DNA of 64,000 bases from Macrostomum lignano (Eukaryota), in assembly GCA_002269645.1 (NCBI GenBank), contig NIVC01002490.1, positions 1-64,000 of the forward strand, read 5' to 3'. Below, one piece after another: positions 1-64,000 of this stretch (position 1 is the first letter of the stretch; every line of letters starts with the position of its first letter). Position numbers and translations under genes: made by a program. Below the pieces are notes generated by a model that did not search any database, was not told the origin of the DNA, and worked only from the letters and a program-made list of their open reading frames with translations.

Positions 1-1
1 T

Positions 2-3000
2 TTGATTGTTACAATTGGACGAGATCGAAAAGTGACCATCACACCAATAGTTGATAGGAGAGATGGAACGTTTGAATTGGAGGACCCGAAACGCCATTCG
101 CGGTTATTTCTAGACTCAAGATGAATTTTTCCGTAGGCGAGGAAAATGGCGAAAGGTGGATTGGCATGACTGCAAAGCACGACTGCTATTCTGAGTTCGA
201 ATGATCGAGCTGCAAGGCAGGCTTGGAGGCTGGAAGAAGGCTAGCTTGGACATTAAACTGAACCTTCCGAGGCACTGGCAGGGGGACACGAAACTTGTGC
301 TCAACCATCTGGTGGAGGACACTGACAGCAGCAGAAACGGCCTGTCGACTATCGAGCTGCAATACCCTGGCGGCGGCATCTCCGGCAGCAGTGAGTTCAA
401 GATTGCTGCCGATGAAGTTTCTGGAACTTTTAAGATTCTTACACGTTTTGGGCCCTGGAGGAGCTGCAGCTTCACTCTGGAAGTCGAACAGCGAGCCGAT
501 TTGTCGACAATAGCCATGGTTTCAAGGTCAAGAGCTTTGGCAACCGGATTCAATTGTTGAACAATGTGAAACAAAGAGGATGGGAAAGTTTTAAGCTGTC
601 ATCAAACTTGAAAGCAATCTCGCTGGATGGGAAAGTGTCAAGATCAGCGCCCATCAAACCATCGATGTTTCTTCGTCGACATATGATGCCGCGCTCAAGC
701 TGGAGTCGCCAACTGTTCCTGAATTCTCCACCGGCTTGAACTGGAAGCTGGATTCGCCAGGATTCGAGGGTAACTTCTACACCAAAACAGAGTTCGAACA
801 GCTCAAGGAACTGAATGTCACTGTCCAAATGAGCTACACCGACTCGTTTTACTGGACAGCGAAGAGCAAAATCGATTTCCTCAGCGACCTCGGTGGCCGG
901 AAGGTAATTAAAAACGAGATGGCATTCAGAGGTTTGACAATGGCTGCTGGTTTTTCCGTGGCAAATTCAGAGACCAGCTTGGCAGCGAACTTGAAGGCCG
1001 AAGCACTGAGGCGCGACGCTGTTGAAATTGAAGGAAAGCTGAACGCTTGGGGCGACAAGAAAGCGATGCAGCTGACCTTGGAGAAGCCAAGTCCTGCTCA
1101 TTTCAAAGGAAAGCTTGAATTGAGTGGCATTCCAACGATTTCTGCCGAAGCAAGACTGTTCGAACTTAGTCGGTCATTGCGTCACGAGATTTCAGTTCTG
1201 TACGGCGAGACGCAGGTGTTGAAGAACAGTTTGCAATATGGAGAAACTGCTGGGGCTAACGGCCTAGTCCTTAGCGTCAACACCACGGTGATAGACTTCA
1301 AGCAAGAGAGCGGACTGGAACTCAAGCTGGATTCTGGAAAGCTGAGCCTCGATGCAAAGCACAAATGCAACTGGCTGCGCGGCCCTGTAACACTCAAATT
1401 CGAAGCTGAGAAGCGGTCGACAGGCCTGGCTTACCTGTCAGCAAATGCGAACTTCCAATGGCCGTACTCTGACCCCGCAACCATGTCGTTTCTGCTGAAT
1501 CTTGAGCACGCCAAAAAGGGAGTTGCCGAGTTTGATCTTCGCATTCCGACTATGAACCGGATCTGTTACGGCGTTACGTGGAACTTCTTGACTAACATTG
1601 CGGGAACTATCAGCATCGAACTGCCGTACGTTGGCGGCATTGAGAGCAAGTTGAGTGCAGAGGGCAACGAGCTGCTAGTCATGCTTGAGATGCCAAGGAT
1701 TCTGAGCGACAAATGGGAACTGCGAATCAGTGGCACTGCTTCATCGCCCACTCGGGCTCAGTTGAACTTCCGCCTGCTGACGTCTCTGCCGAACTTTAGA
1801 GAAATCAGCATCAACCATGTGCACAACCTAGAAGATGACAACCAGCTGACATCTGAGCTGATGCTTCCTGGCTGGACAAAGAAAGCGAGGTTGCACTTTA
1901 GCATTTCCGAAAATAAGATTACAGTTCAGGTGGACGGACCCGGGTTCCATCCAGTCTTGGGCGAACTGTTCGCAAGAAATGGCCCGAGCAATTTTGAAGT
2001 AAAGCTGATGTGCCGATGGAATGCGATCTTCGGCAATCACGATCTGGAGGTCAGAACCAAACTTACTCATTCTTATCTGCCCGCAACTGTGTCTGTGGAG
2101 GCCAAGCTGCCCCTGAAGCTGCTTGGATACGAAGATTCGGCCAAATTCAAGCTGGAGGGTGAATACAAAGTGCAGCCGACAACGGCTTTTAATGTTGAGC
2201 TGCAGATGGCACTGAGCGACAGCCGACCAATGTCGCAACTTGTGAAGCTTACATACGGTAAAGTGACTGGCAAGAGAATCTTCACAATCACTGTGCCAAC
2301 CATGATGTCCGCCAGCATCAGCCAGGAAGGCACAAGAACTGAAGCTGCAGTCACTATTGGAGATTTGAAAATGGAGCTGAGCCAGCAGACAAACTTTAAC
2401 AGCCTGAACGATTTCGAAGTTCTGGCCGACGCAAAGCTGACGGGTGCTTCAACGAGTCAAGTTGAGTTCCATCTGCGCCATCAGGGTCACTGGAGACGGT
2501 TCAACAACAGACTGAACGTGAAGCTGGATATGACCAGCGTATTTGACTATGAGGGACAGTTCGGATTTGATTTGAATAGGGCCCTGCTGAAGACCAAGTT
2601 TAGCATGGAGACACCTATCACGGACCGAATGTTTTTGAGTTTGGGCCACCACGGTCCGCTGTGGGACTTTAGCCAGCATTTGGAGCTCAGTTCAAAGTAC
2701 CACACGCCGATTGTTTACAAAGGTCGGTACAGTGATGCTGACGGCGAATTCGGAGCGACTCTTCCCAGACTCGGAGAGGCCAAGATGCAACTAAAGCGAG
2801 CCCCGAGCAAGAATACTGTCACCGTGCTAGTTAACAATATCCAAATGCTGCAAATTGAGAAGGAACAGTTGAGCTCAGGCGGTAAGCTGAGCATTCGAAT
2901 CGATGCGAACGGATTTAAGTGGCAGCGAAATTGGAAGGTCATGGCAATACAAGATGGTATTTCGAGAGGGCGATTTCCGTGACAGTAAACAATCACGTGG

Positions 3001-6000
3001 TAGAGTTTACCGGCAAGCACATTTTCAATTATGCGGCAGGATTCTCCGCGAAGTACACCCAGGCTCGAAACCCGGAGGTCCCTGTGCATCTGATTGACCT
3101 CAACTACCGGCTCAACAGAGGCGACAAGCCGTTCTTTGCTGGAATCACGCTAGTAAAGAACTACGAGACTCTGCTCAGTGTCGAGGCAAAGGCGAGCAAC
3201 GTGGACAACAGTGGACTGGCATCTTTGACTTTGCGAACGAGCCTGCAGGGCTTGCACTACACATCCCTTTCTGGTTCATTAACCTTGGATTTGTGGCGGT
3301 CCGGAGTCGCTGAGCTCAAGCTGAATAACGACTACACCAGAGAGAACAAAATCACCCTCGAGTTTTACACCGGAGCGGAAACTGGCAGCATCAAAGCTAG
3401 CTTTGATGGTGCGTATTTGGGAAAACACTCGATTCAGTTCAGTCAGATTAAGAGAAACAAGCTCGACTGGGCTATGAGCGAAGTAATCGAACTGAAATCT
3501 GGAAGCCTTGACTCAATCACCCTGACTGTTGATCGAGCGTATTCTTTCGGACGGGCTATGGAATTGAAGGTCCAACTTAAAACACCTTTCGAAGGAGCGA
3601 GAACAAGCACTTTGACAGTCAACGGCAATCTTCCAGCACCTGTGGGTTCACTGCTTCTGAGACTTGACCAAGAGTATCTTGGCACGCACGAACTGAAGAG
3701 CAAAATTAGCGCTCCACCGGGTCAGATCTCTGTGGCCTTCGAGATTATCAGCGACATTGATAGCATCGACAAAACTAAATTCGATTTCGATTTCGTGCGC
3801 TACCAGGTCAAGGCTTCGTTTAGTAACCAGATCGTGGGAACGATGGTCTTTGATAGCCGCGCCGAGATGCGACCGGGAGCAGCCTCGGGAAGACTAGTCA
3901 TTCAAGCTCCTTGGAACATCATCGGCACATCCGCTTTCAGCTTCAAGTGGAGGAACATTAACAAGGCTACAAATCTCGAGTTGACTGTGAGGACTCCTAT
4001 CGTCGGTGAGAACTTCCTAAAGATCAACAAAGCCGAAGAAAAAGTCGGGGACACCGAGGTTCAGTCCATCTTTGACGCGTCCGTCTACCTCGAGAAGCTG
4101 AATGAACGACTTAGTTTGCGGTCGAGGTTTTCGAGCAAATTGGATAACTCTTTCAGTGCAGAAGGACGTCACCAGGTTCAAAGCAGCAGGCTTGGTGCTT
4201 ATTCTCTATCAGAAGAGGTGCAGGTATTCAACAACAAGGTGTTCGCACGAGTCACAGTCAAAACTCCATTCGATTCGTGGGACAAATCGACTTTTACATA
4301 CGACTTTGAAACTGAGGGCAGTGCTCGGAAAATGACGGTTCGGCTGGATACGAAACTGTACGGAATGCAGGACCTCACATTCCGAGTTAACGACAACGAA
4401 CTAACGGGCCACATCACTGTTCTGTCAATTCGCAATGAGCTGACAATCATCGGATGGAGACCACAGCGAGACAGCAACGGCGCAATGTTGGTGGACTTTT
4501 TCGCGTCCGTTTCCTCGCCATTCATGAAGGCTTCCACGCGAGTTGGACTCAAGAGGGGCCACTTCAGCGCGATGGTTAGCACGGAGGTTCAGTCCAGGAC
4601 TGCAACAGCCACCACAAGCGCCACGTGGGAAATTAAACCGAAAAGACTGCTGCTAGATGTGGCTGCCAATGCCAAAGTGAGCGACATCTTCTCGCAAGCC
4701 TGGGGCGCAATGTGCGATCTGGATTTAGCCAATGAGACAGTAAAGCGGCTGGTTGTGAAGCTTGTTGCCCCGTTGAAATCCATTGAAACAACTGAACTGG
4801 CTGTCACTTTCAAGAAGAACCCGCTGATTGATGCGTCCGTCCTCATTCAGTCGCCATTCTTTGGAAACGTGAAAGTCAAAGGCATGTGGCACGCGCCAAA
4901 GGGACTTCTCGTGGCACCAATTTCAGCGAAGTTCAGAGTAGACAGCAGCATTGAATTTGTTCCAAAGTTTGAAGCATCGTTTGACCATGTGCAGAAGCAC
5001 GAGCACGTCATCTGTGAGTTCGGATTGATGAGTCTGAGCACAGGAAAGTTTGTGTTCAAGGCCGACAGTGTGCTGGATGCATTCAACAAGAAGATGCAGG
5101 TGAACCTAGGCGTCAACCGAGAGTTGAGCTTCAAGTGGCAGTCAAAGTCGGATCTCTCGGAAGGAAGCCTTGACGAGCGGGTTGTTGCCGTGTTGAACCA
5201 GCGCGACAAGTACTCAGCTAAAGCAGTCTACAACTGGAAGAACGACAGAACAGTCCTCTTCAAAGTCACAACACCATTTCCAGGCTATGAGAAGCTTGGA
5301 ATGAAGCTGGTTGCTCAAGTATCCATGCCATTTGACGTTACTGCGAAGCTCATGCTACCAAACCAGGAGCTCAAGGCTCAGGCAGTTCTGGATCTCACTG
5401 ATGGCCTGCATGCGCGAGTCGCTTTGAAACTGCCGGGTCTGCCGGATGTGGAGCTCGCTTTCCAGACAGCCGGCAGCCTGAAGAACTACAAGTTTGAGCT
5501 CACTACCCAGTACGGCACAAAGCGCTTCTCTGTTCTGACCAACTGGGACTTGTCGGTCGACAAGCAATTCAGGGTGAAGCTGGAGACACCGGTTGAGGAT
5601 CTCAGACTTGCCGAACTCTACGCTGCAGTCTACGGCAACATGGATGCCAAGCGAAGCGTGAAGCTTCGTGTCGCTTTCAACGACTATGCGAACGAGCTGA
5701 AACTGAGCAGAGAATCGAACGAGAAGGGGATGAAGCTGCGAGTCCACTACCCTGGCAGGCTGGTCGAAATGAAAATGTCGCGCTCGGGACACGATGTGAA
5801 CAAAGTGTTGCAAATTGTTCTCGAAATGAATAAACAAAAGCTAGTTGATGTTTCAACAAAGCTTCAATCCATGTTTTCGGCTGAGAGATGGTCGGGCATT
5901 AGACTGCCTCACTCCGGTTTTGTCAGAGTGAACACTCTGTTCGGAACAGCCCTTGAACAGTCAGCGATTGAGTGGGACTACAGGCGAATGGTGTCCTCCG

Positions 6001-9000
6001 CAAGTGGACTGCATGATCTCTCACTGCTACTGAAAGTTGCGTACAAGGAATCGAATTTCAACTATGAGATGTCAATGCTGCACGATGGCAAGTTCCAAGT
6101 TCGGACATCCTTGAATCTGCCTGAGTACGCAATTCGGCTGGACGAAGTCTCCGCATCGGTGCAAATCACTGGCTACGGCAACAAGGAGAAGCGAGTAGTC
6201 ATCGATGTCTCACATCTCGAAAGGAAAGTTAAACTGACTTGCATTACGAACTTGAAGGACAGTATTCAGGTGCACTTGAACGGAATCAACGGTTTGACAT
6301 CGTTTATAAGCAAAGATAGCTTGGCACTACAGACCCACTTTGTCCAAACCAATTTGATTGGCGAAATCAGCTTCAGGCTCTCAGGACTTCGCAGTGGAGA
6401 ACTGAAGTTAATGCTCAGCGCTAAGAAAGAGAAGGCGTTCAACGTCCAGCTCGCGGTGAGCGCAGAGGCTTTCGCCCGATCCGTCGACGGTCACCTGCTC
6501 GTCAAGTCTCGTCAAGGATGGCTGTCGTCGGCAACCGAGCACTCGCTGGAGGGACGCCTTAGCCTGTTTAGCCCTGTCATGGGATCCTGCGCATCGAAAT
6601 GGACCGCCAAGCTGAAGCCAGGAGTTTTGGAGGCGGATCTGAATGTAGCCACGGGCATGGCCTCAGAAAATCAGCTGTTGTCGTCGAAGCTGTCAGTCAG
6701 CTATGAGAACAACCGGTACGCAAAGGTGGAGTTCAGCGGATTCGGAGTAAACGGAGAAGTTGCTTCAGCTCTTCGAGACAAGCAGTGGGATCTGACAGTG
6801 AAGAGCGGCCGTACAGAAGTAGCCAGCATTATGTGGAGTGTCGATCATTCTGGCTACTACAGAACCAGAACCAGCACACATAGGTTAAATGTGCTGTACA
6901 ATGGACAAGTGGTTCTCGGATTTGAGTCCAAGCAAGAAGTAGTGAACTGGGACAATCAGTATTCGGTCAGCGCTAAGCTGGAGGTGGCGGGCAAGGCCTT
7001 GAAAACCATCAAATTCGAAAGAAAGGGCAGGACGTTTGATGTTAATTTCGAGTGGGACCAACTCAGTCCACTCAAATTGGAGATTAACTGCGATTCTCTC
7101 CTGAGACCCAAGATCGCCATCACATTCGGAGCTCTCGAGGCTCTGGCCCACATGAATCTGCTACCGTCGGATGGAACCTACAGTGCCGAGTTCAAAACCG
7201 CGAACCCGTGGTTGCCAATCAACGTGAGACTGAATCACATCCACAGAGCCTACCACCACAAAATCCTGCATGAACTGGAGTTTGGAAGAAAAAAGTACAC
7301 TCTCGATAGCTCAGCAATCCTGACTGGCCCTAGATGGAATGCCAAGCTGCACTGCACCAGCCCAACGAAGAGCCTGAAATTGACTTCTCACGCATCCTAT
7401 GCTACCAGGACGGGAAGCTTCAGCAACACCATCGAGTACAATGGCGTCACGTACCTCCAGCTAGATGGAAACTTGCAGGAGAACGTGGCGTCTCCGGAAA
7501 AGGGATACGAGTCGATGAGCAGCGCTTCGGTGCAACTGTCGACTGGTGAGCACCGGTACAGGCGGTACTTGCCGCCAATCAGAGTCAGCCTGCAGCATCA
7601 CTGCAACAATGCCGGATGGAGAGACACAGCTTGGTCCAACCAGGCCAGCCTTGGAGAATGGAAAGTGACTCACACCGGTAAAATCGATGCCAAAAACCAA
7701 GTTGCAAAGTTCCGACTGACAGGACTGGGCCATGAAAACGTTCTCAAATTCGACAGGCGCTCATTTCTCGTGCAGCACACAGCCGAAGGCGTCAACGTCC
7801 TGAAGCTATCCGCAAAATGCGACAAGACTTCTTCGGAACTGCAGTTCAACAGCGATTGGACCAGCTTTCACACCAACGCCAAGTTTGGCCACGACCTTCG
7901 CGGGAGAGAAGGAAGCGTCACAATGGAGCAAACTGGAAGCTTCGAGACCCCGAAGCTCACCGCAAGCTGGAGCCTGAAGCTGCCGAGCCTTCGCGCTGAC
8001 CTGAACATCGGAGGCGCGAGAATGCAGCTCAGGCATGAGCACAGGTCCAACGCAGACTTTTCTTGCCATCACTCGTTCACCAATGGCCCCGTGAAGCACG
8101 AATTCAAGGCAAAGTTTGCAGTAAAGCCATCCACTCGTAGCGAATATCGGGTGGAAGTGGTGGGAACTGCCGAATTGACTTCTACATCGATCCGAACTTT
8201 GTTGTCTGCCAGCTTCCAGCATCATCACAACAGCTGGCTGGAGCATAGCTGCGCCGCTAAACTCCATGCTGGAGACTGGAAGCTGCTGCACAAATCAGTG
8301 ATGGCGCCTGGTCTTCTGGAGACGGAGAACTACATTCATCGAGGCTCTGAGGCGCTCTATGAAGGCAAGCTGAACTGGCAGGCTGGAGTCCTCATCGCTG
8401 AGAGCAAGTTTAACGGCGTTTCGCTGTGCAGAGTCGAGATGCACTGTGCAAATAAGCTGAGCAGCATCAAATTGTCCAGCCCGCGATGGGGCGTCGATTC
8501 CCAGATGAAGTTTGAGCACGATTTTGAGAACTGGAGACAGAGCAAGTTTACTGCGGAGCTGAAGGGCAGAAACGCAAACTTTAAAGCAAGCACCAACTGG
8601 CATTTCTCGGACAACTCGAAGCGTTTTTACGCCAGTCTGTTTACCTCAATGCCTGTCTTGGAAATTGACTTGAGTTCCAACAAGGCCGACGATGGAGTCG
8701 CCCACTTCAGACACAAGGCCAGCTTCGCCACCATCAAGCTACAAGCGAGCGGCGTGTACGATGGCAGCTCAGCAGCTCGGCTGACTGAGACAACGCTGGT
8801 TTTTGAGCAGTCTTTTGGTCAGACAGCCAGCTGGATGTGGTCGCACCGTTTCCGGAGAGCAGGTTTCGTTAAGCTGCTGTACTCCCATGGCTCCAGCGGC
8901 CTGCAAGAGGAGAAGCGGCTCAGCTGGAATTTTAATTCGCCGGGCAAGTCATCCTTCGAAATTCAGCACCCCAATCTGCGGCTCAACTTCGCGCAGCACT

Positions 9001-12000
9001 CCGCCACCAGCGGCCGCTTCAGCACCGAGTTGTCCTTCCCGACAGGTCAAAAGCAAAGCCTGGCGGGTGTTCTGGAAGCAGCGGCTACTTGGAAGTCGGG
9101 CGAGATCAAGCTGAACAGCAGCGGTCTGGTGTACGCCGGAAGCTGGAATCTGGATGGAGCTGAAAAGTCTCTCAACTTGGACGTGCGCAGTTTCAAGCTG
9201 AACCTGAGGCACAACCAGCGCGATGCGCGTAGCTTCGACTTCAATCACAGAATGACCTGCGTGGACTGTCCGTCATACACCTGGGTGCCGGAAGCCTTCG
9301 CCATCAGCGGCTCTCTGACTGCGCCTTCCAGTATGCGCGTGGCAAAACTGACAGCTAGCGTTGCAGTGAATAATGATGGCCCTCTGCCAGTTGAAGTGTC
9401 CTGGAACCTCGATGGGGAGCAATTTTTGGCGGAAATTTCGGCTCAGAACTTGATGGGCCGGTTTGCTCATCGACACGCATCGTGGACGAACTTTGACTTT
9501 AACCACACGCTGGTGCTGCTGGGCACGGCTCAGTCCGCAGTTGGAGGCCTGAAAATCGAGCCGTCCACGGAGTTCAGAAAGCGCCTTGTCGCTCATTTCA
9601 ACGCTTTGGACCAGAAAATCAACTTTGATCACGAGTTTGATGGCCTTCATCGGCACAGGTGGAACCATCGGGTGCAGCTTCTGGGTCGGCACTTGGTCTC
9701 GACGGGTCACCGATACGCTGGCGAGTCGCTCATGGCCCAGGTCAGGCGGATCGATACGGAGCCAGAAAAGCAAATCCTATTAACCTGGAAGCCGAACCAG
9801 TTCGAGTCTCGAGCTAGCTTGGGCAGCAGAGATGTTCTTCGCTTCAAGTACAGCCTTGAAAGTGCTGACAAGAGCGCTCTATTCAAGATTTACAACCCGT
9901 GGTGGAGTTCCAGCCCCTACGTGGCCGAGGCGACCCTGAGACGGACCTGCCCCATGTGCTACCGGCTTACAGCCAATGCGTCCGCGGATGGCACAAAGCT
10001 GGGTGCTGTGAACGCCGATTTCCAGCTACCGGACAGAGACCCAATCCAGGTGAACTTCAGCATGGAGACAACATTTGGTAAAGTGGAACTTCGGAACAAG
10101 ATCTTCGGCAGGAAGCTGTCCAGTTTCAAGTACGTGGGGTCGATCGGGACTGATTCGGCCAGCGTGCGCGTGACGCTGGAGTCTCAGATTCTCTCCCTCA
10201 GGAACGCGACATTTAACGCCGCTGTGCACAACATCAACCTGATCCCGTTGCTTAACGAGCCCGCCAGTTTCTTCTTCTCGCATGTCATCGACGCCGCAAA
10301 CAAGATTGAACAGTCCATCCAGGTGCGCTACGGAAACGGCCTGCCATTCGCCTACAGATTCTCCAGCGAGTTGATCCCGGCAAGCCGGCAACTGCTGCGA
10401 CTCCTGCCTGCAAATTTGAATCGCAAGTCCGTGCTCAGCGTGAACTGGCTGTCGGGCTCCTTTGTCGAGGTGCAGGTCAATGGTCCGCTAAGCGTGTCCG
10501 TGACCTCAAGCTGCCCCGTGGTGCCAGCTTTCACGATCAAGCTGCAGCCGAGAATGGACGCGGAGGAAAACACCTGGGATGCTGAGTTCCGCGTTGCTGA
10601 CAAAGTCATAAAATGCAGCCTAACGATTGACTCAAGGGTGCTTGAGCTTCGAGTTCAGACACCGTTTGAACTGGTGAGGAAACTGGGAGGCAAGGTGGCT
10701 TTCAATAGCGAGCCACCGATGAAACTGAGTGCTGAGGCCAGCTTTGAACTCAATGACTATCGCTATGCCGCATCAGTAAATGCCGATGTTAAGAAGGTGG
10801 CGCGCTATCCTCAAGGCTTGTTCAGCTGCAAGATTCAGACACCGCATCGCGCCATCAAAAGCGCCAAATTCCTGATTGAGCACCGGAGATCGGACGAGCT
10901 CTGGAGCGCCGAATTTGCTGCCCGGATCAACGAGAAGGAGCTCACAATTGATGGCAACGCAACCAACGAGGCTGTCAGACTTCGCATTGCTCTGCCAATT
11001 GAAGGCTACGAGAAGGTTGGCTTCAAAGTTCTGACAGACCAGTCGGAGTCGGAGCCGCGAGTGCAGGCGCTAGTGCACATGCCGCACGGCCACTTCGGCA
11101 GAGTGTCCACCGTTGGCAGTTACAATGGACCGGCTGCCATGTCCACTCGAGTGTCAGTTGAGAGCTCATTCCGCGGCTTCAGAAATGCTGAGATTAGAGT
11201 GAAAAACCAGATGCGACAGCGCATCCTGGAGCACACGTCGAGCATGAGGGTCAATGGAGAGCAGTGGCACGACATCAAGATCAGAGCCGGCATTCAAAGT
11301 GGACAGATCGTCGTCAATCGCACACAACCGGTGGTAATTGGCTATAAGGTGACCATGACTGGTGAAATGATCAACTCCGAGATCAAAGTGAACATCGGTG
11401 AATGGGTCCCGTTCCACCTGCGAGGCCAGGTGCAAGCCAGCGGCGAAGGAGTTAAAAGCAGATCGTTCCTCTCCCTGCGCACCCCGCACAGAACAGTGCA
11501 GCTGGACAGAGAGATCAGCCTCTTCTCGGGCCGGCTTGGCTACAAGCTGTCGTTCACGCCAAATCAGGGAGTTGTCCGGCCGCTCTCATTCGAGGCCTCT
11601 CTAGAAAACAAAGGAGTCTATTCTGAGGTGGATGTGGAGTCGAAACTGGCGCTTAGCACACCGGCCAGGCGAATCGAGTCGACCATTGGCTACCAGAAGA
11701 AGACTGGAGAGTTCCGCGCTTCAGCTACCGTCAACTGGGATGCGAACGACGCCGAGTCAAACAAAATTCTGGGAGTCTCAGTCCAGGGTCGCTACACGCC
11801 TGGAAGACAATTGGCTGGCACCGCCGAGCTGAGGTTTATTGACCCGAAGCCGTACTCAGTCTCAATCAGCACCGAAAGGGGAGTGGGAAAAACGTTGCAC
11901 TCCACTGACATCAGGTTGGACATTACGAAGAAAATTCAGGACACAATTGTACTCAAGTGGTCGGCCGTTCAAAAAGCTCCAGAGAGCACCCAACTCTCAG

Positions 12001-15000
12001 CCAGCCTGTCCCAGGCAAGCAGCAACGTCGACTTTAGGATCAATGGCGAGATGACGACGACATCGGAGGTGCGGAGCGGCAACTTGTCCATCCACTACAC
12101 CGATGCTGGGGGCCGGCCCACCGTGATGCAATCTGTGGTTGAGCTCAGCTCCAGCGCGCTTCGCGTTGACCTGGTCCTGCCAACTAAACGATGCAGCCTC
12201 GAGCTAAAGAAGACAGTGAAACTGGGAGCAACAACTTACACCGCGAAGACTCACGGACAGAAACTGGAAGTCCGCGTCTCCAGTCAGCCAGATCTTCAAC
12301 TAATCTACGAGCCCAGGGAGAATGACCGATTTTCCGCTGCCCTCGGATACGCCGACGACTGGCACCTAAGGGCGGACGTGCACCGAGTGACTAACCAGGT
12401 GAAGATGCAGCAACTGCTGGCTCAGGTCCAGCTAAAGTCCCGGAACCTCATGAAAGTGAAGCTGCACTGGAATCCCACAAGCAGTCTGCTCCGCTATGCC
12501 GCTCTGCGCGAAAGCCTGCCAGCGCTGCTCAACGACGGCCGAGCCCTGATGGCGTCTATGAAGGCCTCCTGTGTGTACGAAATCCTGGCGCAGGTTCGCA
12601 ACGATCTCATCCTGCCCGACCTATCGAGCGCCGCTAACAGTGTAGCTCAGGAGCTGGAACCCCTGCGTCGGGACCTCGGCTACATGAACGCTCAGTTCCG
12701 AGACATGTACATCCGAAACGAATTCTACAGCCGCGACATTTACGAAGCCGTCAGAGAAGTCACTCGCGCCGTGGTATCCAGAATTGTGGGAGCCGCACAG
12801 AGCGCGATGGACGCCTACTCAGCCTACGTCCACCCGCATGTCGTCAGTGCAGCCAACCGCATCGCCAGCCACGCCAGCCGTTGCTATGGACACGCCACTC
12901 GAGTCTACGCCGTCTATCAACACCACCGGGACCGTCTCTACCGCAAGGTGAACGGGCACGCGCTGCGCTTCATCAACAGCGCCGTGGACGGCATTCGACC
13001 CGCTCTGGACGCGGCGCACAGCGGCTACCAGCGATTTGCCGCGGTCAACCCGCTTAGCGGCAGCGCGGCGACCCTTGGCGACCTCCGTATGCGCGTGGCG
13101 CGCTCGGTCAGCGAGGTCAACTACGAGGCATTCAACTTGCTGCACTCCGACATCCGCGAGCAGGTGCTGACAGCCCACCGGTCCATCGAGGCCAGCATTG
13201 GCCGAGCTTCGGACAGCGCAGCCGTGATGATCACCTCCGCGAAGGCACGGGTCAGGCACCACGTGAATCGCATGGTAGGCGACGGACTGCTCAGTTCCAT
13301 GGCTTCTGGCGCCTACACGCAGTCTAGATGGTTCCTGGACCACTTCAACATCGAGCAGAATTTGAAAGACTTCGCCAGAGACAACTATCTCCAGGGTGTG
13401 GAGTACCTGAGACAGAACACCATCGGCTTGGCAACTGACTATTTGGGCCTGTCCAAGAATGCCATCATTGAGAACAACTTCAAGCAAGGAAAGTTCGAAG
13501 CGCACTTTTATTCGCCTATGAAGTGGAAAGATCTGAAGACGCCGCCCTCATCCGGCCTGGAAGAAGTGCAGGGACGGCTGGAAAACAGCTACAAGTCGGC
13601 CCGGAACTCCTTCAACACCGTGCGACGAAAGCTGACGGCCGTGCGCGATGTGGTGTACGACTCCATCCCGGACTTCGACATGCCCTCCGGCTCGTGGATC
13701 CCCAAGTTCAAGGGCGTCGCCTCCGTGATCGGCGACCACTTCGTGACCTTCGATGGACGGCACTTCGACTTCCGAGGCAGCGGCGAGTGCGGCTACCTGC
13801 TCGCCAGGGACTTCCGCGGCAGGGGCTGGGCGGTCGGCCTGACCTACGGCCGGTCCGGCAAGAGCCTCGACATCTTCGCCTACGGCAAGCGCATCCGGGT
13901 GACGCCGCGCCTGCACGTGCTGGTCGATGGAGCTCAGCAGGAGCTGCCGCTCAACATTGGCGACTTGAGCATCGTCCGGACTGGCTCGGGACTGCGGGCG
14001 AAGGACCTCGGCCATCTGTTCACCATCACCGTGGACCCCGAGGCCGACACGCACACGGTCAGCGTGTCCGGCTGGTACCACGGTCGGCTGGGCGGCCTGT
14101 TCGGCAACTTCGACAACGAGCCGTTCAACGACCTGATCAGCAGCAGGGGCCGACGCTCCGACGCGGTTCTGGACTTCACCGGCTCGTGGAGACTGGGCGC
14201 GTGCCGGCACGCTAACCTAGCCAGCATCATCAAGGTGCCTGAGCGAGTTCACACAGACTGTCTGGACCTGTTTGAGTCTCCGCGCTCGTCCCCATTCCGT
14301 CGCTGCTACTCCTTCGTGGACCCGGCGCCGTTCCGGGACATCTGCGCTCAGGAGCGCCGCACAGGTGGCGCACAGCAAGTGTGCCGCGCCGCCGTCGCCT
14401 ACATCCGCCACTGCGACGCCAAGGGACTTCGCGGACTGCGGGCCCCGGCCAAGTGTCTGAGCTGCAACACACGCGGCGATGGCTACCGGCAGCTGGCGCT
14501 CGGCCAGAGCCACCGCCTGCGGGCGCCGGACGCAGTCGCGGCCGACATCGTGCTGGTGCTGGAGGAGCGCGGCTGCATCGGCCGGGAGACCCTGCGCCGG
14601 CTTCCGCGGCTGGTCGCCCAGGTGAAGAGCAGCCTGAGCACGAGCGGCGTGTCGGACATCCGGTTCGGCCTGCTGGGCTTCGGCAACCCGGCGCACCTGC
14701 GCGGCAAGGCGGTGGCCACGGAGCGCAGCCGGCCGCACTGGCACACCCTGGCCGGCGAGCTCATGGGATCCGAGGAGCAGCTCCTGCGCGCGCTGGACGC
14801 CGTTGAGACGCACAACACCGCCGATGCCAGCGTCGATGGGGCCAGAGGCTCCGACGCTCTCGAGGCCGTGCGTCTGGCCGCTCGACTCGGCGAGCTTCGG
14901 CCAGAGGCGTCGCGTCACGTGATCCTGGTGGCGTGCGATGAGTGCCACGAGGGCCGCCGCACTCTGCAGTCGGTCCGGCAGTCGCTGCTCGAGTCCGGCG

Positions 15001-15386
15001 TCCGGCTGCACCTGCTGACTGAGGAGGCCATGCCGACCTACTTCTTCGGCCGCAGATCGCAGGCGTTCGGCGTCGACTCCGGCAAGGCCTTCTCGCTGGA
15101 GTCGCCGGAGGGCAGCGCCGAGCTGCACGGCTTCACCCGCCGGCCCGCCGGCAAGTGCGGCCGGCTCGCTGCCGAGTCGGGCGGCTCCGTCTTCGACCTG
15201 CGCTTCCTGCGACGGCGGCAGTACGCGGGCGGCCGGGCCGAGCTGTTCGGCCGGGTCTTCGCCGACCGTCTGGCGGCCGAGGTGGCGGCCGAGTCGGCCA
15301 GCGGACTGTCCGGGGGCTTCCAGGAGTGCCGCTGTTCGGCCAGCGGCTGCGGCACCCGCGGACGCCGGACCTGTCGTCCGCTGTGA
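2..15386 (+). CDS. Giant large lipid transfer protein (apolipophorin/ApoB/apoLTP-like), 5'-partial, intronless within the window; C-terminal VWD-C8-VWA
   Basis: ORFs 736..2982 and 2919..15386 plus the frames upstream join into one ~5,129-aa protein if one A is added at each of 118-119, 200-201, 509-510, 593-594 and 2917-2918. Most of it is amphipathic beta-strand sequence, followed by an amphipathic helical region (~12480-13660), a VWD domain (FKGVASVIGDHFVTFDGRHFDFRG...CGYLLARDF, ~13707-14190), a Cys-rich C8 domain (~14250-14460) and a VWA-like domain (ADIVLVLEE...DIRFGLLGFG, ~14530-15250). Stop TGA at 15384-15386. The N-terminal vitellogenin domain is not seen and should lie upstream of the window. 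Confidence 0.85.
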
Positions 15387-16057
15387 AGGTCACGTGACAT
15401 GGGGACTTTCGTCCCCCACCTGACTGCATAGGGATTGGCAAACGTTTTCTTTTTAAACAGACAATTCAAGACATTTTCGCTTCATTTTTGTGTCATTATT
15501 TTGACCTCAGTGCGAGCGCGGTGGGACAGGTCGGTGGCTGCAATAATAGTTAGCAAAGTAGTTAACAATAGTCAAGTCTCAGAAACCAGGGCTGAAATTA
15601 TCATTCCTGACTTGTCCCAGCTGGTCTCTGCTCTGAATTACAGCATTAATTATTAAATCATGAATCATAAATTCACTGATTCCACATGCAATCAATCCGT
15701 CTGATGCGCCCCAATTTAATTCGATAATTATTTTCCCACATGGGAAGTTACCTCGCTGTCTCCGTTTCGTTCTTTTGAAAGTAAAAAAGAATTTTTTTTC
15801 TTCAAAATAGTGACAAAAAAGTTGTCAAAGCCGAGATACACAGTTATTGCCTTCTCCACTTTCAGGTGTAAAGTGCATCGGACCCAATAAACAAAATCGA
15901 GCAGTTCAAGGGCAACCAGAGTTGATTCCCATTTCAATAAACGATTTCGCTTCGCAAGCTCATTTTTGATCGTCAATTTTTTGTTTTACAATATTTTGTG
16001 ATAAACTGAATAACTAATTTCTGTAGGGTTACTATCGCTGTGATACAAATCACTTTT

Positions 16058-16555
16058 TGCAAAGATCCACAAAGATCCACAGAGATCCACAAAGTTCCAC
16101 AAAGATCCACAAAGATCCACAAAGATCCACAGAGATCCACAAAGTTCCACAAAGATCCACAAAGATCCACAAAGTTCCACAAAGATCCACAATGAGCCAC
16201 AAAGATCCACAAAGATTCACAAAGATCCACAAAGATCCACAAAGATCCACAAAGATCCACAAAGAGCTACAAAGATCCACAAAGATCCACAAAGTTCCAC
16301 AAAGATCCACAAAGTTCCACAAAGATCCACAAAGTTCCACAAAGATCCACAAAGATCCACAATGAGCCACAGAGATCCACAAAGATTCACAAAGATCCAC
16401 AAAGAGCCACAAAGATCCACAAAGATCCACAAAGATCCACAAAGATCCACAAAGAGCTACAAAGATCCACAAAGATCCACAAAGATCCACAAAGATCCAC
16501 AAAGATCCACAAAGTTCCACAACGATCCACAAAGATCCACAAAGATTCACAAAGA
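16058..16555. repeat. Minisatellite, 10-bp unit AAAGATCCAC (~50 copies)
   Basis: Tandem unit read directly, with AAAGTTCCAC, AAAGAGCTAC and AATGAGCCAC variants. Confidence 0.97.
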
Positions 16556-17379
16556 TATTTCACACCTTGGCAGCCTCTAATAACCTGTGTTCGAAAAGTT
16601 TAAAAAAAATTATTGCTTTTTTAAGCTAAAAAAAACAAACCACATTTTCGAACTAATGAGACTACTATAAGTAAGCTTTCGTGCCGTATAGTTGGCAAAA
16701 TGCTCGCCAACAGCTTGTCATCAGGGTAGTCAGCTTCTTGGGATTGAATATGCGTCCGCGATGCAGTCAAAGGGCTACGAGTCAGCCTCAGGAACGACTC
16801 TCTCAGATTGCAGACAGCCGATGCTTATCGATTTTATGAACAAGGGGCAGAGGGAATAACGAGTTCAGGTCACGTGATGCTGCGCTGTGGCTCATGGAGG
16901 ACTGATGCTTTCTGCTTTTAGCATCACTTTTCTCAGAATAATGACAATACAATGTCGAAACCTTGTAATTTTATTACTACTAGATTATTGAACACATTTT
17001 AGTTGGCATTTTTCATATAATACTATTATTAGTAAGAAATCAAGTAGAAGTTCGGTATTATTGATACTATACATGTGTATAAATGTTTAAAAAACTTTAT
17101 ACAACTAATCTCTCCTTCCCTCTCGTTCTCACAATAATCGTATCACACTATTCACACTTTCACGTTGAAACAGCTACTGCTTTCACAATATTCGTAACAA
17201 CCGAAACCCCCTTTCTTCACGGTTTTGAAAATATTCAAATTACATAACTCCGATACTGATCGCATTTACGAGTATCACAAGTGTCTGTTTAAATTCATCT
17301 ATAACCAATGGTTCGATCCACCACGAAATGTTCAGATCTGTTCAAGCAGCTCAAACGATAACGCTTCCCTTGTGAAAAT

Positions 17380-17419
17380 CTAACCCTAACCCTAACCCCA
17401 ACTCTAACCCTACCCTAAC
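17380..17419. repeat. Short degenerate interstitial telomeric tract (CCCTAA)n
   Basis: ctaaccctaaccctaaccccaactctaaccctaccctaac: about 6 units, 3-4 of them perfect. Confidence 0.7.
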
Positions 17420-17699
17420 GGAGAGACAATGGCAGGAGCACACACAATGACTCCAGCAATTTCTCAAACTCTCACAATTTGGGGCAGGAGGCAGGGAATT
17501 GCGGAGTCGCGAGCTTCCGCCTCAAAACCATTGGCCTGCTTGGGTGGAGCCTGCAGGGGCCGGAGCTGCTCTCGCAGTTGTCTTGAGCAGGCATGGAGGA
17601 GAGACAGACATGAAGCAGAAATGCATTTCAGCTGTACTCAAGAGCGCCCCACTCCCTCTCTGATTCGCTGTGCGGGTCCGGGCTGTGCGGGCATCGCGG

Positions 17700-17953
17700 C
17701 TTGATGGAGCGAAATCCTGGGGATTCTGGACGGCCAAATCCCGCCCCAACCCACAAATGCTTCTCCTCCACCCCTTTCTCCCACCTCATCTTCCGAATTG
17801 AGGCGGCGCCGGAGAAACCCCGCCCGGCATCCGACATCAAAGGGAGGAAAGCAAACTAGAGGAGCTCTTCTGGATTCGGCCTCTCCGAGCAGCGACTCGG
17901 AACTGATAAAGAAATTCTAAACTGGTAGCTGTGAGCACTGCCGACTCGAGCAG
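17700..17953 (+). other. Probable non-coding 5'UTR exon of the neurensin-like gene (5' boundary uncertain)
   Basis: GC-rich unique sequence ending in the strong donor CAG|GTGAGC (17953/17954), which pairs with the acceptor CCTCCTCGCGCAG| at 19404. An in-frame TAA at 17918-17920 with no ATG after it makes the exon non-coding. Confidence 0.45.
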
Positions 17954-18044
17954 GTGAGCCCGGTTCACCAGTGACTTGCGGAACTCGTGTGCAGATTATT
18001 CATAGTTCATTCGTCTAGCGCAGTGCGGCTGTAAACTATAATAT

Positions 18045-18545
18045 GAGATCTCCTTCACCCTCTCTACCTCTCTGGCCCCATCTCCCCTCTCATCCCATCT
18101 CCCTCTCACCCCATCATCTCACTCTCACCGATCTCTCCCTCTCACCTCATCTCTCAATCTCACCCATCTCCCTCTCACCCCATCATCTCACTCTCACCGA
18201 TCTCTCCCTCTCACCTCATCTCTCAATCTCACCCATCTCCCTCTCACCCCATCATCTCACTCTCACCCATCTCTCAATCTCACTCCGTCTCTCAATCTCA
18301 CCCCATCTCTCAATCTCACCCCATCTCTCAATCTCACTCCGTCTCTCAATCTCACCCCATCTCTCAATCTCACCCCATCTCTCAATCTCACTCCGTCTCT
18401 CAATCTCACCCCATCTCTCAATCTTACCCCATCTCTCAATCTCACTCCGTCTCTCATTCTCACCCCGTCTCTCATTCTCACCCCATCTCTCCCTCTGACC
18501 CCATCTCTCCTTCTCACCCTATCTCTATCCCCACCCCATCTCACC
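18045..18545. repeat. Pyrimidine-rich minisatellite, ~18-bp unit CTCTCAATCTCACCCCAT
   Basis: Tandem unit read directly. Confidence 0.93.
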
Positions 18546-19034
18546 ATCTTGTACGAGCTTGCATACCGATGAGCCACTCTGTGCCACTGCACAGCAGTCT
18601 TGCGTGTCAGCGCCAGCACTACCAGTGCTAAATACTTTTCCCCAGTTGCTGGGGACACAGACAGGCATGGATCTCCCATTGGAAGCATTTAGAATTTTCT
18701 CATCCTCTCAAGTGATCGATATGAAACTGCGCGTCTGTTGAAGTGGCCATTCAAAGCTCCAGAAGTGCGCTGTTAGCGAGGCCCGATGGGAGAAGCTCAT
18801 CAACTGCTCGGGAGCAAAAATACTGTTGCCTGCGAGGCAGCAGAAGCAGAAGACTGCTCGAGTAACCCGGGACACACCTGAAGAGGTCAAGAAAATCAGG
18901 CATCGAAGAATTCATTCCAGAGCATTCTTAAGGCGGTGCAACTTTCAGACAATTTTTTCAAAACATTTCCATCAAGAATGACTTGAAAATACGAGTACAG
19001 TTGGCCCAGAAGTGTACGTATAGTACTTTTGTAG

Positions 19035-19372
19035 AAGTGTCAGACGAATCCTAAAAGTGTCAGACGAATCCTAGAAATTTCAGACGAATCCTAGAAGTGT
19101 CGGATAAACCTTGACAGAAGTTTCAGGCGAATCCCAGTAGTGTCAGACGAATCCAAGTCGTGTCAGACGAATCCAAGTAGTGTCAGACGAATCCAAGTAG
19201 TGTCAGACGAATTCTAGAAGTGTCAAATGAATCCGTAAAGTGTCAGGTAAACCTTGACAGAAGTGTCAGGCGAATCCCAGTAGTGTCAGACGAATCCTAG
19301 AAGTGTCAGACGAATCCCAGTAGTGTCAGACGAGTCCCAGTAGTGTCAGACGAATCCTAGAAGTGTTAGACG
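19035..19372. repeat. Minisatellite, 20-bp unit AGTGTCAGACGAATCCAAGT
   Basis: Tandem unit read directly. Confidence 0.93.
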
Positions 19373-19431
19373 ACCCGCAATGCAACTCCAACCTCCTCGC
19401 GCAGGCCCAGCAGCAGCCTCGGCAGTCAGGA

Positions 19432-20190
19432 ATGTCGGACGCCACACCGCAGGCTGCGGCCGAGGCCTCCTCCAAGCCCCAGCCGCCGCCGAGGCCCAAG
19501 GTGAAATCCTACCTGCACAAGTTCTACTGCGGCGGCGGCGGCGCTGGCGGAAGCGGCGGCCTTGACGAGGGCGCGGCGCCTCCAGCCGATGCGGCCACCG
19601 TCGATGCCAGCGACGAGATGCGACGCCTGCTGGCGAGCGGCGGCGGCAAGCAGCGGCGGGGCTGCCACCTGCGGCCGATCGTGTGGAAGGCGATGCTGTG
19701 GATCGGCATCAACTGCCTGATCTTCGGCGCCCTCGGCCTCGCCATCGCCTTCTTCCTGCCGCACGAGCCGGAGCTCGTTGAGCTGCCCGGAGTCCAGGGC
19801 TTCGTGCGCAGCCGCACCAACCAGGAGTGGAACCGGAGCGCCAATGTGCTGAAGTACGTCGCTCTCGGCGTCTTCAGCGTTGGCGCGGTCGTCACCGCCG
19901 TCGGGCTGATCCTGCCGTCGCTGGTGTGGCGGCTGTTTGATGAGGACGAGCAGCTGAACTCGGCGACGGACCCGGCGCAGGCGGGGGCGGAGGGGGGCCA
20001 AGCGCAGCGGAGGCTTCGGCGGCTGCTGCAGCGACCGCCGCTGGCCGGGCTGTCGGGCAAGACCGTCTCCACCCGGATGGCGCCGTCCGCCGCTGCCGCC
20101 GCTCCAGCAGAGGTCGAGGAGAAGCCGGTGCAGCCGCCGAGGAGCCCCGTGGAGGGTCACGTGACTCGGGGTCAGATCCAGGTCAATTGA
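19432..20190 (+). CDS. NRSN: Neurensin-like membrane protein (252 aa)
   Basis: The VKSYLHKFY motif matches neurensin VRSYLHQFY. It is followed by TM1 (IVWKAMLWIGINCLIFGALGLAIAFFLP) and TM2 (VALGVFSVGAVVTAVGLILP). The first ATG after the acceptor at 19404 is 19432. Codons are strongly GC3-biased. Confidence 0.82.
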   Translation: MSDATPQAAAEASSKPQPPPRPKVKSYLHKFYCGGGGAGGSGGLDEGAAPPADAATVDASDEMRRLLASGGGKQRRGCHLRPIVWKAMLWIGINCLIFGALGLAIAFFLPHEPELVELPGVQGFVRSRTNQEWNRSANVLKYVALGVFSVGAVVTAVGLILPSLVWRLFDEDEQLNSATDPAQAGAEGGQAQRRLRRLLQRPPLAGLSGKTVSTRMAPSAAAAAPAEVEEKPVQPPRSPVEGHVTRGQIQVN

Positions 20191-20734
20191 GGTCAAACGA
20201 GGTCAACTGAAGTCAACTAAGGCCAACAGACTGAGGACTGGCCCCATAAATGGCTACAAAAAATAAAAAAGCAAACGACATCATACCGTTGTTGGCTCCT
20301 CTTCTAGGAGCAAAATTGGCATGCACAAAAAAAAAGTTCCCGAACAGAGTTGCTGTGTGTTTACTCATTTTCTAAATTTAGTGGTACCTAGCTCCACAAG
20401 CAATCACTAATGGATTTATGCAAAGCTAAGGCTAGTTAACGAGGACAAAAATTGAATTAGGGTGGACCCTGCTGACTCTCCCATTGTTCCACTTGTTTGG
20501 GAGGCTGATTGAGAAAAATTGCAATGCTCCAACGCAACCCAGGGGGAACAGTGAGGTTAGTGGAGGCCAAAAAAGACTGATAAACAATGACAGAGCCAAG
20601 TCGTGAATAAAGCACGTGATAGAAGTGCTTTAGACAAAGTGTGACAGTCCTTGACAGCATAAAACAATATTTATCCGGCAAGAATAAACCAGAAGAGAAA
20701 ATTAACGAGACATAACAAAAAACTAACAAAGACA

Positions 20735-21260
20735 GTGAGAGAATCAGGTTGAGACGGTGAGTGAGAATCAGAGTGATACAGTGAGTGAGAATCAGAGTGA
20801 GACAGTGAGTGAGAATCAGAGTGAGACAGTGAGTGAGAATCAGAGTGAGACAGTGAGTGAGAATCAGAGTGAGACAGTGAGTGAGAATCAGAGTGAGACA
20901 GTGAGTGAGAATCAGAGTGAGACAGTGAGTGAGAATCAGAGTGAGACAGTGAGTGAGAATCAGAGTGAGACAGTGAGTGAGAATCAGAGTGAGACAGTGA
21001 GTGAGAATCAGAGTGAGACAGAGTGAGAAACTATAGGTGAGACAGTCAAAGAGAATCAGGGTGAGACAGTGAGAGAGAGAGAGAGAGTCAGGGTGAGATA
21101 GTGAGAGAGAGTCAGAGTGAGACAGTGAGAGAGACTCAGGGTGAGACAGTGAGAGAATCAGAGTGAGACAGAGTGAGAGAATCAGGTTGAGACAGTGAGA
21201 GAGAATCAGGGTGAGAGACAGTGAGAGAGACTCAGGGAGAATCAGGGTGAGACTCAGCAT
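20735..21260. repeat. Minisatellite, 24-bp unit GTGAGTGAGAATCAGAGTGAGACA with degenerate flanks
   Basis: Tandem unit read directly. Confidence 0.95.
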
Positions 21261-21689
21261 AATTTAATTAGCGAAAGATCTGCTGGTGTCCTGAGGCAGT
21301 ATCAGATATATTAAAACGCGCTTGCGCACTGCACTCATCGATCAGTTGCATCGAAGCTGATGATGAAGGGGATTAAAGTCCCGGAGAGCCGCACCTGGTC
21401 CTAATTAGTCTAATCATAAATCCCCGGGATTTATCGTTCGGCGGATGCGCTTACTGACGCACAGCCTTGTCGAGGCCAAGGAGGAATCACTTCAGAGGTC
21501 ACGGCAGGGTCCCTGTGCAGCAGATGCTCCGTGCTGAGACTATCCGAGCGTAGGGGCAAGAAAATTCGAAAAAGATCGAAAATACGAGTTCTTCTTCTAG
21601 TTCGGGAGATGAGGCAAAATATGAGGGTGAATACGGGAAGGCAAAATTATTGATATGATTGAAAATGAGTAAAGAGATAGGAGTGGAAG

Positions 21690-22365
21690 GTCAAGGGTAG
21701 GGATGAAAATGAAGAGAAAATTTGAAGATGGAGGGAGGAGTGGGAGATAAAGGGAGGAGTGGGAGATAAAGGGAAAGGTTGAAGATGAAGGGAGGAGAGG
21801 GAGATAAAAGTTAGACTGGGAGATGGAGGGGAGGAAGATTAAGGGAGGACTGGGAGATGAATGAAAAAGTGGAAGGGAGGAGTCGAAAATGAAAGGAGTG
21901 TGAGATGAAGGGAGGAGTGAGTGGAAGATGAAGGGAGGAGTGAGAGATAAATGGAGGAGTGAGAGATGAAGGGAGGAGTGGAAGATGAAGGGAGGAGTGA
22001 GAGATGAAGGGAGGAGTGAGAGATGAAAGGAGGAGTGGAAGATGAAGGGAGGAGTGAGAGATGAAGGGAGGAGTGAGAGATGAAGGGAGGAGTGTGAGAT
22101 GAAGGGAGGAGTGAGTGAATGAAGGGAGGAGTGAGAGATGAAGGGAGGAGTCAGTGGATGAAGGGAGGAGTGATAGATAAATGGAGGAGTGAGAGATGAA
22201 GGGAGGAGTGAGAGATGAAGGGAGGAGTGAGTGGATGAAGGGAGGAGTGAGAGATAAATGGAGGAGTGAGAGATGAAGGGAGGAGTGGAAGATGGAGGAG
22301 TGAGAGATAAAGGGAGGGGTGAGAGATAAAGGGAGGAGTGGAAGATGAAGGGAGATGTGGATGAT
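21690..22365. repeat. Purine-rich minisatellite, ~19-bp unit GATGAAGGGAGGAGTGAGA
   Basis: Tandem unit read directly; almost free of C. Confidence 0.93.
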
Positions 22366-22599
22366 GAAGAAAGTGACAGATGAAGCTAATATTTGAAAAT
22401 AAACAAATGAAGCTGAAAATGAGTGGATGCGTAGAAAGGCAAAAACGAAAAACAGTGCCATATCTGTCTGTCATGTGATTAATGGCGCAGGGCTGACAGG
22501 TGCGCTTAGATAGTTTGTGCGTCTGCATAAAATCAATTCCAACTGACAACCATCTGCTACTGCTTTCGAATGCCGCTGCAACTGTACATTGAGTGATGT

Positions 22600-23000
22600 G
22601 GATTCTCAGAAGCAAGTGTACATTAAAGGGTGGATGAGATTCTCAGGAATGAATGTACATTGAAGAGTGGAGGGGATTCCCAGGAGAGTGTGCAACAAAT
22701 GGTAGAGATTTCCAGGAGCGAGTGTACATTGAAGGGTGGAGGGGATTCCCAGGAGTGAGTGTGGGTGGAGGGGATTCCCAGGAGTGAGTGTGGGTGGAGG
22801 GGATTCCCAGAAGTGAGTGTACATTGAAGAGTAGAGGGGATTTCCAGGAGCGAGTGTACATTGAAGGGTGGAGGGGATTCCCAGGAGCGAGGGTACATTG
22901 AAGAGTAGAGGGGATTTCCAGGAGCGAGTGTACATTGAAAGGTGGAGGGGATTCTCAGGAACGAGTGAGTGTACATTAAAGGGTGAAGGGGAATCTCAGC
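22600..23000. repeat. Minisatellite, ~25-41-bp unit with core GAGTGTACATTGAAGGGTGGAGGGGATTCCCAGGA
   Basis: Tandem unit read directly; related to the adjacent 30-bp array. Confidence 0.88.
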
Positions 23001-23475
23001 AACCAAAAAGATTCCACAAAAAAGACTAGCACGTCAATATGCTTGCAACTTGTATTTGCATATACTCGTAGAATGCACGAAATGTCACTTAGCCGGCAAT
23101 AAGAAATAATGATAATAAACGAATTTATTTTAGATTATCATTTAGTTAATTGGACTGAAAAACTAATCATACAATAATTAATGAAATCGTAAATTTAAAC
23201 AGAAATGAGAATGATACCAGTTATTTTAATAATTTTTGCACAGCAAAGGGAAGCCAATAAATTTGGAGAAAAAGTTACAATTAAAATTTGAAAAGATCAC
23301 AAAATGATCAAATCAAGAAAATGATTCAGTAAAACAAAAAAGCAACTTCTAAAACGCACTGGCAGTGAAAACTGCCTGTGTACCCGTGCTAAATTACAGA
23401 TAAATTATTTCAGTTTAGCTGCATAAAACTTGTACGCTATGGAACATGAATGATAGCTGAGAATTATTTAAACTG

Positions 23476-24410
23476 TGGGATTGATGGGGTGTACAATTTG
23501 AGGGTGTGGGATCGATGGGGTGTACAATTTGAGTGTGTGGGATCGATGGGGTGTACAATTGGAGGGTGTGGGATCGATGGGGTGTACAATTTGAGGGTGT
23601 GGGATCGATGGGGTGTACAATTGGAGGGTGTGGGATAAATGGGTGAACAATTGAAGGGTGTGGGATTGATGGGTGAACAATTGAAGGGTGTGGGATAAAT
23701 GGGTGAACAATTGAAAAGTGTGGGATTGATGGGTGAACAATTGAAGGGTGTGGGATTGATTGGTGAACAATTGAAGGGTGTGGGATAAATGGGTGAACAG
23801 TTGAAAAGTGTGGGATCGATGGGTGAACAATTGAAGGGTGTGGGATAAATGGGTGAACAATTGAAGGGTGTGGGATTGATTGGTGAACAATTGAAGGGTG
23901 TGGGATAAATGGGTGAACAGTTGAAAAGTGTGGGATCGATGGGTGAACAATTGAAGGGTGTGGGATAAATGGGTGAACAATTGAAGGGTGTGGGATCGAT
24001 GGGTGAACAATTGAAGGGTGTGGGATTGATTGGTGAACAATTGAAGGGTGTGGGATCGATGGGTGAACAATTGAAGGGTGTGGGATAAATGGGTGAACAA
24101 TTGAAGGGTGTGGGATCGATGGGTGAACAATTGAAGGGTGTGGGATAAATGGGTGAACAATTGAAGGGTGTGGGATCGATGGGTGAACAATTGAAGGGTG
24201 TGGGATAAATGGGTGAACAATTGAAGGGTGTGGGATTGATGGGTGAACAATTGAAGGGTGTGGGATTGATGGGTGAACAATTGAAGGGTGGGGATTGATG
24301 GGTGAACAATTGAAGGGTGTGGGATTGATGGGTGAACAATTGGAGGGTGTGGGATCGATGGGTGAACAATTGAAGGGTGTGGGATTGATTGGTGAACAAT
24401 TGAAGGGTGT
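23476..24410. repeat. Minisatellite, 30-bp unit GGGTGAACAATTGAAGGGTGTGGGATAAAT (~31 copies)
   Basis: Tandem unit read directly. Confidence 0.97.
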
Positions 24411-24683
24411 AACGTAACGGGATAGTTAAAGAGTACATTGCAACACATCAGTTAGCAGTTAGGACAGGTATATATTAGTAGCAGAAATCGGAATCGAATG
24501 AATAGCAACATTTGAGCAGTCTCAACAGTAACTTCGGCTAGTTAACCATGCAAGTGAGCAGCATTTGGCAACAACTGTTACTTTTTAATAATCAGATATG
24601 TCTGTTTTACCCGAACACACAAATTTGGCGTGTTACAATCAGGAGCTCCAATCAGAAGGTGACTAGGACTGGGTGTCGAACAG

Positions 24684-27600
24684 CTACTCAGACTTGACTT
24701 TGTCCCCGGCATCGCCGCTCGATGGCTCGGCCTCGTCAAAGCTCTGGCCGAATTCGTTTGTGCGACTTTTGTCCACGGGGTACAGCCTGATGGGGGATGG
24801 GGTGGATGGCGGATAGATCTCAGGAGAGATATGGGATAGATCTCACGATAGATATGGGATAGATCTCAGATAGATATGGAATGGATCTCAGGATACATAT
24901 GGCACAGATCCCAGGATAGATATGGGATAGATTTCAGGATAGATATGTCACAGATCCCAGGATAGATATGGGATAGATCTCACGATAGATATGGGATAGA
25001 TCTCACGATAGATATGGAATAGAGTTTAGGATATATATGGGATATTTTGGGATGGATTTTAGGATAGATGTCGAATATAAACGTAAAAAAAATATCGAAT
25101 TAAAAAATCGGCCTCACCAGCGCTGGTACATGTAGATGATGAAGATGACGTCATCGCGGAAGCAGGCCAGCCGGTGCGCGGTGGGCATTCGGATAATAAA
25201 AGCGAACAGGTCGTCAATGAAGGTATTGAAGGCTTTGTAGGTCAGCGCCTTCCACGGCAGGTGGGCCACGGATTTCATTTTGTAGTTAATGAACAGCTGA
25301 GGCGTCATGAACAGGAAGCCGAAGGCGTACACACCTGGGGAGGGGCGGGAAGGTGTAGGGTTGACAGCTGAACAGAGGCTGGCCCGGCAACTGACACTCT
25401 GGGAGGCTGGCCCAGCAACTGAAACTCTGGGAGGCTAGCCCAGCAACTGATGAGGATCTGAGAGGCTGGCCCAGCAACTGATGAGGATCTGAGAGGCTGG
25501 CCCGCAACTGATGAGGATCTGGGAGGCTGGCCCGCAACTGATGAGGATCTGGGAGGCTGGCCCGCAACTGATGAGGATCTGGGAGGCTGGCCCGCAACTG
25601 ATGAGGATCTGGGAGGCTGGCCCGCAACTGATGAGGATCTGGGAGGCTGGCCCGCAACTGATGAGGATCTGGGAGGCTGGCCCGCAACTGATGAGGATCT
25701 GGGAGGCTGGCCCGCAACTGATGAGGATCTGGGAGGCTGGCCCAGCAGCTGAGGATCTGGGAAGGTGGCGGTGGCCTTGCAACTGACACTCTGGGAGGCT
25801 GGCCCAGCAACTGACACCCTGGGAGGCTGGCCCAGCAACTGACACTCTGGGAGGCTGGCCCAGTAACTGACACCCTGGGAGGCTGGCCCAGTAACTGACA
25901 CTCTGGGAGGCTGGCCCAGTAACTGACACCCTGGGAGGCTGGCCCAGCAACTGACACTCTGGGAGGCTGGCCCAGCAACTGACACTCTGGGAGGCTGGCC
26001 CAGCAACTGACACCCTGGGAGGCTGGCCCAGCAACTGACACTCTGGGAGGCTGGCCCAGCAACTGACACCCTGGGAGGCTGGCCCAGCAACTGACACTCT
26101 GGGAGGCTGGCCCGGCAACTGACACTCTGGGAGGCTGGCCCAGCAACTGACACTCTGGGAGGCTGGCCCAGCAACTGACACCCTGGGAGGCTGGCCCAGC
26201 AACTGACACTCTGGGAGGCTGGCCCAGCAACTGAAGATCTGGGAGGCTGGTGGTCCAGCAAATTCCGGTTAACTTGATGCAGCAAAACCTCGGAGCGCAG
26301 TCTCCTGAACATCGCTGTACTCATAGAAGGCACAAGTTCTCATCTAAAACCAACTCCAGCGATTGCTCATTCGGTGGTACAAAAAGAGGAGCTTCAAGTG
26401 TGCTCAGGAAACTGCAGGCCTCACCCCAGCATTTCAACCCTCGAGCTGAGGCAGGCTAGGAAGAGAGGCAAAGTGAAAGCAAACAGAAGAGGAACATTCA
26501 GAGCACCTCTCTTATCTATTTTTCTGCGCTAAAACTTTTCAAAGGGGTATGCAGTTAGTGCAATAAGTATATCGGCAGATATCTGACATTGATAGGACAA
26601 AAATTGATACAAAAAGCCAATATCCCTGTCTGGCCCAGGCTCTCGGGAGAGATGAGGAAGTAAGCTAGGCTGAGTATCAATGCTTTGTGAGATGCGAGTG
26701 AGGAGGGAAGGGCTACTACTATATATAGTGGCCACTGCTCACTCCCATACAGGAAGACAGGCTATCCGGCTCTCTTAGGGAGGGATATAAATACACAGCC
26801 GCATATGACAGCCAGCGATGACTGCTGCGACCTTGAATGACCCCTCCCTATTGTTGACATTACAGCATTACAGACAACATAGCCGTTTGCAGACAGAAAC
26901 AGCCAAAAACAGACAGTTACAGACAAAACTGCCAAAAACAGGCAGTTACAGACAGAACAGCCAAAAAACAATCAGTTACAGACAGAAACAGCCAAAAACA
27001 GGCAGTTGCAGACAGAAACAGCCAAAAACAGGCAGTTGCAGACAGAAACAGCCAAAAACAGGCAGTTGCAGACAGAAACAGCCAAAAACAGGCAGTTGCA
27101 GACAGAAACAGCCAAAAACAGGCAGTTGCAGACAGAAACAGCCAAAAACAGGCAGTTACAGACAAAACAGCCAAAAACAGGCAGTTACAGACAGAAACAG
27201 CCAAAAACAGGCAGTTACAGACAGAAACAGCCAAAAACAGGCAGTTACAGACAAAACAGCCAAAAACAGGCTGTTGCAGACAGAAACAGCCAAAAACAGG
27301 CAGTTACAGACAAAACAGCCAAAAACAGGCAGTTACAGACAAAACAGCCAAAAACAGACAGTTACAGACAGAAACAGCTAAAAACAGGCAGTTACAGACA
27401 GAAATCGCCAAAAACAGGCGGTTACAGACAGAAACAGCCAAAAAACAGACAGTTACAGACAGAAACAGCCAAAACAGGCAGTTACAGACAGAAATCGCCA
27501 AAAACAGGCGGTTACAGACAGAAACAGCCAAAAAACAGGCAGTTACAGACAGAAACAGCCAAAACAGGCAGTTACAGACAGAAACCGCCAAAAACAGACA

Positions 27601-30600
27601 GTTACATACAGAAACAGCCTAAAACAGACAGTTACAGACAGAAACAGCCAAAAACAGGCAGTTACAGACAGAAATCGCCAAAAACAGGCGGTTACAGACA
27701 GAAACAGCCAAAAAACAGGCAGTTACAGACAGAAACAGCCAAAACAGGCGGTTACAGACAGAAACAGCCAAAAAACAGGCAGTTACAGACAAAACAGCCA
27801 AAAACAGGCAGTTACAGACAAAACAGCCAAAAACAGACAGTTACAGACAGAAACAGCCAAAAACAGGCAGTTACAGACAGAAATCGCCAAAAACAGGCGG
27901 TTACAGACAGAAACAGCCAAAAAACAGGCAGTTACAGACAGAAACAGCCAAAACAGGCAGTTACAGACAGAAATCGCCAAAAACAGGCAGTTACAGACAG
28001 AAATCGCCAAAAACAGGCAGTTACAGACAGAAACAGCCAAAAACAGGCAGTTACAGACAGAAATCGCCAAAAACAGGCGGTTACAGACAGAAACAGCCAA
28101 AAAACAGGCAGTTACAGACAGAAACAGCCAAAACAGGCAGTTACAGACAGAAATCGCCAAAAACAGGCAGTTACAGACAGAAATCGCCAAAAACAGGCAG
28201 TTACAGACAGGAACAGCCAAAACAGGCAGTTACAGACAAAACTGCCAAAAACAGGCGGTTACAGACAGGAACAGCAAAAAAACAGACAGTTACAGACAGA
28301 AACAGCCAAAAACAGACAGTTACAGATAAAACAATTAGAAATGGTCAGCCCTACAAATTCTACTATGGATTGGGAAACAAGATCACTCACAATTAGCCAT
28401 GCTGTTGATAGTCCAAGAGTACCAGGACTTGTGCGGCACGTACATCAGCGAGTAGATTGGGGCTCCTGCGCACAGAGGCAGCATCACATAGGACAGATAG
28501 CGAGTGCCCTGGGAATCCAGGGCCCCGGTCTTGCGCTCCGCCTCCGATCGTGGCGCCCAGGCCAGGCCGCGAAAGCTGATTGACACCTCGAAGATGCGAT
28601 GCAGGTGAGGGGGCGGCAGTAACAGCTGTTGATTACAGGGGTCAACGACCCCCCTTCCTTAGAATCCAAACAACAATTGAGATTCGAGACCCAGGGGCAA
28701 TGACCCCACCCTTTGAACCCAAGCCACAATTAAGGTTCCAGGCCCCAGGGTCAATGACCTCCTTTGAATCTAAACAACAACTCAGGTTCGAGACCCCAGG
28801 TACATGAACTTCTTAAACAACTCACAGTTGACTTCAACTGACACGCCAGGGGGTCATTGACCTCCCCTTAAAGGAAACATCAATCGACACGCCAGGGGTC
28901 AGTGACCTTCCCTTAAAGGGAAACATCAATCGACACGCCAGGGGTCAGTGACCTCCCCTTAAAGGAAACATCAATCGACACGCCAGGGGGTCATTGACCT
29001 CCCCTTAAAGGAAACATCAATCGACACGCCAGGGATCAGTGACCTCCCCTTAACGGAAACATCAATCGACACGCCAGGGGGTCAGTGACCTCCCCTTAAA
29101 GGAAATATCCAATCGACACGCCAGGGGTCAGTGACCTCCCCTTAAAGGAAACATCCAATCGACACGCCAGGGGGTCAGTGACCTCCCCTTAAAGGAAACA
29201 TCCAATCGACACGCCAGGGGTCAGTGACCTCCCCTTAAAGGAAACATCCAATCGACACGCCAGGGGGCAGTGACCTCCCCTTAAAGGAAACATCAATCGA
29301 CACGCCAGGGGTCAGTGGGTCAGTGACCTCCCCTTTGCCGAAAAATCGATATTCTGGCCCAGAGGGTCAGTGACCTCCCCTTTGCCGAAAAATCGATATT
29401 CTGGCCCAGAGGGTCAGTGACCTCCCCTTTGCCGAAAAATCGATATTCTGGCCCAGAGGGTCAGTGACCCCACTGCCAAAACCGAAAAGCGCCCTGAGCC
29501 TCACCTTGAACACCTTGGACAATTTCCACAGTTCGATGACGAGCTGCACAGCGGCGGGTGCCACCACCAGCAGGCTGGTCTTCTCCTCGGCCAGGTACAG
29601 CAGCACCACAAAGCCGCTGATGCAGCGCCACAACACGGCAGTGCTGGAGATGCCCACACTGCGGTCCATCTGGCGCCAGAATGCGATATCATTTTTGAAA
29701 GCCAGGAAATCGAAGACCAGGTGAAAGACGGACACGAAGATGGTCAGCAGCAGCAGGTAGAAATTGGTGTCGTTAAAAATTGCCTTCACATCGTCGATGT
29801 CGGTGTCGCGAAAGCCGAAGCTTTTCAACGATTCGACGGAGAGTTCCAGGGTCTGCAGGAGGCGAAGCTGCCCGATGCTCACGGGCTCGAAGCGGAGGGT
29901 GAGCAGGGCGCGAGTGTCCGTGGAGTTCACCTGGACCAGGTCGGCCTCTTTGAATGACAGCCGGCTGGCTGAGATGATTGGCAGGTAGGCGTCCTGCGAC
30001 TGAAGCCTGCATGCGGGGAATGAATTGATGAGGAATTCCATCACATTATATGACCTTGAGGTGATTCCGATTATTTTATCTAGATATATGACCTTGGGGA
30101 AATTCCACCAACATTATATGACTCTGGGGGTATTCCATCAATGGTATTTGACCTTGAGGTAATTCCATAAATATTATATGACCTTGAGGTGATTCCGATT
30201 ATTTTATCTAGATTATGACCTTGGGGAAATTCCACCAACGTTATATGACTCTGGGGGTATTCCATCAATGTTATTTGACCTTGGGGAAATTCCATCAATA
30301 TTATATGATCTTGAGGAAACTCCATCAATGCTATATGACCTTAAGGGAATTTGATAAATACCATACGGCCTTGAGGAAAGTCCATAAATATTATAGGACC
30401 TTGGGAAAACTTTAAGTAGATTCCACCCATCCAGGCGACTTTTCAGATTCAACACATTCCACACACTGACCTTGAGGAGGCTATCAAAGTAGATTGCCAC
30501 TAGGGGGGACATTCCAATTAGACGGATGACTTTACGGGCCTCAGATGGCCTTGGGGAAGAATATACTACTAGTATTTCAGATAACCTTGGGGGAACTCCA

Positions 30601-33600
30601 ATTCGTCTAGATGACTTTAATGGCATTCAAATGGTAAAAAATCGGGGCATCAGGGGTTCGAAATTCACAGAAAGCAGCAAAGTCCGACGCCTCACTTAAC
30701 AAGATGCTGCAGCTCCGGTGGAAAAGCATTCCGATCGAATGCGAACGGCGAATTCAGCGAGTTGATGGTCAGCACCGAGCGCCAGTGAATCCAAGGTGAG
30801 TCCGACTGCTAGCGGAGGGGCGGGTTTGCTTTTATGTGCCCGTGATACTAGTAACTAAATTAACACAGGTAATTCGATTCGTCGTGCAAGCGTTCCTCTT
30901 CAATATGGTATCTTATCTACAATAGCCCATACATCTATCCAGAATAACACACACACACACAAGAACGCACACAGCTATCCACAAGAACACACGCATCTGT
31001 CTACATTAACACACACAAATCTATCACACAATAACACACATCTATCCACAATAGAACACATCTAACCACAAGAACACGTCTCTAACCACAAGAACACACA
31101 CATCTAACCACAAGAACACTCACACACACACATATCCATCCACAAGAACACACACACATCTAACCACACAAACACACACACACACATCTATCCACAAAAA
31201 AAACACACACACACACATCTACCCACACAAACACACACACACACATCTATCCACACAAACACACACACACACATCTATCCACAAACACACACACACACAC
31301 ACATCTAACCACAAGAACACACACATCTATCCACAAGAACGCACAAATCAAACCACAAGAACACACATCTATCCACAAAAACACACACATCTATCCACAA
31401 AAACACACACACATTTAACCACAAGAACACACACACATCTATCCACAAGAACGCACAAATCAAACCACAAGAACACACATCTAACCACGAGAACACACAT
31501 CTATCACACAAGAACACATCTATCCACAATATAACACACATCTAACCACAAGAACGCACAAGTCTATCACACAAGAACACACAAATATATCACACAAGAA
31601 CACATCTATCCACAAGAACACAAATTGCATTAGCAAAGCCTCACTTTCGCACTTTCGCTGCCAACGCCCAACTTTGATGACGAATCCCCGCCGGCTCCCA
31701 GAAGGTTCCGAGCTCGAGCCCCAGGCTTCCTGAAGGCCGTCACGGTGATGGTGCTGTGAACAGCGTCAGGAGAGTGAACGCCGTGACTGGCACCCTCGGG
31801 GAACAGTGCCAGAGTGATCTGGTAGTCAGAAGCATTCTTTACTACTTGAACCGGCAGAGGCACAGAGAAGGTGCTGCAAGAAACAAGGGAAGACAATTTA
31901 TGTTACAGGTGGATTAATGTCTACGGCTAGCAGGGTCTGCGATATTCACAGGTCTCTGCTAGACTAAGAATCTTTGCATTTAACAAATACAGTAATATGC
32001 TTGCCTTTACATGTAAATATGTACAGAATCTGTCAGGCTGCTGTGTTCTGTTGTGTGTGCTGTTTTGTGTGCTGTTGTGTGTGCTGTTGTGTGTACTGTT
32101 TTGTGTGTTGTTGTGTGTGCTGTTGTGCGCTGTTTTGTGTGTTGTTGTGTGTGCTGTTATGTGTGCTGTTTTGTGTGTTGTTGTGTGTGCTGTTATGTGT
32201 GCTGTTTTGTGTGTTGTTGTGTGTGCTGTTATGTGTGCTGTTTTGTGTTGCTGTGTGTGCTGTTGTGTGTGCTGTTTTGTGTGCTGTTGTGTGTGCTGTT
32301 GTGTGTGTTGTTGTATGTGCTGTTTTGTGTGTTGTGTGTGCTGTTGTGTGTGCTGTTTTGTGTGTTGTTGTGTGTGCTGTTGTGTGCTGTTTTGTGTGTT
32401 GTTGTGTGTGCTGTTATGTGTGCTGTTTTGTGTGTTGTTGTGTGTGCTGTTATGTGTGCTGTTTTGTGTTGTTGTGTGTGCTGTTGTGTGTGCTGTTTTG
32501 TGTGTTGTTGTGTGTGCTGTTGTGTGTGCTGTTTTCAGTGGTCGTGGCGGGTCTCCTTCTAAATTTTCGCGCCACCCAAATTTTTTCGCGCCATAGGTAT
32601 CTATATATACACATACATGTGCAATCTCCAAAACTCGGTCAGCCGTGCGACTTAGTTTTAACAAAAATGCGACGTAGTTTTTGGCCAAAAATGCGACTTA
32701 CATATAAAAAAACCCGAAAGCAAAATTAACGCAACTTTGGGTAAACGGCAGGAGTAACTATGACTGTTTTATTAAGCTAAAATGCCTCGTCAGCTACTTA
32801 GTACTACTCTTCAGGTTATTTTTTGGGTGGGCATTTTTGCGACTTCCTTGATTGGCCGCCAAATCGGTCGGCCGGATCGGCCGACTCGGCCGACTGTTGC
32901 GCATGTATGTATATACAGCTAAGAATACCCAACAAATTCAGACATGCACATGTGAATATAAAGGTAAAAATAGTTATGGAGGTGCAGAACATCATGAAAT
33001 TTAATTATTCAAATGGGTGCCTGGAGTTTAAAGCTTCTTAATGAAAAAATAGCGCAAAAATGGGGGAATATTTTTCATATTTTCGCGCCATTAGCCATCC
33101 GCATTTTTCGCGCCATGGTCACAGAATTCGCGTATTCGCGCCATTTTCGCGCAGGCGCGAATTCGCGCCACCGCCACGACCACTGGCTGTTTTGTGTTGT
33201 TGTGTGCTGTTACGTGGTGTTGCGCATATAACATTAAGAAACCAGTCCAGATTTCACGCACCGTTCGAAGGGCTCCGTCAGTTTGAGGCTCCGCTCGGCG
33301 AAGATGAACTCCGCTTTGGTGCCCGGAACCGCTGAAGCCCTGCCGTAGAGCTCGAGCTGCGAGTTGGTTGGGTGCCAGTTCGAGTTTTTTTGGTATCTAA
33401 CTCAAACCACAGTAGATCAATATCTACCCACAGTAACCCCAGTGTCTACCCACAGTAGACCAATATCTATCCACAATAGCCAATATCTATCCACAATAAC
33501 TCAATATCTATCCACAATAACTCAATATCTATCCACAATAACTCAACATCTATCCACAATAACTCAACATCTATCCACAATAACTCAATATCTATCCACA

Positions 33601-35765
33601 ATAACTCAATATCTATCCACAATAACTCAACATCTATCCACAATAACTCAACATCTATCCACAATAACTCAACATCTATCCACAATAACTCAACATCTAT
33701 CCACAATAACTCAATATCTATCCACAATAACTCAACATCTATCCACAATAACTCAATATCTATCCACAATAACTCAACATCTATCCACAATAACTCAATA
33801 TCTATCCACAATAACTCAACATCTATCCTCAAAAACTCAATATCTATCCACAATAACTCAACATCTATCCACAATAACTCAATATCTATCCACAATAACT
33901 CAACATCTATCCTCAAAAACTCAATATCTATCCACAATAACTCAATATCTATCCACAATAACTCAACATCTATCCACAATAACTCAACATCTATCCACAA
34001 TAACTCAACATCTATCCTCAAAAACTCAATATCTATCCACAATAACTCAATATCTATCCACAATAACTCAACATCTATCCTCAAAAACTCAATATCTATC
34101 CACAATAACTCAATATCTATCCACAATAACTCAACATCTATCCACAATAACTCAACATCTATCCACAATAACTCAACATCTATCCTCAAAAACTCAATAT
34201 CTATCCACAATAACTCAATATCTATCCACAATAACTCAACATCTATCCTCAAAAACTCAATATCTATCCTCAAAAACTCAATATCTATCCACAATAACTC
34301 AACATCTATCCACAATAACTCAATATCTATCCACAACAACTCAATATCTATCCACAATAACTCAACATCTATCCACAATAACTCAATATCTATCCACAAT
34401 AACTCAATATCTATCCACAATAACTCAATATCTATCCACAATAACTCAACATCTATCCACAATAACTCAACATCTATCCACAATAACTCAATATCTATCC
34501 ACAATAACTCAATATCTATCCACAATAACTCAATATCTATCCACAATAGCCAATATCTATCCACAATAACTCAATATCTATCCACAATAACTCAACATCT
34601 ATCCACAATAACTCAATATCTATCCACAACAACTCAATATCTATCCACAATAACTCAATATCTATCCACAATAACTCAATATCTATCCACAATAACTCAA
34701 TATCTATCCACAATAACTCAATATCTATCCACAATAACTCAACATCTATCCACAATAACTCAATATCTATCCACAATAACTCAACATCTATCCACAATAA
34801 CTCAACATCTATCCTCAAAAACTCAATATCTATCCTCAAAAACTCAATATCTATCCACAATAACTCAACATCTATCCACAATAACTCAATATCTATCCAC
34901 AACAACTCAATATCTATCCACAATAACTCAACATCTATCCACAATAACTCAACATCTATCCTCAAAAACTCAATATCTATCCACAATAACTCAATATCTA
35001 TCCACAATAACTCAACATCTATCCACAATAACTCAATATCTATCCACAATAACTCAATATCTATCCACAATAACTCAATATCTATCCACAATAACTCAAT
35101 ATCTATCCACAATAACTCAATATCTATCCACAATAACTCAACATCTATCCACAATAACTCAATATCTATCCACAACAACTCAATATCTATCCACAATAAC
35201 TCAATATCTATCCACAATAACTCAATATCTATCCACAATAACTCAATATCTATCCACAATAACTCAATATCTATCCACAATAACTCAACATCTATCCACA
35301 ATAACTCAATATCTATCCACAATAACTCAACATCTATCCACAATAACTCAACATCTATCCATGTTGTACAGTAACCAAATATCTATCCACAATAACCCTC
35401 TATCTATCTACAGTCCCTCAATATCGATCCACACTAGCCCAATATCTGTCAAAACTAACGCTAATATGCTTTAAAATATGTCTAATACGTAAACTTCCCA
35501 AGCTACTCAAATATCTATCTACAATAACTCAAAAACCTAATCAGTTTAAAGTAAATACTCTGAACGCCAAAAAGTCAGCCTCCATTCAGCCTGCATCACT
35601 CACGGTAAACTTGGCTTTGCCCAAAGGAAACGCTGGCTGCAAGCAGTAGGCAGTGGACGAGGAGGCCGTGCATTCTTTCGGATAGAAGATGGACAGAAAC
35701 TGGTAGCCCACGTAGGCCACGTAGATGCAGGCCAGACTGATCAGAACTCCGCCGAATGAAGGCAT
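24684..35765 (-). CDS. CLPTM1L: Cleft lip and palate transmembrane protein 1-like (ER lipid scramblase), 8 exons, 537 aa
   Basis: Hand-assembled exons: 35765-35604, 33356-33262, 31873-31645, 30805-30696, 30006-29505, 28586-28391, 25334-25118, 24786-24684. All are GT-AG with consistent phases and total 1614 nt. Motifs: FDFLAFKNDI.FW, KSWYSW, YAFGFLFMTPQLFINYKMKSVAHLPWKALTYKAFNTFIDD, HRLACFRDD, YQRWLYPVDK. The length is close to human CLPTM1L (538 aa). Confidence 0.93.
24830..25070. repeat. Minisatellite, ~21-bp unit GATAGATATGGGATAGATCTC (CLPTM1L intron 7)
   Basis: Tandem unit read directly. Confidence 0.88.
25375..26250. repeat. Compound minisatellite, 28/30-bp units CTGGGAGGCTGGCCC(A)GCAACTGA(CACT/TGAGGAT) (CLPTM1L intron 6)
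   Basis: Two variant blocks of one unit family. Confidence 0.95.
26880..28340. repeat. Minisatellite, ~30-bp unit ACAGACAGAAACAGCCAAAAACAGGCAGTT (CLPTM1L intron 6)
   Basis: Tandem unit read directly. Confidence 0.97.
28830..29470. repeat. Minisatellites: ~41-43-bp unit GACACGCCAGGGGTCAGTGACCTCCCCTTAAAGGAAACATCAATC, then a 47-bp unit (about 3 copies) (CLPTM1L intron 5)
   Basis: Tandem units read directly; both share the core GGGTCAGTGACCTCCCC. Confidence 0.93.
30040..30640. repeat. Degenerate minisatellite, ~42-bp unit with core TATGACCTTG...TTCCATCAA (CLPTM1L intron 4)
   Basis: Degenerate tandem unit read directly. Confidence 0.82.
30945..31622. repeat. AC-rich minisatellite, unit ~ACACACATCTATCCACAAGA (CLPTM1L intron 3)
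   Basis: Tandem unit read directly. Confidence 0.92.
32040..32535. repeat. TG-rich minisatellite (TGTGTGCTGT-type), continuing briefly after the MITE at 33186-33215 (CLPTM1L intron 2)
   Basis: Tandem unit read directly. Confidence 0.93.
32536..33185. mobile_element. Non-autonomous hAT-like DNA transposon (MITE), 650 bp
   Basis: Perfect 15-bp TIRs CAGTGGTCGTGGCGG (32536-32550) and CCGCCACGACCACTG (33171-33185). 8-bp TSD GCTGTTTT (32528-32535 and 33186-33193). Subterminal TTCGCGC repeats near both ends. An 8-bp TSD with CAG termini is characteristic of hAT elements. Confidence 0.85.
33410..35400. repeat. Minisatellite, 21-bp unit AATATCTATCCACAATAACTC (~95 copies) (CLPTM1L intron 1)
   Basis: Tandem unit read directly; it explains the spurious long ORFs at 33364-35343. 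Confidence 0.98.
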
Positions 35766-35967
35766 TTCTTTTTAAAATAAAAATCTGTTAGTAAGGAATG
35801 ATCTACTGATGAGTAGTGAAATCGAATTTTTATCGAAGATCAGTTTAAAATCGAAGCATTGTCAGAAATTTACGCGTGCAAAATTGACGATTAAAGAGTG
35901 GGATTAATTAATTCAAAAAGTTTTCGTTTGGCTACTATCAGTAGTGAGTAGTAGGAAGTAGTGGGTG

Positions 35968-36690
35968 TCAAATTCAATGTCAGGATGCCAAACTCAATGT
36001 CAGAATGTCAAACTCAATGTCAGGCTGCCAAACTCAATGTCAGGATGCCAAACTCAATGTCAGAATGTCAAACTCAATGTCAGGCTGCCAAACTCAATGT
36101 CAGGATGCCAAACTCAATGTCAGGATGCCAAACTCAATGTCAGGATGCCAAACTCAATGTCAAGATGCCAAACTCAATGTCAGGATGCCAAACTCAATGT
36201 CAAGATGCCAAACTCAATGTCAGGATGCCAAACTCAATGTCAGGATGCCAAACTCAATGTCAGGATGCCAAACTCAATGTCAGGATGCCAAACTCAATGT
36301 CAGGATGCCAAACTCAATGTCAGGATGCCAAACTCAATGTCAGGATGCCAAACTCAATGTCAGGATGCCAAACTCAATGTCAGGATGCCAAACTCAATGT
36401 CAGGATGCCAAACTCAATGTCAGGATGCCAAACTCAATGTCAGGATGCCAAACTCAATGTCAGGATGTCAAACTCAATGTCAGGATGCCAAACTCAATGT
36501 CAGGATGCCAAACTCAATGTCAGGATGCCAAACTCAATGTCAGGATGCCAAACTCAATGTCAGGATGCCAAACTCAATGTCAGGATGTCAAAATCAATGT
36601 CAGGATGCCAAAATCAATGTCAGGATGCCAAACTGAATGTCAGGACGCCAAAATGAATGTCAAACATGTCGAAATGAATGTCAGGATCCC
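35968..36690. repeat. Minisatellite, 20-bp unit CAGGATGCCAAACTCAATGT (~35 copies)
   Basis: Highly homogeneous tandem unit. Confidence 0.98.
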
Positions 36691-37431
36691 AGGATTACTT
36701 TCAAATCGTACTGCATATTAAATTTAAAACAAAGAAAGATCGCACAAACACGTACAAAGCTCAAATAAATTGAAAATTTGCTTTTCAGCAGTTTGTCTTT
36801 ATTGGCTGTTATATTTATCGATCACGCAGGTGTTCAAGGCAGGCAGAAGCATAAATATTATGAGAATAAACACACAAGGGATTAAATATATAGGAAAAAG
36901 TAGCGTCAAATTGGACAAAAAAATTCACAAAAACAGCGCCGAGAGCACGCTTGCAAGGCCGAGTAAAATGAGTCGTGCATTTTCAAATGTGCAACAATAT
37001 AACAAAATAATAATAATAATTAGGCAAACAAACAGTGCACAGCAAATGTTTAGCAGAGTGATCGCTGGCAGCTAAATTAAACACACAAGACGCATATTAT
37101 ATTACTCCTACTACTGCTAAATAGTAATTAGCAACTACAAAAGGGTAAAATTCTACAACGGTTCACATCTGCTTAATAGCAAACACCGTTGCCATAGTAA
37201 CACAGTTGCCACACAATATTTGGCGGGAATGCAAGCGGAGGGCTAATTGGAGCGCAAAAATTGTTATTACGCTCGTAATAATGTTGCAAATAATTAACTA
37301 TAGGATTCTGCTGCCTACACAGGGTGCAATGTGTGCAGGAACTCACCGACACATCGGCGCAGAAATCACAAAAGGACGGAGATAAAAGTCATTCTCATAA
37401 ATTGCGACACATTACATTTGCTTTTGAGACA

Positions 37432-38590
37432 CTCAATCAGCTGATCAATTGATCAATTTGCTGATCAATCACCCAATGAGTTAATCAATCACCAAATCAG
37501 CTGATCAATCAATCACTCAATCAGCTGATCAATCACTCAATCAGCTGATCAATCAATCACTCAATCAGCTGATCAATCACTCAATCAATCAGCTGATCAA
37601 TCACTCAATCAGCTGATCAATCAATCAATCAATCAGCTGATCAATCAATCACTCAATCAGCTGATCAATCAATCACTCAATCAGCTGATCAATCATTCAA
37701 TCAATCAGCTGATCAATCACTCAATCAGCTGATCAATCACTCAATCAATCAGCTGATCAATCACTCAATCAATCAGCTGATCAATCACTCAATCAGCTGA
37801 TCAATCAATCACTCAATCAGCTGATCAATCACTCAATCAGCTGATCAATCACTCAATCAGCTGATCAATCACTCACTCAATCAGCTGATCAATCACTCAA
37901 TCAGCTGATCAATCACTCAACCAGCTGATCAATCACTCAATCAGCTGATCAATCACTCAATCAATCAATCAGCTGATCAATCACTCAACCAGCTGATCAA
38001 TCACTCAATCAATAAATCAGCTGATCAATCACTCAATCAGCTGATCAATCACTCAATCAATCAGCTGATCAATCACTCAATCAATCAATCAGCTGATCAA
38101 TCACTCAACCAGCTGATCAATCACTCAATCAATAAATCAGCTGATCAATCACTCAACCAGCTGATCAATCACTCAATCAATCAATCAGCTGATCAATCAC
38201 TCAATCAATCAACCAGCTGATCAATCACTCAACCAGCTGATCAATCACTCAATCAATAAATCAGCTGATCAATCACTCAACCAGCTGATCAATCACTCAA
38301 TCAATCAATCAGCTGATCAATCACTCAATCAGCTGATCAATCACTCAATCAATCAGCTGATCAATCACTCAATCAACCAGCTGATCAATCAATCACTCAA
38401 CCAGCTGATCAATCACTCAATCAGCTGATCAATCACTTAATCAGCTGATCAATCACTTAATCAGCTGATCAATCACTCAATCAGCTGATCAATCACTTAA
38501 TCAATCAGCTGATCAATCACTCAACCAGCTGATCAATCAATCACTCAATCAATCAGCTGATAAATCACTCAACCAGCTGATCAATCAAAA
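37432..38590. repeat. Minisatellite, 20-bp core TCAGCTGATCAATCACTCAA with variable AATC insertions
   Basis: Tandem unit read directly. Confidence 0.96.
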
Positions 38591-38698
38591 GCACACTCGT
38601 CTATAAAAATTTGAAAAGCCAAACATCATTGAACAAGCAATAAAAAGTATAAAAAATCAAGAAGGGAATTCAGCAATGAGTATCAATCAATCAATCAA

Positions 38699-39394
38699 TC
38701 ACCAGTCGTCCTCATCAGACGAGTCGTCATCTCCGCCGCCTCGCACCTTCTTCTGCCTGCCGGCTCCCAGAATGGAGGCGGCGCCCCCAGACTTGCCACC
38801 AGAAGCGGCGGTCTGCTGGTCTGGCGGGTTCATCAAGTCGCCTTTGTAGTCGATGACCTCGGACCGGCCAAGGCGCCATTCCAGCATCTCCGTGCTGAAG
38901 TCGTCGCGCCCGCCAAGATCGTCAAAGCCAACAATATAATCCTTGGTCTTCTCCTGGCGCACGATGCACAGGGTGGGGATGACCCGGATGTTCAGGCGCT
39001 GGGTGAGGAACGGCGCCTTGTCAACTGACAGCTTAATGAACTTGCACTCCACGTGTCGCGGAGCCAAGATGGCCAGGTGCTTGTCGAATATCTTGCAGCG
39101 GAACGTGCTGTCCCGGTAGAAATGGCACACCAGATTGCGGCTTTTCTTGCCCTCCTCGAAGAACTCCTTCTCGTTGGAGATTTCAAAGTAGCGGCCGTGG
39201 CCGTTGGCCACCCACTCGTCCCGCTGCTTGGCCTGCTCCTTCATCTGCCGCAGCCGGCGCTCCCTCAGCTGCTCGATGTCGTCCTCTTTCAGGTTGTCCA
39301 GCCGCTCGATCTGAGAGTCCAGGCGCTCCTCAATCACTTGAGCAGCTTTCACCAGCTGCGACTCCAGCGCTTTGCCCATGTTTGAGCCTGCCAT
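38699..39394 (-). CDS. TXNDC9: Thioredoxin domain-containing protein 9 / phosducin-like protein 3, single coding exon, 231 aa
   Basis: Motifs LRERRLRQMK, GHGRYFEI, VCHFYRDSTFRCKIFDKHL, FLTQRLNIRVIPTL, IVGFDDLGGRDDFSTEMLEWRL and an acidic tail DSSDEDDW. Acceptor CCTGCAG|CTCA-ATG lies 4 nt before ATG 39394. An alternative ATG is at 39379. Confidence 0.93.
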   Translation of the reverse strand: MAGSNMGKALESQLVKAAQVIEERLDSQIERLDNLKEDDIEQLRERRLRQMKEQAKQRDEWVANGHGRYFEISNEKEFFEEGKKSRNLVCHFYRDSTFRCKIFDKHLAILAPRHVECKFIKLSVDKAPFLTQRLNIRVIPTLCIVRQEKTKDYIVGFDDLGGRDDFSTEMLEWRLGRSEVIDYKGDLMNPPDQQTAASGGKSGGAASILGAGRQKKVRGGGDDDSSDEDDW

Positions 39395-39469
39395 TGAGCT
39401 GCAGGTTGATGCGGACAGGTGGGACCAGGTGATGCTACAGCTGCCTATCCTAATTCCGCTGTCTGCACT

Positions 39470-40620
39470 ACACATCCGCTGTCTACCCTACAAATCCGCT
39501 GTCTACCCTACAAATCCACTGTCTACCCTATAAATACACTGTCTACCCTACAAATCCACTGTCTACCCTACAAATCCGCTGTCTACCCTACAAATCCGCT
39601 GTCTACCCTACAAATCCACTGTCTACCCTACAAATTCGCTATCTACCCTACAAATTCGCTATCTACCCTATAAATCCACTGTCTACTCTACAAATTCGCT
39701 GTCTACCCTATAAATCCACTGTCTACCCTACAAATCCACTGTCTACCCTACAAATCCGCTGTCTACCCTACAAATCCGCTGTCTACCCTACAAATCCACT
39801 GTCTACCCTACAAATTCGCTATCTACCCTACAAATTCGCTATCTACCCTATAAATCCACTGTCTACTCTACAAATTCGCTGTCTACCCTATAAATCCACT
39901 GTCTACCCTATAAATTCAGTGTCTACCCTACAAATTCGCTGTCTACCCTATAAATCCACTGTCTACTCTACAAATTCGCTGTCTACCCTATAAATCCACT
40001 GTCTACCCTACAAATTCAGTGTCTACCCTACAAATTCGCTGTCTACCCTATAAATCCACTGTCTACTCTACAAATTCGCTGTCTACCCTATAAATCCACT
40101 GTCTCCCCTATAAATTCAGTGTCTACCCTACAAATTCGCTGTCTACCCTACAAATCCACTGTCTACCCTACAAATTCGCTATCTACCCTATAAATCCACT
40201 GTCTACTCTACAAATCCACTGTCTACCCTATAAATCCGCTTTCTACCCTACAAATCCACTGTCTACCCTATAAATCCGCTGTCTACCCTACAAATCCACT
40301 GTCTACCCTACAAATCCACTGTCTACCCTACAAATCCGCTGTCTACCCTACACATCCGCTGTCTACCCTATAAATCCAGTGTCTACCCTACAAATTCGCT
40401 GTCTACCCTATAAATCCACTGTCTACTCTACAAATTCGCTGTCTACCCTACAAATCCACTGTCTACCCTACAAATCCGCTGTCTACCCTACAAATCCGCT
40501 GTCTACCCTACAAATTCGCTGTCTACCCTACAAATCCGCTGTCTACCCTATAAATCCACTGTCTACCCTACAAATCCGCTGTATACCCTATAAATCCACT
40601 GTCTCCTTATAAACCCGCTG
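39470..40620. repeat. Minisatellite, 20-bp unit GTCTACCCTACAAATCCACT (~56 copies)
   Basis: Tandem unit read directly; lies immediately upstream of the TXNDC9 acceptor. Confidence 0.97.
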
Positions 40621-41229
40621 TCGTCTCTATAAAAATCCGGTGTCTACCCTAAAAACCCGCTTCCTCACTCCTATAAACCAGCAAAGTAGTTTAATAAACG
40701 AAACTAAAAAAACAAAAATTCGAAGATACCGAAGCAAAAAAGACGCTGCATAAAAAATAATATGTATTAAAAGTACATTTTGTACTGCACAAAAATACTT
40801 AAAATCAATCGATCGAAACGATGGGAGGGGGTAGCGGCTAAACTAGAGGCGGTCGCGCTGATAAAATATACAAAATCCATCAGTTTCTACAGTAATACGA
40901 TTTCCCAACTGATTTGCCAGGAGAAAATAAACTTTTATTAATAACCAACATGGCCTATGAGTACGTAAGCGAGAATACAGCTTTGATTGCGCAATGGCTA
41001 CAAAAATATATAAATTTGATTATAACAAGCAAATTAACACTTGATAAACGCGCGATGTAAAATACAATTTTTTATCAATTTTCATTGAGTATGAGAAACT
41101 ATTCAAACAAATTAATTTGCGGCTAAGGCTCGAATAGCGAAGACATCGTTTAACAGTGCCATTGTGACTTTGTAAAATAATATTATAAAATATATTGGTG
41201 AGACAAGAAAAGTACACAGGTTTTGAGAT

Positions 41230-41965
41230 GCCAGTGATATCATTGAGTCATTGTGCCACTCATCACTGATATCATCATGAGTCATTGTGCTACTTATCAC
41301 TGATATCATCATGAGTCATTGTGCTACTCATCACATATCATCATGAGTCATTGTGCTACTCATCACATATCATCATGAGTCATTGTGCCACTCATCACTG
41401 ATATCATCATGAGTCATTGTGCCACTCATCACATATCATCATGAGTCATTGTGCCACTCATCACTGATATCATCATGAGTCATTGTGCTACTCATCACAT
41501 ACATCATCATGACTCATTGTGCCACTCATCACATACATCATCATGACTCATTGTGCTACTCATCACATACATCATCATGACTCATTGTGCTACTCATCAC
41601 ATACATCATCATGAGTCATTGTGCCACTCATCACATACATCATCATGAGTCATTGTGCTACTCATCACATACATCATCATGACTCATTGTGCTACTCATC
41701 ACATACATCATCATGACTCATTGTGCCACTCATCGCATACATCATCATGACTCATTCTGCCACTCATCACATATCATCATGACTCATTGTGCTACTCATC
41801 ACTGATATCATCATGAGTCATTGTGCTACTCATCACTGATATCATCATGAGTCATTGTGCCACTCATCACTGATATCATCATGAGTCATTGTGCCACTCA
41901 TCACTGATATCATCATGAGTCATTGTGCTACTCATCACAAATATCATCATGAGTCATTGTGCTAC
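41230..41965. repeat. Minisatellite, 32-35-bp unit ATCATCATGAGTCATTGTGCYACTCATCACAT
   Basis: Tandem unit read directly. Confidence 0.95.
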
Positions 41966-42619
41966 ATGAAAACACATGAAAACAAATCATTTTGCTCCGG
42001 GGTAAAAAAATTGACGCAGAAAGCAAACTTGCACTTGTGCCAGAACGATTTGTTGCCAGAATATAGAAAGACTGCGACCAAAATCTACTAGATAACGTAC
42101 AATACTAACACAAGTTACTGACTAACACTACTTGTATAAATTGATTCAAGTGGTATATACTATAGTATAAAGTAACGTCATTCAAACATAGCGAATGACA
42201 ACGGGACAATGGGTTCGCTCGTGTAGCTTTCTCGTCTGCAAATCGCGTGTCAATCAAAACTGGAAGATGTAATTCTATTGCGAATAAAAAACAAAATTAA
42301 TTACACACGAAACGTAATGCAAATCAAATGACAAATAGTTACTGACACTAATGATACTGTGCGGGATGCTACTTGATTAAAGCAGCAATATTGATTTCAC
42401 AACAGTAGGAGCGGACGCCGTAAACGCTGAGTGTTGTGCAAATACAAGTATTAACACTGATGAATACTTGTCCGAGAGACTTTGGTCTGGGATTCAATGG
42501 GCAGACAGATATAGAGGAAGAAAGCTAACACTGGGCTTACAGGCCAACAGACAGACTAGTTCAGGCATTCACGGGCACCAAGACAGTCAGTAGGATGCAC
42601 TGAGGGAAAATACACTTTA

Positions 42620-42885
42620 CGACAGACAGTGAGACAGACACCAGGCCAGACAGGTAGACACATAGATTAAGACACACGGGCAGACAGACAAACAGGCATA
42701 CAGACAGACGGACAGACAGACACAGGCAGACAGACAAACAGGCATACAGACAGACGGACAGACAGACACAGGCAGACAGACAGGCAGGCACATAGATTAA
42801 GACAGACAGGCTAGACAGACAGGCAAGCATACAGACAGACAGACAGACAGGCAGACAGACAGGCAGACGACAGACACAGGCAGAC

Positions 42886-42932
<47 letters not shown>

Positions 42933-42943
42933 GGCAGACAGGC

Positions 42944-43030
<87 letters not shown>

Positions 43031-43090
43031 AAGACAGACAGGCAGACACACAGGCAGACAGACAGACACACAGGCAGACAGGCAGACAGT
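42620..43090. repeat. (CAGA)n microsatellite with CAGG/CACA variants, just 3' of the SIDT stop
   Basis: Read directly. Confidence 0.95.
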
Positions 43091-43104
43091 CAGAGACGGA
43101 ACGC

Positions 43105-46100
43105 TCAGAACACGCGAATCCGGTCGCGCCTCACGTAGGCGAGGTCGTCATCCATAGTGAGGATGATGTTGAAGCCGAGGAACATGGCCACCGCGGACAG
43201 GAAGTGCCAGATGTCGTGCACATCGTAGAAGCCGGCCAGCACGCAGGCCTGGTTGCGGATGCGGGAGCCGCTGGCGCTGTCCTCCCAGTTGGTGGGGCTC
43301 TGCAGGAAGAAGTAGCCAGCCCCAGCCCAGGCGGCGATGTCCAGCAGGGTGAAGGCCACCGGGGTGAAGGCGAGCCGCTCGCCGTTGCGCAGCTTCATGA
43401 TGATGTAGAACACAAAGTACATCATCATGTTGACCATGAGGATGCTCAGCATGAAGGTGCTGAAATCTTCTGGCCGCTTGAATGCGCCGTAGAGGCCGAT
43501 GGACCAGTTGATGGAGTTGGCGAAGATCAGCAGCACCAGGCGGTCCCGCCGCTGCGGCCGGAAGCAGGACAGCCCGTCTGTGCGGACCAGCAGGTACAGC
43601 CGCTTCAGCCGGCCGACGTTCATCTTCCAGCGGCCAACATAGTACACCTCCAGGGTGAGCAGGATGCTGGTCACGATGACCAGGATGCAGAACAGGGTGT
43701 AGAATGTGGTGCTCTCTTTGCTGTAGAAGACACCAAGCAGGCCGGTGAAGATGATGATGGCCAGGGCCATGTAGGCCATGTGGGCCGAGGCGTTCACGTC
43801 TGGGTGTCTGGGGGTTGGGGAGAGGGTATGACAGCTGATATTATGACAGCTTGCGATTGTACATTTAAAGTCTCACCCCTACATAGTACATTTGTTAAAC
43901 TCTCACCCCTGTGTAGTTTGATGTTTGATGTCTCAAAATCTCACACCTGCATAGTAGATGTCTCAAAACCTCACCCCCAACACAGTAATGTTTCATTTCA
44001 AAATCTTAGCCCTACATAGTTAGATGTCTCAAAATCTCACCCCTGCATAGTAGACGACTTAAAACCTCACTTATACGTAGTTAGATGTCTCAAAATCTCA
44101 CCCTTCGTAGCTAGATGTCTCAAAATCTCACCCTACGTAGTAGATGTGTCAAAATCTCACTCATAAATATTAGATGTTTCAAAATCTCAACCCCTGTAGT
44201 AGATGTGTCAAAATCTCACCCTTAAATAGTAGATGTCTCAAAATCTCAACCCCTGTAGTAGATGTGTCAAAATCTCACCCTTAAATAGTAGATGTCTCAA
44301 AATCTCAACCCCTGTAGTAGATGTGTCAAAATCTCACCCTTAAATAGTAGATGTCTCAAAATCTCAACCCCTGTAGTAGATGTCTCAAAATCTCAACCCC
44401 TGTAGTTAGATGTCTCAAAATTTCACCCCTACATAGTGGATGTCTCAAAATCTCACCCATCGTAGCTAGATGTCTTGAAATCTCATCCTTCGTAGCTAGA
44501 TGTCTTGAAATCTCATCCTTCGTAGCTAGATGTGTCAAAATCTCACCCTTAAATAGTAGATGTATCAAAATCTCACCCTTAAATAGTAGATGTCTTAAAA
44601 TCTCACCCTTAAATAGTAGATGTCTCAAAATCTCACCCTTAAATAGTAGATGTCTTAAAATCTCACCCTTAAATAGTAGATGTCTCAAAATCTCACCCTT
44701 AAATAGTAGATGTCTCAAAATCTCACCCCACGTAGTTAGATGTCTCAAAATCTCACCCTACATAGTACCTCTACCCCTACATAGCCAGCGCCGCGCTCAC
44801 CTAGTCTGGTAGATCTTCAGCATGCAGAGTCCGGACAGCATGTACATAAACGCCGTATCGAACTGGAAGTTATTGTAGCTGGGACAGATATGATAGCAGC
44901 CGGAGAGTACACCCTCCATGATCAGGGCGATGCCGATGGCATAGTACAGTCCGTAGTGATGCGGAATGCCGTACTGGCTGGCCCGGGGGTCGCGGCGGAC
45001 CAGATTCTGGTGCAGCAAGTCCCGGCGCCAGCACAGCAGAAGAAACAGCAGGCCCAATAGCACGTAGCTGATGTTGGAGAAGACATTGTTGAACGAGGAG
45101 ATGACGCCCAGAGTGTGGGCGCAATCGAAGTTGTAATAGCACATGTCCTCGTCTCCGCTAGTGTTCAACACTTTCTGGTAGGTCAGCACCAGCTGGATCA
45201 CCGGCAAGCAGTAGAAGATCGATATGATGATTAAATACCAATAGTACAGCTTGTACTTTTTGCGCAGCCTGCTGGGCGGCTTTCTGGACAAATCCTGCAC
45301 CGTCATGTCTTTGCGCAGGCGAAAAATCTCCTTCTCCTGGTTGGCCTCCGCCATCAGGTCGACAAATCCGCCGTCTTCGCCGACTCCCGTGCCGACGCCG
45401 ACGGTGGCAGAGGCGGAAGCGGCCGAGGTCGAAGCCAGCGCATCCGATGCGTTCGTCGACGCCGAAGTTGTCGCCGAATTGGCCGAGGCCGGAGGCTCAA
45501 CGACGCTCATCTGGCTGGGCAGGGTGCCTCTCTGCATGGACAAAGACGACATTGCCGCGGTAGAGAAGGTGGCAGTTGTCGACATTGTCGCCGTTCTCAC
45601 CGTTGGAGTCTCCCCCACGGCGAGATAATTACGCGGCGATGAATTTGACGCCTCGTTAAAATCTGTCGAGTTATCACCAACGTCGGCTGCATCGCCGCGT
45701 TGACGAAGCGGCGACTCTGGAGTGTCCTCGGTTGGCGCGCTGTTGCCGTCGTAGTTGTTAGCGGCGCCGGCGCGGCTGCGAGCCAGCAAGCGCCTGGTCT
45801 CGTAGGTGTGATGAAGCAGCGCTATGATAAAGGCGGCAGCGTAGAACAATAGAAAGAAGAATATTGTGCCAAACACTGGCAGAAAGTATTCGTTGATGCC
45901 AAGCGAAGGCAGTACGGTGATGTTCAACTGTTTGGTGCGCCGGTACAGTTCCCGACCGTGCTCTCCGGGATCTGGCGGCACCAGCTGGGCGGGAATATTT
46001 GGCCGGCAGTTGGCGTCAGTGGGGTACACGACCAGCACCACGTAGAATGCTGTGGCCGAAGCCAGCGCCGGGTCGCTGGTGGTAACACTCAGACTGGCCT

Positions 46101-46947
46101 TCTTAGATGCCGTCTGCCTGATGCCAGTGAATTCTACATTCCTAGCCAGATCGTACACTGGGCAGTTGACCGCCTGTACAGACACCCGCATGCACAGCAT
46201 GTCGTCTGACACCATTCTAACCTGCACAGACGAGACATTGGGAGGAAACTCAAACTTGTAATACTTCGGCTGCGATGGAGACACGTGGGCCGATCTGATA
46301 CCGTGACTAGCGCCCAGATACAACTGGAAATTCGGCACTATTGAAGCGTTCAAAGAGAATGCCGTCATGTTGGGATTCTGAGTTGTCACCTCAACAAAGA
46401 TGGTGTGAACCCGGCCAGTGACAGAGCCACCCAGCGGCAGCGTGGGACAAAGAGTCCGCGACACTATATAGTAGGGGAACTCTTTCTCCTCGCTGGAGTA
46501 AAACAGCGGCAATCGCCATGACACAATCTCCCGCTGTTGCCTAGCAACTACAAGCACGGGATGGTCTGAACTGGCCGATTCGCTCACGATTGTCAACCGA
46601 ACAGCTTGAGTAACATCGACAATCTCTGTATAGTTGAATCTGAACACCAATTCGTTAGTGCTGGACACGCTGTAGTTGTAGGTGAGGTTGAACTCTCCAG
46701 CTACAATGTGCCGCTGCGGCTGCTGCTCGCCACCATCGCCAACAGCCAGCGGAGGAAGTGACAAAATCAGCAGACTAAAGATCAATAGCGACAGGTGCTC
46801 GTACGGCAACTGGCGCTGTGAGCTACGGGCAGGCAGCGCCATAGACAGGAGGCTGAACGGCCCCCCCACAGTCCCGTAATCTGCTTTGTCTCTGCTAAGC
46901 CGTGAGCTGAGTAGCAGGCGTCGCAGAAATGATGGCCGGATGAGCAT
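43105..46947 (-). CDS. SIDT: SID-1 transmembrane family protein (SIDT1/2-like), 2 coding exons, ~949 aa (914 aa if started at 46842)
   Basis: Exons 46947-44801 and 43807-43105 (AG|GTGAGC donor, CCCCAG| acceptor, joining IYQTR|HPDVNASAH). It has a signal-peptide-like segment and a Cys-containing ectodomain ([11 protein letters not shown]). Family motifs: [61 protein letters not shown]. Confidence 0.94.
43850..44780. repeat. Minisatellite, 30-bp unit AGATGTCTCAAAATCTCACCCTTAAATAGT (SIDT intron)
   Basis: Tandem unit read directly. Confidence 0.95.
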
Positions 46948-47284
46948 TGCTGGATCGGCTGTAGGACACCCCCATCCCCTCCTGAGCAACAGGCGAATCA
47001 GCTCAAGGCTCAGTGCCGATCTCCGCTAAATCCCCGGAGCCATTTCCGCAGCAAGGCTTAGAGAAGGGGGGAGGGGAGAGCATGTCAGAGAGGAAAAATC
47101 AGACGGGTAAGCCTAGTTAAGCCTAGTTTTCATCTGCAAGACAGGCACTGCTAGGCTGGCCCTGTTGCATTTGATTGAGAGGCCGGAATGTGTAGTAGCA
47201 TAACAGCATGACAAAAAGCACACTCGAGAAACTGACAAGCGATCATCAGTGAGACGGCTCAGTCAAGGAGAAAGTACTCCGCTT

Positions 47285-47326
47285 AGCTCCGCCCATCTTC
47301 CTCTCCATCTCCCATCTATTTATAGC
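47285..47326 (-). promoter_or_regulatory. Possible TATA box (GCTATAAATAG) and GC box (GGGCGGAG) ~350 bp upstream of the SIDT ATG
   Basis: Motif match only: minus-strand TATAAATA near 47317-47324 and GGGCGG near 47289-47294. Confidence 0.25.
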
Positions 47327-47604
47327 AGTCCTCGAGCTGGCCTCAACTGCACTCAGCGCTGCCGCATGCAGGCTGTTGTTTAAAGTGTGACTACAGGCAG
47401 AATGAGGGAAACCTCTGTAAGATTTGGCCTACAGCTGCTGTATCAAAAACTCGTATTGACACGGTTTTCGCGTCCGGGGATTCGCTTTTAAAAAGTAGCT
47501 TTCTAAGAATTTGGCAACGAACACGGTTTGGACCACTACTGCAGGCTTCTTGCTGCCCGCTACTTTGCTTATACCGGGGTTTGTGAGTCCAGTCTCAGCT
47601 TGTC

Positions 47605-48510
47605 TAGTGCAGTCCAATCTAATCTAGTCTTAATCTAATCAACTCCAGCCTAGTCCAATCTAATCTAATCTAGTTTAATCTAGTCTAGTCTAATCTAATC
47701 TAGTTTAATCTAGTCTAGTTTATTCTAGTCTAGTCTAATCTAATCTAGTTTAATCTAGTCTAGTTTATTCTAGTCTAGTCTAATCTAATCTAGTTTAATC
47801 TAGTCTAGTTTATTCTAGTCTAGTCTAATCTAATCTAGTTTAATCTAGTCTGTCTAATTTAGTCTAGTCTAGTCTAGTCTAATTCGATCTAATCTAATCT
47901 AGTCGTATCTAGTCAGTCTAACTTTATCTAATCTAGTCTAGTCTAATTCAGTCTAGTATAATTTAGTCTAATCAAATTTAGTCTAGTCTAATCTAATTCT
48001 ATCGAATCGGATATAATCTAATTCAGTCTAATATAATCTAGTCTAGTCTAATCTAATCTAGTTTAATCTAGTCTGTCTAATATAATCTAGTCTAATCTAG
48101 TCTAGTTTATTCTAGTCTAGTCTAATCTAATCTAGTTTAATCTAATCTAGTCTAATCTAATCTTGTTTAATCTAGTCTAGTCCAATCTAATCTAGTCTAA
48201 TGTAGACTAATCTAATCTAGTTTTATCTAGTCTAGTCTAATATAATCTAGTCTAATCTAGTCTAGTTTATTCTAGTCTAGTCTAATCTAGACAGTTTAAT
48301 CTAATCTAGTTTAATCTAATCTTGTTTTATCTAGTCTAGTCTAATCCAATCTAGTCTGATCTAAATCTAGTTTAATCTAGTCTAGTCTAATATAATCTAG
48401 TTTAATCTAGTCTAGTCTAATATAATCTAGTTTAATCTAGTCTAGTCTAATCTAATCTAGTTAAATCTAATCTAGCCTAATCCAGTCTAGCCCAATCTAA
48501 CCTAGTCTGT
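47605..48510. repeat. Degenerate pentanucleotide satellite (TCTAG/TCTAA)n
   Basis: Read directly. Confidence 0.95.
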
Positions 48511-48825
48511 TCCACACTGTAGTCGGGCCACTTGCCCCTTACTGTACAAAGAATCTAGCGAGGTCTACTAAGTTCTGTTAGCCCTATTAGTTCGGGACAA
48601 AAAAACAAATTCAATCGAATGGAAAATGTCAGTCAGATAGGCGGAGGGAACTGTCTCTTCGCTAACTCTGCTGCTTTGAAGGGCATTCGTTTGCCAGCAA
48701 GCATCTCAATATTAGTAAATATCAACTATGTCAATGTTTGAGGATCTCCATGCACAGGTCTGAGAGTAGAAATCCCCCAGACTAAGAAAAAAAGTCAACA
48801 GACATTTCATCAGCAGGCTTGAGGT

Positions 48826-49445
48826 TTAATAGTCTAGTGAGTCTAGTGATTCTAGTGAGTCTGAGTCTAGTGAGTCTAGTGAGTCTGAGTCTAGTGAGTC
48901 TGAGTCTAGTGAGTCTGAGTCTAGTGAGTCTAGTGAGTCTGAGTCTAGTGATTCTAGTGAGTCTGAGTCTAGTGAGTCTAGTGAGTCTGAGTCTAGTGAG
49001 TCTGAGTCTAGTGAGTCTGAGTCTAGTGAGTCTAGTGAGTCTGAGTCTAGTGATTCTAGTGAGTCTGAGTCTAGTGATTCTAGTGAGTCTGAGTCTAGTG
49101 AGTCTAGTGAGTCTGAGTCTAGTGATTCTAGTGATTCTAGTGAGTCTGAGTCTAGTGAGTCTAGTGATTCTAGTGATTCTAGTGAGTCTGAGTCTAGTGA
49201 GTCTAGTGAGTCTAGTGATTCTAGTGAGTCTGAGTCTAGTGAGTCTAGTGAGTCTAGTGAGTCTAGTGATTCTAGTGAGTCTAGTGAGTCTAGTGAGTCT
49301 GAGTCTAGTGAGTCTAGTGATTCTAATGAGTCAGAGTCTAGTGAGTCTAATGAGACTAATGAGTCTAATGAGTCGAGTGAGACTGAGTCTGAGTCTAATG
49401 AGCCTGAGTTTAGTGAGTCTAATGAGTCTAATGAGACTAATGCAG
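48826..49445. repeat. Compound 9/6-bp repeat (GTCTAGTGA / GTCTGA / TTCTAGTGA)
   Basis: Read directly. Confidence 0.95.
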
Positions 49446-49449
49446 TCAA

Positions 49450-49758
49450 GTCAGTCAGTCAGTCAGTCAGTCAGTCAGTCAGTCAGTCAGTCAGTCAGTC
49501 AGTCAGTCAGTCAGTCAGTCAGTCAGTCAGTCAGTCAGTCAGTCAGTCAGTCAGTCAGTCAGTCAGTCAGTCAGTCAGTCAGTCAGTCAGTCAGTCAGTC
49601 AGTCAGTCAGTCAGTCAGTCAGTCAGTCAGTCAGTCAGTCAGTCAGTCAGTCAGTCAGTCAGTCAGTCAGTCAGTCAGTCAGTCAGTCAGTCAGTCAGTC
49701 AGTCAGTCAGTCAGTCAGTCAGTCAGTCAGTCAGTCAGTCAGTCAGTCAGTCAGTCAG
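49450..49758. repeat. Perfect (GTCA)n microsatellite, ~77 units
   Basis: Read directly. Confidence 0.98.
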
Positions 49759-50814
49759 AACACACGAGTACCAAAGCAGAATCAGGTTTCGTCACGAAGA
49801 GGGGCACACTTGGCTGATCAATAATTGCTATTCGAAACTCCTCTTCAGCCAGTCACGCTCGGTGCATATAAAGGTATTTAGTGTCTCAGGACTAGAGCAC
49901 ACTATATATAAAATACACCCGCACTGCAGGATACGCAACTGGAAAGTGCACACAAAGGGTTGGCAGCAGGGGAGCACAGGGAATTCGGGAGTTTATATGG
50001 GGCATATCAGTAAGACGCGACTTTCTGCTTAAATAATGAGAGCTCACGCCATGACACTGAGAGCTTAGCCAAGGGAAAAAACTGACTGAGAGAGAAGGTC
50101 AGTAGAGAACAGGCAGACTAAGGGCTTAGGTCTCAGATGCTAGGAACTAGCCAGACAGACATGATATACATGTAGCCTCCAGTGTATAATTAAAACTTAA
50201 GATATAAAACTAACGCTCAAAGGTTAGTGTTGAAATTTCTGCAGAAAGTAAATGGAAATTGGCTGAAAAGACCTCAAAACTGACAAATCTCAAATCCCAT
50301 TTATGGAATTTCATACTTTTAAAGTACAAGTATCGCATGAATATCAGGTAAAAATACTCCGCTATAAGCCAATAAGTCAGGCAGAAAAATGGCTAGATCT
50401 AAATGATCAAAGCAGCACGCAATTTATTAGTAGGCAAAAATCACAGCGAAGCCCCATATAATATGACGAAATCAAGTTGAAGCAGAGATGCAGGTACACT
50501 GCAGCCCAGGGTGTAGCAGAGAAGGGGAAGAGACAGGGGATTAGCAATGGGGATATTTCAGCCTGTCTGTAGGCTGTGCAGGTCATAACAAGGTTTCACG
50601 CTCCAGTAGTCGTTTCCATTAAATGTAGGAGGCACACTTCGGCTGATCAAAGGGGCGCTATCTCTCATTATTAGCACAGGTCCGTGCAGCCCAGCACTCA
50701 GCCGGTTCAAGGACAATAAAGGTCGCAAAAGGAAAGAAAAATACACGTAAAATATTCTGAGATTAGGTGGGATGAATGAGAGTTGCAGGGTGGGAAAACA
50801 CCTACCTGAGGGGT

Positions 50815-51260
50815 AAGAAGAGACGGGATCTCAGAGATGAGAAGAGACGGGATCTCAGAGATGAGAAGAGACGGGATCTCAGAGATGAGAAGAGACGGGA
50901 TCTCAGAGATGAGAAGAGACGGGATCTCAGAGATGAGAAGAGACGGGATCTCTGAGATGAGAAGAGACGGAATCTCAGAGATGCGAAGAGACGGGATCTC
51001 AGAGATGAGAAGAGACGGGATCTCTGAGATGAGAAGAGACGGAATCTCAGAGATGCGAAGAGACGGGATCTCAGAGATGAGAAGAGACGGAATCTCAGAG
51101 ATGAGAAGAGACGGGATCTCAGAGATGAGAAGAGACGGAATCTCAGAGATGAGAAGAGACGGAATCTCAGAGATGAGAAGAGACGGGATCTCAGAGATGA
51201 GAAGAGACGGGATCTCTGAGATGAGAAGAGACGGAATCTCAGAGGTGAGAAGAGACGGGA
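50815..51260. repeat. Minisatellite, 24-bp unit AGACGGGATCTCAGAGATGAGAAG (~18 copies)
   Basis: Tandem unit read directly. Confidence 0.97.
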
Positions 51261-51794
51261 TGATAAAATCTCTAACATCTCTCATACCTAAGCAACTAAA
51301 AGCCTGCAGTTAAAGGACTGCAGTTAAAAAATCGAAGTAAAGACACAAAACTACTCGTGCTCAATCGTAAACAACCAAGAGGTCGAGTATTATTATTAAT
51401 TACATCCATAAAGCAGTACGATTATTACTGAGCAGTACTGTAACAACATATATGCAATAACTGAAAGACAAGCATTAGGCAGTTTAATAGCAAATAGAGC
51501 ACATTTGAGTACTGTAGAAGCTTATTACAAGACTGAACATATGGCTCTACAAAAAAGCACAATCTAACGACAACAAATAAGCATTCAGAAGCAGATAATT
51601 TTTCTTTTCAAATCCATAACGCCAGAGCTAACTATTGGTGGCAATGAAGTTTAAATTGACTTAATACTTCAAAAAGGATGGTTATACATGTAAATACCTT
51701 GCCGACTAGACAAACATAACAAGCCGCACTTTGTACTGCTGATCAATGGTGTGCAATGCAGAAAGAGCCGGACAGGAAGTGCTTTATCGACTTT

Positions 51795-51845
51795 GTCTGT
51801 CTGTCTGTGTGTCTGTCTGTCTGCCTGTCTGTCTGTGTGTCTGCC

Positions 51846-51886
<41 letters not shown>

Positions 51887-51889
51887 GCC

Positions 51890-51936
<47 letters not shown>

Positions 51937-52009
51937 GTGTCTGCCTGCCTGTCTGTCTGTCTGTCTGCCTGTCTGTCTGTGTGTCTGTCTGTCTGTGTCT
52001 GTCTGTCTG

Positions 52010-52082
<73 letters not shown>

Positions 52083-52090
52083 GTGTCTGC
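51795..52090. repeat. (GTCT)n microsatellite directly after the LST8 stop
   Basis: Read directly. Confidence 0.95.
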
Positions 52091-53993
52091 TCAGTCATCA
52101 GCATAGCTGTCATCAACAAAGGCCAGGCAGGTCATGGGCTTGGCTGAGGTGCTGCCGTGCCCGGCAGACTTAGTGGAGCCGCGGTACTCCCGCCTGGGCT
52201 TGGCGCCGTCGTCAATGGAGTAGAGCCGGGCGCAGCCGTCGGAGGACACGGTGACAACGAACTCGGAGTCGGCCGAGAAGGCGCAATCCCAAACCCATTT
52301 GTCGGCTCCCGATAGTTCAACCTTAAGCGGGTCGGGCAGCGGTCATTGGTTGGGTCTGCCTGCGGTAGGCCTAACTCAATTTTTGCTTTTCTAAGCTTTA
52401 AATCTGCATAGCGGAGAGTGCTGTGGTGCCGCTGTGGGACAGGGAATTGCTTCTGTGGGATTCTATCCCATTAGCTACTGGCTTATATGGCTTTTCATAC
52501 AGTGCGGCGGCTATCGGAGGGACTGGTATTAATGGGGAGTAATAGAAAGAGGAGAGAATAAAAATAAGGAAAGAGAAGGGGAGATAAAAGAAATTGGAGA
52601 GAGTGGGAGAAATGAAGAGGGAATTCTCTCCCCCCTCTCGAGAGAGGGAGCGAGAGGGGGGAGAGAGGGAGCAAGAGGGGGGAGAGAGGGAGGAGAGGGA
52701 GAGGGGGTTGGAGAGGAAGAAGAGACGAGGAGGAGAAATGGAGAGGGAGAAAGAGGGAATAGAGAGAGGGAGGAGTGGGAGAGGGGGGAGAGTGGGAGGG
52801 AGAGATGGAGAGGGAGAGAGAGGGGGAGAAGGAGAGAAGGAGAGTGAAAGAGACGGGGGAGAGTGGGAGGGGAGAGAGGGAGAGATGGAGAGGGAGAGAG
52901 AGGGAGAGGGAGAGACGGGAGGGAGAGATGGAGATAGAGGGAGGGACTCTGGAGAGAGAGGAGGGCAAGTGTCTCGGGTAAAGAAAAGGTAAAAGGTAAG
53001 AAACCGAAGCCCAGCAAGACCCAACAGAGAAGAAAGGGAGAAGGGAGAAGGGAGAAGAGAAGAAGGGGAGAGAGCTCAACTCAAGCGCACCTGTTTCTGA
53101 TAGTCGGACGTTTTCCAAACGTTGCACAGGCGGTCGGAGCCGCAGGTGGCCAGCAGGGTGCTGTCAGGTGAGAAGGCGCACCTCAGGCCGTAGCCAGAGT
53201 GGGCAGCGATCCGAGCCTTGGGGACGGCCTGGCTGCCCGACACGTTGGTGACGGCGCTGGCCAGCGACCACATGAAGCAGCTGCCGGTGTTGGCCAGAGC
53301 GGCCAGGTGCGTGCCGGCCTGATTGACAGCCACGGACTGAATCCGGGCGTCGAGGTCGGGCACCAGCGAGCAGCTCTGGTTGCTGCGCAGATCCCAGATG
53401 TGCACCGCGCCGGTGGCGTCGCCGACAAATAACTCGATTTGATTGGGGTGCAGGCACACCGACGTGATGGGGCCGTTCACCTGCCCAGGTGAAAGTGCGA
53501 TAGCAGACTAATATCAACACTAAAGCGAACACTGAGGGAACGGGCCAACAGACAGACTAGTTCAGACAGTCATGGACACCAAGACAGTCAGTAGGGTGCA
53601 CTGAAAGAGAAAGACGGACAAAAAGACACGTATTGACAGACAGGTAGACACACACGCACACGCTAAGATAGACAGACGAACACGTGAAGACAAAGAGACT
53701 AAAGTCTCGGTCTAAAGACACAGACAGACAGACAGACACACAGACAGACAGTCAGACAGACAGACAGACAGACAGACAGACAGGCAGACAGGCAGACAGA
53801 CAGACAGACACAGAGACAGACAGACAGACAGACAGACAGGCAGGCAGGCAGACAGACAGACAGGCAGGCAGACAGGCAGATAGAAAGACAGATAGACAGC
53901 CAGACACACAGACAGTCAGGCAGACAAACAGACAGACACAGACAGTCAGGCAGACACACAGACAGACACAGACAGTCAGGCAGACAAACAGAA

Positions 53994-54038
<45 letters not shown>

Positions 54039-54056
54039 GGCAGACAGACAGACAGG

Positions 54057-54106
<50 letters not shown>

Positions 54107-54537
54107 GCGGGCAGACATAGTGAATAAGACAGCATTAGCAGTGATGATTTGCACGCCAACCCCACCTGGAACAGTCTGCTGCAGGGGTTGCCGCCCTGCC
54201 CGCCCCTGGCGTGTCGCAAGTCCCACACCCGGCAGACGCAGTCCTCGCCGCCGCTGTACATCCACTTGCCGTGGCCGTCGAAGCCAACAGCCGTGATGTT
54301 CTTCTGCATGTCGAAGGACAGCGAAGGCGAGGTGACCAACGTGTCGCCGATGTCGTACAGGCGGATGTGCTCGTAGCCGGCGGCTGCCAAGGTGCGCCTG
54401 TCTGGGGAAATGCTGAGCGCATTCACCTGGGAGCCGGCGTGCTCAAGCTGCCGGATAAGCTGAGCACTGTAGGCCTGCCACAGCTTGATCACATTCTCGT
54501 AGCCGGCCGTGGCCAAAATGATCGGCTCCTCAAACAT
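52091..54537 (-). CDS. MLST8: Target of rapamycin complex subunit LST8 (WD40), 3 coding exons, 330 aa
   Basis: Exons 54537-54166, 53480-53091 and 52321-52091. Motifs [57 protein letters not shown] and [11 protein letters not shown]...VT.SSD..ARL align with human mLST8. Acceptor CCCCAG|CTA-ATG lies 3 nt upstream. Confidence 0.94.
52530..53075. repeat. Polypurine (GA/GGA-rich) low-complexity tract (LST8 intron 2)
   Basis: Almost entirely A/G on the plus strand. Confidence 0.9.
53715..54115. repeat. (CAGA)n microsatellite (LST8 intron 1)
   Basis: Read directly. Confidence 0.95.
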
Positions 54538-54589
54538 TAGCTGGGGCTGCAGGCAGGAACGGTACATTGGGATGTTATTGTCAGCTCAC

Positions 54590-57085
54590 AATCAATCCCA
54601 TTGTTTTCTAGCTGCCCTAAATCAAATCCATTGTGTTCTAGCTGCCCTAAATCATTTCCATTGTGTTTTAGCTACCCTAAATCAAATCCATTGTGTTCTA
54701 GCTGCCCTAAATCATTTCCATTGTGTTCTAGCTGCCCTAAATCAAATCCATTGTGGTCTAGCTGCCCTAAATCATTTCCATTGTGTTCTAGCTGCCCTAA
54801 ATCAAATCCATTGTTGTCTAGCTGCCCTAAATCATTTCCATTGTGTTTTAGCTACCCTAAATCATTTCCATTGTGTTCTAGCTAACCTAAATCATTTCCA
54901 TTGTGTTCTAGCTAACCTAAATCATTTCCATTGTGTTCTAGCTAACCTAAATCATATCCATTGTGTTCTAGCTAACCTAACTCATATCCATTGTGTTCTA
55001 GCTAACCTAAATCATTTCCATTGTGTTCTAGCTAACCTAAATCATATCCATTGTGTTCTAGCTAACCTAAATCATATCCATTGTGTTCTAGCTACCCTAA
55101 ATCATTTCCATTGTGTTCTAGCTGCCCTAAATCATATCCATTGTGTTCTAGCTAACCTAAATCATTTCCATTGTGTTCTAGCTGCCCTAAATCAAATCCA
55201 TTGTGTTCTAGCTAACCTAAATCATATCCATTGTGTTCTAGCTGCCCTAAATCAAATCCATTGTGTTCTAGCTAACCTAAATCAAATCCATTGTGTTTTA
55301 GCTACCCTAAATCAAATCCATTGTGTTCTAGCTGCCCTAAATCAAATCCATTGTGTTCTAGCTGCCCTAAATCATATCCATTGTGTTCTAGCTGCCCTAA
55401 ATCATTTCCATTGTGTTTTAGCTACCCTAAATCATTTCAATTGTGTTCTAGCTACCCTAAATCATTTCCATTGTGTTCTAGCTAACCTAAATCATTTCCA
55501 TTGTGTTCTAGCTACCCTAAATCATTTCCATTGTGTTCTAGCTGCCCTAAATCAAATCCATTGTGTTCTAGCTGCCCTAAATCATTTCCATTGTGTTCTA
55601 GCTGCCCTAAATCATATCCATTGTGTTCTAGCTAACCTAAATCATTTCCATTGTGTTCTAGCTAACCTAAATCATTTCCATTGTGTTCTAGCTAACCTAA
55701 ATCAAATCCATTGTGTTCTAGCTGCCCTAAATCAAATCCATTGTGTTCTAGCTAACCTAAATCATATCCATTGTGTTCTAGCTAACCTAAATCATATCCA
55801 TTGTGTTCTAGCTGCCCTAAATCAAATCCATTGTGTTTTAGCTAACCTAAATCATATCCATTGTGTTCTAGCTGCCCTAAATTAAATCCATTGTGTTCTA
55901 GCTAACCTAAATAATTTCCATTGTGTTCTAGCTAACCTAAACCATATCCATTGTGTTCTAGCTAACCTAAATCATATCCATTGTGTTCTAGCTAACCTAA
56001 ATCATATTCATTGTGTTCTAGCTGCCCTAAATCAAATCCATTGTGTTCTAGCTAACCTAAATCATATCCATTGTGTTCTAGCTGCCCTAAATCATATCCA
56101 TTGTGTTCTAGCTGCCCTAAATCAAATCCATTGTGTTCTAGCTGCCCTAAATCAAATCCATTGTGTTCTAGCTAACCTAAATCATATCCATTGTGTTCTT
56201 GCTGCCCTAAATCAAATCCATTGTGTTCTAGCTGCCCTAAATCAAATCCATTGTGTTCTAGCTAACCTAAATCATATCCATTGTGTTCTTGCTGCCCTAA
56301 ATCATATCCATTGTGTTCTAGCTAACCTAAATCATTTCCATTGTGTTTTGGCTACCCTAAATCATTTCCATTGTGCTTTAGCTACCCTAAATCATATCCA
56401 TTGTGTTCTAGCTAACCTAAATCATATCCATTGTGTTCTAGCTAACCTAAATCATTTCCATTGTGTTCTAGCTAACCTAAATCAAAATCATTGTTTTCTA
56501 GCCACCCTAAATCAATGGTTTAGCCACCCTAAAACATCTCTTTTGCATTCTAGCCACCTTAAATTATTCTCATTGTGTTGTAGCCACCCTAAATTATCTC
56601 CATTGTAATTTGCCTACCCTAAATCATCCCCACTGTGATCTAGCTACCCTAAATCATCCCCACTGTAATCTAGCTACCCTAAATCATCCCCACTGTGATC
56701 TAGCTACCCTAAATCATCCTCACTGTGATCTAGCTACCCTAAATCATCCCCACTGTAATCTAGCTACCCTAAATCATCCTCACTGTAATCTAGCTACCCT
56801 AAATCATCCCCACTGTAATCTAGCTACCCTAAATCATCCCCACTGTGATCTAGCTACCCTAAATCATCCTCACTGTAATCTAGCTACCCTAAATCATCCT
56901 CACTGTAATCTAGCTACCCTAAATCATCCCCACTGTAATCTAGCTACCCTAAATCATCCCCACTGTAATCTAGCTACCCTAAATCATCCCCAATGTAATC
57001 TAGCTACCCTAAATCATCCCCACTGTGATCTAGCTACCCTAAATCATCCCCACTGTAATCTAGTTACCCTAAATCATTGTGTTGT
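54590..57085. repeat. Minisatellite, 30-bp unit TTGTGTTCTAGCT(G/A)(C/A)CCTAAATCAWWTCCA, changing at ~56600 to CACTGT(A/G)ATCTAGCTACCCTAAATCATCCC (~83 copies in total)
   Basis: Tandem unit read directly; it explains the spurious ORF 54509..55885. Confidence 0.98.
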
Positions 57086-57421
57086 AGCATCTTAATTACT
57101 GGATAGAATTTTTAACCAAAGTCAATAAGCGACAATGTGAAGACACAGAGCGAATACGATAGCAATAGCAATGCTGATTTGCATTGAAAATACTGAAAAG
57201 TACAAATTACTATTAACAAATAATAAAAATTCACCACTTGTCCATCGAAAAGGATTGTATACGTAGTATTTACTTGAAGTATTATTAGCAAAGTGGTATT
57301 TAAAATGCGTATGTATGTACATATCCAACTCAAATATACATGCGATGTACAAGAGCGCAAATATTATTATGCGCGTCAACAGCCAGCGTGCAACTTGCAA
57401 TTCTAATTAATGGTTCAATAA

Positions 57422-58155
57422 AAGCGCGCAGTTGATCTAGATGTCACTCACTAAGCGCGCAGTTGAGATCTAGATGTCACTCACTAAGCGCGCAGTTGAG
57501 ATCTAGATGTCAATCAAAGAGCGCGCAGTTGAGATCTAGATGTCAATCAAAGAGCGCGCAGTTGAGATCTAGATGTCAATCAAAGAGCGCACAGTTGAGA
57601 TCTAGATGTCACTCAATAAGCGCGCAGTTGAGATCTAGATGTCACTCAATAAGCGCGCAGTTGAGATCTAGATGTCACTCACTAAGCGCGCAGTTGAGAT
57701 CTAGATGTCAATCAAAGAGCGCACAGTTGAGATCTAGATGTCACTCAATAAGCGCGCAGTTGAGATCTAGATGTCAATCAAAGAGCGCGCAGTTGAGATC
57801 TAGATGTCACTCAATAAGCGCGCAGTTGAGATCTAGATGTCAATCAAAGAGCGCACAGTTGAGATCTAGATGTCACTCACTAAGCGCGCAGTTGAGATCT
57901 AGATGTCAATCAAAGAGCGCACAGTTGAGATCTAGATGTCAGTCAAAGAGCGCACAGTTGAGATCTAGATGTCACTCAATAAGCGCGCAGTTGAGATCTA
58001 GATGTCAATCAAAGAGCGCACAGTTGAGATCTAGATGTCAATCAAAGAGCGCACAGTTGAGATCTAGATGTCAATCAAAGAGCGCACAGTTGAGATCTAG
58101 ATGTCAATCAAAGAGCGCACAGTTGAGATCTAGATGTCACTCACTAAGTGCGCAG
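57422..58155. repeat. Minisatellite, 33-bp unit AGCGCGCAGTTGAGATCTAGATGTCAATCAAAG (~22 copies)
   Basis: Tandem unit read directly. Confidence 0.97.
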
Positions 58156-58330
58156 ATAATTATAGACTGAATGGGATAAGCACATAGTAAGTTTTACAGA
58201 TTCCTGTATCGACATGTTGGAAATTGATGTAGCCAGTTCCTCGCTAGCAAATAACCCAACTTTCTTGATAAAAAATATATCGATAGTTAGCATTACTTCC
58301 GTATTCTAAATCGAAAATAACGCGCTAGAA

Positions 58331-58699
58331 TTAATTGCCACCAATCAGTGACTCAACATTGGTGTAACGCCACTCGTCATCAACCAAGTCTCTGGCTAAT
58401 TGGCGCATCTCTCTGAGCCGGGACTCGTGCAGATCCCTGGCCAGTTGGGCGAGGCCCGTGTTCACCTCCTGGCACACCTGCAGGCGGGCGTCAACAGCGC
58501 GGCTGCTGTGCAGATCCGCCGCTGCAGCCGACGCTCCCGCAGATGAGCTGCCATCGATGGACCGCCTGAACAGCGGGCCGCAGAGGTCGTCCAGACCTAC
58601 AAAAGATGAACTGGCGGCTGCGGCTGCTGCTGCTGCTGCTGCGGCGCTTCCGCTGATGCGAATGCGAGGAGCCGCTGTGACCGAGGACGGCATCGACAT
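58331..58699 (-). CDS. ANAPC16: Anaphase-promoting complex subunit 16-like, single exon, 122 aa
   Basis: The C-terminus DLHESRLREMRQLARDLVDDEWRYTNVESLIG resembles my recollection of human APC16 ([33 protein letters not shown]). The Ser/Ala-rich low-complexity N-terminus and the size also fit. Codons are GC-rich. Confidence 0.72.
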   Translation of the reverse strand: MSMPSSVTAAPRIRISGSAAAAAAAAAAASSSFVGLDDLCGPLFRRSIDGSSSAGASAAAADLHSSRAVDARLQVCQEVNTGLAQLARDLHESRLREMRQLARDLVDDEWRYTNVESLIGGN

Positions 58700-58829
58700 G
58701 ACGGATGGGGAGCCGAGATTTGTTTAGTATGGAGCGCTACCAACTGGCATGCATTCGGTTCAGTTCGGGCTTCAGTGGGTGGTTACCGAGTAATGAGAGA
58801 AACCAGTCTCAGTGACTGCATGATGGCTG

Positions 58830-59040
58830 GCAGCTTAACCTGAAGGACTGGGGGCATGGCAGCTAAACCTGAAGGACTGGGGGGCATTGCAGCTCAACCT
58901 GAAGGACTGGGGGGCATTGCAGCTCAACCTGAAGGACTGGGGGGCATTGCAGCTCAACCTAAAAGACTGAGGGAGGGCATGGCAGCTTAACTTGAAAGGC
59001 TAGGGAGCATAGAAGATCAACCTGAAAGACTAAGGGACAT
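58830..59040. repeat. Short minisatellite, 30-bp unit GCAGCTCAACCTGAAGGACTGGGGGGCATT (~6 copies, decaying)
   Basis: Read directly. Confidence 0.85.
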
Positions 59041-59172
59041 ACTACCTCAACTTCTATCCCCATATTAAATAACAAACATTAAAACTATGTCTTCATATAT
59101 ACTAAATGCATACTCATAATATACTAAATTTTGAATGATTTAGCAGGAAAATTTGTACATAATCATGCTTGG

Positions 59173-59328
59173 GCGCAACCTTGGGATTCACCCGGCCGTT
59201 TCTATTGGCAACACACGCATGTAAGTCGCTATTGGCTGAGAGCAGTCACGTGACTACTGTTCTGTCCAATAGCGACTTACATGCGTGTGTTGCCAATAGA
59301 AACGGCCGAGTGAATCCCAAAGTTGCGC
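59173..59328. mobile_element. Palindromic foldback element (63-bp arms, 30-bp spacer), MITE-like
   Basis: 59173-59235 is the reverse complement of 59266-59328 with 2 mismatches. The spacer contains the palindrome AGTCACGTGACT (59244-59255). No clear TSD. Confidence 0.7.
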
Positions 59329-59957
59329 ATGTATGTACATAATACCAATGCTAGGACAATAATTAAACAACAATATAATTGATGATGTTAATATATAACT
59401 TAACTATTGAGACATACACTTTCCTTATTGTTAGATAACTTTATTTATTTTTAATAGTAATTACTTTGATTTTAATACTATTTATGCTTGAATAAATAAT
59501 TGCATTTATTCTAACTCTTTTAACAAGTATACTTTTTAATTTATACAATATATTCCATTTTTATAACAACCTTTTGGCAACACTATGCAAATAAAAACTA
59601 GGTGCTATTGTTAAAAATGTAATGAACTTGCTTTGTTTATTGACAAATATAGCTTGTATTGATTCATTGCCATTTTTGTTTTGTGTACCTTGGACAAAAT
59701 TGCCTAGAGATAAGACAAATATTTAGAATATTTGGAATTTCAAATTAAACAAATTTTCATTTCAAATCAGAATTCAAAAAATAATAATCAGAATATCAAA
59801 TATTTGCCAATATGAGCATATGAGCATGTAGAACAAAGATTTAAGATAATTCAAGAATAAAAATATTGATGTTGTAGCTTAAAATTTAGAGAAAGAATTA
59901 GGGATCATTGTGCTCTGAGAAAAGGTAGAGAGATTAGAGATGTAACAATTGAGTACA

Positions 59958-60135
59958 TTAAGTTAAAGTTGAGAAGGCTTTAGGAGGAATGGAGGACTAA
60001 GACATTGAAGCTTAAAGAATTATGTTAGAGGTTATAGGCGAATTATGTTAGAGGTTAAGTTAAAGTTGAGAAGGCTTTAGGAGGAATGGAGGACTAAGAC
60101 ATTGAAGCTTAAAGAATTATGTTAGAGGTTATAGG
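59958..60135. repeat. Two-copy tandem duplication, period ~97 bp
   Basis: AGTTAAAGTTGAGAAGGCTTTAGGAGGAATGGAGG...GAGGTTATAGGC starts at 59961 and again at 60058. Confidence 0.85.
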
Positions 60136-62269
60136 CTATAAGCTTGTGGCTTAGAAATGAGGGGAAAAAATTAAAAATGGAACAATATAGGACAATTCTT
60201 AAGAAAAAGCAAGGATGATTAAGTAGTCTCCATGCTTAAATTGAGGTTTTAGAGGGGGGTCACTAGGAATTAAATTTATAGAACATTGATTCAAGAGCAC
60301 TGGTTCTTATAAATGTAGAGTAGGATTGGCATTTGGTTTAAGTATATTTCATTGAAAAAGAAATATAGATACTAGCCTATTACTTTTTGTTGAGGGCTAC
60401 TAAAAGGAAATTTTTACTAAAATATTTGTTTGTATTTAGTATTATTTGGTATTTGAATCTGTTTTATCAGATATTTAAATCAAATCAGTTGGAAATAAAG
60501 GAAAATAGTATTTTAATTAATGTTTATATATTAGATATGAGCTGGGTTTATTTTTTGTGCGTAAAGTATGCATATGCACCTTAAATTAAAAAATTGCACC
60601 CTGAAATTGAAATGTAGGTGCAGTTTAGGTGCGGTCTTATAACCTATTTTTCCATTAAAACCTCATTTGCACTGCTTTGAAATAAGAAAAAAGAGAAATT
60701 GCACTTTGAGCCTTACAATCGCACCATGAAAGTAAGCGCATTATAAGTTAAGGATAGGAAAAAAGCAAATTGGAATTTTGGAAAATAGATAATATAATTT
60801 AATTTCTATACTTTACATTTTTTACTTAATAATAGGTCTGAGCCATTTTAAAGCCAATGTCAACCTAAAGCCAAGGAGCTTATATTGCTAATAGCCAACA
60901 AGATGTTGACTATTTGCTAGTTGGCTATATATCGTGTATGGGCTCCTGAAGAAATTCTTGGGTCTATGAATGATGTCTTAAGACTCCAGCTATGCAGCAA
61001 CAGTGACTAAATAAAGAGAGAGCCCAGTTTGTTGACAGCTACTGCTGATCATTTCCTACCTGCAGGACACAGAAGGCCATCCCAAAGGGCAGTTTTTTTC
61101 CTGGGCAGCCATATCTAACCCTGTTGCAGCTGCTGAAGCTGCTGACTTATGCACTGCCTCGCCTTTACTGGGTGGCTCACTATTATTAGTAGGCCTAGGC
61201 CCTATTATTTAATTAATATTACTGATCTGACAATACTTACCTGACACACTTATTATAATATGCCTGCTACTCATATTCTGCCTGTTATGACCATTTCTGT
61301 GTGAAAAAAATGATAAATAATTTAACGCAGCAAACTAAGACTTAGAGATTCATTCATATTAAAATATGCCTTCATACGTAAAAATTAAGACAGACTGTGA
61401 GTCTGTAAATAGGTACCAGGTGACATTTTAGTCCGTTAGTTATAGCCAAGGCAAAAAATCTTAAACTCCATGGTGACATTGTGGACGTGACAACAAACAC
61501 TTAAAATTATGAATGTCAATGTTCCCAAGTCTAATCGGTGTGATCGTGTGATGTGATTGTCAATCAATCAATCAACTAATTCGACAACGACGATGATCTC
61601 TATTTTCACAACATGATTTAAAATAAAATCATTAGAAAATTGGAATTCTTTGTCTTGTTTGTTTAGACTATAAAATTTTAAATAATATATCTATTGTTGG
61701 CCTCGGCTAACCATAGTTTAGAAAAATGCACCTTTCTAAAAATATTGTTGCCTACGATTGTTTTAACGTCAGAAAAAGTACATTTGAGCGTAACTTTTTA
61801 TGCTTTTCATATTTACCGATTCCGGAACCAGAATCGATTCCGATCTTCAAAGAAAAGCAGTATAACTATTTAACTTTCTTGAATGTTTGACTGCCTTAAC
61901 AGCCTCACTTTGCACAATTTTTCACTTTCTTTTTTGCTATTATTTCATGCATTCAATAAATAAAACTTTAGCAAGTATATTCTAGTTTAGAAGACAAAAA
62001 TTTTTACTTTAGAAATTGGATCTGGTTCTAGAACCAGAACAAGCAATATTAAAAGGCCCATTTAGAGGCGGCTCGAAATGGGTATATGACAAATGATTCT
62101 CACAAATTGACTGCTACTACAAATGACGTCCAACAAAACTTTTGCCGTGTATAATATTGACTGCTGGCGGCAGAAATTCTTGCACATACAATATTTTGAC
62201 TGCGACCAATTAAAAATTAGATCGAATAGCAGAAAGTCAAGACAATAAAATGAATATATGGATTAATGC

Positions 62270-62810
62270 CTAGCTAATGCACGCCTATGCGATTTCGACG
62301 CGGCATCCTGCAGCAAGGCGCCACAGTGACGGCAGAATGGTACAGCACCGCGTCTGCTTGCCTCAGGTTCTGCAGGCGCTCGCACAGCAGCGGCCAAAAT
62401 GCTTGACAAAGGCATGTTCCTCCATCAGGACAGTGCTCCCGTGCACCGGGCACGAGTAACCCAGGAGTTCCTTCAGGCGATCCAGCTGCCGCATCCCGCA
62501 TATTCGCCGGACCTGGCGCCTGCTGACTTTTTCCTCTTTCCCAGGATGAAGAAAAATCTGAAGGGGAAGCGCTTCGACTCGAGGAAGGAGCTGGTTGTTG
62601 CGCTGCAAGCTGAGCTGGACTGAGCTTCAGCAAAGCTGATCTCAGGGGGTGCTTCGGCGCACATGGTTCCAGCGCCTGCAAAAGTGCTCCGATTTGGGTG
62701 AAAATTATGTTGAGAAGTTATAATAGACTGCAGTTGCTACAGGTAAAATTTCGCACAGAAGCAACAATCAGAATTGAACTTTTCCGGGAATTTAATCAGC
62801 ACCCCTCGTA
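62270..62810 (+). mobile_element. 5'-truncated mariner (DD34D-type) transposon remnant with right TIR and TA
   Basis: Frameshifted transposase C-terminus: QGATVTAEWY...LAQQRPKMLDKGMFLHQDSAPVH...HPAYSPDLAPADFFLFPRMK...(stop, shift)WFQRLQKCSDLGENYVEKL*. The element ends ...TTTAATCAGCACCCCTCG|TA (62808/62809-62810), the reverse complement of a TA|CGAGGGG mariner-type terminus. Confidence 0.88.
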
Positions 62811-63368
62811 TAGTCCCGTTCCAAAAAAGTCTAACAGAATTGAAGAAAAGTCGAACTTTCTTTCATGTTGGTTTCCCCATGAGACACATCTTAAGAAAGG
62901 CGACGTGAAATTCCAAATGTATGAACCATAGACCAATTAATGTGGCATTGAGATGTCGAAACGAGATGTCAATTAACATTAATTATGTACTTTTACTTTA
63001 ACATTCAAGGCTTTCTTGCATGTACTATATTGCAAATTTTACAATCCATGTACATGTAAACTGAAAATTTTAATCATTTGAAAATTTATCTATATGCCTT
63101 TTGTACTGTATGTACAACTGCATGTACAATTTGCATACCAAATCGTGTAAATCTTGATTGACAGCCTGATGAAAAAAAATAAACAAATAACACAAAAAAT
63201 GAATGTTTATCTTTTTCAAGCATTTGAAAAGAAGATGTTAACTGAAAAAGTCCCTTTTTATCGACGATTGACTGATTATAAGCATGCAGGCTTATGTTAT
63301 AACGATGCACACATTTTGAGGAAGCTTTGGCTGAACGAAGACGCGCGTGCATTGAACTTTTATATTGT

Positions 63369-63755
63369 TTAGCGGCAGTACTTGTTGTTGTCATTTGTCT
63401 TATCGTCGAGCGCGATTCGTACCTCATGAGCCTCGGCTGTCTCGCTAGGATTGTCTCGCCTAGATTGCTCCTGAGGATCCACGCCGTGACGCAGTCGCCG
63501 AAAACTCTTGATTAGTCCGCGCTTGACCCGTCTAAAACGAGAGCTCATCCAGTTGCTCTGCCGCCTGGGCTCCAAGTTCTCCGGTTGAGCTGATCTACTA
63601 CCTGCTGCTTGAGTTTGTACGCTGCTGTCAACGTTCGAGCCAGACTGCGGCACAGAAGCCGCGCTGGAGGCGGACATCACCGTGACTGGAGTGGACACAT
63701 CGCAACTGTCGAGCTCTCCGCCAGGGCTTGTTTGCGACCGACTCGCAAGCACATC
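63369..63755 (-). CDS. Possible terminal exon of an unknown gene extending beyond the window (128 codons to stop, Ser-rich with a basic amphipathic segment)
   Basis: GC-rich island in AT-rich flanks. The acceptor CCACCAG| at 63756-63758 is in frame with the ORF. No recognisable domain. Confidence 0.35.
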   Translation of the reverse strand, partial: DVLASRSQTSPGGELDSCDVSTPVTVMSASSAASVPQSGSNVDSSVQTQAAGSRSAQPENLEPRRQSNWMSSRFRRVKRGLIKSFRRLRHGVDPQEQSRRDNPSETAEAHEVRIALDDKTNDNNKYCR

Positions 63756-64000
63756 CTGGTGGATTGCGATTTATTGCATGTTTCATTCTATACTCAATGA
63801 AAAATGTTAAGGCTTGATGTTTTACAGCGAACGAATTTTAAGGACAAGAACAACTTTCCAACCAGTTTTGAAGAAGTATCGAGTACCATCAATACTTTTA
63901 AAAGAAATTACATGCAGATCCAATGGTTTATGGATATTACATACCGGCATGCATCTATACATTTGTGATCACACAAATTTCTGAATCTCATTCAACTACC

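What the first reader, a model, noticed from the sequence alone, without database searches (positions are those of the whole stretch)
24684..58699. Candidate five-gene SL trans-spliced operon: ANAPC16 > MLST8 > SIDT > TXNDC9 > CLPTM1L
Seen in sequence: five unrelated conserved housekeeping genes lie head-to-tail on the minus strand, and the spacers are mostly tandem repeat. The four downstream genes each have a 3' splice acceptor just before the start codon: LST8 CCCCAG|CTA ATG (3 nt), SIDT GTCCTACAG|+11 nt to ATG 46947, TXNDC9 CCTGCAG|CTCA ATG (4 nt), CLPTM1L TTCCTTACTAACAG|+19 nt with a TACTAAC branch-point match. The most upstream gene (ANAPC16) has no such acceptor. Established: flatworms use spliced-leader trans-splicing, and orphan acceptors next to the ATG in co-oriented housekeeping genes are the signature of SL-resolved polycistrons. 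Inference: one transcript could couple a TOR subunit, a dsRNA/lipid transporter, a CCT co-chaperone, an ER scramblase and an APC/C subunit, with unusually long, minisatellite-filled intercistronic spacers. Counter-evidence: a TATA-like motif upstream of SIDT (~47320), and each acceptor could instead serve a cis-spliced 5'UTR exon.
Basis: partly seen in the sequence, partly recalled or inferred. Interest (0 to 1): 0.72.

Follow-up and report, generated by a model that had tools for sequence, protein, structure and literature searches.

The report
Two known-type flatworm operons, not five-gene
The five same-strand housekeeping genes are real, but the public Macrostomum lignano annotation and the spacer anatomy point to two adjacent spliced-leader operons (ANAPC16>LST8 and SIDT>TXNDC9>CLPTM1L) of a kind already described for this worm, so the finding is ordinary.

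Summary
The window is Macrostomum lignano Mlig_3_7 contig NIVC01002490.1, bases 1-64000.

- **Annotation.** GenBank locus tags on two homeologous copies give ANAPC16 and LST8 one transcriptional-unit prefix (g1, g2). SIDT and CLPTM1L share another (g1, g3). LST8 and SIDT never share a prefix.
- **Spacers.** Across three copies the stop-to-ATG spacers vary by more than 1 kb. Their non-repeat part stays constant at about 570, 2550, 1300 and 1060 nt.
- **Distance rule.** From conserved poly(A) hexamers, the repeat-adjusted distance is 65-310 nt for SIDT>TXNDC9 and TXNDC9>CLPTM1L. It is at most 566 nt for ANAPC16>LST8. It is 1.6-2.2 kb for LST8>SIDT, which fails the published 1 kb operon rule.
- **5' ends.** The annotated 5'-partial CDSs of LST8 and TXNDC9 on copy B begin exactly at the acceptors.

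Repeat-inflated operon spacers in this species were published in 2021. I had no direct spliced-leader or transcription-start reads. Verdict: two operons of a known kind, already annotated, of low interest.

The parts
58331..58699 (-). ANAPC16 CDS (122 aa, one exon). It is gene 1 of transcriptional unit 1.
   Evidence: Paralogs are tagged BOX15_Mlig018340g1 and Mlig014907g1.
54548..58330 (-). Spacer 1, ANAPC16 to LST8. Arrays at 57415-58143 (33-mer) and 54590-57077 (30-mer). Unique blocks of 187, 337 and 52 nt. No AATAAA or ATTAAA hexamer.
   Evidence: The non-repeat part is 569-576 nt in all three copies, while the total ranges from 2152 to 3793 nt.
54547..54552 (-). Probable spliced-leader (SL) acceptor of LST8: CTGCAG| within CCTGCAG|CCCCAGCTAATG. 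The exon would start at 54546. The terminal ATG of the SL would be in frame (MPQLM...).
   Evidence: Motif match. CYGCAG| is kept in all three copies. The copy B GenBank CDS (PQPMSEEP..., 333 aa, partial) starts at the first base after it.
52091..54537 (-). LST8 gene. Exons 54166-54537, 53091-53480 and 52091-52321 (330 aa). It is gene 2 of unit 1. It is not annotated on the window's own contig.
   Evidence: Tags Mlig018340g2 and Mlig014907g2. Missing from the called genes on NIVC01002490.1.
46960..52090 (-). Spacer 2, LST8 to SIDT, and the likely boundary between the two units. It holds about 2.5 kb of unique DNA in blocks of 464, 35, 1057, 322 and 655 nt. Candidate LST8 poly(A) hexamers: ATTAAA at 51488 and AATAAA at 50428.
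   Evidence: The repeat-adjusted distance is 1611-2192 nt. LST8 and SIDT have different unit prefixes in both copies where both tags are visible (A and B).
47317..47324 (-). TATAAATA motif about 360 nt upstream of the SIDT acceptor. It is a candidate core promoter for an outron-bearing SIDT pre-mRNA.
   Evidence: It is kept in all three copies, although the surrounding block is well conserved throughout. Function was not tested.
46959..46964 (-). Candidate SL acceptor of SIDT: CTACAG| within CCTACAG|CCGATCCAGCAATG.
   Evidence: It is kept in all three copies. The annotated transcripts begin 33-38 nt downstream, at 46920-46925, and not after an AG.
43105..46947 (-). SIDT gene. Exons 44801-46947 and 43105-43807. 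It is gene 1 of unit 2. The stop codon is followed at once by a (CTGT)n array.
   Evidence: Tags Mlig033109g1 (A), Mlig001878g1 (B) and Mlig024104g1 (window).
39399..43104 (-). Spacer 3, SIDT to TXNDC9. Arrays at 42621-43094, 41239-41965 and 39455-40661. Conserved poly(A) hexamers: AATAAA at 40939 and ATTAAA at 40695. The acceptor CCTGCAG| has its G at 39399.
   Evidence: The repeat-adjusted distance from hexamer to acceptor is 65-309 nt.
38699..39394 (-). TXNDC9 CDS (231 aa, one exon). It is the inferred gene 2 of unit 2. It is not annotated on the window's contig.
   Evidence: The copy B CDS (SMAGSN..., 232 aa, 5'-partial) begins at the first full codon after CAG|C.
35785..38698 (-). Spacer 4, TXNDC9 to CLPTM1L. 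Arrays at 37430-38588 and 35969-36662. Conserved AATAAA at 36803. Candidate acceptors: TAACAG| (G at 35785) and CATCAG| (G at 35806).
   Evidence: The repeat-adjusted distance is about 280-300 nt. The site 19 nt upstream is CTG in copy B.
24684..35765 (-). CLPTM1L gene, eight exons: 35604-35765, 33262-33356, 31645-31873, 30696-30805, 29505-30006, 28391-28586, 25118-25334 and 24684-24786. It is gene 3 of unit 2. ATTAAA at 24589 follows the stop codon.
   Evidence: The model is exactly GenBank PAA57434.1 / PAA90153.1, which carry the tags Mlig033109g3 and Mlig026092g1.

Best explanation
The locus holds two neighbouring spliced-leader (SL) operons of the kind already described for Macrostomum lignano.
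- Unit 1 starts upstream of ANAPC16 and runs through about 3.8 kb of spacer, 85% of it minisatellite, into LST8.
- Unit 2 starts upstream of SIDT and runs through TXNDC9 into CLPTM1L.

In each unit the upstream mRNA is cleaved and polyadenylated in a conserved unique block. The downstream mRNA gets the 35-nt SL (ending in AUG) at a CAG acceptor 4-40 nt before its ATG.

The tandem arrays are fast-changing filler in transcribed non-coding DNA. They lie in introns as much as in spacers.

The LST8-SIDT gap, with about 2.5 kb of unique DNA, is most likely a unit boundary with its own promoter. SIDT itself is probably also SL-spliced, at 46959.

What is shown: gene models, acceptor and hexamer conservation, constant unique spacer length, and shared annotation prefixes.
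What is inferred: SL use at each site, the poly(A) sites, and one promoter per unit.
For: 1. Organism and framework. NIVC is the M. lignano Mlig_3_7 assembly. About 30% of its genes are SL-spliced and 15% lie in operons. Repeats inflate operon spacers, and the rule is a repeat-adjusted distance below 1 kb.
2. Locus tags. ANAPC16 is g1 and LST8 is g2 of one prefix, on two separate copies. SIDT is g1 and CLPTM1L is g3 of prefix Mlig033109.
3. Annotated 5' ends. The 5'-partial CDSs start at the first base or first full codon after the predicted acceptor for LST8 on copy B and TXNDC9 on copy B. LST8 on copy A starts right after another AG (GAGGAG|).
4. Three-copy comparison. Unique spacer DNA is constant at 569-576, 2539-2632, 1298-1306 and 1047-1080 nt, while totals vary by up to 1.6 kb.
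5. Distances. Conserved AATAAA hexamers give adjusted distances of 65-309 and about 300 nt for the two junctions in unit 2. ANAPC16>LST8 is at most 566 nt. LST8>SIDT is 1611-2192 nt.
6. Room for a promoter. Only 52 nt (LST8) and 60 nt (TXNDC9) of unique DNA separate the last array from the ATG, which leaves little room for a proximal promoter.
7. Motif enrichment. YTNCAG lies next to the ATG in three of four downstream genes, P of about 2e-4.
Against: - I saw no SL-containing read, poly(A) read or capped 5' end. All RNA evidence is second-hand, through locus tags and CDS starts.
- The published units were assembled with up to 1000 multi-mappings per read. Arrays could therefore have bridged neighbouring genes artificially.
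- Unit 2 is split on copy B (CLPTM1L is Mlig023603g1) and probably on the window copy.
- Which contig carries Mlig033109g3 is inferred, not stated.
- The TXNDC9 tag is hidden, so its place as g2 is inferred.
- The annotated starts of TXNDC9 on copy A and of SIDT on all copies do not follow an AG.
- No canonical poly(A) hexamer follows ANAPC16.
- A GTGAG lies 42 nt upstream of the LST8 acceptor.
Confidence: 0.68

Rival explanations
1. One five-gene operon. A single promoter upstream of ANAPC16 drives a pre-mRNA of about 34 kb, and SL trans-splicing resolves all four downstream genes.
For: All five genes share one strand with no gene between them. A conserved YTNCAG acceptor lies 11 nt before the SIDT ATG. 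The authors note that RNA-seq units tend to break in repeat-rich spacers, so different prefixes do not prove separate transcription. Operons of up to nine genes are reported.
Against: SIDT is g1 in all three copies and never shares a prefix with LST8. The gap keeps about 2.55 kb of unique, mappable DNA in every copy. Its adjusted distance of 1.6-2.2 kb is above the 1 kb rule. The annotated SIDT transcripts start within 5 nt of one another (46920-46925) in all three copies, which suggests a sharp 5' edge rather than a unit broken in a repeat.
Confidence: 0.12
2. There is no operon. Each gene has its own promoter in the unique blocks of its upstream spacer. SL trans-splicing only trims outrons, and the shared unit prefixes are assembly artefacts from multi-mapped repeat reads.
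For: About 60% of SL-spliced genes in this species lie outside operons. Read mapping allowed 1000 multi-mappings. AT-rich unique blocks (for example 57078-57414 and 36663-37429) could hold promoters. CLPTM1L is its own unit on copy B.
Against: The same g1/g2 pairing of ANAPC16 and LST8 arose independently on two copies. The unique blocks nearest to LST8 and TXNDC9 are only 52 and 60 nt long. Repeat-adjusted distances of 65-570 nt fall in the operon mode of the published bimodal distribution.
Confidence: 0.14
3. The acceptors next to the ATGs serve cis-spliced non-coding 5' exons lying further upstream, not the spliced leader.
For: Flatworm acceptors are often shared between cis- and trans-splicing (PMC12582326). 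A conserved GTGAG lies 42 nt upstream of the LST8 acceptor.
Against: The GenBank 5'-partial CDSs of LST8 and TXNDC9 on copy B begin at the acceptor, so those transcript models have no upstream exon. At sites that resolve polycistrons, cis use is reported to be very rare.
Confidence: 0.05

Closest known systems
Macrostomum lignano SL operons with repeat-inflated spacers (transcriptional units and the TBONE pipeline of Wudarski et al. 2017, PMC5730564; operon census of Ustyantsev and Berezikov 2021, PMC8629364)
   Same: Same species and the same single 35-nt SL ending in ATG. Same acceptor motif YTNCAG. Same architecture of kilobase spacers that shrink to roughly 100-600 nt once repeats are removed. 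Conserved housekeeping genes. These very genes already carry shared unit prefixes in GenBank.
   Different: Nothing essential. The specific units are not discussed in any paper I could search. The window's own contig lacks LST8 and TXNDC9 gene models.
Caenorhabditis elegans SL2-type operons
   Same: A polycistronic pre-mRNA is resolved by 3'-end formation of the upstream gene coupled to SL trans-splicing of the downstream gene. Units hold two to eight mostly unrelated housekeeping genes.
   Different: C. elegans uses a dedicated SL2 and spacers of about 100 nt. Here there is one SL for all sites, and the raw spacers are 2-4 kb, made of minisatellites.
Operons of parasitic flatworms (Schistosoma, Echinococcus; PMC12582326)
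   Same: A single class of SL, an acceptor just upstream of the ATG, and few genes per operon.
   Different: Spacers there are usually 300 nt or less. I could not test synteny: the one TXNDC9 contig I retrieved had no neighbouring genes.

Membership tests
SL-resolved operon, M. lignano criteria (Ustyantsev and Berezikov 2021) | Adjacent genes on the same strand with no opposite-strand gene between them | tested here: met
   All five genes are on the minus strand. No called gene or sizeable non-repeat ORF lies on the other strand between them.
SL-resolved operon, M. lignano criteria (Ustyantsev and Berezikov 2021) | The downstream gene is SL trans-spliced, shown by SL-bearing reads at its first exon | not testable with these tools
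   No reads were available, so I used proxies. YTNCAG lies next to the ATG for LST8, SIDT and TXNDC9. The annotated 5' ends fall exactly at the acceptors for LST8 and TXNDC9 on copy B. CLPTM1L and SIDT rest on the motif or on the g-number only.
SL-resolved operon, M. lignano criteria (Ustyantsev and Berezikov 2021) | Repeat-adjusted intergenic distance below 1 kb: junctions ANAPC16>LST8, SIDT>TXNDC9 and TXNDC9>CLPTM1L | tested here: met
   At most 566 nt, 65-309 nt and about 280-300 nt respectively. Only tandem repeats were subtracted. Poly(A) sites were inferred from conserved hexamers.
SL-resolved operon, M. lignano criteria (Ustyantsev and Berezikov 2021) | Repeat-adjusted intergenic distance below 1 kb: junction LST8>SIDT | tested here: not met
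   1611-2192 nt from the two candidate hexamers, and 2539-2632 nt from the stop codon in all three copies. No dispersed-repeat copies of these blocks occur elsewhere in the window. I could not run a full transposon mask.
Polycistronic transcriptional unit (Wudarski et al. 2017) | One assembled RNA-seq unit containing several genes, shown by a shared Mlig prefix with .g1, .g2 and so on | tested here: met
   Met for ANAPC16+LST8 (two copies) and for SIDT+CLPTM1L (prefix Mlig033109, g1 and g3). Not met for LST8+SIDT in either copy where both tags are visible.
Operon in the strict sense | A single promoter or transcription start for the whole unit, with none inside the spacers | not testable with these tools
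   This needs RAMPAGE or CAGE data, or reporter assays. Sequence alone shows only that 52-60 nt of unique DNA precede LST8 and TXNDC9.

The most novel reading that the evidence does not exclude
The minisatellite arrays may be more than filler. Each array holds the same position in all three homeologs, while its copy number changes two- to three-fold. Every downstream acceptor lies 40-185 nt beyond the end of an array. The arrays could therefore be kept as spacing or Pol II pausing elements that uncouple upstream 3'-end formation from downstream SL trans-splicing. A more modest alternative is that read-through across the 2.5-kb LST8-SIDT gap links all five genes into one pre-mRNA of about 34 kb.
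Probability: 0.08. Interest if true: 0.45.

Novelty: already known. Interest (0 to 1): 0.15.

Why it matters
There is little new biology here. SL operons with repeat-inflated spacers are published for M. lignano, and these genes already carry shared transcriptional-unit tags in GenBank.

The useful by-products are practical.
- LST8 and TXNDC9 are intact on contig NIVC01002490.1 but have no gene models there.
- The LST8 acceptor is better placed at 54547 than at 54541.
- The three-homeolog comparison gives a clean local example of the published rule. Unique spacer length is conserved to within about 4% while the arrays vary by kilobases.
- The 655-nt block upstream of SIDT is a defined candidate promoter that could be tested with the transgenesis methods available for this worm.

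Tried and rejected
1. I first took the window to be NIVC01000126.1, because TXNDC9 protein P0001 maps there. That was wrong. That contig is a homeolog about 93% identical to the window. The window is NIVC01002490.1:1-64000.
2. I searched the supplements of three M. lignano papers for the gene names and Mlig identifiers, and the full-text library for the identifiers. Nothing was found.
3. I tried to test synteny in parasitic flatworms. One TXNDC9 homolog was not on record, and the other sits alone on a 14-kb contig.
4. My last homolog search, with a CLPTM1L exon at E <= 1e-40, returned nothing. I set the threshold badly. I recovered by building the exact 537-aa model and looking it up.
5. I considered the CCAAT-rich palindrome at 59.2-59.3 kb as a promoter. 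I rejected this because it is a MITE-like insertion present only in the window copy.
6. I asked whether the arrays avoid acceptor motifs on the sense strand. There is no signal: few arrays carry YTNCAG on either strand.
7. I looked for an SL RNA gene, Rfam families and tRNAs in the window. None were found.
8. The exact 231-aa TXNDC9 and my 330-aa LST8 are not in the protein collection, because GenBank holds only 5'-partial versions on the other contigs.
Full report
**Source.** The window is Macrostomum lignano assembly Mlig_3_7 (GCA_002269645.1), contig NIVC01002490.1, positions 1-64000. Locus L006, fetched through the window's ANAPC16 protein, maps to contig positions 48331-68699 (reversed). 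The part of it inside the window (48331-64000) matches base for base. NIVC is the accession of the annotated M. lignano genome (PMC5730564). Two further copies of the locus exist in the same assembly: contig A (NIVC01000126.1) and contig B (NIVC01000111.1). Exons are about 99.4% identical between copies and unique non-coding DNA is about 90-99% identical. I first mistook contig A for the window and corrected this.

Five genes lie head to tail on the minus strand.
- ANAPC16, 58331-58699. The evidence is weak but specific: the only Pfam hit is ANAPC16 (E = 0.003), the top PDB hit is human APC16 (E = 0.004), and UniRef names a paralog APC16.
- LST8, exons 54537-54166, 53480-53091 and 52321-52091. 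It matches mLST8 at E = 6e-97 with no gaps at the junctions.
- SIDT, exons 46947-44801 and 43807-43105 (Pfam SID-1, 1e-118).
- TXNDC9, 39394-38699.
- CLPTM1L, eight exons from 35765 to 24684. My 537-aa model is letter for letter the GenBank protein.

No gene is called on the other strand between them. The window has no Rfam family, tRNA or SL RNA gene. The stop-to-ATG spacers are 85, 51, 65 and 63% tandem repeat. Repeats are not particular to the spacers. The introns of these genes are 72% tandem repeat and the exons 0%. The 5.3 kb upstream of ANAPC16 is only about 7%.

**The acceptors.** The published trans-acceptor motif for this species is [T/C]TNCAG (PMC8629364). It occurs once per 300 nt outside repeats in this window. 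It ends 9, 11 and 4 nt before the ATGs of LST8, SIDT and TXNDC9. Three of four within 12 nt has a chance probability of about 2e-4, with the window size chosen after the fact.

Comparison of the three copies refines this picture.
- For LST8, C(T/C)GCAG| (G at 54547) is kept in all copies.
- For TXNDC9, the CAG| is kept in all copies.
- For SIDT, CCTACAG| is kept in all copies.
- ANAPC16 has no acceptor beside its ATG.

**Published framework.** In M. lignano about 30% of genes receive one 35-nt SL (CGGTCTCTTACTGCGAAGACTCAATTTATTGCATG) and about 15% lie in operons. [quoted passage not shown] The authors conclude that repeats add substantially to the intergenic distances within operons, and they use a repeat-adjusted cut-off of 1 kb. 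The genome annotation was built from RNA-seq 'transcriptional units'. The TBONE pipeline cut these into genes at peaks of SL-bearing reads and at poly(A) read ends. Genes of one unit share a prefix; the example given is unit Mlig030697.1 with genes Mlig030697.g1 and .g2.

**What the annotation says about this locus.** GenBank locus tags, visible for the paralogous copies, are as follows.

| Contig | ANAPC16 | LST8 | SIDT | CLPTM1L |
|---|---|---|---|---|
| A (NIVC01000126.1) | Mlig018340g1 | Mlig018340g2 | Mlig033109g1 | see below |
| B (NIVC01000111.1) | Mlig014907g1 | Mlig014907g2 | Mlig001878g1 | Mlig023603g1 |
| Window (NIVC01002490.1) | tag hidden | not annotated | Mlig024104g1 | see below |

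The CLPTM1L protein is identical on contig A and on the window contig. It carries two names, Mlig033109g3 and Mlig026092g1. The natural assignment is g3 to contig A, with the unlabelled TXNDC9 entry between SIDT and CLPTM1L as g2.

So ANAPC16 and LST8 were assembled as one unit on two separate copies. A unit with prefix Mlig033109 contains both SIDT and CLPTM1L. LST8 and SIDT never share a prefix, and SIDT is gene 1 every time.

**Annotated 5' ends.** Several GenBank CDSs are 5'-partial, so each starts at the first full codon of its transcript model.
- LST8 on copy B (PQPMSEEP...) begins at the first base after CCCGCAG|.
- TXNDC9 on copy B (SMAGSN...) begins at the first full codon after CAG|C.
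- LST8 on copy A (PIIL...) begins right after GAGGAG|.

At both LST8 sites the terminal ATG of the SL would be in frame (MPQ(L/P)M... or MPIIL...). This fits TBONE cuts at SL peaks, but it is indirect evidence. TXNDC9 on copy A and SIDT on all copies start at positions that do not follow an AG. I cannot explain those starts beyond transcript ends limited by read coverage.

**Spacer anatomy across three copies.** Every spacer is the same ordered series of unique blocks separated by arrays at fixed positions.

| Junction | Total stop-to-ATG length (nt) | Non-repeat part (nt) |
|---|---|---|
| ANAPC16>LST8 | 2152-3793 | 569-576 |
| LST8>SIDT | 4750-5574 | 2539-2632 |
| SIDT>TXNDC9 | 2261-3710 | 1298-1306 |
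| TXNDC9>CLPTM1L | 2400-3457 | 1047-1080 |

The hexamers AATAAA at 40939 and ATTAAA at 40695 (after SIDT) and AATAAA at 36803 (after TXNDC9) are kept in all copies. Measured from about 20 nt past these hexamers to the acceptors, the repeat-adjusted distances are:
- 65-309 nt for SIDT>TXNDC9;
- about 280-300 nt for TXNDC9>CLPTM1L;
- at most 566 nt for ANAPC16>LST8, measured from the stop codon because no canonical hexamer exists there;
- 1611-2192 nt for LST8>SIDT, measured from the two candidate LST8 hexamers (ATTAAA at 51488, AATAAA at 50428).

Three junctions pass the published rule and one fails. Only 52 and 60 nt of unique DNA lie between the last array and the ATGs of LST8 and TXNDC9. SIDT, by contrast, has a 655-nt unique block with a conserved TATAAATA at 47317-47324.

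**Conclusion.** The best reading is two adjacent SL operons, ANAPC16>LST8 and SIDT>TXNDC9>CLPTM1L, with a unit boundary and probably a promoter in the LST8-SIDT gap. SIDT is likely SL-spliced as a first gene. My confidence is about 0.68.

Rivals:
- one five-gene operon, 0.12. It is not excluded, because the authors say units tend to break in repeats;
- independent promoters, with the shared units being artefacts of multi-mapped reads, 0.14;
- cis-spliced 5' exons, 0.05.

I saw no SL, poly(A) or capped reads. The public browser tracks or a re-mapping would settle the question.

**Novelty.** This is already known as a kind, and these genes are already annotated as shared units. Interest is low.

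Noticed in passing
window 59164-59343: A near-perfect palindrome of about 180 nt (arms 91% complementary, centre CACGTG, four CCAAT/ATTGG boxes). It is an insertion found only in the window copy and absent from homeologs A and B. It is flanked by a direct repeat ATTATGTACA. It looks like a MITE rather than a promoter element.
   Followed up: yes
window 52091-54537 and 38699-39394: LST8 and TXNDC9 are intact on this contig (NIVC01002490.1), but the gene list for this contig has no model for either. Their homeologs on contigs A and B are annotated.
   Followed up: yes
window 52085-52093 and 43095-43107: The stop codons of LST8 and SIDT are each followed within 6-10 nt by a tetranucleotide array, (GACA)n and (CTGT)n on the sense strand. 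The 3' UTRs therefore begin with 290-470 nt of microsatellite. The same arrays sit at the same place in all three copies.
   Followed up: partly
window 42521-42603 and 53522-53604: An 83-nt stretch, 87% identical, is shared by the SIDT 3' region and LST8 intron 1. In both places it lies beside a (GACA)n-type array. It may be a small mobile element with a microsatellite tail.
   Followed up: no
window 58828-59051: A 30-mer array lies 130-350 nt upstream of the ANAPC16 ATG. Each unit carries CCTTCAG|GT, an acceptor-like motif followed by GT. Copy number differs between homeologs (the window has about two fewer). Its role is unknown.
   Followed up: partly
window 595-15383 (+): A very large open reading frame on the plus strand (795 + 4155 codons, cut off by the window start). 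It has VWD and C8 domains near the C-terminus, like a large lipid-transfer or apolipophorin-type protein.
   Followed up: partly
window 19324-20187 (+): A 288-codon ORF with a weak Neurensin/TMEM74 Pfam match (E = 1e-5, below the curated cut-off). It points towards the 3' end of CLPTM1L across about 4 kb of mostly tandem repeat.
   Followed up: no
window 62330-62620 (+) and 63369-64000 (-): There is a remnant of a DDE_3 (Tc1/mariner-type) transposase. A sixth gene on the same strand (365 aa, no Pfam family) ends at 63369, 4.7 kb upstream of ANAPC16. That gap is only about 7% tandem repeat.
   Followed up: partly
loci L001, L003-L005 compared with the window (spacer blocks): Which copies are closest changes from block to block: window and A are nearest in some blocks, A and B in others. 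This mosaic suggests gene conversion or recombination among the three homeologs.
   Followed up: no
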